Origin: Flaccisagitta enflata | Lineage: Eukaryota | Direction of reading: 5' to 3' | Length of the DNA stretch: 64,000 nt | Assembly: GCA_965153355.1 (NCBI GenBank) | Contig: OZ231126.1 | Coordinates: 7,502,001 to 7,566,000 of the forward strand | Notes under the pieces: generated by a model | What the model saw: the letters and a program-made list of their open reading frames with translations, nothing else | What the model was told of the DNA's origin: nothing | Database searches by the model: none | Shown here: positions 1 through 64,000 of the stretch, piece by piece | How positions within the stretch are numbered: position 1 is the stretch's first letter | How the letters are laid out: every line of letters starts with the position of its first letter | Translations under genes and position numbers: made by a program

Positions 1-451
1 GACGGACCGACCGACCGACACAGCAAGGTGTAGAGTCGCGTGTCCGCGAATAAAAATCGCGGATGGATGGACAGGGGCGCAAAATACCCTAAAGGTAGTT
101 GTTGACCGAGAAACGGATCAACGGACGGACCAACAGACACACCGATGGACCAAACGACTGAAGATGACGAACAATACTGGACAATCTACTGGACAATCAA
201 CTGGGCAATCATATGACTAGGTCATACTGAGACTTGACATAGTTGTGTTAATAACTGATGAGTGAGGGAAGTGAGGAAGAGGAGCAGAAAGAGAGGGCGG
301 AGTTGTTCCACTTTGAAAGACACCAAAAACAAAGAATCTATTTGTTCTTCACAGAACAATTCTCACTTAATTCAACTCACAAAGACACAAACGATTCAAA
401 ATTAAACAAAACCTATTTAAAGTGAAAAAAATTTCGGAGTTTTTCTTTTCT

Positions 452-584
452 TTTTCTTAGGTGCGACAAAGCACCTCTATAACTGGCTGTGTCCGTTGGT
501 TGGTCGGTTGGTCGGTTGGTCGGTTGGTAACGCATTCGTTCGACGATCCACACCGTCGCACCTATTGGCCTATATGGCCTTGTT
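452..584 (+). mobile_element. Short non-autonomous Helentron/DINE-1-like element
   Basis: Inverted subterminal repeat TAGGTGCGAC (458-467) / GTCGCACCTA (555-564), internal (GGTT/GGTC)n, 3' hairpin GGCCtatatGGCC, ends GGCCTTGTT. Confidence 0.6.
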
Positions 585-828
585 TCTTATCAAGTTGCAC
601 GCACGTCGCACGCGACTGGAAATTATCAAGTCCAAAATCATTTTTTCGTCAGTCCATCCATAAGTCCGTATTGCCTATGTTTTGGTTTCGTTCTACCGCA
701 CCGTCACTCTTGAGTCTTGACCATTTTAAAAAAATCAAAATTAAAGTGGGGGGGAGGGGGGGGTGGTTAATTTTTGGACCAGTGCCGGGGCTTCTCAACG
801 ATTGCTCGTTTTAAAACTAAATCGTGGT

Positions 829-1035
829 AAAACAAGGCCGGATACACGGCTACCCAATTCGCGTGTGGGTGGGTACTGGGTAGTGGCCGTATTTGAGGTC
901 ACTAAAGCATTTGGGGAGGAGAAATTAGGTCAAAGAAAAATGAGAACAAATTATGACCGACCGACCGACCAACTGACCGACCGACGGACGTACTAAAGCA
1001 GGGTTTTTAGAGTCGCGTAGCAACTGACTAAGAAT
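829..1035 (-). mobile_element. Helentron/DINE-1-like short element (relatives at 1-56, ~2490-2637, ~6700-6918, ~8424-8600)
   Basis: Shared ends AACAAGGCCGGATACACGGC and TAGAGTCGCG..GACTAA with (GACC)n core. Confidence 0.55.
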
Positions 1036-1427
1036 ACTGGTGATACCGTGTATTTGAAAATGAGGCTCACAAGAGGAAGAGTAAACATTTGGGCAATTCA
1101 TTGACGAACAATAATCCACAAGTAATCAAGTATATTTAGTGAGATTTCGATATGACTCACTTGGGATGTTTGCACACGTGAAGCATTTTGACACGTGTCA
1201 AGATCAAGGCTTCTGTCATTTTTTTGAGGGTCGATCTCAGGGGCAAGTTGATATCGATCTCAGGGGAAAGTTGATATATCAAATTTTGAATCCAACAAAT
1301 AGGATTAGAAAGAATCAAGAGATACGAGCGGATTCAGGTTTCAATACTCGTGACTTTGCCTCTACAAATTTCGAGTGTTTGATTTAACCTTCTTTTTTCC
1401 ATCTTTGTCACGTGTCTGTAACTATGG

Positions 1428-2384
1428 CAAAAAAAAAACCGAACAACTTTTGAGAGAGCAAAAAAGTATGAAGATGTTGACCGATTTGCATAAAATTTAC
1501 AGTGAATGATAACCATGATATGGACTATGTCTGGTTAAAATTTCATCAAAATCCGTTGAAAACATTAGCCGTTATCACGTTTTTACTGAAGTCACCTCTT
1601 TTTTGGACTGCCAGAGATGACGTTTGTCCTAAATCAAAATAATACCATTTTTAGTAAAATTGGCATTGTGCAAAAAGTTTTGGGAGTTTTGTCATGATTT
1701 TTGAACTGTAGTCTGATAGTAATATTTACTAATACTAGGCAAAATTCGCATCTACTCAGATAAAGTTTAGTGGGGTAGATAATGGTTGATTGTAAGCTTG
1801 CTCAGGATAAGAAATATTCTGCTACCTGTTAAAATATTTTTGCAATTTGGGGGTCTAAAAATGCTTCAATCTTCACAAAAATTTTACTGGAGATGAATCA
1901 TATATACAAAAGTTCCCAGTTAAAAAATCATGATAATTGGTAGAAAACTCTGGCCTTAGCATCGATTTATACTTCAGATTTCATCTTCATTTACTTCATT
2001 CTAAAAACCACAAAAAAAGTTTTAGAAAACATGCTGTTTCTGCTAAAATAATCGGAGTTTTGTGATGAAATTTTTATCACAGCCTGCTAACAATGTGGTC
2101 TACTTCCAGTTCAAATTTCATCGAAATCGGACTAGATTTAGTATGTTTTTTTAAGTTTGTTTATTCATTCTTAGTAAATTCTAATGTGTGCACATTGAAT
2201 TTCTGATCTTTTGACAAGCACTTTTAAAAATTCTATAATTCTCAAACTATTTAGAGCAGGTCATTGATTTTTTCAGTGATGCTTAATAATACTAAAAAGT
2301 AACTTCAGTAAAAATTTCAGCACTCTGGGTGAATTTTCAAAGGATTTATGAGCAAAAGAAGTAACTGTTCGGTTTTTTTTTGGT
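1428..2384. mobile_element. Possible MITE-like element with A-rich terminal inverted repeat and ~190-bp internal periodicity
   Basis: CAAAAAAAAAACCGAACA at the left, TGTTCGGTTTTTTTTTG at the right; recurring AAATTT..AAATTTCA motifs inside. Confidence 0.4.
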
Positions 2385-3464
2385 TATCTTCTTGCAATAT
2401 TCTCTTTTGGTCAGTGGATCCCTCACCATCGGTCTGCAGTCTCTCAGTCTAGATCATCAACTCAGTGCAGTTTTAGTCATGGACACACCAAACTCACAGC
2501 CGTGTCGGTCCGGTAGTCAGTGGTCCAGTCCGTCCGTCCGTCCGTCCGTCAAAAAATCCGTCACATTTTGAATTCCGAGCAGTTTTTAAATTGCCTGTCC
2601 ACCCATCAACTGGATTGCCGTGTATCCGGCCTTGTTTAGTTTGTGTTTCTACCAAGTGCTTACCTGGTGCACCACTATCCCTGCAATTCCGCAGAAGATG
2701 AAAATTGCCCTCTCTCCGATCTTGTAATATTTTATGTTTCCATTCAACTGAACAAGGTCATAAGACCAATGTCGCGTGCATCGGCACTTGTAGACAACAA
2801 ACTAAAATTTCTAAAATGACATGACCCATGAATTAGCTGTCTACTCTACCGAATTCCTTCTCTGAATTTCAAAATCATAAAAAAAGTTTTGTAACAGACG
2901 GAGAGACCAACGGGCCGAGGGACCAAAAAGTGACATGCGACTAGAAATATGTCTCTGTCCATTCATATTCTTTATTGGTAAGTCGGTCTAAAACTAGTAA
3001 ACGGTTCCCCCCACAAAAGAAGTGATTGGTGAGCCATATGGCAAACAAACGATAATAAATGGAAAGAATGCTCTCACATGTCACAGGAATCAAGAAGTGA
3101 GTTGTTGGCCATATGGCAAACAAACGATAATTGGGAAAAAAATCGAAAAACATTTTTTGATTTTTTGAATTCTGGGTTAGGAATCAATGTTTCCCTTTTT
3201 CGCATGAGCCTATTTGGGAAAGTTGGGTCACGACTAAGCTCGCCTGAGGCTGGGGTTGAGGTTGGTACAGGGTGAAAGAGGGCCTTTTTTTACACCTTCT
3301 GGAAAAAAGCAGGCCTCTGTCGGATCAACACATTAGGCGCTATGAATCTTTTAATCTTTTATTTTCTCACATTTGTATATATTTTCAGAATCTATATTTG
3401 CATTGATCTCAATTTTGACCTAAGTATGCTTAAAAATAGGGAGCGCGCAGGGAGAAAGTGTGCA

Positions 3465-3976
3465 GGAGAGGGAGGGAGGGCGTGGGAGGAGAGAGGGAAG
3501 GAGAGGGAGGGAGGGAAGGAGGAAGGAGGACGGAGAGGAGGAGGGAGAGGAGGGAAGGAGGAGGAGGGAGGGATAAAGGGGAGAGGAGGGATGGAGAGGA
3601 AAGAGGGAGGGAGAGAGGGAGGGAGGAGGGAGAGGGAGGAAGGAGGGAGAGGAGGGAGGGAGGGAAGAGGAGGGAGAGGGAGAGGGAGGAGGAAGAGGGA
3701 GGAAGGAAGGAAGGGAGGGAGGAAAGAGGGAGGAAGGGAGGGAGAGGGGAGAGGGGGGGAGCAGAGGGAGGGGAGGAGAGGGAGGGAGGGAGGGGGGGGG
3801 AGTGAGGAAGGGGGAGGAGGGAGGGGGGGGTAAGAATGGAAAAGAATGTGAGGAGTGAGGGAAGAAGTGAGAGGGGACAGAGAGAGGGAGAGCGATAGAG
3901 ACAGCGAAACAGACACAACACACACATGCACACACGCACATGCACACGCACACACACACGCACACACACACACACA
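3465..3976 (+). repeat. GA-rich low-complexity tract followed by (CA)n
   Basis: Pure purine GGA/GAGG tract about 3470-3830, then ACAC repeats. Confidence 0.92.
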
Positions 3977-5084
3977 CAAAACAGCCCTTACGATTTTTTT
4001 CCGGTCGGCGAGAGCCGCCTTTACTGGTAATTCTCTCACATGTCACAAAAATCTCAATTTTCTCATTGCCTCCCTTTTCAACTTGTCAAATCCAAAGAGT
4101 TTTGTCTCCTTGATTTTTTAAGTGGTTGATAAATTCTCTTTATGAGAGTTGATATAAAGTAATGTGTAAAGGTTAAGGCGGCAATTTGAAACGGAAACCC
4201 AAAGTTCACATGACTTTTACGTTTAGTGAATGTGGGTCAGTCATTTGACGAACAAATTCCGGCGAATGGGGCTAAACGCATGTCGAGTGCGTCAGGACAA
4301 AGCGAACCAACCAACCGACCAACCGTCCAACCGACCAACCAATCGACCGACCGACGAAGCACCTGACAGACAGTAAAGCGACTGTCACTTACTGAGGAAT
4401 TGCATCAGTTGGTCGATCAGTAAACATGATTTCTAAATGCAGTAGTCGCTGCTTTTGTGTAACGTGCATTTCGGTTGTGCATCGCATTGTCGTGCTCTCC
4501 ATGCCATCTTGCGCCCCCTACTTCGCAGCCACAGCCACAGCCCCTGCCACAGCCCCTGCCCCATCTCTTAAGGAGGCTTCTATGTATCCGGACTTGTTCT
4601 GCTTAGAGCCTCTCAAGATAAAATGAATATATCATCGCGAGATAATCATCTTAACTCTTAAGGAAAAAACGATAAAAACATTATAGGGAAGATATGATAA
4701 AAACAAAATTGTTACTGAGGAATGAAAAACTTCTGTCCCCTAGTCAATGCATTTATATGAACTGAAATGTCAAAAGGCTCAAACTCTAATTTGAATGTGC
4801 CAGCAAGGAAAAAACTCAACCGGAAAAAAAGTTTTGATGCCGACAAAAAAACGAAGGCATCCGGTGTTTTTTTTTCCTTTTTCAATTCCTTAATCAAACT
4901 TAACAATCAATTTTTAGCATTTTCATTTTTTTTTATTTCAATTATTTTCTTTCCTTTTTCTTTTTTTTTTTTGCGCCATTTTTTCCACCCAGTATTTTTT
5001 CTCCTTCGTTATTCCCTTTAATAAAGGCTTTATTAGATCCTTATTGAAACTCTATACTTTTCACCCTCCTATACTAATGCACAT

Positions 5085-5178
5085 CAGTTATGCTTTACCT
5101 TAAGCAGTTATGCTTTACCTTATGCAGTTATGCTTTACCTTAAGCAGTTATGCTTTACCTTAAGCTTTACCTTAAGCA
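5085..5178 (+). repeat. 20-bp minisatellite GCAGTTATGCTTTACCTTAA x4+
   Basis: Direct reading. Confidence 0.9.
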
Positions 5179-5355
5179 ATTCATAACAACCTTTTTGTTT
5201 CATTTTGGGCCACCTACGATTCATTGGCAAAAGCATTTAGTTCATAAAGAATTGGAAAAGGGACTCATAAGCCATAGATAATGATAAGTTCTTTTCATTC
5301 TGTCTTTAGGAGAAGGCGTGAATATCAAACATTCCCATTAACAAACCGACTAAAG

Positions 5356-6537
<1,182 letters not shown>

Positions 6538-8005
6538 ATGAGAAGTGAGTTGGCTTCAATTTCCCAGGAACTGGGTAAAAAGAAGTTTTTCTAAGGTCTC
6601 TTGTACTCGTGACCTGGACAGAATAGGCAAAAGCTGCTGTCTTTTGGGAATGCAGTAGGCGGACGGATGACGGACGGGGCAGAGAGGAACGGGAGACCAC
6701 TAAATAAAGTCACGGGTTTCGACTATACTCTGGTCTCGTGCAGGTGGGCAGCAACGGTGCTGGAAGAAGTCATAGGCGTCTGGGCAGAGCAGTATTATCA
6801 AAATCTAAAACATACAATTAAAAAGGGGACCGACCAGCCGACCAATGGTGAAACTGACCGACGTGACCGACGGACCAACATAGCGGGGTGTAGAGTCGCG
6901 TAGCACGCGACTCAAAATGGCGGGATGAAGGAAGGATAGTATTGTTTTGCCAAGCTCTGCTTAACTGCTTCTCTTGAGCTGCTTCATCGATATCAAGGGG
7001 CTAATGAAGAAAAAAAATTGCAATTAGGAAAACAATGAAGTGTAGAAACTTTGACTGATTTAAAGGGGTGTGTTAGGGTGTGTTAGAACGGTTTGGGGGA
7101 CGAAGGATCAGCTAAAACAGAAAGCAGACGTTACTAACGAGTAACAAAGCTTGAACAGCGAAATCTTGCTGGACCCGTGCGCGTAACGGAGAACCGGCTA
7201 TAACGATAATTACTCTTCGTTACTACAGAATGCTCTTCACTTTTTCCATGACAGCAATAAAAATCTGCGACATTCCAAACCGCGACGATGTCAATGTCCA
7301 TCTGTCCATCGGTCCGTTGGCCCATTCGGTTTGCCATTTCGTCCCACGAATTTCCAATTCCACATCAGTTTTGCGGTATGATTGTTTCTACCCACACTCC
7401 ACCGGATACTGACACCAAAACAAGATTAGTGCTTATCATCCCAAAATCAACACCTCGTTACCATTGACTCACCTACACAGAGCATCAGAAGAAAAAAGAA
7501 TATACATGTATGTACATCAATGCCAAATCGACTCATCATCAACACCGGTTCACCTAAACTCATCTACCAGAGGAAAAGTGCCTTTAGAAATTCATGAATC
7601 GATCAATGGGCCAAAAAAAAAAAAAATGAATTCGAAAATCACATGAATTGACCAACATTCATGTATGCTTCCTACATTAACGAGTCCATTGTGGTGGGTT
7701 TTACGCGGAATTTTTTATTCTTGCGCCATGGCTCATTGGATCTCACGAGGCTCGCGTTTGCGAGCCATTCAAAAAGTTAACAGTTTGAGCCTAACGATTA
7801 GGAACTTATCACTTATCACCAAACGTATGATACCGTTTTGATTTCCTATACAATGAAAAGAAAGTTACACCAGGCATAAATAATTTTCGTAAAAGATGAA
7901 TTGCAGTTGATTATATCGACTAAAGCCCTCTTAATTTGCTGTACAACAACTATATGCTATCATTTGAAACAAATGTGACAAGATTTCCAGTCGTCTTAAA
8001 AAGAA

Positions 8006-8421
<416 letters not shown>

Positions 8422-9344
8422 TTCGTTTTTGTCGCCGTCACGTAACTCTACACCTTGCCTTGTTGGTCGGTCAGTTGGTCGGTCGCTCTGTCTGTCGGTT
8501 CGTCGGTCGGTACCAAATATTCTTAAATTGAAAGCAATTTTTGCATTACGGCCGCTGCCCAACCGTCCGCGACTGTCTTGCCGTGTATCCGGCCGTATTT
8601 CCGTTATCTTTATCTGGAGACGAGAAAGAGCGCTGCAATGAGGTCACGACTGGACAACTTGGACATTAGCTTGTACCTAAATGACTAAAAGCAATAAAAT
8701 CAGAATTCTACAAGTAGTTCTTGTGGGGGCTGTCTTGAGTCAATTTGTGGTCTATGGTGCATCTTAATCATCCTTGCGGGTACTATTCTATTATGGGAAA
8801 CCAAAAATTTGAAAGATGTTAAATCTATGTTTTAATTGCTGGTTGAAATCTACTTGAAAAAACTGAATACGTTAAAAGTCTTTCCTTTTTTCAATATTCC
8901 TTCAGGATCATAGTCAAATTCATCTTAGATATCAAAAAAGGTAAGTTGACAATTTTCTGATATAAATAAAAGAAGAAGGGTAAGTTTATAAGAAGCTTTT
9001 GACACTTATTTTTGAGCATCTAGATTCAAATATTGAAAAAGGTCTTTCAGTGCAGTTTTCTGCAGATTTCAAATCTGCAGTCAAAAGAGAGACTTAAGCA
9101 CTGAGAAATTTGCGGTTTCCTGTCGGCTGAAGGAAAATTCAAGGTGAGGCATGGACAGCAAGATGCAATTCTTTCAGATCAAATGTGGTGTCATTGGAAG
9201 CCCAAGACAGCCCCACAATGATAACTACTTGTGGAGTTCTGGTTGTGTTGTGTCATTTGGTCCCAAGCTATTGGACATTGGACAATAAGATGCACCAGTT
9301 CATATTTCCATTACCCATTTTCAGTTCCTAGTTCTTGTAGTCAT

Positions 9345-10625
<1,281 letters not shown>

Positions 10626-13600
10626 CTCCGTCATACTTAAACAAACAGAAAAGTGTGATGACGTGTGAGTATCATCAATTTTCAAGCACGTTTAGTTGTT
10701 TACTGAAATCATTTATATTCGAGATTTTGGCAACGACTGGATGTACTTTCTCTGCGCCAGAGTCCCGGTTGACTCAGGTTTTTAGTTGAGTGATACAAGA
10801 CTCTTTGAGCCTTTTTTGGTCTGTTGGCTGGTCGGATGGCCCGTTGGTCAATTGGGACGCTGTCAATTGCATTTTTTGTTTCGAGGCTCCATTGCGGTTT
10901 TTTTTTTTCAACGGAAAAGGTATTCTGATTGATCCACAGCTCCTGCCCACTTGTACTTCTGCCTCTGCTGCACGCGACCCTGGCCTTGGATCTTCCGACT
11001 TTAACCCCAGGATTCAGAATTTCAGATTCATTTCTTTTTAAATACGTGCGTTTGTCTCCGACAGTTAATCCCCCAACTTCCCTCAACTTCCCCCCACTTC
11101 CCCCAACTTCCCCCAACTTCCCCCAACTTCCCCCATCTTACCCCCTTTCTTCCTTTTTAAAGCGAAAAAAACGTGATAGTTTTATCCTAAGAGAGATGAC
11201 AAAACGAGAGAGAGAGAGAGAGAGAGAAAGGCAAACAAATCACGTATCCTTTAATATTTTGCTTATAACATACAATACATAAAGCATGCAGGCAGCCAGA
11301 CACACGCGTAAACGCACGCATACAAGAATAAAACACGCATGCGAATCTGGGATGGAGATTACTGTCATTGCCGTTTTATGGTAAAGGGTTCATTATTTCA
11401 CCAATCATCATAAATATCGGTGATTCCTCGCTCTGATGAGAAGCGCGTTTCTAGTAGTGACAATAATTCCCCTGGGATCATTTCCGTGTATCGCGTTCAT
11501 AATGTGTGAACAAATGCTGGTAATTCCGAAATATCACCGACGAAGCGCGTGACGAGCCGAAGAGTGGAGTGCAAGCTTTGAAGCGAAAGTGGTAGCCAGT
11601 AAAGCAAGTGGTAGTGTTAGTAATGGTAACACAGCGAATGGAGTGAGTTTGGCCGGGGTGTGTGAAAGCTCAAACCGAGAGCAACAGCCTGTATCCCGCT
11701 TTGTCGGCACAGTTAAAAAGGGGGTTACAATACATCGTCGCGGATGAATGAGCAGGTCCCGTTCCACATCCCCCTTACACGCACACAAACACGTAAAACA
11801 CTTACATTTCCTCGCGGAGGAACAGACAAAGCCTCTGATAGAGTCGCGCTTCCGTGACTAGAAAAAGAAACAAAACAAAGAATAGTTTGGAAAAACAAAG
11901 GCAAGAATAACAAAAGACTGAAAAGAGTTTGATTTATTATTAGATATTTTTCAGGTCAGACAGAGAATGATCAACTTAGGCGTGGAACCTCTTAATTAAT
12001 GAATAGACAGGAGAGAAATAAAGATTTCGCTAGCAACTGCGCAAAAACGAACGAGTCCAAACAATTCAATTTATAACCTTTTCATTTTCCTTTCATGTTA
12101 TCATCTAAAGCGTACATGCATTGACAAACGGACGGAGAAAGCCGAAATTACAAATTTTGGCTTAAAAGCTAAACATTTTTATCGACAAAAAAAATCAAAG
12201 TTATAACATAGGCACAGGAAGTGACATAAACACATAAATGGCTATGACTATGGCTATGGCTATGGCTGTGGCTATGGCTGTGGCTATGGCTTGAATCACC
12301 ATTGAAAGAAATGCCATTTTATATAGAGAGTTCCAATGGGGCAATATCACCCAAATGACCAACATGAAAGCAGCCAGGTTCTATCCGAATTGGAATACCA
12401 GTAATAGCGGCTGTCGCTTTGAGGAAAAAAGTCGTAATCATTGTTCACTTTTCACCAAACTTTTGTCTTTAGTCACTGCAATTCTTTTCATTTGTTAGAT
12501 CAAATTAAGAGCAATTGTATGTATTGGTTGTTCTGAAAATCAGAGAAAATAAGGACTGAGCCAAATGAGCTAACTGAGCAAAAATATTCAAAATCACTCA
12601 ACCAGACAACCAGCCATGCATACTGACATGCTTTCTTGTATTTGCATGCCTAAATCAAAACATTTATTCATTTATCTGTTATTAAATTAAAAAAAAAAGA
12701 GCAAGTTTAATGAGCTAAATGAGCTAGAATACTTTAAAAACAGCCTCACAGATGAGCAGCTCTGCTCACTGACATGCTTTCTTGTATTTGCTTGCTTGCA
12801 GGTGTTCGAAAAAAAATTGACTCTGTAACCAGAGCAGCTAGAAATGTGCAATTTTTTTAGATGTCTAGATCTTTGTTCCCAGAGTATGATTTTAAAAGAT
12901 TTTTGCATTAGCTGGTGTCTAGGTGGTCCTTTTTAAAGCTTAAAGAGGAAAATTCAAAAGGGAAACAGCTCTTTTTGCCTGGTTTTTGCTGAAAGTTTGA
13001 TTTGGCGGAGTTTTTTACCTTGATTAACTTGGAAATCTTTAATGAAAAAACAAAAAATCATATACCAAAATGTAAAACAAATTGATCTCTATCAAATGGT
13101 ATATTGTTTGCGTCTCTATGTGCACTGTAGTGGCTGTATTCAAAGGGACACCTCTACAATTTTTTTTCAAACACCCGATATATTAGTTCATTTATTGCAT
13201 TTTTTATAAGATAAAAAGACTGAGCAAAGCGAGCTAAATGAGCTAAAATGCTCAAAATCACCCTCACAGATGAGCAGCTGTGCTCATAAGCATGTTTTCT
13301 TGTATTTGCATGCTCAAATAAAAACATAGACACTTCTTTATTTATCTTACACAAAATCATAAAAAATAAAAAAAAATTCAATTTGAATTTTTATTAATTT
13401 AATCTTTAAAAGATCATAGCGCAAAAATATTTGTCGTAGAGTATTCTACTTGGTGCCAAATGAAAGAAAATTATCAAATTCACTTACTCTATTAATTTCA
13501 TTGGAGGCCCCAATTGGTAGGTGGAGATCCCTAACTTCCTAATGAGAAAATGAAAACCCTGTTTCTCTCGAATATGTCAAAAAGTTGAAGACTGACTTCG

Positions 13601-13767
13601 ACTTTTTTCCCGATAAATGTTTTTTTACTGGTGCGCAAAATTATCTCCCCCACCGGCCGTGTCTGTTCATTAGGTGGGTAGGCCAGTTTCTTCATCCGTC
13701 TCGAAGACGATTGATATCCCACCGAGCGCACCTACTGGACCTTGATTTTTTTTGTTTATTCCTCTTT

Positions 13768-14215
13768 GGGCAGCGGCCCCGAAGGGGTCAATGACCTATG
13801 TTTTCACACATATGAGGAATTTTCTCCCCCCCCACCTCCAGGCCCGCATCTCAGCTTCAAGGCCCATATCCCAGCCTCGAGGCCCAAATCCCAAACTTGA
13901 AGCCCAAATCCCAACCTCAGGGCCACAATCCCAACCCAAGGCCCAGATTCCAGCCCCAAGGGATTTGGACTTCAATACCGGGATTTGGGCTGAGGCTGGG
14001 ATATGGGCCTCGAGGCTCAGAGATATGGGCCTGAGGTTGGGGGAGGGGGGTGTGGAGGAGGAGAAGAGGGAGGAGGAAAACATTCCCCAAATGTGTGAAA
14101 GCGTAGGTCATCAACCCCTTTGGGCCGCTGCCCTGCTCCCTCCCTCAACTAGTGTCATGACCTACTTAAGCAGGGCACGGGTTCCGTCGCACTGACCATC
14201 TAACGCTTTTGCGAC
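13768..14215. mobile_element. Non-autonomous element with inverted subterminal repeat and ~21-bp internal repeats
   Basis: GGGCAGCGGCCC / GGGCCGCTGCCC inverted pair; GGCCCAAATCCCAGCCTCGAG-like units in both orientations. Confidence 0.55.
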
Positions 14216-14483
14216 TATCCCTTCTTGGCGGAAGGGGGGGGGGGGTGGGTTGTTTAGTCTCTGCTTTGCTTCAGTCTCGGCGAATGATGTTGGATTGGGT
14301 TGAGGAGTGGTAACGACTGAGGACTGACTGAGGATACCGGATATCAGATTTAACTCAATCCAGTCTAATTAATTCAATTTGTATTCTGTCGGGTTGGGTT
14401 TTTTTCGCTTTCTAGTCGCTTGCTTAGCGACTTTTCATGAAGGTGTGTCTTGGAAGAAATTTCGAAGACGCTACTGATCTTTT

Positions 14484-14867
14484 GTGTTTAGATGCGTCCT
14501 CGCATCTCTATAAGAGGGTCTGTCCCTTGGTAGGAATGTCTGTCTGTCTGTCTGTCTGGAACGCGAAAATTCTAAAACACGATTTTTAAGGTTTTCTGTT
14601 CATTTCTCTTCATGTCTCTTCATGTCTCTTATATTTCTTATGTCTCTTGGGGAGGGTGGGGAGGCGTGGGGGGAGGGGTGTTGAGGTGATGGGGGAGGGG
14701 TGGAGAGGTGTGGGGGGAGAGAGGAATCAGTTAATATGTTTCATTTTATCTCTGAATCTTTATATTTTCATATTTTTATATCTTTATATCTTTATATCTT
14801 AATAATTTGTATGATAATATCTTACATCTAAAGAGGACGCATCTATTGGACATCTCTTGGCCTTGTT
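14484..14867 (+). mobile_element. Helentron/DINE-1-like short element
   Basis: 13-bp inverted repeat TAGATGCGTCCTC (14489-14501) / GAGGACGCATCTA (14833-14845), (GTCT)n core, ends GGCCTTGTT. Confidence 0.65.
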
Positions 14868-14939
14868 ACCGGGTTTTCCCGTTTGGGCGAAGCTTTAATT
14901 CGAGCAGATTCGGGTTGTGATGTATAAAACCCAGCTCTC

Positions 14940-15037
14940 ACCTAGCCCTAACGCTATCCCTGACCCTAACCCTAAACTTAAAACCACCCCCAACCCCAAC
15001 CTCATCCCTAACCCTAGTAACCCTACCCCTAACCCTT
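14940..15037 (+). repeat. Degenerate CCCTAA-like tract, opposite orientation to the array spacers
   Basis: CCCTAACCCTAA units mixed with CCCCAA, CCCTAG and CCCTGA. Confidence 0.6.
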
Positions 15038-15792
15038 AATAAATACCCGCTTAGAAAGTCAGTAAAACAAAAGACATCAGCGAGTTCGAAAACAGTACCG
15101 TGTGTCTGTGCGTCCCTTGGAGGGAGGGTCAGTCTGAAAGAGAATTTTTGAGAGATGCCAAACTGAAAGAAACTGCACTTGTGAGCATGAATGCACCCGC
15201 ACAACCACATTATAGCCCCCGCCCATCCATCCGCATTACCGTCTCTGCCCACTCGGAACGCACTGGTGCTGTATCCCGCTTTGTCGGAGGTTATGTCACT
15301 CATGTGTGACGGTGGGGGTAGTGGGGTGGGGGATGTGAGTCATAAAGTGCGAGAATGAGCGTTTTGGAGGGTTTTAAATGTATATGTGGGGTCATAGGGT
15401 GTGGATAGGGGTTGGATACCCCGACTCGATCGTCCGCAACGATAATTTGACCCCGCGTCAATTGTTGCTGCTTTTCGTAAATCCAGACGTCATTATCGTT
15501 CTAGTTGTTGCTGTTGTTGTTTCTATATCAATATTGCCGTCTTGATAATCGCAAATCGAAGAACCGAAGCGGAAATATGAATCGTGCCTCTCAGATCAAG
15601 GAGGGAAAATCGAGCAAGTTATGGAACATGGTCTCATCCGTTATCATCCAAATTACAGGCTTCAAAAAATTTTATCGTTTAAAATGATTTCGTAACCCTT
15701 GTGTTTTCGTAACCCTAATGATTTCGTAACCCTAATGATTTTGTAACTCTTAAAATGATCTACGGTCCAGGATATGAAGCAGTGGGGAGTCT

Positions 15793-15798
<6 letters not shown>

Positions 15799-15886
<88 letters not shown>
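15799..15886 (+). repeat. (CT)n microsatellite
   Basis: Direct reading. Confidence 0.95.
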
Positions 15887-15890
<4 letters not shown>

Positions 15891-17137
15891 GTCGATGTAT
15901 TTGTCATGATTAATAGGATTTAAATAATTCATCTCATTAATTGAATCTCAGCTTTAAGATCATCTCATAAATTGAATCCTTGTTACAGTTTTTTTTTTTT
16001 TTTTTTTTTTTTTTTGTTGATAGAATCTGGAGTTCAGTTGAGGTCGTCAATCGCGAGTCTTAGGTGCAAATTCATTCGGCGTGTAGCCTGCCATGCTCTC
16101 TGTCGGTTTGTCATTCATGCCGTCTGTCATCATGACATTCGTACTGTCTGGAAGATATGCAGTCATGCTACCTGTCGTTGTTCCGTACTGTCGTGCTCTC
16201 AAGTGCAGGCCTGATTTTTATGCGAGCCCGCGAGCCCGATGCTCTCTATTTTGCTGTTGGGCTTTCATTTTTTGCTAGATGTGAGTCCGGGAGGCTCTTT
16301 CAAATCATGCTGCATATCATGCTCACAAGTCGCATATATTCTGAATCTCCATTGGACCTATTGATGATACTTTAACCTTTAAAATATGAAAATTTTCACG
16401 TCCTGAATCATTTGATCAATCAATATACTTAACAGAAAATGTGTGAACAGATAACGGTGCCAAGTTAGTGAACAAGTTTGGAAAAAATGCATAGTCGCGG
16501 ACCGGCTATCCTGTATGAGGAACTGTACATTCTATTGCGTAGCAGTTTGTGACGACCCGATCCTTTGGTCGTTTCAAAATTAGAAGAAATATCGCACTTA
16601 CATAATATCGCACTTACATAAGATACACTACAAAAGTGGATTTCTTTATATAATGCTCCTCCAACATAAAATCCATTAGGACCAGTCTGATGAGAGACAG
16701 TTTGTTGCGGTAAAAGTTGAAAATTGACGAAAGTACTTAGTTTAATCCACCAAAAAGATTTTGATGATGACAGAGTAGTCGCACTGAGTAATCAATAGGA
16801 AAAGTTTTTGTTTTTCGCTTAAACAAAATCTTTTCCCTCGTAACTTCAATATGCAAATTAGGGTTTTATGAAGTCTTTTATCGGGCTCGTTGTTTTACGG
16901 TCGGGCTCAATCAAACTGTGAGAAGCGAGCCCAAAATGCTCATTCATCCAAAGAAATAATGTGCAACTAGCCCACATGTTTCAGCAGGCATTTCTTGTCG
17001 TCGCTACCCTTCTTCTGATAATTATTGATCTCTTCATAACTATTCATCCCACTAGGTATTTTTAATGCTTAGTTAGCCTTTAGTAAAAGTTTTATCCACT
17101 TCATTTTTCAGACTATCTTCTTATTTTGTTTTTCTTA

Positions 17138-17351
17138 CTTCATTCATTTATCTTATTCATCTATCTATTCATTCATTCATTCATTTATTCATTCATTCAT
17201 TCATTCATTCATTTATTCATTCATTCATTCATTCATTCATTCATTCACTCTTTTATTCATTTATTCACTTATGTATTTATTCATTCATCAATTCATTCAT
17301 TTCTAATTCATTCATTCATTCATTCATTCATTCATTCATTCATTCATTCAT
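17138..17351 (+). repeat. (CATT)n microsatellite abutting truncated element A
   Basis: Direct reading; last units overlap the ATT CAT codons of integrase. Confidence 0.95.
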
Positions 17352-19028
17352 GGTCTTGGCCACCCTGGAGTCGAGAGGACGAAACAGTCCATTACTGACA
17401 AGTTTGTTTGGCCTAATGTGAAGCAGGACGTTTGTAAGTGGGCACGGGAATGCATCCCCTGTCAACAGGCCAAGATTCAACGTCATGTTGTGCCTCCCAT
17501 CGCTGAGTTTCAAGTCCCACCAAAGCGTTTTCAACACATTCATTTGGACTTGGTCTCAATGCCTCCGTCAAATGGCCATGACCATCTTCTCACCGTCGTG
17601 GACCGTTTTTCAAGATGGCCAGCAGCCTTCCCCATCCCCAACATAAATGCAGAGACAGTGATAGACACCCTCGCCCATGGATGGATTTCAGTCTATGGAG
17701 TGCCTGAAGTCATCACTACTGACCGTGGGAGTCAGTTTTCTTCGCAAGTTTTTACTCAGTTGCTGAAGACATGGGGCATCCGTCATATCATGACAACAGC
17801 TTACCACCCGGAAGCCAATGGGATGGTGGAGCGACTCCATCGTCGCCTAAAGGAAAGTTTGATCGCCCTTGGCAGAGGCGAAAGACTCCAGTGGTTTTGG
17901 AAGCTGCCCATGACGCTTCTCGCCCTACGCACAACCATCAAACCGGATATAGGAGCATCTCCTTCGGACCTGGTCTTTGGCGAGGGCATAACAGTTCCAG
18001 GCCAGCTAATCGGCCCACCAAATCTAAGTGATGAGGAACTACTTCGTCAGCAGCGTTCTACTCTCAGCAACATCAGACTAGAAGTTGAAAGACTACAACC
18101 AACTCCCACTTCCGCTCACCGAAATCCTCAGGTCAACATCCCCGATGACTTATCAACAGCCACCCATGTACTCGTCAGAAAAGGGGTTCAACCATCGTTG
18201 ACAGCGCCTTATGAAGGACCCTATGAGGTGGTCTCTCGTCACCCAAATGGTTTCAGGCTTCGTTTGCCTGGAAGAGGTACTGATATAGTAGCTCTCGCTC
18301 GTCTCAAACCTGCAATTGTCGCACCGGAAGATCAACGTGATGAGGACGTGGATAATGACGTCACGCCACCGTCTCCACCTCCTCCTGGTCGTCCACCTGG
18401 CATCAGGACCAGGCAGCCCGCGCCAACAACGCGTCAGACGCGCAGCAGCACGCAGCAGCAGCAGCAGCCTCGTCAGCAGCAGCAGCAGCAGCAGCAGCGG
18501 CAGCCTCAACAGCAGCAGCCTCGACAGCAGCAACAGCCACAGCCAGGGTTGACTCATGAGCCCAACAATAGCTCAGCTCCAGCTTCGCAGACTCCGTGCT
18601 CCAGCAGGGATGTCCCTGGAGAACCTCTACCAGACTCACCTCCTCCTCCTTCTCTTCCTCCTCGTCGTCCTCGACGACAACCGCAACGAGAAGATCCGCC
18701 TCCAATCGACCCGTCAGGCAGGGTAGACGTGCCTGATGACCCGAACTTATCCACCTGCCCAGACCTGGTGGGAGAGCAAATCATTGCTGATGCGTTTCCA
18801 CACCTTCCGGACCCTCTCAGCCGCGATCCAAACGATGTGGACCAGCCATTGGTCCCTCCTCGCGAACCGTCCAATCAGGAGCCTCAGTCAGACTCTCAGC
18901 GTCAAGGGGGCGCATCAAGGCAAAGGGTACTTTCATTCTCAAAACCTAAAAAGGGCAATTTTTCCTACAGACGTCGTAGGCCTGACATCAACGCATTGAA
19001 AGCAATCCTAGCAGATGTGGCTAGCTAA
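17346..19028 (+). pseudogene. pol: Truncated pol of element A: integrase (HHCC remnant, DDE core, GPY/F) plus Pro/Gln-rich tail
   Basis: ORF track 17418..19028 extends upstream in frame to 17346; motifs HLDLV, TTDRGSQF, NGMVERLHR, PYEGPY; no gag, PR, RT or RNase H. Confidence 0.9.
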
Positions 19029-19249
19029 TTATGTGTCTCTTACTTTAGCGTTTACTTTTACTCTCACTTTCGTTAGTGTCAACTCTATTCCGTCGTGTGG
19101 TCAGGGCACAATAAACCTGGTTCATTTGCATAATGTAGTGCATCAGAGGACGCAACCTCTTTAAAAAAAGTTTTTTCGTCACTTTATATCATGTTCACTC
19201 ACGTCTTTCGTAGACTGCTCCCGCTTACCCGTACACAGTCTAGGGGGCG

Positions 19250-20653
19250 TGTGGCTCTCGGTAGTATGTTTACTTTTTGTTATAAAAAATAATACTCACC
19301 TTGCCTTTTGTTCGTGTCCTTATATGGTGGCATACCTTATATAGGTGTCAACAATCTCATTTGCATATTAGCGTCAGTTTATGTCTCATCATGTCAGTCA
19401 CCTCATTCCCTACCCCATGATGTAACTCCCATGTCCGTAACGTCTATGGTTCATGAGTTATGGTGTAATAACATATGGTACCTCATTTACATATTATGGT
19501 CTCGTTACATTTGCTATTTAAATTTCTCACTCGGTCTGATTTCAAATCTGGCGTCCATTTTGCTCTAGGAGCTATGGTGTAAAAGATAGCAGACCGATGG
19601 GGTTATGTTCTCAAGCCTATGAGCGGCCAGTCCCATGGGGGTGGGCCTCATTGGATTGGGCCTGCATATTGTGGCGAGGATAATGAGCTTTGTGATGGCT
19701 TTGCACGCCCATTATCTCCTATCAACAGTATCTCAAAATAAGGGGTCAGGTTTAACCCCCTATACAAATGTTTCATCCTGATGGCCGATCCAGATCATTT
19801 TTATAGAGGTGAAAAGCCTCTGCAGTCCCCGGATTCGATCCTTGGACCTTTGGATCCAAGGTTCTCTCCCTTACCAGTCTCGCCACGGCGGCTGCAAGGA
19901 TTAACCTGCCAAAGCCTAAGGTGGTTCTTCCCCTCTTTGTTTTCTGCTTTGTTTTCCCCTTAATTTTCCTAAGTATGAGTGATTACATACTGTGCCCACA
20001 CTTAGCCTTATCCGATTACTATGATATTTGGTACATGCATAGATTAGCCTTAGAGAAAATGATTGGCGTTTTTGGTTTCCTCATTTTCGGCCAGGCTTAG
20101 CGACCCTGCCCAAATAACTTCTTTAGAAATTATCTCTATCTCTAACTTTTGCTTAATTAACTTATTCAAGCCTTTTGTTTGCTTCTACTTTAACAGAAGG
20201 ATTTGCCTTCTTGAATTTTGGATTAAGATGTTCATTTGTCATCAGGTCAGGTGACCTTCCCTCGTCCCCTCCGTGGTCACATGACCTTCCCAAGATGGCT
20301 GCCGCCATGGCAGGCAGCATGGCCAGATTGCTTACCTGTGGAATCTGTTTCGTTTATTCTGGTTCTTGTTTCTTAGCCAGAAAGGCTATAGTTTTCTCTC
20401 CTCGATTTTATTGCTATAAATAAAAGGCCTAAGGGTCTTACATTGAACTTGTGTTTTTATTTATGCTTGGGTGATTAGCCCAAAGCCAATAAGTACCCTC
20501 AAGGGTACCGAAGGACTTGAGGCTCCTGCCTCTGACCCTGTCCTTTGTGTTAAGACTTGTGTTTCGATGGTAAATAAGCTTTGTGCTTTAAAGCATGTTG
20601 TAAAGACATTAAATAACATTGGAGTCAATTTAACTGCTATTTACCTCGCTACA
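19250..20653 (+). repeat. 3' LTR of element A (1404 bp)
   Basis: Follows PPT, TG..CA ends, blocks homologous to the D/E and F LTRs. Confidence 0.9.
19821..19896 (-). ncRNA. tRNA-like module in the A LTR
   Basis: Homologous to 60227-60303; A box TGGCGAGACTGG, B-box variant GGATCGAATCC, T4 a few nt downstream. Confidence 0.5.
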
Positions 20654-20692
20654 GGGTTAGGGTTAGGGTTAGGGTTAGGGTTAGGGTTAGGG

Positions 20693-20723
<31 letters not shown>

Positions 20724-21091
20724 AGGTTGAGGAAGTAGAGGTGAAAGAGGCTGTGCCAGGCCAGGCCAGGCCAGGGCAGTGTTGTGCCAGGCTAGGCCAG
20801 GCTGGTTGTGCTAGGCCAGTTGTGCTGTGTGCTAGGCCAGGTTGTGCTGTGTTGTGCAGTGCCAGGCCAGCTGTGCCAGGCTTGTGCTGTGGTGCCAGGG
20901 TTGTACAGGCCAGTTGTGCAGGGCTAGCTTGGGTTGTGCTGGTTGTGTTGTGTTGTGTTGTGTTGTGTTGAGGTTGTGCTGTGTTGTGTTGTGTTGTGGT
21001 TAGGCTGGCCAGTTGTGGTTAGGTTGGCTTGGTTGTGGGGCTAGGCTAGGTTAGGAAGGGTTAGGGTTAGGGTTAGGGTTAGGGTTAGGGT
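20654..21091 (+). repeat. Telomeric (TTAGGG)n tract 1 with degenerate centre
   Basis: Perfect TTAGGG at both edges; CCAGG/CTAGG/TTGTG-like centre. Confidence 0.9.
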
Positions 21092-21589
21092 TGTAGATAA
21101 CTAAGTTATCGGAGAGACTAGTCTGCTCTATGTATAAAAGCATAGGAGACAATACAAGAAGCTTGTAACCCTTCACACGAAATTGTGGTCAACCACTACA
21201 CAAGTAACCAGGTAGAACAAGACTGAGGAAGGAGGGTAAGCCTCCTTCTTTTAAGGGGATCCAGGGACAGGAAGTGGATCCTGATTGGCTGACCGATTTA
21301 TGAAAAAGGGTCCTTCAATCCTGTTCTAGAATATTCCAAAAGAGGATTGAAGGCGGCTAAATCTACTGCCAAATGAGGCGCTCTCATTGGCCAGAATAGT
21401 TAAGAGAAAGGCAGCTTCAATCCGCCTCGCGAACGGATGTAATAATCCTGTAACACTTTAACATGAAGAAGCTGTTACAACACAAAGTAAGAGTAAGGTC
21501 CTAAAAGCTAAACGCTGAATCTAGTGTCTTCTACTAAGCTGGTCCCTAAGGATTGCCAGCAATAATCCTACAGGCCTTGGGAGGCCACA
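21092..21589 (-). repeat. 3' LTR of element B (498 bp)
   Basis: Direct repeat of 28501-28998; adjacent to PPT. Confidence 0.96.
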
Positions 21590-21783
21590 CGCCCCCCAGA
21601 TCGTACGTAATCGGAGTAAGGAATAAACGTAAACGAGAATTGCGTCGATCTATCGCAATGGAACGGATGAATGCTATATACAAGATTTCGAAGTGAGGTT
21701 ACGTAAAAACTTAGTACACGTCGGAATAAAAAGATGTAAAAATGTAAAAACGGAGTTACATTAAAGGCATTAACGAAAACACG

Positions 21784-24700
21784 CTACGAATTTAAGTGTT
21801 CGTGAATCAAATTAAAAAGGGCGTTAACATCTGGTCTTCTTCTTTGGTACGAAAAGTTCCCAGGTTTCGGCTTGGAGAATGACAGGATTCGTTTCCGGGA
21901 TGGAGGAGGGTTTGTCGTTTTGTCGGGGAGAGGTTCAGTTTGGTTCGGTCGTTGCTTCGAGAATTTTCGTTCGTTCTCTTTCGTGAAGAAGCGCGTAGGA
22001 CCGGAGTTGCATGGAGCTTTGGGATCGTCTGGGGGCTCGCATTGGCAAGGCGCCAGGTTTGTGTCGGAAGGAGTGTGACCGTCGAACGGGTCATTAGACT
22101 CGTCGGGGGTAGACGGAGGCGATGGTGCGCTCGAAGGGTTCGGTGTGGTGTCTGATTCTTGTGCGACGGTTGGAGTCCGGAGCCTTCTCAGCCTACGGAG
22201 GTGTTCATCCTCTGAGTCGGTATCGACGGGGTTGGATCGGTTCTTGGCTTGAGCTGATGTTCCTTCGCCCGGATCAAAGTTGAGTGGGTCGGGGTCGCGA
22301 ACGTCGGCTCCACTTTGTTGACGGGTGACGCGAGTTGTAGTATCCGGCTGCCTCGTTCGAGGTCCTGGTCTTCGACCGGGAGGTGGAGGAGAGGGAGGAA
22401 TTTGATCGTCGAGATCGTCGGAATTTTGTGTTGAGTCTGAGTTGTCGGCGTAAGCCGGCTTCACCCGTGCGAGAGCGATTTCTTCGATGCCGCGACCTGG
22501 CAAGTGGACCTTGACGCCGGTTTGCGTGCGCGATTCGACGCGGTAGGGTCCAACATATGGTTGTGTCAACGGCGGTTGTACGCCCCCCCGGCGTATCATG
22601 ACGTGAGTCGCATTCTGTAAATCGTCGGGAATGTGGACGTCGGGGATGCGATGAGCGGAGGTCTGGGTTGGTTGAAGTCGTTCGACTTCAAGGCGGAGGC
22701 CGGCCAGTGCGTTTTGCCGTTGTTGATTTGTGTTTTGGCCGTTTGAGAAACTCGGGAGGAGATCACCGGGCACTGCGATGCCTTCTCCGTAGACAAGGTC
22801 GGAAGGTGAGGCGCCAATGTCCGGCTTGAGTGTCGTCCTAAGTGAGAGGAGAGCCATTGGTAGCTTCCAAAACCAGCGGCTGGTGTCATCGTCGCAGAGT
22901 GCCATGAGGGACTCTTTGAGCCTCCGGTGAAGACGTTCTACCATACCGTTGGCTTCCGGATGGTAGGCCGTTGTAGTGTTGTGGCGAATACCCCACGTTT
23001 CGAGGAGTTGCGTCCAAACCGCGGAGGTAAATTGGCTTCCGCGGTCAGTAGTTATTGTTTCTGGGACGCCAAAGGACGCGACCCATCCGTGAGCGAACGC
23101 GTTGATGACTGATTCTGTCGTGATGTCTTTGAGGGGGAACGCGGCGGGCCATCTCGAAAATCGGTCGATCATTGTGAGGAGATAGCGGTGGCCGTCCGAT
23201 TCCGGCATCATCGTTATGTCGGCGTGCACGTGCGAAAAGCGGCGATTCGGGACGACGAATTCGTGGATTGGCGGTACGGTATTGCGGCCGACTTTGGAAC
23301 GTTGGCAGTGGAGGCAATTGCGGGCCCAACGTGAGACGTCGGAGCGGAGGGATGGCCAGACGAATTTGTTCCGGACCATTTGCCTTGTGCGTTCGATACC
23401 TGGGTGTCCCAGGCCGTGAATGGAGTCGAAAACGCGTTGACGCCAGGAGAAGGGCACGAAGGGCCGCGCCGGTCCGTTGGAAACGTCAACGAAGAGGTCG
23501 AAATTCCCAATGGGGATCTTTCGAAGCGTAAGTCCCGAGTTTGGGTCGTTGGAGAGTCGACGAAAATCTGCGTCAAGTGGTTGGTCGCGCGCCATTTCGG
23601 CGAAGTCGATGCCAAGCGCGGAGATTGAATTGATCGTCGTGCTCAATTCTTCGATTTTGGTTTCGTTGACTGGTTTGTTGATAGAGCAGATAGGTGTTTT
23701 GTCGGCATTTGACGTCGTTGCTTTGAGGCTGTCGAGGATGCAGTTGCCGACGCAATTAATGCTACCAGCTTTGATGCAGTTGATTGCCGTAATAAACACG
23801 TGTTCCTCATCCTCGCCGTTAGGTCGGGAGAGGGCATCTGCGACTACATTTGCTTTTCCGCGCAGATAACGGATATCCGTTGTGAATTCCGCTATGTTGG
23901 ACAACTGATAAGTTTGACGCGCGGTGTGGGGTTCCGACTTCTTTGATAAGGCCGGGATGAGCGACTGGTGGTCCGTATACAACGTAAAGTTGCGGCCCTC
24001 TAGGAGGTGTCGGAAGTGGCGGATGGAGCGATGGGCGGCCAGCAGCTCGCGGTCAAATGGGGGCCATTCGCGTTGAGTTCCTTTTAGCCGTGCGCTGAAG
24101 AATGCGAGCGGTTCCCATCCTGTTGGTCCTCGTTGTTCGAGAACTCCGCCCATGGCAATCTTTGATGCGTCGGTTGTAAGCGCGAGTGGCGCGTTAGGGC
24201 GGGGGTGATGTAGAAGTGCGGCCTTGGCGAGAGCTTCTTTGATCGCTTGGAACGAAGTTTCGCAGCCGGCTGTCCAATCGAGCTTTCTGGGTTTCCCTTC
24301 CAGGGCGCCGTAGAGATTGTCGAGATGTTCGGTGGCGTGGCGGATGTTTCGCCGGTAGTAACCCACCATGCCCAAGAACCGTTGGAGCTCTTTGACGGTG
24401 GTGGGAGCCTTAGTCGCGCGGATTGCTTCGACTTTGTCGGGTAGCGGTACGATGCCGTTTTGGTCGACGTGGAAGCCGAGGAAGTCAAGCTCGCTAACGC
24501 CGAGGACGCATTTTGCGCGGTTTACGACCAGTCCGTTTTCGGCGAGGAGGTTGAAGATTTGTTTGAGGTGGGACATATGCTCTTCCGGCGAGTTTGAAAA
24601 TACCAGAATGTCGTCCAAATAGACGAAACAGAAGGGCAAATCTCCCAGGATCGCGTCCATCATGCGTTGGAAGTCTTGACCCGCGTTTTTTAGCCCAAAA

Positions 24701-25713
24701 GGGCATCGCGGGAAAATGAAGAGTCCAAAGGGTGTAATGACGGCAGTTTTTCCTATGTCTGCCTCGGCCACCGGTATTTGGTGGTACCCTTTCAATAGAT
24801 CGACTTTTGAAAAGACCGTTTTGCCGTGAAGATTGGTGGTGAAGTCCGTTAGTGACTTTACCGGGTACTTGTCGTCTATTGTGGCATTGTTGAGTCGGCG
24901 ATAGTCGCCGCAAACTCTCCATCCTCCGCATGGGAAGTTTGCGGCGCACGAGCAAGGAGAGCTGCAAGGTTTTTGAGCGACCATGAGAGGGGACGCCCAT
25001 TCGCTTTTGCCCCGGTAACAAACTCCTAGATCGACGAGTTTTTGAAATTCCTTTCGGGCGATCTCGAGTTTTTCCGGATTTAGTTTGCGCGCTTTTGATT
25101 GAATTGGGTGACAATTTGTAGGAATGTGGTGCTTGACACCGTGGGAGACGTCTTTTGGGGTGAACGACGGTGTAGAAAGCGTGGGGTAGCTGTCCAGAAG
25201 TTGATAAAAGGGGTCGGCCTTTTGGTCGACGAGGTTTATGTTGGTAACCCGATTGGGTTGATTATTGCAGCGGTCGCCCACGGGTATTTCGGACCAGTCG
25301 TTAAGGTCAATGAGGCAACGATCGCGATGGTTCGGAGCAAGATAAAAACGATTTAGGAAGTCGGCTCCTAAAATCGGTTGACGGACATCGGCTATGATGA
25401 ACGTGAAGTCGAACTCGCGATCGTCTATACAGACTTGGCGGTCTGTAAGGCCGTAACAAGGGATGTCAGACCCATTAGCTGCTTGGAGTTTCCAGGCGTT
25501 GGGTCCTGATGCGCGTTGTTGAGGGGTGGGAGGCACAATCGACCATAGGGCGCCGCCGTCGATTAGCCATCGAGTCTTGTCATTTGAGTCTTCGGCGTAG
25601 AGAAGGTGATTGCCGCCTTTTATGTCGCGGGGGAGTGCGGCGTTTACTTCTGCCCCGCTTTGCCGTTTCCCGCAAATCGTTTTTCGTCGAAGCGGGAGCA
25701 CCCAACGTCGCAT
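21784..25713 (-). CDS. pol: Pol of element B (PR-RT-RNase H-IN), probably entered by -1 frameshift at 25665-25671
   Basis: LIDGGA, ILGADFL, YLDD, TDASK, TDHQSL, VADALSR, HGLGH..CLHC, TTDRGSQF, PYVGPY in Gypsy order. Confidence 0.96.
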   Translation of the reverse strand: MRRWVLPLRRKTICGKRQSGAEVNAALPRDIKGGNHLLYAEDSNDKTRWLIDGGALWSIVPPTPQQRASGPNAWKLQAANGSDIPCYGLTDRQVCIDDREFDFTFIIADVRQPILGADFLNRFYLAPNHRDRCLIDLNDWSEIPVGDRCNNQPNRVTNINLVDQKADPFYQLLDSYPTLSTPSFTPKDVSHGVKHHIPTNCHPIQSKARKLNPEKLEIARKEFQKLVDLGVCYRGKSEWASPLMVAQKPCSSPCSCAANFPCGGWRVCGDYRRLNNATIDDKYPVKSLTDFTTNLHGKTVFSKVDLLKGYHQIPVAEADIGKTAVITPFGLFIFPRCPFGLKNAGQDFQRMMDAILGDLPFCFVYLDDILVFSNSPEEHMSHLKQIFNLLAENGLVVNRAKCVLGVSELDFLGFHVDQNGIVPLPDKVEAIRATKAPTTVKELQRFLGMVGYYRRNIRHATEHLDNLYGALEGKPRKLDWTAGCETSFQAIKEALAKAALLHHPRPNAPLALTTDASKIAMGGVLEQRGPTGWEPLAFFSARLKGTQREWPPFDRELLAAHRSIRHFRHLLEGRNFTLYTDHQSLIPALSKKSEPHTARQTYQLSNIAEFTTDIRYLRGKANVVADALSRPNGEDEEHVFITAINCIKAGSINCVGNCILDSLKATTSNADKTPICSINKPVNETKIEELSTTINSISALGIDFAEMARDQPLDADFRRLSNDPNSGLTLRKIPIGNFDLFVDVSNGPARPFVPFSWRQRVFDSIHGLGHPGIERTRQMVRNKFVWPSLRSDVSRWARNCLHCQRSKVGRNTVPPIHEFVVPNRRFSHVHADITMMPESDGHRYLLTMIDRFSRWPAAFPLKDITTESVINAFAHGWVASFGVPETITTDRGSQFTSAVWTQLLETWGIRHNTTTAYHPEANGMVERLHRRLKESLMALCDDDTSRWFWKLPMALLSLRTTLKPDIGASPSDLVYGEGIAVPGDLLPSFSNGQNTNQQRQNALAGLRLEVERLQPTQTSAHRIPDVHIPDDLQNATHVMIRRGGVQPPLTQPYVGPYRVESRTQTGVKVHLPGRGIEEIALARVKPAYADNSDSTQNSDDLDDQIPPSPPPPGRRPGPRTRQPDTTTRVTRQQSGADVRDPDPLNFDPGEGTSAQAKNRSNPVDTDSEDEHLRRLRRLRTPTVAQESDTTPNPSSAPSPPSTPDESNDPFDGHTPSDTNLAPCQCEPPDDPKAPCNSGPTRFFTKENERKFSKQRPNQTEPLPDKTTNPPPSRKRILSFSKPKPGNFSYQRRRPDVNALFNLIHEHLNS

Positions 25714-26786
25714 TTTTTGGCCTTATTACCGTAAAAGTTGTGGTAATAGCAAAGGCTTGGGTCATTGGTTGGTTGCGGTTTTGATTGCGGAGCCGGAGTT
25801 TGCGGTTTGTGCGGCGTTTGGGGTTTTTGCGGTCGGCTTCTGCCTCCGCGATTGCTGAATCCGCCGCCTCGTTGGTTTGGGAAACGACGGTTGACGGCGT
25901 TGATGTCGTCGCATTCGTCGGAGAAAGGCGCGGTGTAGTCGTCAACGGAAGTTTGGACAGCGTTGATTGATGCTGTTTTGTTGGGTTGGCGGAGTTTGCC
26001 ATCCTGATCGAAATAGGCATCGGCGTATTTTGCGGCTTCCTCAAGGGAGAAAGTTTCGATGCGTTCTTGGAGCATCCTTTGGACATCCGTTGGGAGTTCG
26101 CGGATTAGCATCTCCTTTTTGACGTCTTCAAGGTCGATGTCCTTGGTTTTGTCGTTGAGGAGGGCGACGTATTGGGACGGCCTTTTGCTGTCGCGTTTGA
26201 GACCATCGAGTATTACTGCGGCTCGTTGCTGCTTTGTTGTGCCGTATTCCGAACGAAGGTAGTTGAGGAATGCGGTCCAGTTTGCCTCGGTTGGGTCGCC
26301 CCAGAGGTACTCGTTGATTCTAGGGTTGAAGTCGACTGGAAACTTAGTTTCCAGGAAGGCGAACTTTTCCCTCGGCGTGTTGCAGAGGGCGCGGATGAAC
26401 GCATTTTCTGTTCGTCTTATCCAATGGTCGACGTTCTTCTTGTCGAATGCGGGAATTTCCGGTTTTCTTTTGATCGCGTCAGGGACTTGCGCCGCGGCGG
26501 CTGCGGTCTCATTGCGCATTTCGGCGCGCATTTCATTGCGAAGTTCCTCGCGGATTGCGTCTAGTTGCGCTTGTGTAGCCATGTTTCCTTCTTCGGCGTC
26601 GGCGAAGTTTTCGGCTGCTTGGTTTAGTTGCTGCGGAGCTGGTTGAGGGAAGTTAAAAGCTCCTGGACCGGTTGGGCTTGGCGTTCGAGAGCGGATTATT
26701 TCGGCGCGGCCAAGGCCGTGACTGGGGACTTGGAGATGCTGTCGTGTTTCGCGGGCTGCTGCTCGTTGTTCTCGCGGCGTTTGCAT
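25644..26786 (-). CDS. gag: Gag of element B
   Basis: 380 aa upstream of and overlapping pol; C-terminal CYYHNFYGNKAKKCDVGC (Cx2Hx9Cx3C); homologous to the other Gags (KPEIPAFD..WIRR). Confidence 0.93.
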   Translation of the reverse strand: MQTPREQRAAARETRQHLQVPSHGLGRAEIIRSRTPSPTGPGAFNFPQPAPQQLNQAAENFADAEEGNMATQAQLDAIREELRNEMRAEMRNETAAAAAQVPDAIKRKPEIPAFDKKNVDHWIRRTENAFIRALCNTPREKFAFLETKFPVDFNPRINEYLWGDPTEANWTAFLNYLRSEYGTTKQQRAAVILDGLKRDSKRPSQYVALLNDKTKDIDLEDVKKEMLIRELPTDVQRMLQERIETFSLEEAAKYADAYFDQDGKLRQPNKTASINAVQTSVDDYTAPFSDECDDINAVNRRFPNQRGGGFSNRGGRSRPQKPQTPHKPQTPAPQSKPQPTNDPSLCYYHNFYGNKAKKCDVGCSRFDEKRFAGNGKAGQK

Positions 26787-28500
26787 TGGGTGATGTTTGA
26801 GAAGGCTCGGCGTTGTTCAAGGAATGGCATGAAAGGAAAGTGTAGGACGGATTAGGTGTTGCTAAAAGTAAAAAGGTTAGATACACAACACAATCTACCC
26901 CGGTTCACCTGACTGGGCAGGTGCTTTTGCCTGCACCGAGGTCCTCCTTTCGCCACTGTTCCTGTCTGGGCTGGACGGACAACGGCGGCTTCAAGCCCGC
27001 TGAAGCTGCGGTATTCAGGATGTGGAGCTTTAAGCGGCCTCCAGGGGTTTAGGAGACCGGTGCTCTTGAGGACGCGGCGTGGAAGAGCGAGCGTAGCCCA
27101 ATTCGTTTGGCCGCTACGAGACGAGAGGTTTGGCAGCAGTTTTGGAGTTTGTTGAAAATCTCATTTGCATATCGTGGCGCCGGAGACGGAAAGTTGGATG
27201 ACCGTTGGAATCAGGGAGGTCAACTTGCCCAGGTGCGGTGAAGTTTCCCCGCTGTGGGACGAGCGGTTCAGGAGATACAGCTGTTCAAAGTTTTCGTGTT
27301 GAGGTAATTAGCATATTGCGGCTTAGGAGTATCGGAATTGGTCTTGTAAGATGTTTGTTGGATGCGCAATGCTTGACTTGGGGGGGGCGGAGCCAATCAG
27401 AATTGAGGTATCTTGTACCGTTTTCGAGATATTTGAGGTTAAGCGTCGGCGAAGGGAGATTTTCTGGTTATTTGACCGTAGCTTCGCCGTGATTGGTCAA
27501 AAGTCGAATCGGAGCTCAGGCTTTTGTTCGTGCTGCTTTTGCGCTTCCGATGAACCCCCCACAAGTAGGGTTTGGATGAATCGTTGAGAAGTTGGTTGGA
27601 CAACCCTCCTGGGTTGTTTGATCATCGATGTGGCCAAATCAAGGACAGAGAAGCAATGGCCTTTATTTTTTTGAAGATTCGGCGAGAAGAGATTGGTGTG
27701 CTCTCAGATGGTAAAAACGGCGGCCCTGGGTCTCGAAACCACAGGGACCATCTGAGGAGTGAATGGGATTTGGCCCGGACATATGCCAGAACCTATGGAA
27801 TGTAGATCTCAATGAAATGTTCCTAGGTTTCAGGTGCATATGCATGTGGGTGGAGGTCAGTCAAGTAAGTCAATACCCAAGGGAAAGCAAAATTATGATG
27901 CCAGGTCAGACTCCTGGACTTGTGATCCCTAGCGGTCCTTTGGTTCCGACAGACAGACGGAACCGCAGGCACAGAGTGTATGGATATATTAGTGTGCAAC
28001 CTGCACATGCGACCTTGACTCCGAATCCTACCCAGCAATCCAAAGCAGAGCTAAAAAACAGGGACTCAACTATGCCAGGGAACCCTTAAGAGGGTATGGC
28101 TGCCCACCACTGCACTTGGAATCTGGGACTTGGAGACGGATGGGTTGTGACCTCCAACTGCCACTGTGAGTTTTTCTCCAGGCTGTTTCTATATGGTTAG
28201 CCCTCTCAAGGCACGCAAAGAGAGGCATTGACCAGGGAATCACCCCTTGCTACTAGTCAGACTTCCATATAGCACCAGACAAGGAGATGGCATAACTGCC
28301 TCGGGCTGAGGGTACTACTGGTTTATCACAATCTACTATGGTTTGGAAAAGGACTAACATGAGGGAACCCTTAAGAGGGTATCAAAGCCAGTTCCGCCCC
28401 GCACCAGTTTCCCACTCTGTGGAGCCTCCCTCCGGTGGATGCCGCTCCTGGGCAGAGGCCACCAGGTTGGATTTACAGTCCGATAGATCGGGCTCACCAG

Positions 28501-28998
28501 TGTAGATAACTAAGTTATCGGAGAGACTAGTCTGCTCTATGTATAAAAGCATAGGAGACAATACAAGAAGCTTGTAACCCTTCACACGAAATTGTGGTCA
28601 ACCACTACACAAGTAACCAGGTAGAACAAGACTGAGGAAGGAGGGTAAGCCTCCTTCTTTTAAGGGGATCCAGGGACAGGAAGTGGATCCTGATTGGCTG
28701 ACCGATTTATGAAAAAGGGTCCTTCAATCCTGTTCTAGAATATTCCAAAAGAGGATTGAAGGCGGCTAAATCTACTGCCAAATGAGGCGCTCTCATTGGC
28801 CAGAATAGTTAAGAGAAAGGCAGCTTCAATCCGCCTCGCGAACGGATGTAATAATCCTGTAACACTTTAACATGAAGAAGCTGTTACAACACAAAGTAAG
28901 AGTAAGGTCCTAAAAGCTAAACGCTGAATCTAGTGTCTTCTACTAAGCTGGTCCCTAAGGATTGCCAGCAATAATCCTACAGGCCTTGGGAGGCCACA
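28501..28998 (-). repeat. 5' LTR of element B (498 bp)
   Basis: Followed on the minus strand by PBS; direct repeat of 21092-21589. Confidence 0.96.
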
Positions 28999-29010
28999 CG
29001 CCCCCCAGAT

Positions 29011-29206
29011 TAGGTTAGGGTAGGTTAGGTTGGGTTAGGGTTAGGAGGTTAGGTTGTTAGGGTTAGAGTGAGGTTAGAGGTTAGTTGTAGGTTAGGTTAA
29101 GGTGGCGGGTTGTTAGGCTAGGGCAGGCAGTTGGTTAGGGGCTAGGGTTAGTTGGGTTAGGTTAGGTAGGAAAAGCAGGTTGGCTTGGAGGGTTAGGGTT
29201 AGGAGG

Positions 29207-29239
<33 letters not shown>

Positions 29240-29258
29240 GTTGGGTTAGGGTTAGGGT
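29011..29258 (+). repeat. Telomeric tract 2 (largely degenerate TTAGG/TTAGGG)
   Basis: G/T-rich TTAGG(G) variants, near-perfect at the right edge. Confidence 0.88.
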
Positions 29259-30126
29259 TATAGCTGTGACTTATGTTTTACTTAAGCTTTGATATTTTTG
29301 GTTAGAAATGCTTAAGTCCTTCGCTTAATATAGTAGTCGGTCTTTATTGGTACAAACAGGTTCCCAGTAGTGGACCATCATGTAGAGTAACATTTGCCCT
29401 TTCCAAATCTGTATCGCACTTTACTTTGGTATCTGTCGTTTGGCAGTTATTAGCGTTTTAGTGATAACACCTCATTTGCATAATGTTGTCTCTCCTTTTT
29501 ACTCCGTGGTGCCACTTTGGTTCCACCCCATGGTGTGACCCCTCCACCATAGGTTACCATAAAACTTAACTAAAGGTGACTCCAAATCTGCCCTCAGATT
29601 TGGGCTACGATGAGCCGTTTGGCTGCCCCTGCCCCAAGGCTGATCCAGCCCTTTGTCTCTTCCCCAGCCAGGAGGATTTGCCTCCGGGTCCCCTTAGAAG
29701 ATGCTCATCTGTCTTTGGTTACCATGGTCTTTCTTATCCTCCTGTAGGAGGCGCTGGTAGTACTGTACACCTCAGAGGACATTGCCCTTTTGTTGGTCCT
29801 CTGCTTTTCCTTTGGTCACATGACCTAACTGTCATGGCAGCCTCCTTGCTCCGAGCCGGAGGGACTCTGTCAACCTTAGAGAATGAATCCTTTCATTCTG
29901 GTTCTTTGTTCTGAGTCAGAAAGACTCATAGTATTTTTCTCTTGGGATTTAATTAAAAGGCCAAAGGCCTTGGACTCGATTTTAATCTAAGTACCCCAAG
30001 GGTACATGTGTTTGTTAGAGGCCAAGTAGCCTCATATAGTAACTTGTGTCTATGGTGTTAAAGACATTATGAAATAGAGGAAAAGTACATGTAGGAGTCC
30101 ATGTACCCTTTTTCATCATCGCCACA
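29259..30126 (+). repeat. 5' LTR of element C (868 bp, starts TATAGC)
   Basis: Direct repeat of 38033-38899; followed by AAT+PBS. Confidence 0.95.
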
Positions 30127-30129
30127 AAT

Positions 30130-30141
30130 TGGTGACTCCCG
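30130..30141 (+). promoter_or_regulatory. Primer-binding site, tRNA-Trp-like (also 40460, 50733, 61073 and 28488-28499 on -)
   Basis: TGGTGA(CT/G)CCCG 1-3 nt after each 5' LTR; resembles the tRNA-Trp PBS TGGTGACCCCGAC. Confidence 0.8.
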
Positions 30142-30959
30142 ACTAAGAGTCATTTTCTCCAACCTTCTGACAACAAGCTGGGTGGGGATCAGCCCAAGTA
30201 CCTGTTTCAGGACCGCCCCCCCAGCCGCCGCCATCTTCTTCTTCACTCAGCCTGCTGCCTGGAAGTGTTCCCGTTTGAGGTTCTCTACTTATCCCAGGCA
30301 GCTCTTCCCTGCAGTGTCAGCTGTGGTCACCACGGACCACCCACTGTGGGGTGCCCCGAGTGGTATTTAGGCTGCTTCACCATCGAGTCAACAAGCCCAT
30401 CAATCCTTCAGGAGTCCTCTGACTTGGCCTCATTTGAGAAGCTGTTGGAGGCGACCACTGAGCCTGTCTACCGCCGTGGAGATCGGCCATACGGAGGGTT
30501 CGGTGCAGGAGCACCCACCCTTACAACAGGGTGAGCCGGACAGAAAGTGTAGCAACATATAACTCAACACTTTCACCACCTCCTAACCGACAGACTGACA
30601 GCCAAAGTTAAAACTGTTGTAATTCATGCTGTTACTTCCCTGTTTTATATCCACATGTTGGTCGACTTCAACAACCACCCACGGGTCAACGGCAAACGAG
30701 AGGCTCATCATATTCATCAAGCAGCTCTACAACATCAATCTGCATCCAATCGACGCCCAACAGCGCCTCCAGTCGCCCAGCAGCTCGTCGCCAATGTCAA
30801 CTTGACTTTCATCTCTACAACCACTTTTTCAACTTGGTGCTCGGCAGATGAAGACGCCTCACGCCCAAACGGCTTCGAATCTGATCGTGAAACGCAACAG
30901 GCACGTCGACCACATCGAGAGGCATCACACTCAACCGTCCATTCGATCGTCACGAGCCT

Positions 30960-31630
30960 CCAGCGCCTCTTCAAGCCGATCTTCTCTGCATCCTCAACGA
31001 CCGTCGACGACGCCATTTTCAAATCGCTCTCGAACGGCGAATTTTTATGCCAGGATCACGAAATTTTTATAGAAGGTACCTCTTGTCCACCTTTACCACG
31101 TCCTCAAACGGCATCGTCATACTCGACCGCGAAGTGCCCCAATTTCGCGACTGAAGTTCGTCGTCGAACCTTCGCCGCCGCCGGTAACTTCAACACGCTC
31201 TCGAACGGCCGTTTCTCAATGGATCGTCGTGAAAATTGACAGGAATGTACATCTAGGTAACCTCTACCACGTTCTCAAACGGCATCGTCCTACTCGACCG
31301 CGAAGTGCCGCAATTACGTAACTGAAGTTCGTCGTCGAACCTCCGCCGCCGCCGGAGACTTCAACACGCTCTCGAACGGCCGTCTCTCAACCAATCGTCA
31401 TCAAAACTTACAGGAATGTAGTTCAGCATCACCTCTACCTTGCCTGAAAAGGGCATCGCTCAACTCGATCGGGAAGACGCCCATTTACGCGACACAAAAT
31501 CGTCCTCGAGCCTCCGCCGCCGCCGACGACTTCAACAACCTCCAGATCGCTCAATTCTCGTCCGAGGTCGATGAAACGCGGAGGGAAAGTGTAACAGAGT
31601 CTCCTCTACGACTAACAACCGTCATCCCCG
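30960..31630 (+). repeat. 171-bp tandem repeat in the leader of element C (about 4 diverging units)
   Basis: CGCTCTCGAACGGC at 31025, 31196 and 31367; outer boundaries approximate. Confidence 0.8.
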
Positions 31631-32232
31631 CGAATTAGCGACGAGCATCGCCGCTAACAACGTTTGAATCGAGTAGGAAGCAGTTGTTGAAGGTGCCACT
31701 TCCGGTTTCCAAACGGCTCAACATGAGAAGCTCCCAATCGACTCAGAGGGACATCTACTCACCCCCTACGACCTCCAGTCATCTCCACGGCTCCGACTCA
31801 ACGCAGTTCCGCCGTAGCCGCCCTCGAAGTTGACGAGCTCTTCCAATGCAGCCACAGAAAAGTGGAAAAAAGATTTCAAACGGCCATATCTCCTAAACGG
31901 CTTGGCCGATCTGCCTGAAATTTTGCATGAAGGATCAACTCGACCTCCTCTACAACTCTACATCGTCATTTCCATGATTTCCTCGAATTCTCGCTCAGCT
32001 GCTCAGCCAGCTCATGTTAAAGAGTTCTATTAATGTTTATATCTATGTGCAGGATAAAAGCACATAATCATCACTTCTATTATCGTTTCTTCTACTCCAT
32101 TACCCGCCAATGAGCGGGTATAACGTCCATCTGCATGTGCCTGACGACATCAGCTTCCTCCCTCTCTAACAACAGTCGATAGCAGCAGCAACAGCAACAA
32201 CAGCATCGCCAGCAGCAACGACTACAGCAACA

Positions 32233-33348
32233 ATGACTACAGAGGAACAACTAGCTCAGCTCAGAGCTATCGCAGAGCAGCAACAGCAGCAGATGGTTGA
32301 TGCAAACAATTTTGCACAAAGACAAGCAGCTCAACTGGAAGAGTCACAACGACAGCTGCAAGAGTCACAGCAGACAATCTCGCGATTGACAGAAGCATTT
32401 CAAGCATTGTCAAGTCAGCCTCAACCTCTCACTCTCACTCCTTCTCCCAAACGGAAGCCAGAGCTGCCTCCATTTGACAGCAGAAACATTCTGATATGGA
32501 TAAGAAGGATAGAGGCTGCTTACACTCGAGTTGGAGTGGTAGAAGCAAAAGATAAGTTTGCATGGCTTGAATCAATGTTCCAAGTCAAACTCAATCCTCG
32601 AATTGATTCCTTTCTCTATGGTTCCAACACAGATCAAGATTGGCTAGACTTCATCAAATACCTCAAGGACGAGTATGGCCCAACAAAGAGGCAAAAAGCT
32701 CAAAAGCTTATGGCAGAGGTACCGAGACATGACATGAAGCCATCACAATACTTGGCACAGTTGGTTGATGATACCAAAGATGTTACTGTTGATGAGATCC
32801 GCAAAGAACATCTCTTAAACACCATTCCACCCAGAATCCGCGAAATTATGGGTAAAAAGGTTGAAGAAATGGATGCAGCAGCTGTTGCAAAAAAGGCTGA
32901 TGAGTTTTTTGACCGGCAAGGCAAACCACTGGAAAGAAATGTCAATCCAGTCAACCAGGTCTCCAACACCTCGTCATATGCATCACCTCCTCCTTCCCCA
33001 GCCTTCACTGCAGCATTCTCAGATGAACAAACGGATGTCAACTTTGTCAAGAGAGGACACAAAGGCAACAACAGGGGACGCAGCAGCAGCAGTCGACCGC
33101 CGAGCAGCAGCAGCAGCCGACCGTCGAACAGCAGCAGCAGCCGATCATCATTCAACAAAACTCCCAACGCCTCATCAGGACGCCCTCAAGGAGATGCTCA
33201 TCCTCAACATCCTCCAGGCACCTGCAAGTGGCATCGTCGTTTTGGTGATAAGTCAACCAAGTGTGCATCAGACTGCCCTCTCCTCAAGAGCTTCACTCAT
33301 CAGCAAAAGACTCAGCAGGGAAACGGCAGTGGGAGCAGACGTCAGTGA
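32233..33348 (+). CDS. gag: Gag of element C (upstream in-frame ATG 32110 is cut off by TAA 32167)
   Basis: 371 aa; coiled-coil-like N-terminus, KPELPPFD..WIRR, CKWHRRFGDKSTKCASDC. Confidence 0.93.
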   Translation: MTTEEQLAQLRAIAEQQQQQMVDANNFAQRQAAQLEESQRQLQESQQTISRLTEAFQALSSQPQPLTLTPSPKRKPELPPFDSRNILIWIRRIEAAYTRVGVVEAKDKFAWLESMFQVKLNPRIDSFLYGSNTDQDWLDFIKYLKDEYGPTKRQKAQKLMAEVPRHDMKPSQYLAQLVDDTKDVTVDEIRKEHLLNTIPPRIREIMGKKVEEMDAAAVAKKADEFFDRQGKPLERNVNPVNQVSNTSSYASPPPSPAFTAAFSDEQTDVNFVKRGHKGNNRGRSSSSRPPSSSSSRPSNSSSSRSSFNKTPNASSGRPQGDAHPQHPPGTCKWHRRFGDKSTKCASDCPLLKSFTHQQKTQQGNGSGSRRQ

Positions 33349-36300
33349 ACGCGGCTACTCCCTCTTCTCCATCACTAAACAACATCAAAAGTGATCTACT
33401 GTATGTTCACGATGTCAAGACTCGTCTCAAATGGTTAATCGACGGTGGAGCTGTTCTTTCCATCATCCCTCCAACATTGGCACAAAGACTCCAAGGGCCC
33501 ACGACTACTCAACTTCAAGCTGCAAACGGGACCAAGATTCCATGCTATGGGGTGAGATCCATGCCTATTCATCTTGCAGATAGGAAAATAGATTTCCCTG
33601 TAACGATTGCGGATGTCAAACAACCAATTCTAGGAGCTGATTTTTTGGCATACTCCTACCTAGCCCCTAACCATAGAGACGGGACATTAATTGACCTGAA
33701 AAATATGTCTGTGTTGAAAGTTGATTTTGAGACCAAGGCAGAGCCAATTCGAGTTAGCCATGTGAGCCAAGCCACGGATCCATATTATCAACTGCTTGAT
33801 AACAAATTCCCCAATCTCTCTAATCCAACATTTCGAGTGAAAGAGGTTAATCATGGTGTATTTCACTATATCCCCACCGAGGGGCCCCCTGTCCAGGCAA
33901 GGGCCCGTAAGTTGGACCCAGAGAAGCTCGCGGTTGCTAAAACAGAAATTGAAAAGCTAGTTGAGCTGGGAGTTTGTGAAAGAGGAAAGAGTGAGTGGTC
34001 AAGTCCTCTTCTAGTTACCACTAAGCCCTGTAATTCGCCGTGCACGTGTGATCAGCAGAAGCCATGTGGGGGATGGAGGGTCTGTGGTGACTACAGACGC
34101 CTCAACCATATGACCACAACCGACCGCTACCCGGTTAGAAATCTTCAAGATTTCAATGCTGACCTCAGGGGGAAGAAAATTTTCAGCAAGGTTGACCTTC
34201 TTAAAGGGTATCACCAGATACCTGTCAACCCTGACGACGTTCGTAAGACAGCAGTCATTACCCCCTTTGGCCTGTATTTGTTTCCTCGATGCCCTTTCGG
34301 TTTGAAAAATGCCGGCCAAGACTTTCAGAGACTTATGGACCGCATTTTGGGTGATATCCCGCACACTTTTGTGTACTTAGATGATATACTCATCGCATCC
34401 GAGACCAAAGAAGAGCATTTAGAAGATTTGGAACGCGTGTTCAAAATCTTGGAGGAAAACGGATTGGTAGTTAATCGCAAAAAATGCATTCTAGGCGCCT
34501 CTTCCATCGAGTTTTTAGGCCATCTCTGCGATCGCCATGGCATCAAGCCACTTCCTTCAAAAGTTGACGCCATCCGGGAAGTAAAGCCTCCAACCACTGT
34601 CAAGGAGCTCCAACGCTTCCTTGGCATGGTTAATTACTACCGCCGGTTTATCAAAGCTGCAGCCCATCATCTGTTCCACCTATTCGAAGCTCTTGGAGAC
34701 AAACCAAAGCGCCTAGAGTGGAATGCAAACATGCAAGAATCATTTGATGCAATCAAAAATGCTCTGGCCAATGCAGCAATGCTCCACCACCCGGACCCCA
34801 ATCTCCCACTCGCAGTCACAACTGACGCTTCAAAAGTGGCAATCGGCGGTGTTATCGAGCAGAGAGGACCGAACGGATGGGAGCCTTTGGCCTTCTTTTC
34901 TAAGAAGTTATCCGATACTCAACAAAACTGGTCACCCTATGACCGTGAGTTACACGCGGCTCACAAAAGTGTGCGCCATTTTAAGCACATGCTGGAAGGA
35001 CGTGCATTCACGTTATACACAGACCATCAGAGTCTGGTGCCTTCAATGGCGAAAAAAACGGAAGCACAAACAGCTCGTCAGCAAAACCAGTTGTCAGAGA
35101 TTTCGGAATATACCACGGATATACGGTATTTAGAAGGAAAAAGCAACGTGGTCGCCGACGCTCTCTCAAGACCAAACGGCGAAGAATCTGCAAATCCTCC
35201 AACTGTCTCCAACATCATCGTCGACGAACATGTCTTCAAGACCGACATCATGGCCATGAAGGAAGCAGGCACTCTAGGAGTGTATCAAGTCATGCTGGAT
35301 GAGGAAGAGGAAAACGAGGAAGAATTCCCTGAATTGGCAGCAGCCACAGCAAGCTTTGCACGCGAAGTAGCAGAAGCAACTTCCTACATCTTCGACGAAG
35401 TGGCAGAGCCATCGTCAGAATCCTCCACTCAAGCCGAAGCAGCAACTTCCGACGACCAACTTGATCAGGTCAATTCCATCTTCGACGAAATGGAGCAACG
35501 CTACCATTGCCTTCTCAATCGTGGTTCTTCAAACACGCCGACGGCGATTGCAGCATCCAAAGCAGCTTCACCATCCAACGTTCCGTCAACGCCAAAGCAG
35601 CAGCAGCAGCGTCGAACGGTCTCTTTCGCTTCACCAGTGGTGACAACACCAGATGTTGCGAAGAAGCTTTTTCACTTTCCGCCTACTCCCGAACTCAAGA
35701 AGTTCGATGAAGCATTTGCTAAAAAGATTGGTCAACACCCAGAGTTGCAGCGCTTCTTCCAAGCTCCAAATACAGGGCCAAAGCCAAAACCAATCCAAGA
35801 GGCAAATCCAATTTCAACGGCAACTCCAGTCAGCACTTCCTCCTCAGCTGATACACACAAAACTGACAAGCCAGTCCCGGAAGCTAAACTTCAAGACTTG
35901 CAACTGGTTGTCAACGCCATCGATCACTATGCCATTGACTTAGAAGACATGGCCCGACAGCAAGCCTTAGACGCCGAGTTTCGAGCCTTGCTGAGAGACG
36001 CCAGAACTGGATTAAGCTTCCGTAAGATCAAGCTTGGGTCAACTTACATCCATGTTGATGTATCAAACGGCCCTGCAAGGCCATTTGTACCCCTCTCGTA
36101 CAGACAACGCATTTTCAACGTTGTTCATGGCTTAGGCCACCCGGGAGTTGAAAGAACGAGAAAAGCTATCGCTGACAAGTTTGTCTGGCCCAGTATGCGC
36201 CAGGATGTAATCAAATGGGCAAGAGAATGTATGCCATGCCAGCAGGCCAAAGTGCAACGTCATACAGTGCCTCCCATCGCCGAATTTGCAGTACCGGCCA

Positions 36301-37733
36301 AACGTTTTCAACATGTCCATATCGACATTGTCTCCATGCCTTACTCCAATGGTTTTAACCATTTGCTGACGGCCGTCGACAGATTTTCACGTTGGCCAGC
36401 CGCATTCCCAATCGCAGACATGAATGCTGAGACGATCATCGATACGTTCACCCACGGCTGGATTTCATGCTACGGTGTACCAGAAGTTGTGACGTCAGAT
36501 AGAGGGAGTCAATTCTCTTCCACTCTCTTCACCCAACTACTCAAGAATTGGGGTGTCAAACACAACATGACAACAGCCTATCACCCCGAGGCCAACGGGA
36601 TGGTCGAAAGACTGCACAGAAGGCTGAAGGAGAGTTTAATAGCTCTAGGAAATGGCGAAAGGAATCAGTGGTTCTGGAAGCTTCCCATGACGATGCTCAC
36701 CCTGCGAACCACGGTCAAACCCGATATCGGTGCGTCGCCATCGGATCTTGTCTACGGTGAAGGAGTAACAGTTCCTGGCCAACTGATTGGCCCACCGCAA
36801 CTCACCGACGACGAACTTCTTCGCGAGCAAAGATCGACACTCAACAACTTGCGCGTTGAAGTTGAACGGCTTCAGCCAAAGCCCACATCCGCTCACCGAC
36901 GTCCACAAGTCCATGTGCCCGATGAGTTGGCAACTGCGACGCACGTCCTTGTCAGGAAAGGCCTTCAGCCGTCATTGACAGCCCCTTACGAGGGCCCATA
37001 CAGAGTGCTTGCTCGCACCCCAACAGGCTTCCGGATACAATTCCCAGGGAGGAATTCCGACATCGTAGCTCTCTCCAGATTGAAGCCGGCTATAGTCGCT
37101 AGTGAGGATGACAATGACGAGGAAGATCCAAACAACGTAACTCCTCCTTCTCCTCCTCCTCCGGGTCGCCCTCCAGGTCTGCGGACTCGTCAACCAGCTC
37201 CGACAACTCGTGTTACTCGCAGCGCAGCTCAACAGCAAAGAAATGATAATGAGCCCAACCGCTCGGTTCCCTCGGACATTCCTTGCTCGAGCCGTGACGT
37301 TCCAGGAGAGCCGCTCCCGGATTCACCACCGCCTCCAACTGTCCCTCAGCGCAGCAGGAGAGCTCGCAGGGCCAATTCGCCAGATCACATCGATCCAACA
37401 GGCCGCGTCGAGGTTCCCGATGATCCCAATCTCGCCGTCTGCCCTGATCCAGTCGGAGAGGCAATTCTTGCTGACGCCTTCCCTCACCTCCCAGACCCTT
37501 TGAGTCGGGATCCGCGAGACATCGAGCAGCCACTTGTAGCTGCACCCGCAAACTCACACCAATCGGACCCGAGTGTCCCAGGTGGAGTCACAAACTCTAA
37601 CAATCAAGGGGGCGCAGATAAGAGAAAGAAAGTCTTAACGTTCTCTAACCCGCAAAGAGGAAATTTTTCATATCGACGCCGAAAGCCAGACGTGTCTGCA
37701 CTTCGCAGAATTTTAAACGATCTCAATAACTGA
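33261..37733 (+). CDS. pol: Pol of element C (PR-RT-RNase H-long linker-IN-tail), -1 frameshift entry near 33318
   Basis: 1490-aa open frame with LIDGGA, YLDD, TDASK, TDHQSL, HGLGH..CMPC, TSDRGSQF, PYEGPY. Confidence 0.97.
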   Translation: MCIRLPSPQELHSSAKDSAGKRQWEQTSVNAATPSSPSLNNIKSDLLYVHDVKTRLKWLIDGGAVLSIIPPTLAQRLQGPTTTQLQAANGTKIPCYGVRSMPIHLADRKIDFPVTIADVKQPILGADFLAYSYLAPNHRDGTLIDLKNMSVLKVDFETKAEPIRVSHVSQATDPYYQLLDNKFPNLSNPTFRVKEVNHGVFHYIPTEGPPVQARARKLDPEKLAVAKTEIEKLVELGVCERGKSEWSSPLLVTTKPCNSPCTCDQQKPCGGWRVCGDYRRLNHMTTTDRYPVRNLQDFNADLRGKKIFSKVDLLKGYHQIPVNPDDVRKTAVITPFGLYLFPRCPFGLKNAGQDFQRLMDRILGDIPHTFVYLDDILIASETKEEHLEDLERVFKILEENGLVVNRKKCILGASSIEFLGHLCDRHGIKPLPSKVDAIREVKPPTTVKELQRFLGMVNYYRRFIKAAAHHLFHLFEALGDKPKRLEWNANMQESFDAIKNALANAAMLHHPDPNLPLAVTTDASKVAIGGVIEQRGPNGWEPLAFFSKKLSDTQQNWSPYDRELHAAHKSVRHFKHMLEGRAFTLYTDHQSLVPSMAKKTEAQTARQQNQLSEISEYTTDIRYLEGKSNVVADALSRPNGEESANPPTVSNIIVDEHVFKTDIMAMKEAGTLGVYQVMLDEEEENEEEFPELAAATASFAREVAEATSYIFDEVAEPSSESSTQAEAATSDDQLDQVNSIFDEMEQRYHCLLNRGSSNTPTAIAASKAASPSNVPSTPKQQQQRRTVSFASPVVTTPDVAKKLFHFPPTPELKKFDEAFAKKIGQHPELQRFFQAPNTGPKPKPIQEANPISTATPVSTSSSADTHKTDKPVPEAKLQDLQLVVNAIDHYAIDLEDMARQQALDAEFRALLRDARTGLSFRKIKLGSTYIHVDVSNGPARPFVPLSYRQRIFNVVHGLGHPGVERTRKAIADKFVWPSMRQDVIKWARECMPCQQAKVQRHTVPPIAEFAVPAKRFQHVHIDIVSMPYSNGFNHLLTAVDRFSRWPAAFPIADMNAETIIDTFTHGWISCYGVPEVVTSDRGSQFSSTLFTQLLKNWGVKHNMTTAYHPEANGMVERLHRRLKESLIALGNGERNQWFWKLPMTMLTLRTTVKPDIGASPSDLVYGEGVTVPGQLIGPPQLTDDELLREQRSTLNNLRVEVERLQPKPTSAHRRPQVHVPDELATATHVLVRKGLQPSLTAPYEGPYRVLARTPTGFRIQFPGRNSDIVALSRLKPAIVASEDDNDEEDPNNVTPPSPPPPGRPPGLRTRQPAPTTRVTRSAAQQQRNDNEPNRSVPSDIPCSSRDVPGEPLPDSPPPPTVPQRSRRARRANSPDHIDPTGRVEVPDDPNLAVCPDPVGEAILADAFPHLPDPLSRDPRDIEQPLVAAPANSHQSDPSVPGGVTNSNNQGGADKRKKVLTFSNPQRGNFSYRRRKPDVSALRRILNDLNN
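33318..33324 (+). promoter_or_regulatory. -1 ribosomal frameshift heptamer G GGA AAC (also 43102-43108, 53377-53383 and 25665-25671 on -)
   Basis: X XXY YYZ in the gag frame inside the gag/pol overlap in all complete elements; pol lies in the -1 frame. Confidence 0.85.
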
Positions 37734-38021
37734 AGTAGTTTTCCGGTTATGTAGTCTCCGATCTTTCTTTCATTAACTTTTACCGTGTTGTAGCAAAGTG
37801 TCCAGTGGTAAGACCCACTATAAAAAGTATGTAATTCTCTACTCACTTTCGTTAGTGTACAACGGTCTCCGATATCTTCATATATGTCAATTTATCGATC
37901 GCGTGTTTATCTATCCTTAATATCCATGACTTAATTTTTTACATCATCTCGCTTAAGTAGTGTTCATCACGTCTTTATTAGACTGCTACTTCTCTGTGAT
38001 TTTTCTCTCGTTCATATACAG

Positions 38022-38032
38022 TCTAGGGGGCG
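38022..38032 (+). promoter_or_regulatory. Polypurine tract TCT(A/G)GGGGGCG (also 19239, 47894, 58169 and 21590-21600 on -)
   Basis: Conserved 11-mer abutting every 3' LTR. Confidence 0.88.
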
Positions 38033-38899
38033 TATAGCTGTGACTTATGTTTTACTTAAGCTTTGATATTTTTGGTTAGAAATGCTTAAGTCCTTCGCTT
38101 AATATAGTAGTCGGTCTTTATTGGTACAAACAGGTTCCCAGTAGTGGACCATCATGTAGAGTAACATTTGCCCTTTCCAAATCTGTATCGCACTTTACTT
38201 TGGTATCTGTCGTTTGGCAGTTATTAGCGTTTTAGTGATAACACCTCATTTGCATAATGTTGTCTCTCCTTTTACTCCGTGGTGCCACTTTGGTTCCACC
38301 CCATGGTGTGACCCCTCCACCATAGGTTACCATAAAACTTAACTAAAGGTGACTCCAAATCTGCCCTCAGATTTGGGCTACGATGAGCCGTTTGGCTGCC
38401 CCTGCCCCAAGGCTGATCCAGCCCTTTGTCTCTTCCCCAGCCAGGAGGATTTGCCTCCGGGTCCCCTTAGAAGATGCTCATCTGTCTTTGGTTTCCATGG
38501 TCTTTCTTATCCTCCTGTAGGAGGCGCTGGTAGTACTGTACACCTCAGAGGACATTGCCCTTTTGTTGGTCCTCTGCTTTTCCTTTGGTCACATGACCTA
38601 ACTGTCATGGCAGCCTCCTTGCTCCGAGCCGGAGGGACTCTGTCAACCTTAGAGAATGAATCCTTTCATTCTGGTTCTTTGTTCTGAGTCAGAAAGACTC
38701 ATAGTATTTTTCTCTTGGGATTTAATTAAAAGGCCAAAGGCCTTGGACTCGATTTTAATCTAAGTACCCCAAGGGTACATGTGTTTGTTAGAGGCCAAGT
38801 AGCCTCATATAGTAACTTGTGTCTATGGTGTTAAAGACATTATGAAATAGAGGAAAAGTACATGTAGGAGTCCATGTACCCTTTTTCATCATCGCCACA
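38033..38899 (+). repeat. 3' LTR of element C (867 bp)
   Basis: After PPT TCTAGGGGGCG; ends GCCACA|GGGTTAG. Confidence 0.95.
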
Positions 38900-39147
38900 G
38901 GGTTAGGGTTAGGGTTAGGGTTAGGGTTGGTAGAAGAAGGCTAGGCTAGGTTAGGCTAGGTTAGGTTGGAGGTTGGGTTAGGTACAGGCTTAAGTTGTTA
39001 GTGGTTAGGGCTAAAGTTGGTAGGTTAGGGTTGTTGGTAGTAGGCAGAGGGTTGTTTAAAAAAAGAATTAAGGTTGGGTTAGGGTTTTAGGTTTTGGGTT
39101 AGGGTTAGGGTTAGGGTTAGGGTTAGGGTTAGGGTTAGGGTTAGGGT
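38900..39147 (+). repeat. Telomeric tract 3
   Basis: Perfect TTAGGG edges; centre includes AGAAGAAG and TTTAAAAAAA. Confidence 0.9.
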
Positions 39148-40456
39148 TGTGGCCATTGGCCTAAGTATGGTGTCTCAATCTCATTTGCATAATGTCGTCA
39201 TGTTATACTCCATCATGTTCCTCACCTCATTTCCTTTCCAATGGTGTAAGTCTCATGTTTATGGTGTCAGCGGTTCATGAGTTATGGCCCATCAATGGTT
39301 GACATCTCATTTACATATTGTGGCGTCGTTACATTTCGTTATTAATAATTTCACTCGGTCTGATTCTGAATCTGATGTCTGTTTTTGTCTATCTGCTTCC
39401 TGTCAAAAGATAGCAGACCGATGGGGACATGTTCTTAGCCTATGAGCGGCCAGTCCCTTGGGGGTGGGCCTCATTGGATATGCCTTGCATATTGTGGCGA
39501 CGTTAATGAGCTTAGAGATGGCTTTACTCCTCTCATTAACTCCTTACAGCTTACTACAAAATATAGGGCCCAGGCACAAGCCCTATACATATTTACCTTC
39601 CTGATGGCCGATCCAGTCTATGTTTATAGAGCTGATAAGCTCTGCAGGCACCTGGATTCGATCCCTGGACCTTTGGACCCAGAGCTCTCTCCCTTACCGA
39701 TGTCGCCACGGCGGCTGCATGGATAGAGCTGCCAAAGCTTAGGGTGGTTCTCCCTTTACTCTGTTTTCCTTTGTTTCTCCTCCCTGTTTCTTCTAAGTTT
39801 TCCTCATTACATACTGTGCCCATAGTTGTGCTTATGCTATCGCCATGAAATTTTATGTGTATGTAGTATGATGTTAGAGAAAAGGTTTGGCGTCTCTTGT
39901 TTCATGATTTTATGGACAGGCTTAGTGCCCCTGCCCTTTAACTTCTTTTAGAATTATCTCTATCTCTCACTTTTGCTTAATTAAGTATTCAAGCCTTTTG
40001 TTTGCTTGTCTTTTGATAGAAGGATTTGCCTTCTCTTATTTTGGGTTCAATTGATCATTTGTCATCAGGTCATGTGATGTCCCCTCGTCCCCTCCTGGTC
40101 ACATGACCCTCCCAAAATGGCTGCCGCCATGGCAGGCAGCATGGCCAGACTGTTTAGCTGTGGGAAATAATTCTATCATTCTGGTTCTTGTTTTTTAGTC
40201 TGGATAGACTATAGTCTTCGCTCCTGTTTTTATTTTATTGCTTGAATAAATAACTTTGTATCTGAATAAGACTTTGTGCTATTATTAAAAGGGCTAGCAG
40301 CCCTCTAACTCTGCGAGTACCCCCGTGGGGTACCTATGGACTTGTGGCTACGCCACTGACCCTGTCCATAGTCTTATGGATTGCCAAAAGACTCAAAGGC
40401 ATTAATATCGCAATGGTAGACTTTGGAGTCATCTACCACTTTTGGGAATCGCTACA
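39148..40456 (+). repeat. 5' LTR of element D (1309 bp)
   Basis: TGTGGC..GCTACA, followed by AAT+PBS. Confidence 0.95.
39643..39719 (-). ncRNA. tRNA-like module in the D/E LTRs (also 48400-48476, 49917-49993, 58675-58751)
   Basis: A box TGGCGACAT(C/T)GG, B-box variant GGATCGAATCC, closed by TGCAG/CTGCA. Confidence 0.5.
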
Positions 40457-41827
40457 AATTGGTGACTCCCGTCTCAAAGACAAGAGTTACGTTCTCTCCA
40501 ACCTTCTGACATCGTGGTGACGACGTCGACGACGAGCTGCTGCAGCAGCATCAACCTGACTGTTACAAAACAAGTGTACAGACCAGAAACAACATTACCC
40601 TTGTGTTCTCTCTTCAACAACTTCGTCATCAAGGGCACCACCTCGTCGACACCGTCCCCAGCATCGAGTGGCGTCAACAACATCGTCGACAGCCTCTCCA
40701 AATCGCCTACGACGTCCACAGCCCAACATCCTCGTCCACGACGTCGTCAGCACTCAGCAAAGAACAGGAGTCTCGAGACTGGGCTGGGCTTCGGTCAGCT
40801 GTCTTGGGCGAAGCTGGACTCGTCCTGGCCTGTGGGATTTGGCCACTAAGGAGGACTCCGGCGCCAGTTCCTCGCATCCACACGTTGGGTGAGCCGGAAG
40901 TGTCATTGTAACCCTTTAATGTTACAACCTTGACAAGAAACCTCCACCAACAGACAGACATTAACAGCTTAACACATTTTATTGATGCTGTTTCTTCCCA
41001 TGTCTTTTACTTCCGCATGTTCTCGGTCACGGACCCTTCCACGAGTTCAATCGGCTCCCACAACGCCTCGAGAGCTTCCCCACGACACCACGATCCTTTC
41101 CAACGTCTTCAACATCCGTAGACATCCGTTGGCTTCACATCTCGAAGCCCACGCCTCTCAATCCGCATCCCAACGAAGTTGACCATCAATTGGACTCTTT
41201 AACGACTTCAGACGCCTTCAGACTCGTGCAGCATCGTCTCCCACGGGTCCCCACGTCCACGACGACGCCCCAACACCTCGCCAACGTCTCCGTGACGCCT
41301 ACGACGTCGAGCTGCTGCTGCAACCCTGCTGTCTTCGCGAGCTTCGACGCCAACGTCCACCTTCGAATTCGAAAAGCGAAAGACGATTTCGAGCGCCTCG
41401 AAAAGGCACTTCCGGTCGGAGTTGAAGGACAAAAATTTCAGGGATGGTAGACGGCACCCTCGACTACGTTGTATTAAAATTTGGTGACCGTCGGACGACT
41501 ACTTCGCGTTCTCGATCAAATTGAAAACATAGGCGCTTTTCGAAGGCAAAAACGAGGATTTTTTCGCCGAGGGAATTTTCTGCCTTCCTCTAGTTGCAAT
41601 TTGACGCCCTTTGGAACATAACAACTAGACTACCTGAAGTACTTGGGATTCAAATTTCATGCCAATCGGTCTGCAGGTTCGGCCGCAACAGCTCGCCGAA
41701 AACGAAGTTCGAACTTCGCCTTTTTACAACAACATTTCAACTCGTCTATCCATTTTTACTTCATATGTATTCTCTAGAAGTACATAGCCTCGCTTTTATT
41801 TCAACAACATATCCTCCCGTGATATAA

Positions 41828-43132
41828 ATGAGTGGACAACGCCATCATCCCCACATCTCGGACGCTGCCTTCACCCCTTTCCAACACCTGATACCTACAC
41901 TTCCGGCCAACACGGACGGCTACATTGACAGCCTTCTCGCTTCGCCTCCACTTCAACCACGCCTTCAGGGCATGGACATTGATCAAAACAATCTCCAACA
42001 GTCACAGGCAGCAGCAACAACAATGGAGTTCACTCAGGAGAAGTTCATGCAACTGCAAGCGTTAGCAGAGAGACAAGCTAAGATGCTTGAGGATGGAAAT
42101 GCCTTTCAAAATGAAGCAGCTCGAAAGCTGCAAGATTCTCAACGCCAGTTGGAGGAAACCCAACGAAATCTCACAGATCTCACTGCTGCCTTCAACTCCC
42201 TCTCGACACAAGGTCGTCCTCTCACCGTCACTTCCGCTCCCAAGAAGAAGCCGGACCTCCCCGCCTTTGACAGCAAAAATGTCCTGGTGTGGATACGCAG
42301 AGTAGAGGCTGCTTACCGTCGAGCAGGGGTCATTGACCCCAAGGATAAATTCGCGTGGATGGAAAGCATTTTCCAGGTCAAACTCGATCCACAAATAGAC
42401 GCTTACTTGTATGGAGAAAATACAGCTCAAGATTGGGACGACTTTATCTCTTATCTTAAGAAGCAGTACGGTCCAACCATCCGCCAAAAGGCGCAGAAGC
42501 TCCTAGGAGACATTCCACGCCACGACTTGAAGCCTTCTCAATGGCTCCTTCAGCTCAAAGACGACACTAAAGACGTCGAGCTCGACCACATCCTTCGAGA
42601 ACATCTGCTCAAGACGATTCCTCCGCGAATAAGAGAGATAATGGGAAAGGAGGTGGAAGAAATGTCGTCAGAGGAAGTGGCTAAGATGGCGGACACATTC
42701 TTCGATCGCCAAGGCAAACCAGCTGAAAAGCAATCCACATCCATCAACAACGTCATGGCCTCTTCAACAGCTTCTGCCACTCCTCCTCCTCCTCGAGCCT
42801 CCTCCTCGACACCCTTCACACAAGCCTTCAGTGACGACGACGATGGCGACATCAACCACGTCAGAGGGGGAAGATTTCCAGGAAATGGTGGAAACCGTGG
42901 AAATAACAACAGAGGTCCTCGCAGCAAGAGCAGAAGCAACTTCACTCGCGCCCCAACATCTTCGTCAACGACTTCATCCTCCAATAACTCACAAACCAAG
43001 CAAGCAGGATTGTGTAGATGGCATAGAAAGTTTGGCGACAAGGCCCTGAAATGCCTCTCTGATTGTTCTCGTCATTCCACCTTCATGGCCTCACAAAACT
43101 CGGGAAACGGCCAGGGAGGACGCCGACAGTGA
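41828..43132 (+). CDS. gag: Gag of element D
   Basis: 434 aa; KPDLPAFD..WIRR; CRWHRKFGDKALKCLSDC. Confidence 0.95.
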   Translation: MSGQRHHPHISDAAFTPFQHLIPTLPANTDGYIDSLLASPPLQPRLQGMDIDQNNLQQSQAAATTMEFTQEKFMQLQALAERQAKMLEDGNAFQNEAARKLQDSQRQLEETQRNLTDLTAAFNSLSTQGRPLTVTSAPKKKPDLPAFDSKNVLVWIRRVEAAYRRAGVIDPKDKFAWMESIFQVKLDPQIDAYLYGENTAQDWDDFISYLKKQYGPTIRQKAQKLLGDIPRHDLKPSQWLLQLKDDTKDVELDHILREHLLKTIPPRIREIMGKEVEEMSSEEVAKMADTFFDRQGKPAEKQSTSINNVMASSTASATPPPPRASSSTPFTQAFSDDDDGDINHVRGGRFPGNGGNRGNNNRGPRSKSRSNFTRAPTSSSTTSSSNNSQTKQAGLCRWHRKFGDKALKCLSDCSRHSTFMASQNSGNGQGGRRQ

Positions 43133-46100
43133 ACGCGGCCACCCCCTCCTCTTCATCATCATCAAAAAATGATTTATTATTCGTTCACGACGTCACTACG
43201 CGCCAGAAATGGTTAATAGATGGGGGCGCTGTCCTATCCATCGTCCCTCCCACATACGCTCAACGTTTAAATGGCCATTCAAATATGCAGCTGCAGGCTG
43301 CAAACGGCTCGAGGATCAAGTGCTTTGGAGTTAGGCAGATGCCAATACACCTGCCAGGGCGAAAATTCTCTTTTCCAGTGACGATTGCAGACGTCAAACA
43401 GCCAATCCTAGGGGCTGATTTTTTGGCTAAAAATTACTTGGCCCCAAACCATAGGGATGGTACCCTAATCGACCTCAAAGACATGTCGACTATCAAAGTG
43501 GATTTTGAAGATAAGGCTGAGCCTATACGCGTGAACCACGTCAGTCAGGCGACAAACCCTTACTACAAGCTCCTGGATGGAAAATTCCCGGACCTTTCCA
43601 ATCCCACTTTCAAGGTCAAAGACGTCGACCACGGGGTTTATCATTATATACCCACAGAAGGCCCCCCAGTGCAAGCAAGGGCCCGTAAACTGGACCCAGA
43701 AAAGTTAGCTGTGGCCAAGGCTGAACTGGATAAGTTGGTTGAATTGGGAGTTTGCGAGAGGGGCAAATCAGATTGGTCCTCACCCCTACTCGTCACAACA
43801 AAGCCTTGTAATTCGCCCTGCACTTGCGAACAAGAAAAACCTTGTGGCGGATGGCGGGTCTGTGGAGACTATCGAAGGCTCAATGACCTTACCACAGACG
43901 ACCGCTACCCTGTAAGAAACTTACAAGATTTCAACGCTGATCTTAGAGGCAAAACAATTTTTAGCAAAGTGGATTTGTTAAAAGGGTATCATCAAATCCC
44001 TGTATACCCTGATCATGTGAAAAAAACTGCCGTCATAACGCCATTTGGCCTCTACCTCTTTCCACGCTGCCCCTTTGGCCTTAAAAATGCTGGCCAGGAT
44101 TTCCAGCGACTCATGGACAAGATCCTCGGCGACATACCTCACACTTTCGTCTATTTGGACGATATTTTAATTGCCTCATCATCACCAGCTGAGCACCTCG
44201 AGGACCTCACGCGCGTCTTCACCATCCTGGAAGAGAATGGTCTTGTCGTAAATCGCAAGAAGTGCATTCTTGGTGAAAGTTCCATCGAGTTTTTAGGCCA
44301 CCTTTGCGACGCCCACGGCATCAAGCCATTGCCATGTAAAGTAGAGGCCATCAAAAAAGTTCAGCCACCAACAACAATTAAAGAATTGCAGCGTTTCTTG
44401 GGCATGATTAATTATTATCGCCGTTTTATAAAATCTGCCGCCCACCACCTCTACCACCTCTTCGACGCCCTCGGCTCCAAGCCAAAGCGCCTTCTATGGT
44501 CAACAGAGATGCAGGCCTCATTCGAGGCCATCAAGAACGCCCTCGCGAATGCAACAATGTTACACCATCCGGACTCGTCTCTTCCACTGGCTCTTACTAC
44601 AGATGCCTCAGATGTAGCCATTGGAGCTGTTCTGGAGCAAAGAGGCCCCAACGGATGGGAACCTCTGGCGTTCTTTTCCAAAAAATTGTCGGATTCTCAG
44701 CAGAAATGGTGCCCCTACGACCGTGAACTGCATGCTGTGCACAAGGCAGTCCGCCATTTTAAGTACATGGTCGAGGGAAGAGCCTTCACGATCTATACAG
44801 ATCACCAGAGTTTGGTGCCTTCGATGTCAAAGAAGACTGAGGCCCAAACAGCTCGCCAAGCCAATCAACTTTCCGAAATTAGCGAGTATTCTACTGACAT
44901 ACGCTATTTAGAGGGCAAGAGTAACGTTGTGGCTGACGCCCTCTCGAGGCCTAATGGTAAGCAAGAACCTCCTACAGTCAGCAACATCTCGCCAACTTAT
45001 TCCTCCATGCCCCAACATGTTTTCTGTCAAGACATCAACCGCATGAGAGACGAAGGAATTCTGGGAATTCATCAAGTTGGTTATGAAGAAGAGGAAGATG
45101 ATGAACCTGAAGTCGAAGAGTATAGACCAGAGGAAGATGAAGAGATCGAGGAAGAATGGGAAACAGAGGCAAACTCTGACTTCTTTGACGAAATGGAAGT
45201 GAGGTACAATAAGCTCAAAGCTTGTTCTCGTCAACCAACACCCTCAGGGGCTCTCACTCCGTCTCCTTCTTCCAACACTGCTTCCTCTGCAACTTCGTCG
45301 TCAACACCCTCAGTGGCTCTCACTCCGCCTTCTTCTTCCAACACTGCTCCCTCTGCAACTCCGTCATCAACACCCTCAGTGGCTCTCCCTCCGTCGCCTT
45401 CTTCTAACTCAGCTTTCTCTGCAACCTCGTCAACTCCAGCAAAAAGCAACCCGGCTAAGCAGGTCTCATTTGCACCAATCATCTCGTCAGTCTCTCGACC
45501 TCCAGAGTCTCCTTCAATGAACAACGACGAGTGGCTTCAACATCTTGAAAGAATCTGCAGCCAGGGACAACCACCTCAGCCTTCACCTCCACCAACGCAG
45601 CAACAGTCCTCTCCTCCAATCCCTAAAGGTTATAAACCAGTTCCAGAGGAAAAGATTGAGGATCTTCAACTGCTGGTCAATTCAGTCAGCCACTTTGCCA
45701 TCGATTTGGAAGACATGGCGCGCCAACAGGCTTTAGACCCAGAGCTGAGAACGCTGAGAAGAGACGCAAGAACTGGACTCAGTTTCAGAAAGGTTAAGGT
45801 TGGGGCAACATACTTGTTTGTGGACGTTTCGAATGGCCCTGCCCGCCCCTTCGTGCCACTGTCTTATCGCCGAAGGATATTTAATGTTATCCACAATTTG
45901 GGGCATCCAGGAGTCGAAAGGACTCGCCAAACCATAACTGACAAATTCGTTTGGCCTAATATTAGGCAGGACGTGTGCAAGTGGGCACGAGAGTGTGTGG
46001 CCTGCCAACAGGCCAAAATTCAACGCCATGTGGTACCACCCATAGCAGAATTCTCCGTCCCACCAAAACGCTTTCAACATATCCACCTGGATTTGGTGTC

Positions 46101-46994
46101 CATGCCTCCATCCAATGGCTTTGACCACTTGTTAACTATTGTGGACCGCTTCTCAAGGTGGCCAGCAGCCATACCCATCGCCAACATCAGCGCTGAGACG
46201 GTCATAGATGCATTGACACATGGATGGATTGCAAACTACGGCGTCCCTGAAGTGATAACTACGGACCGAGGCAGCCAATTTTCGGCTCAAATATTCACCC
46301 AGCTTCTTGAAAATTGGGGCATTCGCCACATCGCCACAACAGCTTATCATCCGGAATCAAACGGAATGGTGGAGCGACTACATCGTCGTCTCAAAGAGAG
46401 CCTAATTGCTTTGGGCAGGGGAGAAAGGCTTCTTTGGTTTTGGAAACTGCCCATGTCATTACTGGCGCTAAGGACAACAATGAAGCCTGACTTAGGTTCC
46501 TCCCCAGCTGAACTTGTGTATGGAGAAGGCCTCACTGTGCCTGGCCAACTGATTGGGCCACCAAACCTTTCGGATGAAGAGCTTCTTCAGCAACAGCGAG
46601 CGACTCGAAACAACCTAAGGGTTGAAGTAGAACGTCTACAGCCAACTGCAACATCAGCCCATCGTGCTCCTAGGGTTAACATACCGGACGAACTCGCCAC
46701 TGCAACACACGTGTTAGTAAGAAAAGGTTTGCAGCAATCGCTTACAGCACCGTATGAAGGCCCTTTCGAGGTAGTCTCCAGACATGCGAATGGTTTCCGC
46801 CTACGCTTCCCAGGCAGGGGCACGGACATAGTCGCCCTGTCAAGACTAAAGCCAGCAATCATCGCACCGGAAGAAGAACGTGATGAGGAGGATAATAACG
46901 ATGTCACACCGCCATCTCCACCTCCTCCAGGTCGCCCTCCTGGTGTAAGAACGCGTCTTCCGGCTCCAACTTCCCGTCAGACACGCAGCTCGAC

Positions 46995-47038
<44 letters not shown>

Positions 47039-47550
47039 TCCGTCAGCAACAGCAGCAACAGCAGCAACAACAGTCGTCGACTCATGAGCCCAACAGCAGC
47101 TCGGGTGACTCGCAGATCCCGTGCTCTTCTCGCAGCGTTCCTGGAGAGCCCATTCCGGACTCACCACCTCCTCCTCCTCCTCCTTGTCGTCGTCAACGTC
47201 AGCGTCAACGTGACCCATCGCCGGAGCAACTGACAGACCCGACAGGCAGAGTCGAGTACCAGGACGATCCCAACCTCGCTCCATGCCCAACTCCTCAACA
47301 GGAACAGGCCTTAGCAGAGGCTTTTCCACATCAACCGGACCCGCTCAATCGTGATCCAAGAGACTTGGACCAGCCCTTGGTCCCTCCTACGCCATCCAAC
47401 TCTACTGCCAACGATGGTAACGCTCAAGGGGGCGTCAACAGGAAGAAAAAGACACTCTCATTTTCAAATCCAAAGAAGGGCCACTTCTCGTACCGTAGGC
47501 CCCGTCCTGACATAAACTTCCTTCGCCAAGTCATGAACGAGCTCAATTAA
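43063..47550 (+). CDS. pol: Pol of element D, -1 frameshift entry near 43102
   Basis: 1495-aa open frame with all PR, RT, RNase H and IN motifs. Confidence 0.97.
45238..45435 (+). repeat. Three ~66-bp coding tandem repeats (TPSxALxPxxSSNxAxSATxSS) in the RNase H-IN linker of D (same in E, about 55513-55710)
   Basis: ACACCCTCAG(G/T)GGCTCTC recurs every 66 bp. Confidence 0.85.
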
Positions 47551-47904
47551 TGTAGGTCACATTTTTACATTACTCTTTATTTAACAATTCCGTGGTAATA
47601 GCGTCATCTATCTTCCTTCTCGAGTGACAGTACAGTTGCTCTTTTGTTCTCTGATTAGTAGCGTCATCTATCTCATTTTTCTTTGTAGTAGCGTCATGTT
47701 ATCTCCACTGAGTGACAGTACAGTCCCTCAACTTTGCCGAGTGGTCAGGGCACTATAAACCTGGTAGGCTTTATATTTTACTTGCGTAGTATCGCAGAGG
47801 ACGCAACCTCTATAAAAAAAGATTACTAACCGTCATATCATGTTCACTCACGTCTTTTGAGTAGATTGTTCCCGTTCGTAACCCCGTACACAATCTAGGG
47901 GGCG

Positions 47905-49212
47905 TGTGGCCATTGGCCTAAGTATGGTGTCTCAATCTCATTTGCATAATGTCGTCATGTTATACTCCATCATGTTCCTCACCTCATTTCCTTTCCAATG
48001 GTGTAAGTCTCATGTTTATGGTGTCAGCGGTTCATGAGTTATGGTGCATCAATGGTTGACATCTCATTTACATATTGTGGCATCATTACATTTCATTATT
48101 GATAATTTCACTCGGTCTGATTCTGAATCTGATGTCTGTTTTTGTCTATCTGCTTCCTGTCAAAAGATAGCAGACCGATGGGGTCATGTTCTTAGCCTAT
48201 GAGCGGCCAGTCCCTTGGGGGTGGGCCTCATTGGATATGCCTTGCATATTGTGGCGACGTTAATGAGCTTAGAGATGGCTTTACTCCTCTCATTAACTCC
48301 TTACAGCTTACTACAAAATATAGGGCCCAGGCACAAGCCCTATACATATTTACCTTCCTGATGGCTGATCCAGTCTATGTTTATAGAGCTGATAAGCTCT
48401 GCAGGCACCTGGATTCGATCCCTGGACCTTTGGATCCAGAGCTCTCTCCCTTACCAATGTCGCCACGGCGGCTGCATGGATAGAGCCGCCAAAGCTTAGG
48501 GTGGTTCTCCCTTTCTCTGTTTTCCTTTGTTTCTCCTCCCTGTTTCTTCTAAGTTTTCCTCATTACATACTGTGCCCATAGTTGTGCTTATGCTATCGCC
48601 ATGAAATTTTATGTGTATGTAGTATGATGTTAGAGAAAAGGTTTGGCGTCTCTTGTTTCATGATTTTATGGACAGGCTTAGTGCCCCTGCCCTTTAACTT
48701 CTTTTAGAATTATCTCTATCTCTCACTTTTGCTTAATTAAGTATTCAAGCCTTTTGTTTGCTTGTCTTTTGATAGAAGGATTTGCCTTCTCTTATTTTGG
48801 GTTCAATTGATCATTTGTCATCAGGTCATGTGATGTCCCCTCGTCCCCTCCTGGTCACATGACCCTCCCAAAATGGCTGCCGCCATGGCAGGCAGCATGG
48901 CCAGACTGTTTAGCTGTGGGAAATAATTCTATCATTCTGGTTCTTGTTTTTTAGTCTGGATAGACTATAGTCTTCGCTCCTGTTTTTATTTTATTGCTTG
49001 AATAAATAACTTTGTATCTGAATAAGACTTTGTGCTATTATTAAAAGGGCTAGCAGCCCTCTAACTCTGCGAGTACCCCCGTGGGGTACCTATGGACTTG
49101 TGGCTACGCCACTGACCCTGTCCATAGTCTTATGGATTGCCAAAAGACTCAAAGGCATTAATATCGCAATGGTAGACTTTGGAGTCATCTACCACTTTTG
49201 GGAATCGCTACA
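47905..49212 (+). repeat. 3' LTR of element D (1308 bp), followed by a PBS copy (49213-49235)
   Basis: After PPT; ends GCTACA then AATTGGTGACTCCCGTCTCAAAG. Confidence 0.95.
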
Positions 49213-49235
49213 AATTGGTGACTCCCGTCTCAAAG

Positions 49236-49421
49236 GTTAGGGTTAGGGTTAGGGTTAGGTTAGAGTTGTGGTTAGGTGAGCTAGTTGTGGGCAGCATCAG
49301 GCTGAGTTAGAAGGCAAGTGCAGGCCAGGCCAGGTTAGGTTGTGGTTAGGTTAAGGGTTAAAGGGCTTAGGGTTAGGGTTAGGGTTAGGGTTAGGGTTAG
49401 GGTTAGGGTTAGGGTTAGGGT
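49236..49421 (+). repeat. Telomeric tract 4
   Basis: GTTAGGG repeats at both edges; CAGGCCAGGCCAGG in the centre. Confidence 0.9.
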
Positions 49422-50729
49422 TGTGGCCATTGGCCTAAGTATGGTGTCTCAATCTCATTTGCATAATGTCGTCATGTTATACTCCATCATGTTCCTCACC
49501 TCATTTCCTTTCCAATGGTGTAAGTCTCATGTTTATGGTGTCAGCGGTTCATGAGTTATGGCCCATCAATGGTTGACATCTCATTTACATATTGTGGCAT
49601 CGTTACATTTCGTTATTAATAATTTCACTCGGTCTGATTCTGAATCTGATGTCTGTTTTTGTCTATCTGCTTCCTGTCAAAAGATAGCAGACCGATGGGG
49701 ACATGTTCTTAGCCTATGAGCGGCCAGTCCCTTGGGGGTGGGCCTCATTGGATATGCCTTGCATATTGTGGCGACGTTAATGAGCTTAGAGATGGCTTTA
49801 CTCCTCTCATTAACTCCTTACAGCTTACTACAAAATATAGGGCCCAGGCACAAGCCCTATACATATTTACCTTCCTGATGGCCGATCCAGTCTATGTTTA
49901 TAGAGCTGATAAGCTCTGCAGGCACCTGGATTCGATCCCTGGACCTTTGGACCCAGAGCTCTCTCCCTTACCGATGTCGCCACGGCGGCTGCATGGATAG
50001 AGCTGCCAAAGCTTAGGGTGGTTCTCCCTTTCTCTGTTTTCCTTTGTTTCTCCTCCCTGTTTCTTCTAAGTTTTCCTCATTACATACTGTGCCCATAGTT
50101 GTGCTTATGCTATCGCCATGAAATTTTATGTGTATGTAGTATGATGTTAGAGAAAAGGTTTGGCGTCTCTTGTTTCATGATTTTATGGACAGGCTTAGTG
50201 CCCCTGCCCTTTAACTTCTTTTAGAATTATCTCTATCTCTCACTTTTGCTTAATTAAGTATTCAAGCCTTTTGTTTGCTTGTCTTTTGATAGAAGGATTT
50301 GCCTTCTCTTATTTTGGGTTCAATTGATCATTTGTCATCAGGTCATGTGATGTCCCCTCGTCCCCTCCTGGTCACATGACCCTCCCAAAATGGCTGCCGC
50401 CATGGCAGGCAGCATGGCCAGACTGTTTAGCTGTGGGAAATAATTCTATCATTCTGGTTCTTGTTTTTTAGTCTGGATAGACTATAGTCTTCGCTCCTGT
50501 TTTTATTTTATTGCTTGAATAAATAACTTTGTATCTGAATAAGACTTTGTGCTATTATTAAAAGGGCTAGCAGCCCTCTAACTCTGCGAGTACCCCCGTG
50601 GGGTACCTATGGACTTGTGGCTACGCCACTGACCCTGTCCATAGTCTTATGGATTGCCAAAAGACTCAAAGGCATTAATATCGCAATGGTAGACTTTGGA
50701 GTCATCTACCACTTTTGGGAATCGCTACA
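49422..50729 (+). repeat. 5' LTR of element E (1308 bp)
   Basis: Nearly identical to the D 5' LTR; followed by PBS. Confidence 0.95.
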
Positions 50730-52102
50730 AATTGGTGACTCCCGTCTCAAAGACAAGAGTTACGTTCTCTCCAACCTTCTGACATCGTGGTGACGACGTC
50801 GACGACGAGCTGCTGCAGCAGCATCAACCTGACTGTTACAAAACAAGTGTACAGACCAGAAACAACATTACCCTTGTGTTTTATCTTCAACAACTTCGCC
50901 ATCAAGGGTACCATCTCGTCGACAACGTCCCCAGCATCGAGTGGCGTCAACAACATCGTCGACAGCCTCTCCAAATCGCCTACGACGTCCACAACCCAAC
51001 ATCCTCGTCCACGACGTCGCCAACATCAAAGAAAAGAACAGGAGTCTCGAGACTGGGCTGGGCTTCGGTCAGCTGTCCCGGGCGAAGCTGGACTCGTCCT
51101 GGCCTGTGGGATTTGGCCATCAAGGAGGTCTCCGGCGCCAGTTCCTCGCATCCACACGTTGGGTGAGCCGGAAGTGTCACTGTAATACTTTAATTTACAG
51201 CCTTGACAAAGAAACCTCCACCAACCGACAGACATTAACAGCTTTTCACATTGTATTAATGCTGTTTCTTCCCATGCCATTTACTTCCGCATGTACTCGG
51301 TTACGGTCCCTTCCACGACTTCAATCGACTCCCACAACGCCTCGAGAGCTTCCCCACGACGCCACGATCCGTTCCAACGTCTTCAGCATCCGCAGACACC
51401 CTTTGGCTTCACTCCTCGAAGCCCACGCCTCGCCATTCGCATCCCAACGAAGTTAACCATCAATTGGACTCTCAAACGACTTCAGACGTCTTCAGACACG
51501 TGCAGCATCGTCTCCCACGGGTCCCCACGTCCACGACGACGTCCCAACACCTCGCCAACGTCTCCGTGACGCCCACGACGTCGAGCTGCTGCTGCAACCC
51601 TGCTGTCTTCGCGAGCTTCGACGCCAACATCCACCCTTCGAATTCGAAAAGCGAAAGACGATTTCGAGCGCCTCGAAAAGGCACTTCCGGTCGGAGTTGA
51701 AGGACAAAAATTTCAGGGATGGTAGACGGCACCCTCGACTACGTTGTATTAAAATTTGGTGACCGTCGGACGACTACTTCGCGTTCTCGATCAAATTGAA
51801 AACATAGGCGCTTTTCGAAGGCAAAAACGAGGATTTTTTCGCCGAGGGAATTTTCTGCCTTCCTCTAGTTGCAATTTGACGCCCTTTGGAACATAACAAC
51901 TAGACTACCTGAAGTACTTGGGATTCAAATTTCATGCCAATCGGTCTGCAGGTTCGGCCGCAACAGCTCGCCGAAAACGAAGTTCGAACTTCGCCTTTTT
52001 ACAACAACATTTCAACTCGTCTATCCATTTTTACTTCATATGTATTCTCTAGAAGTACATAGCCTCGCTTTTATTTCAACAACATATCCTCCCGTGATAT
52101 AA

Positions 52103-53407
52103 ATGAGTGGACAACGCCATCATCCCCACATCTCGGACGCTGCCTTCACCCCTTTCCAACACCTGATACCTACACTTCCGGCCAACACGGACGGCTACAT
52201 TGACAGCCTTCTCGCTTCGCCTCCACTTCAACCACGCCTTCAGGGCATGGACATTGATCAAAACAATCTCCAACAGTCACAGGCAGCAGCAACAACAATG
52301 GAGTTCACTCAGGAGAAGTTCATGCAACTGCAAGCGTTAGCAGAGAGACAAGCTAAGATGCTTGAGGATGGAAATGCCTTTCAAAATGAAGCAGCTCGAA
52401 AGCTGCAAGATTCTCAACGCCAGTTGGAGGAAACCCAACGAAATCTCACAGATCTCACTGCTGCCTTCAACTCCCTCTCGACACAAGGTCGTCCTCTCAC
52501 CGTCACTTCCGCTCCCAAGAAGAAGCCGGACCTCCCCGCCTTTGACAGCAAAAATGTCCTGGTGTGGATACGCAGAGTAGAGGCTGCTTACCGTCGAGCA
52601 GGGGTCATTGACCCCAAGGATAAATTCGCGTGGATGGAAAGCATTTTCCAGGTCAAACTCGATCCACAAATAGACGCTTACTTGTATGGAGAAAATACAG
52701 CTCAAGATTGGGACGACTTTATCTCTTATCTTAAGAAGCAGTACGGTCCAACCATCCGCCAAAAGGCGCAGAAGCTCCTAGGAGACATTCCACGCCACGA
52801 CTTGAAGCCTTCTCAATGGCTCCTTCAGCTCAAAGACGACACTAAAGACGTCGAGCTCGACCACATCCTTCGAGAACATCTGCTCAAGACGATTCCTCCG
52901 CGAATAAGAGAGATAATGGGAAAGGAGGTGGAAGAAATGTCGTCAGAGGAAGTGGCTAAGATGGCGGACACATTCTTCGATCGCCAAGGCAAACCAGCTG
53001 AAAAGCAATCCACATCCATCAACAACGTCATGGCCTCTTCAACAGCTTCTGCCACTCCTCCTCCTCCTCGAGCCTCCTCCTCGACACCCTTCACACAAGC
53101 CTTCAGTGACGACGACGATGGCGACATCAACCACGTCAGAGGGGGAAGATTTCCAGGAAATGGTGGAAACCGTGGAAATAACAACAGAGGTCCTCGCAGC
53201 AAGAGCAGAAGCAACTTCACTCGCGCCCCAACATCTTCGTCAACGACTTCATCCTCCAATAACTCACAAACCAAGCAAGCAGGATTGTGTAGATGGCATA
53301 GAAAGTTTGGCGACAAGGCCCTGAAATGCCTCTCTGATTGTTCTCGTCATTCCACCTTCATGGCCTCACAAAACTCGGGAAACGGCCAGGGAGGACGCCG
53401 ACAGTGA
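52103..53407 (+). CDS. gag: Gag of element E
   Basis: 434 aa, same translation as D Gag in the ORF track. Confidence 0.95.
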   Translation: MSGQRHHPHISDAAFTPFQHLIPTLPANTDGYIDSLLASPPLQPRLQGMDIDQNNLQQSQAAATTMEFTQEKFMQLQALAERQAKMLEDGNAFQNEAARKLQDSQRQLEETQRNLTDLTAAFNSLSTQGRPLTVTSAPKKKPDLPAFDSKNVLVWIRRVEAAYRRAGVIDPKDKFAWMESIFQVKLDPQIDAYLYGENTAQDWDDFISYLKKQYGPTIRQKAQKLLGDIPRHDLKPSQWLLQLKDDTKDVELDHILREHLLKTIPPRIREIMGKEVEEMSSEEVAKMADTFFDRQGKPAEKQSTSINNVMASSTASATPPPPRASSSTPFTQAFSDDDDGDINHVRGGRFPGNGGNRGNNNRGPRSKSRSNFTRAPTSSSTTSSSNNSQTKQAGLCRWHRKFGDKALKCLSDCSRHSTFMASQNSGNGQGGRRQ

Positions 53408-56400
53408 ACGCGGCCACCCCCTCCTCTTCATCATCATCAAAAAATGATTTATTATTCGTTCACGACGTCACTACGCGCCAGAAATGGTTAATAGATGGGG
53501 GCGCTGTCCTATCCATCGTCCCTCCCACATACGCTCAACGTTTAAATGGCCATTCAAATATGCAGCTGCAGGCTGCAAACGGCTCGAGGATCAAGTGCTT
53601 TGGAGTTAGGCAGATGCCAATACACCTGCCAGGGCGAAAATTCTCTTTTCCAGTGACGATTGCAGACGTCAAACAGCCAATCCTAGGGGCTGATTTTTTG
53701 GCTAAAAATTACTTGGCCCCAAACCATAGGGATGGTACCCTAATCGACCTCAAAGACATGTCGACTATCAAAGTGGATTTTGAAGATAAGGCTGAGCCTA
53801 TACGCGTGAACCACGTCAGTCAGGCGACAAACCCTTACTACAAGCTCCTGGATGGAAAATTCCCGGACCTTTCCAATCCCACTTTCAAGGTCAAAGACGT
53901 CGACCACGGGGTTTATCATTATATACCCACAGAAGGCCCCCCAGTGCAAGCAAGGGCCCGTAAACTGGACCCAGAAAAGTTAGCTGTGGCCAAGGCTGAA
54001 CTGGATAAGTTGGTTGAATTGGGAGTTTGCGAGAGGGGCAAATCAGATTGGTCCTCACCCCTACTCGTCACAACAAAGCCTTGTAATTCGCCCTGCACTT
54101 GCGAACAAGAAAAACCTTGTGGCGGATGGCGGGTCTGTGGAGACTATCGAAGGCTCAATGACCTTACCACAGACGACCGCTACCCTGTAAGAAACTTACA
54201 AGATTTCAACGCTGATCTTAGAGGCAAAACAATTTTTAGCAAAGTGGATTTGTTAAAAGGGTATCATCAAATCCCTGTATACCCTGATCATGTGAAAAAA
54301 ACTGCCGTCATAACGCCATTTGGCCTCTACCTCTTTCCACGCTGCCCCTTTGGCCTTAAAAATGCTGGCCAGGATTTCCAGCGACTCATGGACAAGATCC
54401 TCGGCGACATACCTCACACTTTCGTCTATTTGGACGATATTTTAATTGCCTCATCATCACCAGCTGAGCACCTCGAGGACCTCACGCGCGTCTTCACCAT
54501 CCTGGAAGAGAATGGTCTTGTCGTAAATCGCAAGAAGTGCATTCTTGGTGAAAGTTCCATCGAGTTTTTAGGCCACCTTTGCGACGCCCACGGCATCAAG
54601 CCATTGCCATGTAAAGTAGAGGCCATCAAAAAAGTTCAGCCACCAACAACAATTAAAGAATTGCAGCGTTTCTTGGGCATGATTAATTATTATCGCCGTT
54701 TTATAAAATCTGCCGCCCACCACCTCTACCACCTCTTCGACGCCCTCGGCTCCAAGCCAAAGCGCCTTCTATGGTCAACAGAGATGCAGGCCTCATTCGA
54801 GGCCATCAAGAACGCCCTCGCGAATGCAACAATGTTACACCATCCGGACTCGTCTCTTCCACTGGCTCTTACTACAGATGCCTCAGATGTAGCCATTGGA
54901 GCTGTTCTGGAGCAAAGAGGCCCCAACGGATGGGAACCTCTGGCGTTCTTTTCCAAAAAATTGTCGGATTCTCAGCAGAAATGGTGCCCCTACGACCGTG
55001 AACTGCATGCTGTGCACAAGGCAGTCCGCCATTTTAAGTACATGGTCGAGGGAAGAGCCTTCACGATCTATACAGATCACCAGAGTTTGGTGCCTTCGAT
55101 GTCAAAGAAGACTGAGGCCCAAACAGCTCGCCAAGCCAATCAACTTTCCGAAATTAGCGAGTATTCTACTGACATACGCTATTTAGAGGGCAAGAGTAAC
55201 GTTGTGGCTGACGCCCTCTCGAGGCCTAATGGTAAGCAAGAACCTCCTACAGTCAGCAACATCTCGCCAACTTATTCCTCCATGCCCCAACATGTTTTCT
55301 GTCAAGACATCAACCGCATGAGAGACGAAGGAATTCTGGGAATTCATCAAGTTGGTTATGAAGAAGAGGAAGATGATGAACCTGAAGTCGAAGAGTATAG
55401 ACCAGAGGAAGATGAAGAGATCGAGGAAGAATGGGAAACAGAGGCAAACTCTGACTTCTTTGACGAAATGGAAGTGAGGTACAATAAGCTCAAAGCTTGT
55501 TCTCGTCAACCAACACCCTCAGGGGCTCTCACTCCGTCTCCTTCTTCCAACACTGCTTCCTCTGCAACTTCGTCGTCAACACCCTCAGTGGCTCTCACTC
55601 CGCCTTCTTCTTCCAACACTGCTCCCTCTGCAACTCCGTCATCAACACCCTCAGTGGCTCTCCCTCCGTCGCCTTCTTCTAACTCAGCTTTCTCTGCAAC
55701 CTCGTCAACTCCAGCAAAAAGCAACCCGGCTAAGCAGGTCTCATTTGCACCAATCATCTCGTCAGTCTCTCGACCTCCAGAGTCTCCTTCAATGAACAAC
55801 GACGAGTGGCTTCAACATCTTGAAAGAATCTGCAGCCAGGGACAACCACCTCAGCCTTCACCTCCACCAACGCAGCAACAGTCCTCTCCTCCAATCCCTA
55901 AAGGTTATAAACCAGTTCCAGAGGAAAAGATTGAGGATCTTCAACTGCTGGTCAATTCAGTCAGCCACTTTGCCATCGATTTGGAAGACATGGCGCGCCA
56001 ACAGGCTTTAGACCCAGAGCTGAGAACGCTGAGAAGAGACGCAAGAACTGGACTCAGTTTCAGAAAGGTTAAGGTTGGGGCAACATACTTGTTTGTGGAC
56101 GTTTCGAATGGCCCTGCCCGCCCCTTCGTGCCACTGTCTTATCGCCGAAGGATATTTAATGTTATCCACAATTTGGGGCATCCAGGAGTCGAAAGGACTC
56201 GCCAAACCATAACTGACAAATTCGTTTGGCCTAATATTAGGCAGGACGTGTGCAAGTGGGCACGAGAGTGTGTGGCCTGCCAACAGGCCAAAATTCAACG
56301 CCATGTGGTACCACCCATAGCAGAATTCTCCGTCCCACCAAAACGCTTTCAACATATCCACCTGGATTTGGTGTCCATGCCTCCATCCAATGGCTTTGAC

Positions 56401-57269
56401 CACTTGTTAACTATTGTGGACCGCTTCTCAAGGTGGCCAGCAGCCATACCCATCGCCAACATCAGCGCTGAGACGGTCATAGATGCATTGACACATGGAT
56501 GGATTGCAAACTACGGCGTCCCTGAAGTGATAACTACGGACCGAGGCAGCCAATTTTCAGCTCAAATTTTCACCCAGCTTCTCGAAAATTGGGGCATTCG
56601 CCACATCGCCACAACAGCTTATCATCCGGAATCAAACGGAATGGTGGAGCGCCTACATCGTCGCCTCAAGGAGAGCCTAATTGCTTTGGGCAGGGGAGAA
56701 AGGCTTCTTTGGTTTTGGAAACTGCCCATGTCATTACTGGCGCTAAGGACAACAATGAAGCCTGACTTAGGTTCCTCCCCAGCTGAACTTGTGTATGGAG
56801 AAGGCCTCACTGTGCCTGGCCAACTGATTGGGCCACCAAACCTTTCGGATGAAGAGCTTCTTCAGCAACAGCGAGCGACTCGAAACAACCTAAGGGTTGA
56901 AGTAGAACGTCTGCAGCCAACTGCAACATCAGCCCATCGTGCTCCTAGGGTTAACATACCGGACGAACTCGCCACTGCAACACACGTGTTAGTAAGAAAA
57001 GGTTTGCAGCAATCGCTTACAGCACCGTATGAAGGCCCTTTCGAGGTAGTCTCCAGACATGCGAATGGTTTCCGCCTACGCTTCCCAGGCAGGGGCACGG
57101 ACATAGTCGCCCTGTCAAGACTAAAGCCAGCAATCATCGCACCGGAAGAAGAACGTGATGAGGAGGATCATAATGATGTCACACCGCCATCTCCACCTCC
57201 TCCAGGTCGCCCTCCTGGTGTAAGAACGCGTCTTCCGGCTCCAACTTCCCGTCAGACACGCAGCTCGAC

Positions 57270-57313
<44 letters not shown>

Positions 57314-57825
57314 TCCGTCAGCAACAGCAGCAACAGCAGCAACAACAGTCGTCGACTCATGAGCCCAACAGCAGCTCGGGTGACTCGCAGATCCCGTGCT
57401 CTTCTCGCAGCGTTCCTGGAGAGCCCATTCCGGACTCACCACCTCCTCCTCCTCCTCCTTGTCGTCGTCAACGTCAGCGTCAACGTGACCCATCGCCGGA
57501 GCAACTGACAGACCCGACAGGCAGAGTCGAGTACCAGGACGATCCCAACCTCGCTCCATGCCCAACTCCTCAACAGGAACAGGCCTTAGCAGAGGCTTTT
57601 CCACATCAACCGGACCCGCTCAATCGTGATCCAAGAGACTTGGACCAGCCCTTGGTCCCTCCTACGCCATCCAACTCTACTGCCAACGATGGTAACGCTC
57701 AAGGGGGCGTCAACAGGAAGAAAAAGACACTCTCATTTTCAAATCCAAAGAAGGGCCACTTCTCGTACCGTAGGCCCCGTCCTGACATAAACTTCCTTCG
57801 CCAAGTCATGAACGAGCTCAATTAA
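53338..57825 (+). CDS. pol: Pol of element E, -1 frameshift entry near 53377
   Basis: 1495 aa; the only difference from D that I spotted is EEDNND versus EEDHND. Confidence 0.97.
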
Positions 57826-58179
57826 TGTAGGTCACATTTTTACATTACTCTTTATTTAACAATTCCGTGGTAATAGCGTCATCTATCTTCCTTCTCGAGT
57901 GACAGTACAGTTGCTCTTTTGTTCTCTGATTAGTAGCGTCATCTATCTCATTTTTCTTTGTAGTAGCGTCATGTTACTTTCACTGAGTGACAGTACAGTC
58001 CCTCAACTTCGTCGAGTGGTCAGGGCACTATAAACCTGGTAGGCCTTATATTTTACTTGCGTAGTATCGCAGAGGACGCAACCTCTATAAAAAAAGAATA
58101 CTAACCGTCATATCATGTTCACTCACGTCTTTTGTTTAGATTGTTTCCGTTCGCAACCCCGTACACAATCTAGGGGGCG

Positions 58180-59487
58180 TGTGGCCATTGGCCTAAGTAT
58201 GGTCTCTTAAACTCATTTGCATATAGTCGTCATGTTATGTCTCATCATGTCACTCGCCTCATATCCTTTCCAATGATGTAACTCTCATGTCTATGGTGTC
58301 AGCGGTTCATGAGTTATGGCCCATCAATGGTTGACATCTCATTTACATATTGTGGCATCGTTACATTTCGTTATTAATAATTTCACTCGGTCTGATTCTG
58401 AATTTGATGTCTGTTTTTGTCTATCTGCTTCCTGTCAAAAGATAGCAGACCGATGGGGAAATGTTTTCAGCCTATGAGCGGCCAGTCCCTTGGGGGTGGG
58501 CCTCATTGGATATGCCTTGCATATTGTGGCGACGTTAATGAGCTTAGAGATGGCTTTACTCCTCTCATTAACTCCTTACAGCTTACTACAAAATATAGGG
58601 CCCAGGCACAAGCCCTATACATATTTACCTTCCTGATGGCCGATCCAGTCTATGTTTATAGAGCTGATAAGCTCTGCAGGCACCTGGATTCGATCCCTGG
58701 ACCTTTGGATCCAGAGCTCTCTCCCTTACCAATGTCGCCACGGCGGCTGCATGGATAGAGCCGCCAAAGCTTAGGGTGGTTCTCCCTTTCTCTGTTTTCC
58801 TTTGTTTCTCCTCCCTGTTTCTTCTAAGTTTTCCTCATTACATACTGTGCCCATAGTTGTGCTTATGCTATCGCCATGAAATTTTATGTGTATGTAGTAT
58901 GATGTTAGAGAAAAGGTTTGGCGTCTCTTGTTTCATGATTTTATGGACAGGCTTAGTGCCCCTGCCCTTTAACTTCTTTTAGAATTATCTCTATCTCTCA
59001 CTTTTGCTTAATTAAGTATTCAAGCCTTTTGTTTGCTTGTCTTTTGATAGAAGGATTTGCCTTCTCTTATTTTGGGTTCAATTGATCATTTGTCATCAGG
59101 TCATGTGATGTCCCCTCGTCCCCTCCTGGTCACATGACCCTCCCAAAATGGCTGCCGCCATGGCAGGCAGCATGGCCAGACTGTTTAGCTGTGGGAAATA
59201 ATTCTATCATTCTGGTTCTTGTTTTTTAGTCTGGATAGACTATAGTCTTCGCTCCTGTTTTTATTTTATTGCTTGAATAAATAACTTTGTATCTGAATAA
59301 GACTTTGTGCTATTATTAAAAGGGCTAGCAGCCCTCTAACTCTGCGAGTACCCCTGTGGGGTACCTATGGACTTGTGGCTACGCCACTGACCCTGTCCAT
59401 AGTCTTATGGATTGCCAAAAGACTCAAAGGCATTAATATCGCAATGGTAGACTTTGGAGTCATCTACCACTTTTGGGAATCGCTACA
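58180..59487 (+). repeat. 3' LTR of element E (1308 bp)
   Basis: After PPT; ends GCTACA|GGGTTAG. Confidence 0.95.
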
Positions 59488-59688
59488 GGGTTAGGGTTAG
59501 GGTTAGGGTTAGGGTTAGGGTTAGGGTTAGGGTTAGGGTTAGGGTTAGGGTTAGGGTTAGGGTTAGGGTTAGGGTTAGGGTTAGGGTTAGGGTTAGGGTT
59601 AGGAGGGTTAGGGTTAGGGTTAGGGGGTTAGGGTTAGGGTTAGGGTTAGGGTTAGGGTTAGGGTTAGGGTTAGGGTTAGGGTTAGGGT
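59488..59688 (+). repeat. Telomeric tract 5, almost perfect (TTAGGG)n
   Basis: About 33 units with two small interruptions. Confidence 0.96.
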
Positions 59689-61069
59689 TGTAGCTCTCAT
59701 GCGTCTCCTGCCTTTATTCCTGCCCAGTAGCCTTATGATAGCTGTTTACTTATATGTCCTTTAATCTCATTTGCATATTGAGGTAGCTTTTGTGTTTATT
59801 GTTTCCGTCTCGTCATGGGCTTTCACATGGTGTAAGTATCATCACCATAGGTTATGTGGTTCATGAGTTATGGCACTTTTTCTATTGTGCCTCATTTGCA
59901 TATTGCTGTCGTATGTTTTATTATTTAGCAAAATAAATTGTACACCCGTACGTATAGTAGAAATTGGATATCTGTTACGGTTGCTTAGATATGGGCATTT
60001 TTGTATTTCACCATGCTTTCCTATGGGGCGGCTTGTCCAATGGTGGTGAGCCTCATCGGATATCACCGCATATTGTGGCGACCTTAATGAGGCCTCAGAT
60101 GTCTTGCTGGGAGCCTCATTCATCCTATTTCTCTCATTTTAAAATAAAGGGTTCAGTATTAACCCCTTTACATATGTCCCTTCCAGGCGGTAGTTCCGGT
60201 CTGTTTTTATAGTGGTGATCACCCACTGCAACTGCCTGGATTTGAACCCTGGACCTTTGGATCCGAGGTCAAGTCCCTTACCCATGTCGCCACGGCGGCT
60301 GCATGGACTTACCTCCCAAAGCTTAGGGTGGTTTCTCCTTTGCCCTTACCTTTAAGCTCACTGCTTAGGATTTTCCTAAGTCCGGTCTGTTTTATAGTGA
60401 GCACCTACTTGTAGTTATGCTAGAGCTATAAAACTTTACACACTGATAGAGTTATTGATAAGAAAATGTTTGGCGTTTTTAGATTTCTCATTTTTGGTCA
60501 GGCTCACTGGCCCTGCCCTTTTTCGTTTGTGTTGGATTATCTCTATCTCTCAATTTTGCTTAATTTATGCAAAGAGGCCAATTGTTTTCTCCCCTTAGCT
60601 TTGTCCTCTCGTTTTAGGATTGACCTGTTCTTTTGTCACCAAGGTCACATGTGTCACAGGTTCCTCCCCTTGGTCTCTTCCTCTTCAAAGATGGCTGCCG
60701 CCATGGCACCAGCTTTTACTCAGACTGTTAACCTTTGAAATCGTTTCCTTTCAGTCTGGTTCTTCGATTTTAGGCTCAAGCCTATGTTTTGTGCTCCTGT
60801 TTTTATTGATGTTTTAATAAAAGGCTAAGGCCTTGTGATCAAACTTGTGTGCATTATTGCATGGGTGATAACCCCAGCATAATAAGTACCCTAAGGGTAC
60901 CCATGGACTTGAGGCCCCTGCCTCTGACCCTGTCCATGGACTGCAGACTATGATATAAGGCTAAAGCCTTAATAACTTGTTACTGTGGCATTTGCCTATC
61001 AATGTGATAACTGTAAAGACATTATTAAGACTTGTATGGAGTCCAAGTCGGTCGGATGTCACAGCTACA
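59689..61069 (+). repeat. 5' LTR of element F (1381 bp)
   Basis: 7-bp terminal inverted repeat, PBS downstream, blocks shared with A and D LTRs. Confidence 0.9.
60227..60303 (-). ncRNA. tRNA-Arg-like Pol III module (A box TGGCGACATGG, B box GGTTCAAATCC) antisense in the F LTR
   Basis: Minus strand GCCGCCGTGGCGACATGGGTAAGGGACTTGACCTCGGATCCAAAGGTCCAGGGTTCAAATCCAGGCAGTTGCA is 73 nt and collinear with a eukaryotic tRNA-Arg(TCG) as I recall it; stems are imperfect. Confidence 0.6.
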
Positions 61070-61769
61070 AATTGGTGAGCCCGACTTAAGAACTCACCCT
61101 ACCAACCTTCTACCGGAAGTGGCGCCAAAATCACGGGACAACGACGTCGACAACCTGCTGCAGCAGCATCATTTTCACTGCCACAACTTGTGTACAGACA
61201 GAGACAACATTGCCTTTGTGTTTTCATCACCACCTCGTCGACATCGTCTCCAGCATCTCGTTTCCGTGGTTAACAGCACGTGGTCACGCCAACAACGTCG
61301 TCCACGCCATCAGCATCGCCTCCAAAGCTTCCAATTCGAGTCAACACAGTCGCCAACAACCCAAGAGGAGTCCCTCGTCTTGGCCTCTTAGAGGGGCCGA
61401 CTTGGGCGACCATTGGACCCGCCAGGCGCCGTGGAGATCGGCCAGAAAGGGGGTCTGGTGCAGGAGCACCTACCCTACCCATAGGGTGAGCCAGACAGAG
61501 AGTGTAGTAATCAATAACTATCACTTTCCATCCCCCCTGACCGACTCGACAGACAACAGATTCAGTTGTTTCTTTGTTATTCATGCTTTTGCTTCCCATC
61601 ATTTTCCCGCATGTACCCACGTCCTGACGCCCTTCAACGCTGCCATTCGACTCGGGGACACCTGGTACGAGTCAGTCACGTCCACGACTTCACTCTCGAC
61701 CTCTCACGACGTCCACAGACGCCCAACACCCCGTGGTCGACTTCAGTTTGAATCTGCAACAACAGGCGG

Positions 61770-62460
61770 CCAAAGGTTCGACAGGACGCCACAACAACAA
61801 CGTCTCACGGCCAAACGGTTGGCAGCACGATCAACCAACGCAGCAGTCACGTCAACGGGATCCCCGGGCACGTCACTGCACCGTCCATTCGTCGCTGCAC
61901 GCGCCCAACAGCTCGTCAACAGCATCCGCATCGGGTACGCGACGAACCGCCGCCGTCATTAACTTTAACAACGTCTCACAGCCAAACGGTGGACAGCACG
62001 ATCAACCAACGCGGGTAACACGTAGTCCTCAACCTCGGGTACACGACCATATCCAACAATCACCCCTCACGACCTCCAACGGGCCGTCAACTGCTTCCTT
62101 CTCGGCGACGTCGACGAACCTCCGCCGCCGCGTTTTCAAACGTTCACCAACGCCAAAGTACGACCCTCAGCATCGTGAAACTTTTATGGAAGGTACTTCT
62201 GATAGTGTTCTACAACATTCAATCTCGATAGCAGCTATTTTTAATCGTCAAGCAGCTTTACTAGTCGACGAAAGATCGTCCTCGACGAACCGCCGCCGAC
62301 GCCATCTTGTAATCGTTCTCGAATCGCCAAATCTTGCTCTATCGACTTCAGCTCGGAGTTAGTAGTCCCTCACATCGTGCTTTACCTTCCCAACAACCGG
62401 CATCACTTAATTCCTTCGCCAAGTGGCTCGTCCGCGCATCCGAATCACACTAAACCGCGA
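61770..62460 (+). repeat. ~171-bp periodic degenerate repeat in the leader of element F
   Basis: CGTCTCAC.GCCAAACGGT at 61801 and 61972; GACGAACC at 61941, 62113 and 62284; boundaries approximate. Confidence 0.7.
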
Positions 62461-62915
62461 CCGTCGATTACTACTACTTTAACATCGAATTGACGGCGTC
62501 TCGCGCATCTAACGACCACCATCTCCGGGAATCAGCATCAGCAAAGTCTAAATTACCTTCCCAACGATCGACAGCACTCAGCTCCTCCGCCAAGCAGCCC
62601 GTCGAGGTCCTCAAACAGCATCTCTACGCGACCGAAGCTTATTTCAACTTTAACATCAACTTGACGATCTACTGCTCATTCTACAGTCGCCAATCGACTT
62701 CAGCAGCCCCCAAGGACTTCAGTCCACGCATTCCAACCCTCGTCATCGCGTCAATTCGCTCTCCAGTCTCCCGTTGACGTCGTCTAACTTCATTACTGCA
62801 ACATAACTCAACAGCAAATTCACTCAAATGAGTTCCTCTCAAAAAAGTTGTGTGTAGCCAAAATACACATGTTTCTCAGCTTTCTCTCGTCACTCAGCAG
62901 CAATTATACTCACAG

Positions 62916-64000
62916 ATGAGTAAAACAAACGGCCAAGACGATCATCCACACGTCTCCTCCTTTGATCCATCCTTCCTGTCATCACCAGCTCGTCGTCGTT
63001 ACAGACCAGCATCCCCATTAGATGAAGACGAAGGACCAAGTAATCATTTCTCCTTTCAGTCCACCCAAGTGCCATCCTTGCTTGACATTGACGTCCGCAA
63101 CGGGGTCAGGTCTTACCCTGACCAAGCAACAGCACCAACTGCAGCATCAGCCCCAGCAACAGCCGACAGAATGAGTGCTGAAGAACAGTTGGCCAAGATG
63201 GCCGAGTTGCATTTGGCACAACAAAAACAGATGGATGCAGCCAATGTTTTCGCCAACAGACAAGCTGAGCAGCTACTGGAGTCGCAGAGGCAACTACAGC
63301 AGGCACAGGAGCATATCAAAAAGCTTTCAGATGCCTTTGAATCCCTGTCGACCCGGCAACAGCAGGAACCTCGACCACTCACTCTCACAACAGCTCCAAA
63401 GAAGAAGCCTGAACTGCCCCCCTTTGATAGAAAGAATATCCTGATTTGGATCCGAAGGGTACAAGCAGCATACCAGAGAGTAGGCGTTGTCGATTCCAAG
63501 GATAAGTTTGCTTGGTTAGAAAGCATGTTCCAGGTTGGACTGAATCCAACCATCGACGGCTACATGTATGGAACAAACACAGAAGTTGATTGGACCAACT
63601 TTTTGCAATACTTAAAAGATGAGTATGGTCCAACAAAAAGGCAGAAGGCTCAAAAGCTTATGAGTGATAATCCTCGCCATGATTTGAAGCCATCACAATT
63701 CCTTCAACAACTCCAAGAGGATACCAAGGATGCGACAGTCGACGACATCTTGAAGGAACATGTCCTCAAGACCATTCCTCCCCGGATCCGCGAGATAATG
63801 GGGAAAGAAGTAGAGCAGATGACTGCCAAGGAAGTAGCAAAAGCGGCTGATGATTTTTTCGATCGGCAGGGCAAGCCACTTGAGAAAGCAGTCAACCCTG
63901 TCAATCATGTTTCAAACTCCTCGTCCACTTCCTCCAACGCCGCATCCACGTCCGCCAGCGCCTCTCACTCCTCATCCTCATCCTCCTCGCACTTCACAGC
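62916..64000 (+). CDS. gag: Gag of element F (partial, open at the window end; not in the ORF track)
   Basis: Manual translation: MSKTNGQDDHPHVS..MSAEEQLAKM..KKKPELPPFDRKNILIWIRR..KDEYGPTKRQKAQKLM, homologous to C and D Gag. Confidence 0.92.
   Translation, partial: MSKTNGQDDHPHVSSFDPSFLSSPARRRYRPASPLDEDEGPSNHFSFQSTQVPSLLDIDVRNGVRSYPDQATAPTAASAPATADRMSAEEQLAKMAELHLAQQKQMDAANVFANRQAEQLLESQRQLQQAQEHIKKLSDAFESLSTRQQQEPRPLTLTTAPKKKPELPPFDRKNILIWIRRVQAAYQRVGVVDSKDKFAWLESMFQVGLNPTIDGYMYGTNTEVDWTNFLQYLKDEYGPTKRQKAQKLMSDNPRHDLKPSQFLQQLQEDTKDATVDDILKEHVLKTIPPRIREIMGKEVEQMTAKEVAKAADDFFDRQGKPLEKAVNPVNHVSNSSSTSSNAASTSASASHSSSSSSSHFT

Follow-up and report, generated by a model that had tools for sequence, protein, structure and literature searches.

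A candidate telomere-targeting lineage of CsRn1-like Ty3/Gypsy LTR retrotransposons in an array of TTAGGG repeats

Introduction

The non-LTR retrotransposons TRAS1 and SART1 insert into (TTAGG)n, each in a fixed orientation, by target-primed reverse transcription that relies on an AP-type endonuclease. Ty5 belongs to the Ty1/copia type. Strict specificity for a target sequence has been considered a near-exclusive trait of non-LTR elements (PMC3706591). LTR elements are described at chromosome ends only regionally, by way of chromatin tethers such as that between Ty5 and Sir4p, and the account of targeting in yeast given in the same source rests on protein contacts rather than on DNA sequence recognition (PMC4700185). 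The CsRn1 clade of LTR elements is recognizable by a CHCC motif in Gag (CX2HX9CX3C) which takes the place of CCHC (PMC2582038).

Here we describe LTR retrotransposons that adjoin TTAGGG-type repeats at a single letter of the repeat unit. The window, i.e., the whole stretch of 64,000 nucleotides analysed, contains six such Ty3/Gypsy elements (A to F) of five families between positions 17347 and 64000, and the shared insertion letter points to a telomere-seeking kind of element as yet undescribed for the LTR class. A literature search returned no prior description of LTR elements inserted into telomeric repeats in this way.

Results

Organization of the array

As judged from self-BLAST and from reading the junctions, five TTAGGG-type tracts of 1,323 bp in total are the sole spacers between the six elements (Table 1). 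Element A is 5'-truncated, B is inverted, D and E are near-identical, and F is cut by the end of the window; five of the six copies point the same way, and no copy lies inside another. The non-telomeric flank of approximately 17 kb (positions 1-17346) is devoid of element-related sequence. The layout given in a preliminary description, with telomeric tracts alone between six elements, no nesting and no element in the left 17 kb, is thereby confirmed, apart from the end of element A, which had to be corrected to 20653, and the start of the C LTR, which had been given as TG and reads TA at the junction. The triplet (TTAGGG)3 occurs 52 times in the window, always on the + strand and always between 20657 and 59687, and was matched in none of 100 shuffles.

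The TTAGGG content of the five tracts climbs from left to right, and perfect repeats border every element, even where the middle of the tract is degenerate. The latter feature fits insertion into islands of perfect repeats and speaks against tracts that telomerase added to the element before them. Element A is truncated against non-telomeric DNA, indicating that the array was shaped by rearrangement as well.

Table 1. Position of the elements, the telomeric tracts and associated features in the window. Slashes within sequences mark junctions.
Feature	Position	Strand	Description
(TTCA)n microsatellite	17139..17351		adjoins truncated 5' edge of A; proximal array boundary
Element A	17347-20653	+	5'-truncated within pol, inside integrase; keeps integrase Zn finger, core, GPY/F module and tail; ORF to 19028
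Element A, 3' LTR	19250-20653	+	PPT block precedes LTR; terminus CA/GGGTTAGGG
Tract A-B	20654..21091	+	perfect TTAGGG runs at both edges; middle degenerate (GCCAGG, GCTAGG, GTTGTG); TTAGGG content 0.22
Element B	21092-29010	-	LTRs proper 21092-21589 and 28501-28998, identical; pol ORF 25722-21784; gag ORF 26816-25644
Tract B-C	29011..29258	+	degenerate for the most part, with variants such as TTAGG and TAGG; TTAGGG content 0.27
Element C	29259-38899	+	complete; LTRs 29259-30126 and 38033-38899; gag ORF 32170-33348; pol ORF 33252-37733
Tract C-D	38900..39147	+	perfect-degenerate-perfect; TTAGGG content 0.36
Element D	39148..49233	+	LTRs 39148-40456 and 47905-49212; gag ORF 41828-43132; pol ORF 43063-47550
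D pol tail after GPY/F module	46885..47547	+	disordered; conserved short motifs PPSPPPPGRPPG.RTR…, DPTGRV… and …FSNPK.GNFSYRRRRPD…
Tract D-E	49234..49421	+	TTAGGG content 0.39
Element E	49422-59487	+	same family as D; LTRs 49422-50729 and 58180-59487; gag ORF 52103-53407; pol ORF 53338-57825
Tract E-F	59488..59688	+	nearly pure; TTAGGG content 0.93
Element F	59689..64000	+	LTR 59689-61069; spacer AAT, PBS at 61073; gag ORF from 62832, open at window end

Families and recent activity

The assignment to five families, already proposed in the preliminary description, is borne out by the identity values of the encoded proteins. The pol products share 80% of their amino acids between C and D, 75% between A and D, 68% between A and C, 58-62% between B and the others and 99.9% between D and E, and the gag product of F is 60-68% identical to those of C and D; the pol sequences of the five families sharing the insertion site thus differ by 20-42%.

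Direct LTR pairs are present in B, C, D, and E. The terminal repeats of B (510 bp) are 100% identical, the LTRs of C (868 bp, termini TA…CA) are 99.77% identical with two differences, and those of D (about 1,308 bp) and E show 11 and 24 differences, respectively, corresponding to divergence values of 0 (B), 0.23% (C), 0.84% (D) and 1.83% (E). Over 10.4 kb, D and E reach 98.3% identity. A single site distinguishes their 5' LTRs, whereas within each element the 5' and 3' LTRs differ at the numbers of sites given above. Blocks of 0% and of 3-4% divergence alternate along the D/E alignment; the two are mosaics and not clearly independent copies, and LTR divergence was therefore rejected as an unreliable clock for the order of insertion.

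The gag and pol frames are open, B, C, D, and E all have a conserved GGGAAAC frameshift site where gag and pol overlap, and the LTR identities amount to 98.2-100%; together, these sequence features indicate recent activity, as had been supposed earlier. Internal parts of B and C recur nearly unchanged in two sequencing runs with the same organism label and also in a marine metagenome sequenced for a different study. The leader of B contains a short, very high-copy repeat. Depths of read words over positions 20401-40400 do not translate into a copy number, and a sample of about 6% of one RNA run gave no reads there, which does not bear on expression. C, E, and F have ORFs in the leader upstream of gag, but these lack conservation from family to family and were therefore treated as non-coding.

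Coding capacity and affinity to the CsRn1 clade

A PBS beginning with TGGTGA… follows the LTR after 1-3 nt, and a …GGGGGCG block precedes the 3' LTR (A to E); in F, the PBS is seen. In C, the spacer AAT is followed by the PBS TGGTGACTCCCG…. The PBS sequences start with TGGTGAC or TGGTGAG, and those of C, D, and E agree with one another only in their first 12 nt; they may correspond to a tRNA-Trp-type PBS. Scans of the window for tRNA genes and for Rfam families gave no matches. Pfam domains follow in the order RVT_1, RT_RNaseH, Integrase_H2C2 and rve in the pol products of B, C, and D. An aspartyl protease is weakly matched in C (E=0.00036; 21.5 bits, under the curated cut-off of 28.2 bits), and the D pol gave no Pfam match to this family.

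The CHCC motif CX2HX9CX3C is present once, near the C-terminus, in all four complete gag ORFs (B, C, D, and E), a count which leaves out F, whose gag runs past the end of the window, and A, which has no gag. Compared with the ESM Atlas, the gag proteins matched only generic retrotransposon gag families and unannotated clusters. The integrase contains the sequence …APYEGPF/Y… (GPY/F) within a beta module that is confidently folded in the AlphaFold model. Neither a chromodomain nor env was matched in Pfam, and there is no ORF between pol and the 3' LTR. The CHCC-type gag, the TGGTGA… PBS, the GPY/F module and the lack of chromodomain and env matches appear to fit the CsRn1 clade; of the CsRn1-like features named beforehand, the CHCC motif was recovered in B, C, D, and E and the 4-bp duplication at C and E.

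The C-terminal tail of the integrase

The tail which follows the GPY/F module in the D pol comprises roughly 220 residues and recurs in A, B, C, and E. Its motifs are kept across 30 sequences of 39-79% identity, and the tail was found in none of 71 fetched related loci, 35 of which contain the integrase core. These loci, which share 25-67% identity with the D pol, comprise 70 metagenome-contig loci obtained with an alignment query and one distant viral-contig locus (31% identity, obtained with a single protein). In the AlphaFold model the tail reaches a mean pLDDT of 62, and only the GPY/F beta module is confident. Neither a DNA-binding fold (AlphaFold) nor a Pfam family was recognized in the tail, the Pfam search at E<=5 yielding low-complexity noise; a match to TERB2 at E=4.9 was dismissed as meaningless. 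As far as these comparisons reach, the disordered tail is specific to this lineage, and it may be regarded as a candidate targeting module.

Insertion junctions and target site

All five proximal (left) junctions, those of B, C, D, E, and F, end in TAGGGTTAGGGT, i.e., at T1 of the repeat unit (…TTAGGGT/LTR), and the three canonical distal (right) flanks, those of A, C, and E, begin with GGGTTAGGGTTA at the boundary CA/GGGTTAGGG. GGGT is present on both sides of C and E as a 4-bp target duplication, and deleting either element together with one GGGT leaves an unbroken repeat. The inverted element B is joined by its own 3' end as …CTACA/ACCCTAA, which is the same bond as that used by the copies on the + strand. 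On our reading of the junctions, the target TA/GGGT/TA looks the same from either strand, being symmetric only at its TA steps, and this symmetry accounts for the same junction at B, as expected of a two-fold symmetric cut. The claim of one insertion phase across five families and both orientations therefore holds, while the GGGT duplication claimed along with it stands around C and E and does not extend to B and D, whose second junctions are non-canonical. Under random phase, the probability that four more left junctions match the first and that three right junctions fall into the phase of a 4-bp duplication is (1/6)^7, about 4e-6, or about 2e-5 if D and E represent one event; these values describe one locus in a window chosen for its pattern, and are thus subject to ascertainment.

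Two of the four complete elements, B and D, possess one non-canonical end at which the element's PPT or PBS is repeated and the target duplication is absent, which is unusually frequent for concerted integration. The 5' end of B, in its own orientation, extends beyond the LTR by 12 nt (28999-29010) that repeat its PPT block. In D, the left junction is canonical; past the 3' LTR, the 3-nt spacer and the 18-nt PBS occur once more (49213-49233, possibly 2 nt more), after which the repeat resumes out of canonical phase. These ends may reflect an abnormal completion of the reaction: the first LTR end would have used the normal bond, while the second, on which primer sequence from replication was still present (the PPT in B, the PBS in D), would have been attached with no duplication, presumably through repair by the host.

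Discussion

We consider it probable that the array arose by integrase-mediated, site-specific insertion of a CsRn1-like Ty3/Gypsy lineage into telomeric repeats. The diversified lineage would use its own integrase to insert into double-stranded (TTAGGG)n at one position, with two strand transfers 4 bp apart, each after the TA step of its strand (TA/GGGT/TA), which would result in the GGGT duplication of each canonical copy and in the same junction for either orientation. TA-N4-TA sites are so common that they cannot by themselves account for the restriction to the repeat; recognition would therefore have to extend further along it, or the intasome would have to be tethered to a telomere-bound host protein, and the lineage-specific disordered tail of the integrase is a candidate for either role. 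Repeated insertions into islands of perfect repeats would then build up a telomere/retrotransposon hybrid array with higher repeat purity toward the presumed chromosome end. Whether this amounts to the first integrase-based (LTR) lineage with base-precise specificity for telomeric repeats, with a symmetric TA/GGGT/TA target, a tail docking on a telomere-bound protein or on DNA, and telomeres of a marine animal turned into TTAGGG/retrotransposon hybrids, seems to us evenly balanced. The sequence (TTAGGG)2 occurs in none of the 71 related loci, which is weak evidence, the contigs being internal or LTR-collapsed. One search of viral contigs gave no match to the junction patterns, and a single match in a giant-virus bin was attributed to chance, as no LTR element is present there.

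The elements might instead follow a weak TA-N4-TA preference and insert genome-wide, surviving only in gene-free subtelomeric or telomere-like DNA, where a single phase would simply reflect the one site offered by each repeat unit. Many integrases indeed prefer a weak palindrome, the target inferred here is symmetric only at the TA steps, and the CsRn1-clade element PwRn1 has a non-telomeric 4-bp duplication, GGCG (PMC2582038). Sites of the type TANNNNTA are also common, with 261 in the window; however, only 74 of them lie within the tracts, and none of the 187 outside was used by the six elements, so that five random insertions would all fall into tracts with a chance of ~0.28^5 = 0.002. The identical LTRs of B and the two differences between those of C moreover leave little time for selective clearing elsewhere, and the 17-kb flank is free of element fragments. 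We therefore regard this explanation as unlikely.

A second alternative, which we hold to be quite improbable, is that linear cDNAs were serially joined to a chromosome end that had eroded or lost its cap, the new end then being extended by telomerase, in which case CA/GGG would represent the terminal A aligned on the telomerase template rather than a duplication. The GGGTTAGGG found after a terminal …CA is what telomerase would be expected to add past an A, the primer-bearing ends of B and D without duplication are such as end-joining would give, and the array points toward a chromosome end, with the G-strand on the + strand and purity rising distally. End-joining does not predict a proximal junction that is base-identical in five of five cases, though, nor the use of the same bond by the inverted B. 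It also requires each tract to be new as a whole and oldest beside the preceding element, whereas perfect repeats lie proximal to each element and degenerate ones in mid-tract; LTR divergence does not fall distally either, although the mosaic structure of D and E weakens it as a clock. That the array is a mis-join of reads rich in repeats, or that unequal exchange or break-induced replication among chromosome ends multiplied one or two insertions, is very improbable, for although the identity and mosaic structure of D and E and the truncation of A against unique DNA would suit it, the junction is common to five families with different LTRs, a sameness of phase in unrelated LTRs that is beyond the reach of duplication, the five tracts are unlike in sequence and length, a PBS copy ends D but not E, which are thus no simple tandem duplicate, and the junctions are short-range and spanned by any single read.

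If site-specific insertion by the integrase is correct, placing elements of 8-10 kb at one bond of TTAGGG would represent convergent telomere targeting by a DDE enzyme and offer a natural model for intasomes that read telomeric chromatin or are tethered to it. The array would then exemplify an independent second kind of hybrid telomere among animals still using the canonical repeat, and the frequent half-canonical ends with a retained PPT or PBS would provide a natural record of failed or repaired integration in telomeric DNA.

A view on the known systems shows that each shares some of these features. Members of the CsRn1 clade (CsRn1, PwRn1, AgCR, Kabuki, and Boudicca) resemble the elements in their CX2HX9CX3C gag, 4-bp duplication and GPY/F module, in the lack of chromodomain and env, in some members in a -1 frameshift and possibly in a tRNA-Trp-type PBS (PMC2582038), but the clade has no reported telomeric target, and PwRn1 is flanked by GGCG. 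Ty3 of Saccharomyces likewise relies on a Ty3/Gypsy integrase and inserts with near base precision via a tether, as outlined in 10.1101/2021.07.27.453949, but its target is the start region of Pol III transcription as set by a bound factor, and not a tandem repeat. Ty5 of Saccharomyces is also an LTR element sent to chromosome ends, where a short motif in the C-terminus of its integrase binds the chromatin protein Sir4p (PMC4700185), but it lands regionally in silent chromatin and not at a fixed base of a repeat. In bdelloid rotifers, chains of retroelements and short telomeric stretches occupy the chromosome ends, with LTR elements in the same compartment; the Penelope-like Athena elements, however, attach to ends without endonuclease and integrase, and the LTR elements Juno and Vesta are described, in the relevant parts of that source, as low-copy residents of the end regions rather than as inserts at a fixed repeat position (PMC2861651). 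The TRAS/SART elements of Bombyx share the fixed position in the repeat, the presence of several families in one niche and the arrays of elements and repeats at chromosome ends (PMC7265360; PMC10088271), whereas the elements described here possess LTRs, PBS, PPT, an integrase and a 4-bp duplication, with one of six copies inverted, and thus depart from endonuclease-driven target-primed reverse transcription in a fixed orientation. If our reading is correct, they would represent an LTR counterpart of Bombyx TRAS/SART that arrived at the telomeric repeat by wholly different enzymology.

Organization of the array

Over its right 47 kb, the window consists of LTR retrotransposons arrayed within telomeric repeat. 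Six elements (A to F) were delimited by self-comparison, ORF listing and direct reading of their boundaries. They represent five families, as judged from the pol identities of 75% between A and D, 68% between A and C, 58-62% between B and the others, 80% between C and D, and 99.9% between D and E; the gag of F is 60-68% identical to those of C and D. For the pol of elements B, C and D, the domain order given by Pfam is RVT_1, RNase H, Integrase_H2C2, rve; A shows H2C2 plus rve. Neighboring elements are separated by five TTAGGG-type tracts of 186-438 bp each (1,323 bp in total), and all 52 matches to (TTAGGG)3 are located on the plus strand within 20657-59687, compared to none in 100 shuffles. 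Element-related sequence in 1-17346 was not detected by blastn, and the tblastn matches there were only microsatellite artefacts. The preliminary description of six elements from five families with telomeric tracts in between and none in the left 17 kb is therefore borne out.

The left flank of 17 kb contains no convincing ORF and consists mostly of very long microsatellites, including (GAGG)n, about 1.2 kb of a (CT)n type and about 1.2 kb of (TGT)n, with (TTCA)52 sitting exactly at the truncation point of A. A short degenerate (CCCTAA)n-like tract lies there on the plus strand, 2.3 kb left of the array and in opposite orientation to it. It contains the sole perfect-repeat 12-mer of the window beyond the five tracts, and may be the remnant of a former end, an inversion or a fusion.

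Features of the array and its flank (positions in the window; TTAGGG content as fraction)
Feature	Position	Strand	Remarks
Element A	17347-20653		5'-truncated inside pol; integrase and 3' LTR (19250-20653) kept
Element B	21092-29010	-	LTRs identical
Element C	29259-38899		LTRs 868 bp, 99.77% identical
Element D	39148-49212		plus 21-23-nt appendix
Element E	49422-59487
Element F	59689 to window end
Tract A/B	20654-21091		TTAGGG content 0.22
Tract B/C	29011-29258		TTAGGG content 0.27
Tract C/D	38900-39147		TTAGGG content 0.36
Tract D/E	49234-49421		TTAGGG content 0.39
Tract E/F	59488-59688		TTAGGG content 0.93
gag-pol overlap, B	25644-25722	-	contains GGGAAAC
GGGAAAC, C	33318-33324
GGGAAAC, D	43102-43108		likely -1 frameshift site
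GGGAAAC, E	53377-53383
Coding 66-bp tandem repeat, D / E	45228-45432 / 55503-55707		3.1 copies, in pol between RNase H and integrase
Poly-Q run, D / E	46995-47066 / 57270-57341		in integrase tail
171-bp tandem repeat, C	31089-31537		2.6 copies, in leader
High-depth segment, B	27738-28404		in leader
Flank microsatellites	3468-3829, 5358-6537, 8085-8419, 9371-10605, 17139-17351
(CCCTAA)n-like tract	14941-15036	+	degenerate

Junctions and target site

On the left side of B, C, D, E, and F, the flanking sequence invariably ends with …TAGGGTTAGGGT, placing all five junctions at the first base of the TTAGGG unit (T1). On the right side of A, C, and E, it invariably starts with GGGTTAGGGTTA, placing these three canonical ends at the fourth base (G4). 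Consequently, GGGT is present on both sides of C and E, and a continuous repeat is restored by removing either element together with one GGGT. The LTRs start with TG (TA in C) and end with CA. If the phase were random, the agreement of the four further left and the three right junctions would have a chance of (1/6)^7, or about 4e-6; this rises to about 2e-5 when D and E are taken as a single case. The 3' end of the inverted element B reads …CTACA/ACCCTAA in its own orientation, which represents the same bond approached from the opposite side. Both the TTAGGGT-LTR junctions initially noticed at the proximal ends, including that of B, and the proposed 4-bp duplication of GGGT thus hold. We infer from the junction sequences that strand transfer takes place behind TA on both strands: in the canonical target TA/GGGT/TA and its complement TA/ACCC/TA, the TA dinucleotides occupy matching symmetric positions 4 bp apart. 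Since there is one such arrangement per 6-bp unit, this would account for the single phase as well as for the independence of orientation.

One non-canonical end is present in two of the four complete elements (B, C, D, and E), a notable rate that speaks against purely textbook integration. Every 3' LTR is preceded by a conserved PPT block, …TCT(A/G)GGGGGCG, and an exact 12-nt copy of the block at B's own 3' LTR also stands before the 5' LTR of B (read in its own orientation), beyond which the repeat resumes without duplication. In D, the 3' LTR is followed by the 3-nt spacer and the 18-nt PBS precisely as found behind the 5' LTR, two further matching bases may belong to the PBS copy, and the repeat after this appendix is out of canonical phase. 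Because their lengths equal those of the replication primers, these extras are read as cDNA ends carrying an unremoved copy of the PPT or the tRNA primer. Aberrant retroviral ends can retain PBS or PPT. Normal processing would be impossible at a cDNA end with such a copy left on, and it is likely that in both B and D integrase attached one end at its customary bond while host repair attached the other. An alternative for D is a tandem copy that broke just past the PBS and was then healed by telomerase.

Every tract consists of perfect repeat adjoining both elements and a degenerate center, and these centers have variant units in common (GCCAGG, GCTAGG, GTTGTG, and TTAGG). This is expected if perfect islands are chosen within an older, variant-rich tract, whereas synthesis of each tract by telomerase onto the preceding element would not give such a pattern. 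The TTAGGG content rises monotonically to the right over all five tracts, which is the polarity of a real telomere with its presumed end to the right.

Coding capacity and recent activity

Elements B, C, D, and E have intact gag and pol reading frames, and the gag of F stays open up to the window end. A GGGAAAC heptamer is found in each gag-pol overlap of B to E, and its X XXY YYZ register in the gag frame of D makes it a likely -1 frameshift site. The LTR pairs differ at 0/510 (B), 2/868 (C), 11/1,308 (D), and 24/1,308 (E) positions. The open frames and these 0-24 differences substantiate the earlier claim of recent activity for this locus. The tracts around D differ from those around E, and the PBS appendix occurs in D alone, so the pair is not the product of a plain tandem duplication. 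A comparison of the two copies (39148-59487) revealed one difference in the 5' LTR, none in gag and nine in pol (all in 46284-46899), versus divergences of 3.9% in the leader, 3.1% in the 3' UTR and 2.1% in the 3' LTR; the private changes of E amount to 21 in the 3' LTR and none in the 5' LTR. This mosaic pattern indicates gene conversion between neighboring copies or recombinant parents. The insertion order is therefore not derivable from LTR divergence, which was rejected as an insertion clock. Tandem repeats and a poly-Q run were additionally noted in C, D, and E (see table).

Relatives and reads beyond the window

Of 8,000 candidates scored in a search with pol, 3,071 proteins reached E<=0.001, and the best 120 of these show 58-85% identity and originate nearly all from ENA assemblies, indicating that the lineage is large and diverse. 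Parts of the window are also present in several marine metagenome runs and in two runs under the same organism label, which possibly represent the source sample and do not count as independent. In this comparison, which covered sequence between the repeat tracts, read contigs deviate little from interior stretches of B and C: in C, for instance, 1,890 bases without difference in one of the same-label runs and 1,941 bases with five differences in a marine metagenome run from another study. The high-depth segment in the B leader reaches word depths of about 63,000 and 57,500 versus hundreds elsewhere in B, several contigs omit about 300 bases (28058 to 28358/9), and a 21-nt direct repeat is located at 28077 and 28362; there seems to be a short, very high-copy repeat within, or derived from, this leader. 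Related loci on freshwater and other metagenome contigs (L024, L034, L035, L015, and others) share the same PBS type, TGGTGACC…, and in some of them this PBS occurs a second time at a distance of about 4.4-5.3 kb, suggesting that the assemblies are circularly permuted and LTR-collapsed.

The pol proteins extend by about 220 residues past the GPY/F module. This tail is predicted to be disordered save short helices (mean pLDDT 62.1), but several short motifs in it are nearly invariant among 30 sequences of 39-79% identity, including that of the inverted B. More distant relatives are represented by 71 loci, of which 35 contain the integrase core, 18 contain GPY/F and none contains the proline-rich GRPPG motif; the rest of the tail gave only two weak matches, neither of them on the correct strand. 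A comparison of the tail with Pfam returned nothing meaningful. A conserved, disordered, and lineage-specific integrase tail is the form of the Ty5 tethering motifs (PMC4700185), and the tail may be regarded as a candidate targeting module.

Discussion

The features of the window elements make them CsRn1-like. The CsRn1 clade is characterized by a tRNA-Trp PBS, a CX2HX9CX3C motif in gag, a 4-bp duplication (GGCG in the case of PwRn1) and GPY/F, lacks a chromodomain and env, and uses several gag-pol strategies including -1 frameshifting (PMC2582038). The gag signature occurs in all four complete gags of the window, the target duplication has the same length, and GPY/F is present in the integrases with a confidently predicted fold; in agreement with the clade, neither chromodomain nor env was found in the elements by ORF listing and Pfam. 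Of the traits initially put forward for this assignment, the Gag motif and the 4-bp duplication are thus confirmed. The PBSs begin with TGGTGAC or TGGTGAG, and their assignment to tRNA-Trp is tentative.

The interpretation initially proposed is supported in part. For this one locus, the best explanation, and in our view a reasonably probable one, is that a diversified and recently active CsRn1-like lineage inserts site-specifically into TTAGGG in the manner of an integrase. Restriction of the lineage to telomeres throughout the genome, a terminal position of the array and a role in end maintenance are possibilities that go beyond this. The passages covered in full-text searches do not describe any LTR retrotransposon tied to one site within the telomeric unit, but most subscription journals and Repbase Reports are outside this coverage, and an earlier description is possible. 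TRAS1 is termed a "telomere-specific LTR-retrotransposon" in a study on the silkworm W chromosome (PMC13535481), yet listed among the non-LTR elements in the same passage; this wording looks like a slip and was rejected as an LTR precedent.

Integration specific for a target sequence was described in 2013 as almost exclusive to non-LTR elements (PMC3706591). Ty5 and Ty1 reach chromosome ends in a protein-tethered, regional manner (PMC4700185, from 2016), and Juno and Vesta are low-copy LTR residents at the chromosome ends of bdelloids (PMC2861651). The window elements do not belong to TRAS/SART, although the outcome is alike, and belong to neither Ty5 nor Ty3, although the logic of their insertion is probably alike.

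What the first reader, a model, noticed from the sequence alone, without database searches (positions are those of the whole stretch)
49213..49260. Element D 3' LTR is followed by PBS and leader sequence, then GGTTAG repeats
Seen: GCTACA is followed by AATTGGTGACTCCCGTCTCAAAG, matching 40457-40479 after the 5' LTR, then GTTAGGGTTAG without the GGGT duplication. This mirrors B and is again on the distal side. The match extends beyond the 12 nt shared with family C, so it seems to come from element DNA rather than the tRNA. Inference: an LTR-shared tandem or circular intermediate was truncated, or an unprocessed end was healed by de novo telomere addition; the GGTTAG register matches what vertebrate-type telomerase adds.
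Basis: partly seen in the sequence, partly recalled or inferred. Interest (0 to 1): 0.78.

Follow-up and report, generated by a model that had tools for sequence, protein, structure and literature searches.

The report
LTR element end keeps primer site
One copy of a telomere-targeting LTR retrotransposon carries 23 extra bases of its own primer-binding region after its downstream repeat and lacks the usual target duplication, most likely the scar of a faulty one-ended insertion that was sealed with telomere repeats.

Summary
The 3' LTR of element D1 (47905-49212) is followed by 23 bases (49213-49235). These are identical to the 23 bases after its 5' LTR (40457-40479): spacer AAT, primer-binding site, start of the leader. 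GTTAGGG repeats follow, with no GGGT target duplication.

The window is a head-to-tail array of Ty3/gypsy-type elements, all inserted at one register of (TTAGGG)n: 8 canonical joints and 2 aberrant ones. The second aberrant joint, in inverted element B, is the mirror image. It carries 12 bases of polypurine-tract sequence outside the U3 end, also on the distal side.

Best reading (about 0.5): a cDNA whose one end ran past the LTR into the primer site could not be processed by integrase. The good end was joined normally to the C-rich strand. The bad end was capped by the host, either by telomerase or by joining to telomeric DNA. HIV and MLV show the same kind of scar in cell culture.

Rivals are a truncated LTR-sharing tandem or recombination with a 5' LTR (about 0.25), and an assembly artefact (about 0.1). 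Public reads could neither confirm nor refute the junction. Whether telomerase made the distal repeats is not shown. The junction is a variant of known aberrant integration. I found no published report of the telomere-repeat-specific LTR family around it.

The parts
39148..40456 (+). D1 5' LTR (1309 bases, TG...CA), joined to telomere repeats at the canonical ...TTAGGGT|TG site
   Evidence: self-BLAST; junctions; lengths
40457..40479 (+). Source copy of the 23 bases: spacer AAT, primer-binding site starting TGG (12 bases, TGGTGACTCCCG, shared with family C), and the first 8 bases of the leader
41828..43132 (+). D1 putative gag ORF (434 aa; no Pfam family)
43063..47550 (+). D1 pol ORF (1495 aa) in the Ty3/gypsy order RT - RNase H - integrase. 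A weak protease match was seen only in the C paralogue.
   Evidence: Pfam; homologues; atlas
47892..47904 (+). D1 polypurine tract block AATCTAGGGGGCG directly before the 3' LTR. The block is conserved in A, B, C and D.
47905..49212 (+). D1 3' LTR (1308 bases). It differs from the D1 5' LTR at 12 columns, all in LTR columns 141-611.
49213..49235 (+). The finding: a 23-base exact copy of 40457-40479 outside the 3' LTR. The U5 CA is buried 21-23 bases from the joint and there is no GGGT duplication.
49236..49421 (+). Spacer D1>D2: 24 perfect telomere bases, about 107 degenerate G/T-rich bases, then 55 perfect bases up to the D2 5' LTR
49422..59487 (+). D2, a sibling copy with both joints canonical (GGGT|TG ... 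CA|GGGT). It is identical to D1 over 41500-46249 of D1 but differs in patches.
21092..21589 (-). B 3' LTR (498 bases). Its U5 end is joined to the proximal telomere tract at the same GGGT|TG phosphodiester that other elements use for their U3 end.
21590..21601 (-). B polypurine tract (ATCTGGGGGGCG in B's orientation), the internal source copy
28501..28998 (-). B 5' LTR (498 bases, 100% identical to 21092-21589)
28999..29010 (-). Mirror case: a 12-base copy of B's polypurine tract outside the U3 end of the 5' LTR, on the distal side, followed at once by degenerate telomere repeats with no duplication
29259..38899 (+). C, a control element with canonical joints and GGGT duplication (LTRs 868 bases, 99.77% identical)

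Best explanation
D1 is the product of a faulty, one-ended integration.

(1) The elements here are Ty3/gypsy-type LTR retrotransposons. Their integrase joins the U3 end to the C-rich strand and the U5 end to the G-rich strand of (TTAGGG)n at one fixed register, which gives a GGGT duplication. This is shown by the sequence.

(2) In the D1 event the plus strand at the right end of the cDNA did not stop at U5 plus AAT. It ran on through the primer-binding site and 6-8 bases into the leader. The likeliest route is a second, abortive plus-strand transfer: the PBS tail annealed to PBS-leader minus-strand DNA and was extended briefly. This would be the first steps of the template switch that makes LTR-sharing 'complex' elements. 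This step is inferred.

(3) With the conserved CA 21-23 bases from the end, integrase could not process or join that end. Only the U3 end was joined, at the canonical GGGT|TG site. The first part is inferred; the canonical joint is seen.

(4) A single strand transfer links an element to the centromere side only through the C-rich strand. The unprocessed end therefore has to point distally. It was then capped by the host. Either telomerase extended ...CTCAAAG, or the end was joined to telomeric DNA with 1-2 bases of microhomology. This step is inferred and the two routes cannot be told apart here.

B is the same accident at the other end. Its U3 end kept 12 bases of polypurine-tract primer sequence. 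Its good U5 end took the C-strand site. That also explains why B is the only inverted element.
For: - Exact 23-base copy, no duplication, canonical proximal joint.
- 8 of 10 element-telomere joints in the window are canonical and in one register, from 6 insertions. The chance of one shared phase is about (1/6)^5 (own count).
- The 2 aberrant joints are both distal. One sits at the PBS side of U5 (D1, 23 bases). The other sits at the PPT side of U3 (B, 12 bases, inside the 15-base block conserved in A, B, C and D).
- Random breakage inside a second unit would end this close to an LTR with probabilities 23/7448 and 12/6911, jointly 5e-6 (post hoc).
- B's two LTRs plus the 12 bases are 100% identical over 510 bases, as expected for one reverse-transcription product.
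- Precedent from passages read in PMC2797772: HIV-1 and MLV proviruses with the unprocessed dinucleotide plus 2, 4, 11 or 15 bases of PBS at the 3' junction. PPT sequence was seen at 5' junctions. There was 1-4 bases of microhomology. In 3 of 3 proviruses recovered with both ends, the other junction was normal.
- Precedent from the Background and passages read in PMC5041404: when one viral end is a poor substrate, integrase inserts the good end and host enzymes insert the other, sometimes with extra viral sequence.
- From the abstract of PMC1950507: template switching during reverse transcription can make elements that share an LTR.
Against: - The last 8 bases of the extension lie beyond what C and D share. 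Position 16 of the putative PBS is C, which would need G61 in the tRNA, whereas tRNAs carry C61 (recalled tRNA architecture, from no call). Simple retention of the tRNA primer therefore does not explain all 23 bases, and an extra step on element DNA is needed.
- The LTRs of D1 are not identical. They differ at 12 columns, all in columns 141-611. Three of these states are shared with the D2 3' LTR, and at column 1177 the D1 3' LTR carries the 5'-LTR state. D1 and D2 are mosaics. DNA-level recombination has clearly acted here and could have made the junction.
- Only 24 perfect bases follow the joint before degenerate sequence. This does not look like a fresh telomerase product.
- If the ends were healed by telomerase, B must be older than C, D1, D2 and E. 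Yet B has the most similar LTRs (0 differences in 498 bases against 2 in 868 for C). This is weak: 0 of 498 is compatible with the rate seen in C.
- No second genome copy, no host tRNA set and no read-level check were available.
Confidence: 0.5

Rival explanations
1. DNA-level origin. The 3' LTR of D1 recombined with, or copied by break-induced replication from, a 5' LTR and its leader. That made an LTR-sharing tandem (LTR-internal-LTR-internal...). The chromosome then broke or eroded 23 bases into the second unit, and the end was healed by telomerase or recombined with a telomere tract.
For: - The extension is element sequence beyond the stretch shared with C.
- The D1 3' LTR looks chimeric. 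It carries 3'-type states at columns 531, 552 and 583 (shared with the D2 3' LTR) but the 5'-type state at column 1177, and it is identical to the 5' LTRs from column 612 on.
- D1 and D2 are mosaics with 0 differences over 41500-46249 and dense patches elsewhere, so recombination or conversion is active in this array.
- LTR-sharing complex elements are known (PMC1950507, abstract).
Against: - A break at a random place in 7448 bases ends within 23 bases of the LTR with p = 0.003. The independent B case has p = 0.0017.
- No element truncated further inside and capped by repeats is seen in the window.
- Column 1177 is a single site and may be private to the D2 3' LTR, which has 21 private states.
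- B's LTRs show no sign of exchange: they are 100% identical.
Confidence: 0.25
2. Assembly or polishing artefact. Reads from the 5' LTR-leader boundary (for B, from the PPT-3' LTR boundary) were laid on the other LTR and overwrote the first bases of a poorly mappable telomeric flank.
For: - Short overwritten stretches of 12 and 23 bases, made of the internal flank, are what mis-laid short reads would produce.
- D1 and D2 are suspiciously identical over 5 kb.
- The junction could not be confirmed in public data: no contig of 4 runs lies on 49250-49366.
Against: - Overwriting without a length change would leave the repeats in phase. After 23 overwritten bases the tract should continue AGGGTTAGGG, but it continues GTTAGGG, a shift of 3 bases. 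B is out of phase as well (own count).
- 8 of 10 comparable LTR boundaries in the same window are clean.
- The two aberrant joints obey a biological rule (distal side, primer sites, inverted orientation of B) that an artefact would not follow.
Confidence: 0.1
3. Pure primer retention. The tRNA was not removed, and the plus strand copied AAT plus the 18 3'-terminal bases of the tRNA. The remaining AG belongs to a variant telomere repeat (AGG TTAGGG).
For: - AAT plus 18 bases gives 21, and the last two bases (AG) can be read as telomeric.
- 18 bases is the classical length of the tRNA copy in plus-strand strong-stop DNA (recalled).
- Proviral junctions carrying part of the PBS are documented (PMC2797772).
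Against: - Families C and D share only 12 bases after AAT, so at most one of them can be complementary over 18.
- D's positions 13-18 would require a tRNA T-stem with G61, which is non-canonical (recalled, from no call).
- No host tRNA was available: 0 tRNA genes in the window and no genome is held.
Confidence: 0.1

Closest known systems
Aberrant retroviral provirus junctions that retain PBS or PPT sequence (HIV-1 and MLV in DNA-repair-deficient cells, PMC2797772; passages read)
   Same: The 3' junction keeps the bases that integrase normally removes, plus part of the PBS. The 5' junction can keep PPT sequence. The other junction of the same provirus is normal. A few bases of microhomology lie at the aberrant joint, and the duplication is abnormal.
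   Different: - Here it is a germline-fixed Ty3/gypsy-type element in a telomere array, not a cell-culture infection.
- The extension (20 bases after the spacer) is longer than the 15 reported, and runs past the part likely to pair with the tRNA.
- The partner DNA is telomere repeat, so capping by telomerase is an option.
One-ended integration: integrase inserts the good end, host enzymes the other (ASLV end mutants, HIV with integrase inhibitors or mutants; PMC5041404, Background and passages read)
   Same: One canonical joint and one non-canonical joint, with extra viral sequence possible at the aberrant end.
   Different: In those experiments the second end is joined inside a chromosome, with deletions or duplications of host DNA. 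Here the target is the chromosome-terminal repeat, so loss of the distal part is harmless, and the geometry forces the bad end to face distally.
Complex LTR retrotransposons that share an LTR (template switching or unequal recombination; PMC1950507, abstract read)
   Same: An LTR followed again by PBS and leader is the start of such a structure.
   Different: Only 23 bases of a second unit exist. There is no third LTR and no duplication around the whole.
Telomere-specific retrotransposons: SART/TRAS of silkworm, HeT-A/TART/TAHRE of Drosophila, and Ty5 of yeast (review PMC4700185, passages read)
   Same: Elements confined to chromosome ends, in head-to-tail arrays interspersed with, or replacing, telomere repeats.
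   Different: SART/TRAS and HeT-A/TART/TAHRE are non-LTR elements that use target-primed reverse transcription. Ty5 is an LTR element but is tethered to Sir4 heterochromatin and is not sequence-specific. The elements here are LTR elements with an integrase-type 4-base duplication at one fixed position of TTAGGG.
De novo telomere addition (chromosome healing)
   Same: Telomere repeats begin directly on non-telomeric sequence ending in AG or G.
   Different: The tract is not terminal in the assembly, is perfect for only 24 bases, and is followed by further elements. Healing is possible but not shown.

Membership tests
Ty3/gypsy-type (Metaviridae) LTR retrotransposon | Two direct long terminal repeats with TG...CA ends | tested here: met
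   D1 LTRs are 1309 and 1308 bases, 99.1% identical, TGTGG...GCTACA
Ty3/gypsy-type (Metaviridae) LTR retrotransposon | pol domain order RT - RNase H - integrase | tested here: met
   Pfam RVT_1 at 259-413, RT_RNaseH_2 at 479-577, Integrase_H2C2 at 931-986, rve at 1002-1097 in the 1495-aa ORF
Ty3/gypsy-type (Metaviridae) LTR retrotransposon | PBS complementary to a host tRNA 3' end next to the 5' LTR; PPT before the 3' LTR | tested here: inconclusive
   A TGG-initiated stretch lies 3 bases after the LTR, and a G-rich PPT block is conserved in A, B, C and D. No host tRNA was available.
Ty3/gypsy-type (Metaviridae) LTR retrotransposon | Short target-site duplication | tested here: not met
   For D1 itself there is none. 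It is met for the siblings D2 and C (GGGT). The element is a member; this insertion is non-canonical.
Aberrant one-ended retroviral-type integration with primer-site retention | One junction canonical, the other keeps unprocessed terminal bases plus PBS (U5 end) or PPT (U3 end) | tested here: met
   D1: GGGT|TG at U3, and CA+AAT+PBS... at U5. B: canonical at U5, and 12 bases of PPT at U3.
Aberrant one-ended retroviral-type integration with primer-site retention | No regular target duplication; microhomology at the aberrant joint | tested here: met
   No GGGT repeat. There is an overlap of 1-2 bases (G or AG) between leader and repeat in D1, and 1 base (T) in B. An overlap this short is also expected by chance.
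Aberrant one-ended retroviral-type integration with primer-site retention | The extension is a copy of the primer (tRNA or PPT RNA) | tested here: inconclusive
   B: the 12 bases lie inside the conserved PPT block. D1: 12 bases fit the stretch shared with C, and 8 more bases are family-specific leader.
LTR-sharing complex (tandem) element | Three LTRs and two internal regions, flanked by one duplication | tested here: not met
   Only 23 bases of a second unit are present. The next LTR (49422) is preceded by 186 bases of telomere-like spacer and has its own canonical joints.
Sequence-specific telomere-repeat retrotransposon | All insertions at one position of the telomere repeat | tested here: met
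   8 of 10 joints are at TTAGGGT|..|GGGTTAGGG, across families A/D, B, C and E. 56 of the 57 (TTAGGG)3 matches are on the + strand.
De novo telomere addition | A perfect, terminal repeat tract that starts at the break | tested here: inconclusive
   24 perfect bases, then degenerate sequence; the tract is internal in the assembly

The most novel reading that the evidence does not exclude
These are LTR retrotransposons that build chromosome ends. Their integrase is specific for one phosphodiester of the telomere repeat. A sizeable share of events (2 of 6 here) are one-ended. In these the element is tied to the C-rich strand, the old distal telomere is discarded, and the unprocessed cDNA end itself becomes the new chromosome terminus, on which telomerase then builds. 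That would make an LTR-type counterpart of HeT-A/TART or of the terminal Penelope-like elements. The PBS and PPT overhangs would be the readable record of each terminal attachment.
Probability: 0.2. Interest if true: 0.8.

Novelty: new variant of a known kind. Interest (0 to 1): 0.55.

Why it matters
Scars of failed integrase processing are known from retroviruses in cultured cells. They are rarely readable in natural genomes, because the second end is joined somewhere in unique DNA with rearrangements. In a telomere the broken distal part is dispensable. One-ended events therefore survive, and they leave a clean record of what the cDNA end looked like. Here the scars suggest that the plus strand can start a second transfer into the leader.

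The setting may matter more than the scar. At least four diverged Ty3/gypsy-type families insert at the same base of TTAGGG. Five literature searches found only non-LTR elements and the chromatin-tethered Ty5 described as telomere-specific. If the distal ends were healed by telomerase, the array would also give the order of insertion events and a natural system in which to study interplay between integrase and telomerase.

Tried and rejected
- **Read validation.** The look-up of sequencing runs listed 23 runs, of which 20 hold part of 47000-49700. Only 1 holds at least half of the words (X1, 0.58). Two runs are of 'organism A' and the rest are marine or aquatic metagenomes. Read laying on 48600-49366 with X1, X6, X2 and X3 returned only short contigs. 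Depth was 0 in all 4 runs from 49250 to 49366, and the tool skipped repeats at 49228-49269. The junction is therefore neither confirmed nor refuted. Contigs that reach 49224 say nothing, because the 5' LTR-leader boundary has the same letters.
- **Junction in metagenome contigs.** The 28-base junction word gave 0 hits.
- **LTR end plus PBS word** ACAAATTGGTGACTCCCG in metagenome contigs gave 8 loci. 0 of 8 contain a 12-base telomere word. L006, read in full, is a gene-flanking repeat and not an LTR element. I dropped L006 and L007 as PBS comparators.
- **pol against viral contigs.** 607 pattern matches, 0 confirmed.
- **Whole genome and host tRNAs.** No genome is held. There are 0 tRNA genes in the window and 0 in L006 and L007.
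- **Targeting domain.** No Pfam family at E <= 0.001 in the RNase H-integrase linker (321 aa), the tail after the integrase core (398 aa) or gag (434 aa). The tail has a GPY/F-like stretch (motif name recalled) and then P/Q-rich low complexity. No fold was run.
- **Hairpin that might stall synthesis at +23.** Folds of 40440-40560 were not better than shuffles: DNA minus strand z = -0.60, RNA z = -1.24. The small GTCT-CAA-AGAC palindrome at the break is noted but carries no weight.
- **Papers not held.** Two J Virol papers on ASLV PBS and PPT mutants. Their content is cited only through PMC5041404.

Full report
**What is in the window**

(TTAGGG)3 with at most one mismatch occurs 57 times, against 0 in shuffles. 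56 of these are on the + strand, in blocks at about 20.6, 21.1, 29.2, 38.9, 39.1, 49.2, 49.4 and 59.5 kb. The + strand is therefore the G-rich strand and the right side is distal.

Between these blocks lie LTR elements (self-BLAST, junctions):
- A: a 5'-truncated relative of D, 17358 to about 20652.
- B: LTR repeats 21092-21601 and 28501-29010, 100% identical over 510 bases, with ORFs on the minus strand.
- C: LTRs 29259-30126 and 38033-38899, 99.77% identical.
- D1: LTRs 39148-40456 and 47905-49212.
- D2: LTRs 49422-50729 and 58180-59487.
- E: starts at 59690 and runs off the window.

The pol ORFs of B, C and D carry RVT_1, RNase H, Integrase_H2C2 and rve in that order, which is the Ty3/gypsy type. 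The D pol has 658 relatives at E <= 0.001 among 8000 scored candidates. The best is 75% identical, and all of the 120 listed are unnamed proteins from metagenome or run assemblies. A feature search places it among Ty3/gypsy clusters of animals. Runs that hold the D sequence are two runs of one coded organism and marine or aquatic metagenomes.

**Site specificity**

Every intact joint has the same register.
- On the left it reads ...TTAGGGT|TG (TA in C): B, C, D1, D2 and E.
- On the right it reads CA|GGGTTAGGG: A, C and D2.

C and D2 show both sides, which gives a 4-base duplication GGGT. That makes 8 canonical joints of 10, from six insertions of at least four diverged families (the PBS and LTR sequences differ). 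Five of the six elements have the same orientation. Five full-text searches found telomere-specific elements described only as non-LTR elements, plus Ty5, which is tethered to heterochromatin (review PMC4700185, passages). I found no report of an LTR element specific for the telomere repeat itself. Absence from this library is not proof.

**The observation**

The D1 3' LTR ends ...GAATCGCTACA at 49212. The next 23 bases, AATTGGTGACTCCCGTCTCAAAG (49213-49235), equal 40457-40479 and 50730-50752, the bases after the 5' LTRs of D1 and D2. GTTAGGGTTAGGG... follows, and there is no GGGT duplication.

The 23 bases are a 3-base spacer (AAT), a TGG-initiated primer-binding site, and the start of the leader. 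Family C shares AAT plus 12 bases and then differs. The final G or AG could belong to either partner.

B's exact repeat of 510 bases is a 498-base LTR plus 12 bases. In B's orientation these read ATCTGGGGGGCG, its polypurine tract. They lie inside a 15-base block conserved before the 3' LTRs of A, B, C and D. The extra copy sits outside B's 5' LTR, on the distal side, followed by degenerate repeats and no duplication. B's other end, U5, is joined at the canonical GGGT|TG position.

**What it most likely is**

The two aberrant joints share four properties:
- Each sits at one of the two priming sites of reverse transcription.
- Each is short (23 and 12 bases).
- Each faces the distal side.
- The opposite end of each element is canonical.

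If they were remnants of a second unit cut at random, the chances of ending so close to the LTR would be 23/7448 and 12/6911, jointly about 5e-6. This figure is post hoc but large enough to matter.

The pattern is the one described for aberrant proviruses. In HIV-1 and MLV, 3' junctions can keep the unprocessed dinucleotide plus 2, 4, 11 or 15 bases of PBS, and 5' junctions can keep PPT sequence. Microhomology of 1-4 bases was seen, and the other junction was normal in the 3 of 3 proviruses recovered whole (PMC2797772, passages). When one end is a poor substrate, integrase inserts the good end and host enzymes the other (PMC5041404, Background and passages).

A geometric argument then explains the side. 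Integrase joins a viral 3' OH to a target 5' phosphate. The only single strand transfer that ties the element to the centromeric part of the chromosome is therefore the one into the C-rich strand, and the free end of the element must point distally. Either viral end can do this. If U5 does it, the element comes out inverted. B is inverted, and it is the only inverted element. With n = 2 this is suggestive and not significant.

**Where the simple version fails**

Plain retention of the tRNA primer would add AAT plus a copy of the tRNA 3' end. Families C and D share only 12 bases there. D's position 16 would also demand G61 in the tRNA, where tRNAs have C61. This rests on recalled tRNA architecture, since no host tRNA was available. 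At least the last 5-8 bases were therefore templated by element DNA.

The least costly addition is that the PBS tail of the right-end plus strand annealed once more to PBS-leader minus-strand DNA and was extended by a few bases. That would be the start of the template switch proposed to create LTR-sharing complex elements (PMC1950507, abstract). This step is inference.

**The capping step is open**

After the joint come 24 perfect bases, then about 107 degenerate G/T-rich bases, then 55 perfect bases before D2. The spacers after the canonical 3' joints of A and C have the same three-part layout. The spacer after D2 is perfect throughout. The flank of D1 therefore looks like ordinary target DNA as much as like a new telomere.

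If the ends were healed by telomerase, everything distal must be younger. B would then be older than C, D1, D2 and E, yet B has the most similar LTRs. That is weak evidence against healing, because 0 differences in 498 bases is compatible with the rate of 2 in 868 seen in C.

**Evidence for DNA-level recombination**

This evidence keeps the rival alive.
- D1 and D2 are identical over 41500-46249 but differ at 57 columns in 40500-41499 and 38 columns in 47500-48499.
- The two 5' LTRs differ at 2 columns only.
- The D1 3' LTR has 7 private states and shares 3 with the D2 3' LTR.
- The D2 3' LTR has 21 private states, 16 of them in columns 25-112.
- At column 1177 the D1 3' LTR carries the 5'-LTR state.

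LTRs are identical at birth, so exchange after insertion has occurred. Alternatively the elements were born from mixed particles, as recombinant LTR elements are in Arabidopsis (PMC5668417, abstract). A crossover between the D1 3' LTR and a 5' LTR with its leader is compatible with these data. It does not explain why the second unit ends after 23 bases, or why B shows the mirror form with perfectly identical LTRs.

**Artefact**

Mis-laid reads from the internal LTR boundary could overwrite a short stretch of a telomeric flank. Overwriting would keep the repeat phase, however. After 23 bases the tract should continue AGGGTTAGGG, and it continues GTTAGGG, three bases out of phase. The other 8 boundaries are clean.

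Public data could not settle it. Only short contigs were available, none lies on 49250-49366, and the tool skipped the repeat at 49228-49269. The junction word is absent from the metagenome contig collection.

**Verdict**

My estimates are:
- about 0.5 for the one-ended integration reading;
- 0.25 for tandem or recombination followed by truncation;
- 0.1 for an artefact.

The junction is a natural variant of a known kind of integration error. The telomere-repeat-specific LTR family around it looks like the more novel object.

Noticed in passing
window 17358-64000 (joints listed): At least four diverged Ty3/gypsy-type families (A/D, B, C, E) insert at the same base of TTAGGG with a GGGT duplication, and form a head-to-tail array. 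Five literature searches found no description of an LTR element specific for the telomere repeat.
   Followed up: partly
window 20653-21091, 29011-29258, 38900-39147, 49236-49421: Four of the five inter-element spacers contain degenerate G/T-rich units (GCCAGG, GCTAGG, GTTGTG, GGTTAGG) and end in a perfect run of 36-55 bases before the next element. Three of them (A>B, C>D1, D1>D2) also begin with a perfect TTAGGG run. B>C is degenerate from its first base. The fifth spacer (59488-59689) is perfect throughout. The origin of the degenerate middle parts is unexplained.
   Followed up: partly
window 39000-59720: D1 and D2 are mosaics: 0 differences over 41500-46249, dense patches at 40500-41499 (57 columns) and 47500-48499 (38 columns). 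Their 5' LTRs differ at 2 columns, while each differs from its own 3' LTR at 12 and 24 columns. The cause could be gene conversion, recombinant reverse transcription, or haplotype or polishing effects.
   Followed up: partly
window 14941-15036: A degenerate telomere-like tract in the opposite orientation (CCCTAA-like on the + strand) lies proximal to the array. It may be an old inverted end or part of another element.
   Followed up: no
window 44890-45852 and 46354-47547 (D1 pol): About 320 aa lie between RNase H and integrase, including three 22-aa repeats (66-base tandem repeat at 45228-45432). About 400 aa follow the integrase core, with a GPY/F-like stretch (motif name recalled), poly-Q and a basic C-terminus. 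Neither region matches any Pfam family. The determinant of telomere-repeat targeting is not evident.
   Followed up: partly
window 49216 (run X1, table 7): One contig of the coded organism reads a D-like LTR end plus AAT and then goes on unlike the window, with about 21 other bases followed by CCCTAACC (a C-strand telomere repeat). It may be another non-canonical U5 joint elsewhere in that genome. It is a single contig and was not examined further.
   Followed up: no
window 40462-40487: The 3' half of the PBS and the next leader bases form an imperfect inverted repeat (ACTCCCGTCT CAA AGACAAGAGT), and the D1 extension ends 2 bases into its second arm. The folds are not better than shuffles.
   Followed up: yes
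window 31089-31537: A 171-base tandem repeat (2.6 copies, 81% matches) lies in the long leader of element C, upstream of its gag-like ORF.
   Followed up: no

What the first reader, a model, noticed from the sequence alone, without database searches (positions are those of the whole stretch)
60227..60303. Antisense tRNA-Arg-like Pol III cassette conserved inside LTRs of three families
Seen: a 76-77 nt block is conserved in the otherwise diverged LTRs of A (19821-19896), D/E (39643-39719 and three more) and F. On the minus strand it has an A box and B box at tRNA spacing, TCG at the anticodon position in F, and closing TGCAG..(C/T)TGCA ends. Known: TFIIIC-bound tDNAs can act as heterochromatin barriers; Cassandra TRIMs carry 5S-derived Pol III sequences in their LTRs. 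Inference: a captured tDNA that may insulate the LTR promoter from telomeric silencing or make a small antisense RNA. Stems are too imperfect for a working tRNA, and A/D/E have a non-consensus B box.
Basis: partly seen in the sequence, partly recalled or inferred. Interest (0 to 1): 0.72.

Follow-up and report, generated by a model that had tools for sequence, protein, structure and literature searches.

The report
Backwards tRNA-Arg relic inside retrotransposon LTRs
A 77-base stretch shared by the long terminal repeats of three retrotransposon families that live in telomere repeats is a worn-out, backwards copy of an arginine tRNA gene; it can no longer make a tRNA, yet it is the best-kept piece of those repeats and may serve as a regulatory landing pad.

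Summary
Six + strand copies of a 77-nt block lie about 495 nt inside the 1.3-1.4 kb LTRs of Ty3/gypsy families A, D/E and F, which are inserted in (TTAGGG)n. Read on the minus strand, the block aligns without gaps to real tRNA-Arg(TCG) genes: 44, 40 and 39 of 73 positions. A pattern made of 32 block-invariant bases matched 61 places in the metagenome collection, and all of them were tRNA-Arg(TCG) genes. A profile of 15 real tRNA-Arg genes ranks the six copies as its top six hits in the window (F: E 3e-7).

It is not a tRNA. ARAGORN and Rfam find nothing, and only 8-12 of 21 cloverleaf pairs survive. Box A is off consensus in every copy, and box B is intact only in F.

The block is the top-ranked conserved window of the LTR (59 of 78 invariant columns against 46% overall), but four other islands come close. 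Family C lacks it and looks recently active.

Best reading: a single ancient reverse-oriented capture of a tRNA-Arg gene or SINE head into U3, kept as a dispensable cis-regulatory module. Pol III or TFIIIC activity is possible but untested. This is a new variant of known tRNA-like LTR sequences such as Helenus.

The parts
60227..60303 (-). tRNA-Arg(UCG)-derived block, family F 5' LTR. It is the most tRNA-like copy: TCG at positions 34-36 and box B GGTTCAAATCC.
   Evidence: 44 of 73 gapless identity to a real tRNA-Arg(TCG), z 12.4. nhmmer with the tRNA-Arg profile gives E 3.3e-7. 12 of 21 cloverleaf pairs survive. ARAGORN and Rfam find nothing.
48400..48476 (-). Block, family D 3' LTR.
   Evidence: 40 of 73 identity, z 6.7. 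nhmmer E 0.034. No Rfam tRNA hit.
39643..39719 (-). Block, family D 5' LTR.
   Evidence: 39 of 73 identity. nhmmer E 0.75, same register as the other copies.
49917..49993 (-). Block, element E 5' LTR. E is a tandem twin of D.
   Evidence: The bins 49910-50029 hold the highest and third-highest contig word depth in run X1.
58675..58751 (-). Block, element E 3' LTR.
19820..19896 (-). Block, family A 3' LTR. A T4 run follows 5 nt after its minus-strand end.
   Evidence: 39 of 73 identity, z 4.8, 13 of 5000 shuffles as good. nhmmer E 0.22. T-run position.
60206..60212 (.). Conserved TTTATAG (TATAAA on the minus strand), 14-20 nt from the block. The same motif is at 48380-48386 (D3') and 19800-19806 (A).
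   Evidence: Invariant in the alignments. Its function is not tested.
60141..60171 (-). Conserved hairpin followed, on the minus strand, by a T4 run 82-83 nt past the block. Equivalents are at about 48315-48345 (D3') and 19735-19765 (A). This is a candidate Pol III stop if the block is transcribed antisense.
   Evidence: T runs at +83, +82 and +82. The hairpin has 8 pairs, one of them compensatory.
59689..61069 (+). Family F 5' LTR (1381 nt), which carries the block about 540 nt in. The other block-bearing LTRs are A 19250-20653, D 39148-40456 and 47905-49212, and E 49422-50729 and 58180-59487.
   Evidence: LTR ends TG..CA, the PPT and the PBS were read.
48868..48892 (+). Strongly conserved AA(A/G)ATGGCTGCCGCCATGGCA box, with a conserved AATAAA at 49001. 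The two landmarks place the block in U3 (inference).
   Evidence: Alignment. This part of the LTR is also shared with family C.

Best explanation
The block is a decayed, reverse-oriented copy of a tRNA-Arg(UCG) gene, or of the head of a tRNA-Arg-derived SINE.

Origin: it was captured once in the U3 part of the LTR of an ancestor of a clade of Ty3/gypsy retrotransposons that insert into TTAGGG telomere repeats.

What it is not: it no longer encodes a tRNA.

What happened since: it has been kept better than any other 78-nt stretch of the LTR. Shared substitutions turned its middle into a 9-14 bp hairpin or palindrome (GGATCCAAAGGTCC).

Likely function: I read it as a dispensable cis-regulatory module of U3 that acts mainly as DNA. 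That would be a protein landing site, with a residual type-2 Pol III promoter or TFIIIC site as the most specific candidate.

Shown: the tRNA-Arg origin, the orientation, the loss of the cloverleaf, the excess conservation and the absence from family C. Inferred: the U3 location, a single capture, and any regulatory role.
For: Origin.
- A pattern of 32 bases invariant in all block copies matched 61 places in 44 stretches of metagenome contigs.
- All 61 matches are tRNA-Arg(TCG) genes. ARAGORN called 82 Arg-tcg, 1 Met and 1 Glu in those loci.
- Gapless identity to one such tRNA is 44, 40, 39 and 39 of 73 for F, D3', D5' and A. Of 5000 shuffles each, 0, 0 and 13 score as well for F, D3' and A.
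- A sequence profile of 15 real tRNA-Arg genes puts the six copies at ranks 1-6 in the 64-kb window, all on the minus strand and in one register.

Single capture.
- 50 of 73 positions are invariant across A, D and F. Of these, 16 differ from the reference tRNA in the same way in all three.

Not a tRNA.
- ARAGORN finds 0 genes and Rfam finds 0.
- 12, 11 and 8 of 21 cloverleaf pairs survive in F, D and A.

Conservation.
- The block window ranks 1 of 1373.

U3 location.
- A conserved AATAAA lies about 525 nt downstream of the block's end, and a conserved box about 390 nt downstream.

Residual Pol III features.
- Box B matches 10 of 11 tRNA positions in each family.
- Spacing is as in a tRNA.
- A conserved T4 run lies 82-83 nt downstream on the minus strand.

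Strand.
- The consensus fold is -24.0 kcal/mol on the minus strand against -16.0 on the plus strand.
Against: - The function is untested. The RNA run gave 0 reads on the LTR.
- Conservation is not centred on the Pol III boxes. Positions 36-50 are 15 of 15 invariant, against 9 of 12 for box A and 9 of 11 for box B.
- TRGCY is missed in 4 of 4 distinct copies, and GGTTC is missed in A, D and E.
- Four other LTR islands are nearly as conserved, so the block may simply be one of several conserved stretches.
- Family C lacks the block, yet its two LTRs are 99.77% identical over 868 nt and it sits in the same array.
- The comparison tRNAs were fetched with a pattern taken from the block, and I chose its N positions with tRNA-Arg in mind, so the choice of isoacceptor is post hoc.
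- There are only three independent families, so covariation rests on one compensatory pair.
Confidence: 0.6

Rival explanations
1. Live antisense Pol III cassette. Boxes A and B still recruit TFIIIC and Pol III. This would make a small antisense RNA of about 80 nt in A or about 160 nt in D, E and F. Alternatively it would form a tDNA-like heterochromatin barrier between the telomere repeats and the LTR promoter.
For: - F keeps a consensus-type box B, and the other families match 10 of 11 tRNA positions.
- Box spacing is as in a tRNA.
- T4 runs lie at +82/83 in all three families, after a conserved hairpin, and at +5 in A.
- The fold is better on the minus strand, and the one-sided changes in the central helix mostly give G-U pairs on that strand.
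- The block lies between the telomere repeats and the putative promoter box.
Against: - Box A misses TRGCY in every copy, and position 14 is C or G.
- GGTTC is lost in A, D and E.
- The strongest constraint lies outside the boxes.
- Families C and B live in the same telomere array without the block.
Confidence: 0.2
2. Neutral relic. The tRNA-derived insert has no function of its own and looks conserved only because it sits in a generally conserved central part of U3, or because the families diverged unevenly.
For: - Other islands score 55, 55, 50 and 49 of 78 against 59 for the block.
- The cloverleaf stems have decayed freely.
- Family C lost the region and looks recently active.
Against: - The block ranks 1 of 1373 windows.
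- 15 of 15 positions are invariant in the middle of the block, while the LTRs are only 56-68% identical overall.
- In run X1 the contig word depth is highest in the block bins. This hints that many more LTR copies share it (the tool warns that depth is not a copy number).
Confidence: 0.2
3. Plus-strand RNA element. The block would work in the element's own RNA. It could be a hairpin at the 5' end of R, if transcription starts after the TTTATAG motif. Or it could be a stretch in U3 complementary to tRNA-Arg that helps priming, as in the two-part primer-binding site of Ty3 (recalled, not read here).
For: - TTTATAG is conserved 14-20 nt upstream of the block on the + strand.
- The + strand is by construction complementary to tRNA-Arg(UCG) at 39-44 of 73 positions.
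Against: - The plus-strand fold is weaker: z -0.6 to -1.9 for single copies and -16.0 kcal/mol for the consensus.
- The PBS after the 5' LTR (TGGTGACTCCCGTC in D, TGGTGAGCCCGAC in F) is not the complement of the 3' end of the tRNA-Arg(TCG) genes fetched.
- The conserved AATAAA and promoter-like box argue for a transcription start about 400 nt downstream.
Confidence: 0.07

Closest known systems
Helenus (TRIMp3), Kojima 2024, PMC10886601. I read the abstract, the Results (part 1 of 2) and the Discussion; I did not open the supplements.
   Same: [quoted passage not shown] Animal members give 4-bp target duplications and depend on Gypsy elements. The paper also states that 'not a few' Repbase LTRs contain tRNA-like parts.
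   Different: Helenus elements are 311-1263 bp, non-autonomous, and carry the tRNA-like part as the presumed promoter of the element itself. Here the carriers are autonomous elements of about 10 kb with 1.3-1.4 kb LTRs. The tRNA-like part points against the element's own transcription, misses TRGCY, and in A, D and E also misses GGTTC.
Cassandra TRIMs (5S rRNA-derived LTR promoter). Seen in the search listing and abstract of PMC10853983, and as described in PMC10886601.
   Same: A small-RNA gene fragment with an internal Pol III promoter, fixed inside an LTR and conserved across families.
   Different: Derived from 5S rRNA rather than tRNA, found in plants, in sense orientation, in non-autonomous elements, with Pol III transcripts reported.
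tDNA and SINE boundary elements (TFIIIC-bound tDNAs, extra-TFIIIC sites, B2 SINE boundaries). Abstracts of PMC8136502 and PMC5340127 were seen in a search listing; the yeast tDNA barrier work is recalled.
   Same: tRNA-type box B sequences that can act on chromatin independently of any tRNA product. The geometry fits: the block lies between the telomere repeats and the putative LTR promoter.
   Different: No binding or barrier data exist here. Box B is off consensus in three of four distinct copies. Sister families in the same array lack the block.
Pol III-transcribed small-RNA cassettes in retroviruses (BLV miRNA cluster: abstract of PMC12498455 seen in a search listing; foamy-virus LTR miRNAs: recalled).
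   Same: Type-2 Pol III units embedded in a retroelement, in the foamy-virus case within U3, giving hairpin RNAs.
   Different: Those lie in sense orientation and have long Dicer-type stems. The central helix here has only 9-14 pairs, and no RNA has been seen.

Membership tests
Functional tRNA gene (RF00005) | Cloverleaf detected by tRNA finders and by the covariance model | tested here: not met
   ARAGORN finds 0 genes in the window. Rfam at gathering thresholds finds 0. There is no tRNA hit at E<=10 on the F and D copies. With ARAGORN relaxed to 80% of its thresholds, only A is called, in a different register, against 31 hits in 900 shuffles.
Functional tRNA gene (RF00005) | Four intact stems and U33 | tested here: not met
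   12, 11 and 8 of 21 pairs are kept in F, D and A. Position 33 is C in F and A.
tRNA-Arg(UCG)-derived sequence | Significant full-length sequence similarity to real tRNA-Arg(TCG) genes, in register | tested here: met
   44, 40 and 39 of 73 positions without gaps, and 0, 0 and 13 of 5000 shuffles as good. The profile gives E 3.3e-7 for F, and all six copies take ranks 1-6. The 32-base block pattern hit only tRNA-Arg(TCG) genes, 61 of 61. Caveat: the isoacceptor was chosen post hoc, and only Met and Glu were on hand as other isotypes.
Type-2 Pol III promoter | Box A (TRGCY ... YGG, as used in PMC10886601) | tested here: not met
   All four distinct copies read TGGCG, so TRGCY is missed; YGG is present.
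Type-2 Pol III promoter | Box B core GGTTC | tested here: inconclusive
   Present in F (GGTTCAAATCC). A, D and E read GGATC.
Type-2 Pol III promoter | A T run downstream on the transcribed strand | tested here: met
   T4 at +82/83 in A, D and F, and also at +5 in A.
Type-2 Pol III promoter | Pol III transcript or TFIIIC occupancy | not testable with these tools
   The one RNA run offered laid 0 reads on the LTR, which the tool itself rates as no test.
Helenus / TRIMp3 | Short non-autonomous TRIM (311-1263 bp) whose LTR tRNA-like part serves as its own promoter | tested here: not met
   The carriers encode PR-RT-RH-IN polyproteins of about 1495 aa and span about 10 kb. The block is antisense to the element.
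tRNA-derived SINE (SINE2) head inserted in an LTR | Free SINE copies with the same head elsewhere in the host genome, and target duplications around the insert | not testable with these tools
   No host genome is held and no Repbase is on hand. The CTGCA repeats at both ends of the block could be a duplication or a stem.
Ty3/gypsy LTR retrotransposon (the carrier) | PR-RT-RH-IN order, TG..CA LTRs, PBS, PPT and a short target duplication | tested here: met
   Pfam finds RVT_1, RT_RNaseH, Integrase_H2C2 and rve in that order. LTR ends, PBS, PPT and the GGGT duplication were read.

The most novel reading that the evidence does not exclude
A clade of autonomous, telomere-repeat-specific Ty3/gypsy elements keeps a domesticated tRNA-Arg gene relic in U3 as a working TFIIIC/Pol III site. 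It would shield the LTR promoter from telomeric silencing, or it would make an antisense small RNA of about 80-160 nt that tunes the element's own activity at chromosome ends. That would be a Pol III module serving a Pol II-driven retrotransposon.
Probability: 0.15. Interest if true: 0.75.

Novelty: new variant of a known kind. Interest (0 to 1): 0.45.

Why it matters
tRNA- and 5S-derived pieces in LTRs are known so far as self-promoters of tiny non-autonomous elements (Helenus, Cassandra). Here a tRNA-derived piece sits backwards in the U3 of full-size autonomous elements and is their best-conserved LTR segment. It therefore cannot be the element's own promoter and must be either a different kind of regulatory part or a relic.

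Because the carriers live inside telomere repeats, the case gives a concrete sequence on which to test whether TFIIIC-type sites protect mobile elements from telomeric silencing.

Practically, such relics are a source of tRNA-like false leads in genome annotation.

Tried and rejected
- Working tRNA: rejected.
- Other RNA families: only chance-level hits, to mir-8993 (E 0.86), snR77 (E 4.5) and MIR162_1 (E 0.16), all far below gathering scores.
- Relatives in viral contigs. A 21-nt block pattern gave 3 loci that on reading are unrelated chance matches. An F-type 28-base tRNA-like pattern gave 0.
- Relatives in metagenome contigs: 0 of 61 matches was an LTR; all were tRNA genes. No further block variants could therefore be collected.
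- Host genome: none is held. The records behind the metagenome loci are not held, so I had no panel of other eukaryotic tRNAs.
- Expression: no RNA holder is listed. The one RNA run added from the same study laid 0 reads out of about 12 million read, which the tool rates as no test.
- Primer read-through origin (the block as a copy of the primer tRNA): rejected. There is no CCA at the tRNA-like 3' end and A has a T4 trailer. The PBS differs from the 3' end of tRNA-Arg(TCG).
- Block present in all telomeric families: rejected; C and B lack it.
- One literature search failed on a malformed term and was repeated correctly.

Full report
**Context**

The right two-thirds of the window is an array of LTR retrotransposons separated by TTAGGG repeats.
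- The long ORFs carry RVT_1, RT_RNaseH, Integrase_H2C2 and rve in Ty3/gypsy order.
- I distinguish these elements:
  - A: 3' part only, LTR 19250-20653.
  - B: minus strand, 510-nt LTRs.
  - C: 868-nt LTRs at 29259-30126 and 38033-38899.
  - D and E: near-identical, 10275 bp apart, with LTRs of about 1308 nt.
  - F: 5' LTR 59689-61069.
- The nearest protein clusters are animal gypsy elements.
- 1844 relatives of the pol protein exist, and the 120 listed are all unnamed metagenome proteins.
- No host genome is held.

**The observation**

- A pattern from the 3' half of the block finds six + strand copies and nothing else, with 0 expected from shuffles. A profile of the block confirms the same six.
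- The copies lie about 495 nt (D, E), 540 nt (F) and 570 nt (A) into the LTR.
- In a three-family LTR alignment, overall identity is 68% (A-D), 58% (A-F) and 56% (D-F), and 46% of columns are invariant.
- The block window has 59 of 78 invariant columns and ranks first of 1373 windows. Other islands score 55, 55, 50 and 49.
- So the block is the best-kept island of LTRs that can be aligned throughout. It is not a lone conserved spot in unrelated LTRs.

**Is it tRNA-like beyond chance?**

Structure-based tools say no.
- ARAGORN finds nothing.
- Rfam finds nothing at gathering thresholds and lists no tRNA hit at E<=10 on the F or D copy.
- ARAGORN relaxed to 80% of its thresholds calls only copy A, in a different register, at a rate close to that of shuffles (31 of 900).

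Sequence says yes.
- I wrote a pattern of the 32 minus-strand bases that are invariant in all copies and scanned the metagenome collection with it. It matched 61 places in 44 stretches.
- Every match is a tRNA-Arg(TCG) gene with a T-run trailer. ARAGORN called 82 Arg-tcg, 1 Met and 1 Glu in those loci.
- Against one of these genes, the block aligns without a single gap over all 73 tRNA positions:

| Copy | Identity | Shuffles as good (of 5000) | z |
|---|---|---|---|
| F | 44 of 73 | 0 | 12.4 |
| D3' | 40 of 73 | 0 | 6.7 |
| D5' | 39 of 73 | not run | - |
| A | 39 of 73 | 13 | 4.8 |

- A sequence-only profile of 15 distinct real tRNA-Arg genes, run over the whole window, returns the six copies as its top six hits. 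All are on the minus strand and in one register. E is 3.3e-7 for F, 0.034 for the D3' and E3' copies, 0.22 for A and 0.75 for the D5' and E5' copies.
- Caveat: I fetched the tRNAs with a pattern taken from the block, and I chose its N positions with tRNA-Arg in mind. The isoacceptor is therefore a post hoc choice, and I had only Met and Glu as other isotypes for comparison.

**Anatomy on the minus strand**

- Cloverleaf pairs kept: 12 of 21 in F, 11 in D and 8 in A.
- TCG stands at positions 34-36 only in F. Position 33 is C in F and A.
- The box A stretch reads TGGCG... in all copies, so the TRGCY start used for Helenus (PMC10886601) is missed while YGG is kept.
- Box B reads GGTTCAAATCC in F and GGATCGAATCC in A, D and E.
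- 50 of 73 positions are invariant among A, D and F. Of these, 34 are identical to the tRNA and 16 are the same departure from it in all three families. This points to one capture followed by shared decay. Some of the 16 may simply reflect differences between the host's own tRNA-Arg and my reference.
- Invariance by region:

| Region (tRNA positions) | Invariant |
|---|---|
| 1-7 | 7 of 7 |
| Box A | 9 of 12 |
| 20-26 | 7 of 7 |
| 27-35 | 1 of 9 |
| 36-50 | 15 of 15 |
| Box B | 9 of 11 |
| 63-73 | 2 of 11 |

- The best-kept part, positions 36-50, lies outside both Pol III boxes. It holds five shared substitutions that create a near-palindrome, GGATCCAAAGGTCC.
- The consensus fold has a central helix of up to 14 pairs with one compensatory change. 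It gives -24.0 kcal/mol on the minus strand against -16.0 on the plus strand.
- Single-copy z-scores are -2.0 to -2.9 on the minus strand and -0.6 to -1.9 on the plus strand. With three families this is a hint, not proof, of a minus-strand RNA structure.

**Surroundings**

- A conserved TTTATAG (TATAAA on the minus strand) lies 14-20 nt from the block.
- On the minus strand the first shared T4 run lies 82-83 nt past the block in all three families, directly after a conserved 8-pair hairpin. A has an extra T4 at +5.
- No CCA follows the tRNA-like 3' end. The source was therefore a gene or a SINE, not a mature primer tRNA.
- The PBS after the 5' LTRs (TGGTGACTCCCGTC in D, TGGTGACTCCCGAC in C, TGGTGAGCCCGAC in F) is not the complement of the 3' end of the tRNA-Arg(TCG) genes fetched.
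- A conserved AATAAA (A 20419, D3' 49001, F 60816) and a strongly conserved AA(A/G)ATGGCTGCCGCCATGGCA box (D3' 48868-48892) lie about 400-600 nt downstream. This part of the LTR is shared with family C.
- From these landmarks I infer that the block lies in U3, upstream of the Pol II start. No transcript data were obtainable: the RNA run laid 0 reads.
- In the DNA run X1, contig word depth is highest in the bin holding most of the block and third-highest in the next: 19283 and 9571, against 300-4400 in most bins. This hints that many more LTR copies share the block. The tool warns that depth is not a copy number.

**Dispensability**

- Families C and B lack the block.
- C shares the LTR's 5' and 3' parts with D, but its middle differs.
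- Gag identity is 64% for F-C, 58% for F-D and 52% for C-D. The integrase region is 75% for A-D and 68% for A-C.
- C is therefore not an outgroup, and loss in C is the simpler reading. This rests on pairwise identities only; I built no tree.
- C's two LTRs are 99.77% identical over 868 nt, so an element without the block transposed recently into the same telomere array.

**Interpretation**

- The origin is well supported: a reverse-oriented tRNA-Arg(UCG) gene or SINE head.
- A working tRNA is excluded.
- For function I favour a dispensable DNA-level regulatory module of U3. A residual TFIIIC/Pol III site is the most specific candidate, and an unrelated factor site on the palindrome is the alternative.
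It is most plausible in F.
- A neutral relic is about equally likely.
- A plus-strand RNA role is unlikely.

**Comparison with what is known**

- Kojima 2024 (PMC10886601; abstract, Results part 1 and Discussion read) reports that 'not a few' Repbase LTRs contain tRNA-like parts.
- That paper defines Helenus as TRIMs of 311-1263 bp whose LTR tRNA-like part is the presumed Pol III promoter of the element. It proposes an origin by SINE insertion into an LTR.
- The present case shares the tRNA-derived LTR insert and the non-functional tRNA. It differs in orientation (antisense), in carrier (autonomous elements of about 10 kb) and in box conservation.
- I therefore rate it a new variant of a known kind.
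- Three literature searches listed no antisense tRNA-derived module in the LTRs of autonomous elements. The library covers only open-access papers and preprints.

Noticed in passing
Junctions at 20653/20654, 29258/29259, 38899/38900, 39147/39148, 49421/49422, 59487/59488 and 59688/59689: The gypsy elements A, C, D, E and F all sit in TTAGGG repeats in the same orientation and the same phase. The 5' junction reads TTAGGGT|TG(T/A) in 4 of 4 (C, D, E, F). The 3' junction reads ACA|GGGTTAGGG in 3 of 4 (A, C, E). This amounts to a 4-bp GGGT target duplication and looks like sequence-specific insertion of an LTR element into telomere repeats. Three literature searches listed none, and the abstract of PMC3706591 says that strict target specificity was known only for non-LTR elements.
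   Followed up: partly
window 49213-49235: The 3' LTR of D is followed by AAT plus an 18-nt copy of the PBS, and then by telomere repeats. The 3' LTR of its twin E ends normally. The D end looks like a plus-strand strong-stop DNA end that was captured without integrase trimming. Compare the integrase-independent Tf1 insertions (PMC11042837, abstract seen in a search listing).
   Followed up: no
window 28999-29024 (element B, minus strand): The direct repeats of B include 12 nt (a copy of its polypurine tract) outside its 5' LTR, next to degenerate telomere repeats. This is the mirror image of the oddity at D's 3' end.
   Followed up: no
window 39148-49235 and 49422-59487: D and E are near-identical (internal stretches 100%, LTRs 99-100%) at a spacing of 10275 bp, while the 5' and 3' LTRs of one element differ by about 2%. 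This fits a segmental duplication within the telomere array rather than two separate insertions.
   Followed up: partly
window 61090-61962: F has a 290-aa open frame in its leader, between the PBS and gag, with no Pfam hit. It shows only weak similarity to the translated leader of C: 42% over 65 aa and 58% over 31 aa.
   Followed up: partly
window 48868-48892 (also F about 60688-60712 and A about 20291-20315): An AA(A/G)ATGGCTGCCGCCATGGCA box is invariant across the A, D and F LTRs and lies in the part shared with C. It resembles a YY1-type site (motif recalled, not tested) and may mark the core promoter.
   Followed up: no
window 3464-3830, 5358-6537 and 9371-10605: Long simple repeats, (GAGG)n, (CTCT)n over 1.2 kb and (TGT)n over 1.2 kb, fill the left part of the window, proximal to the retrotransposon array.
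   Followed up: no
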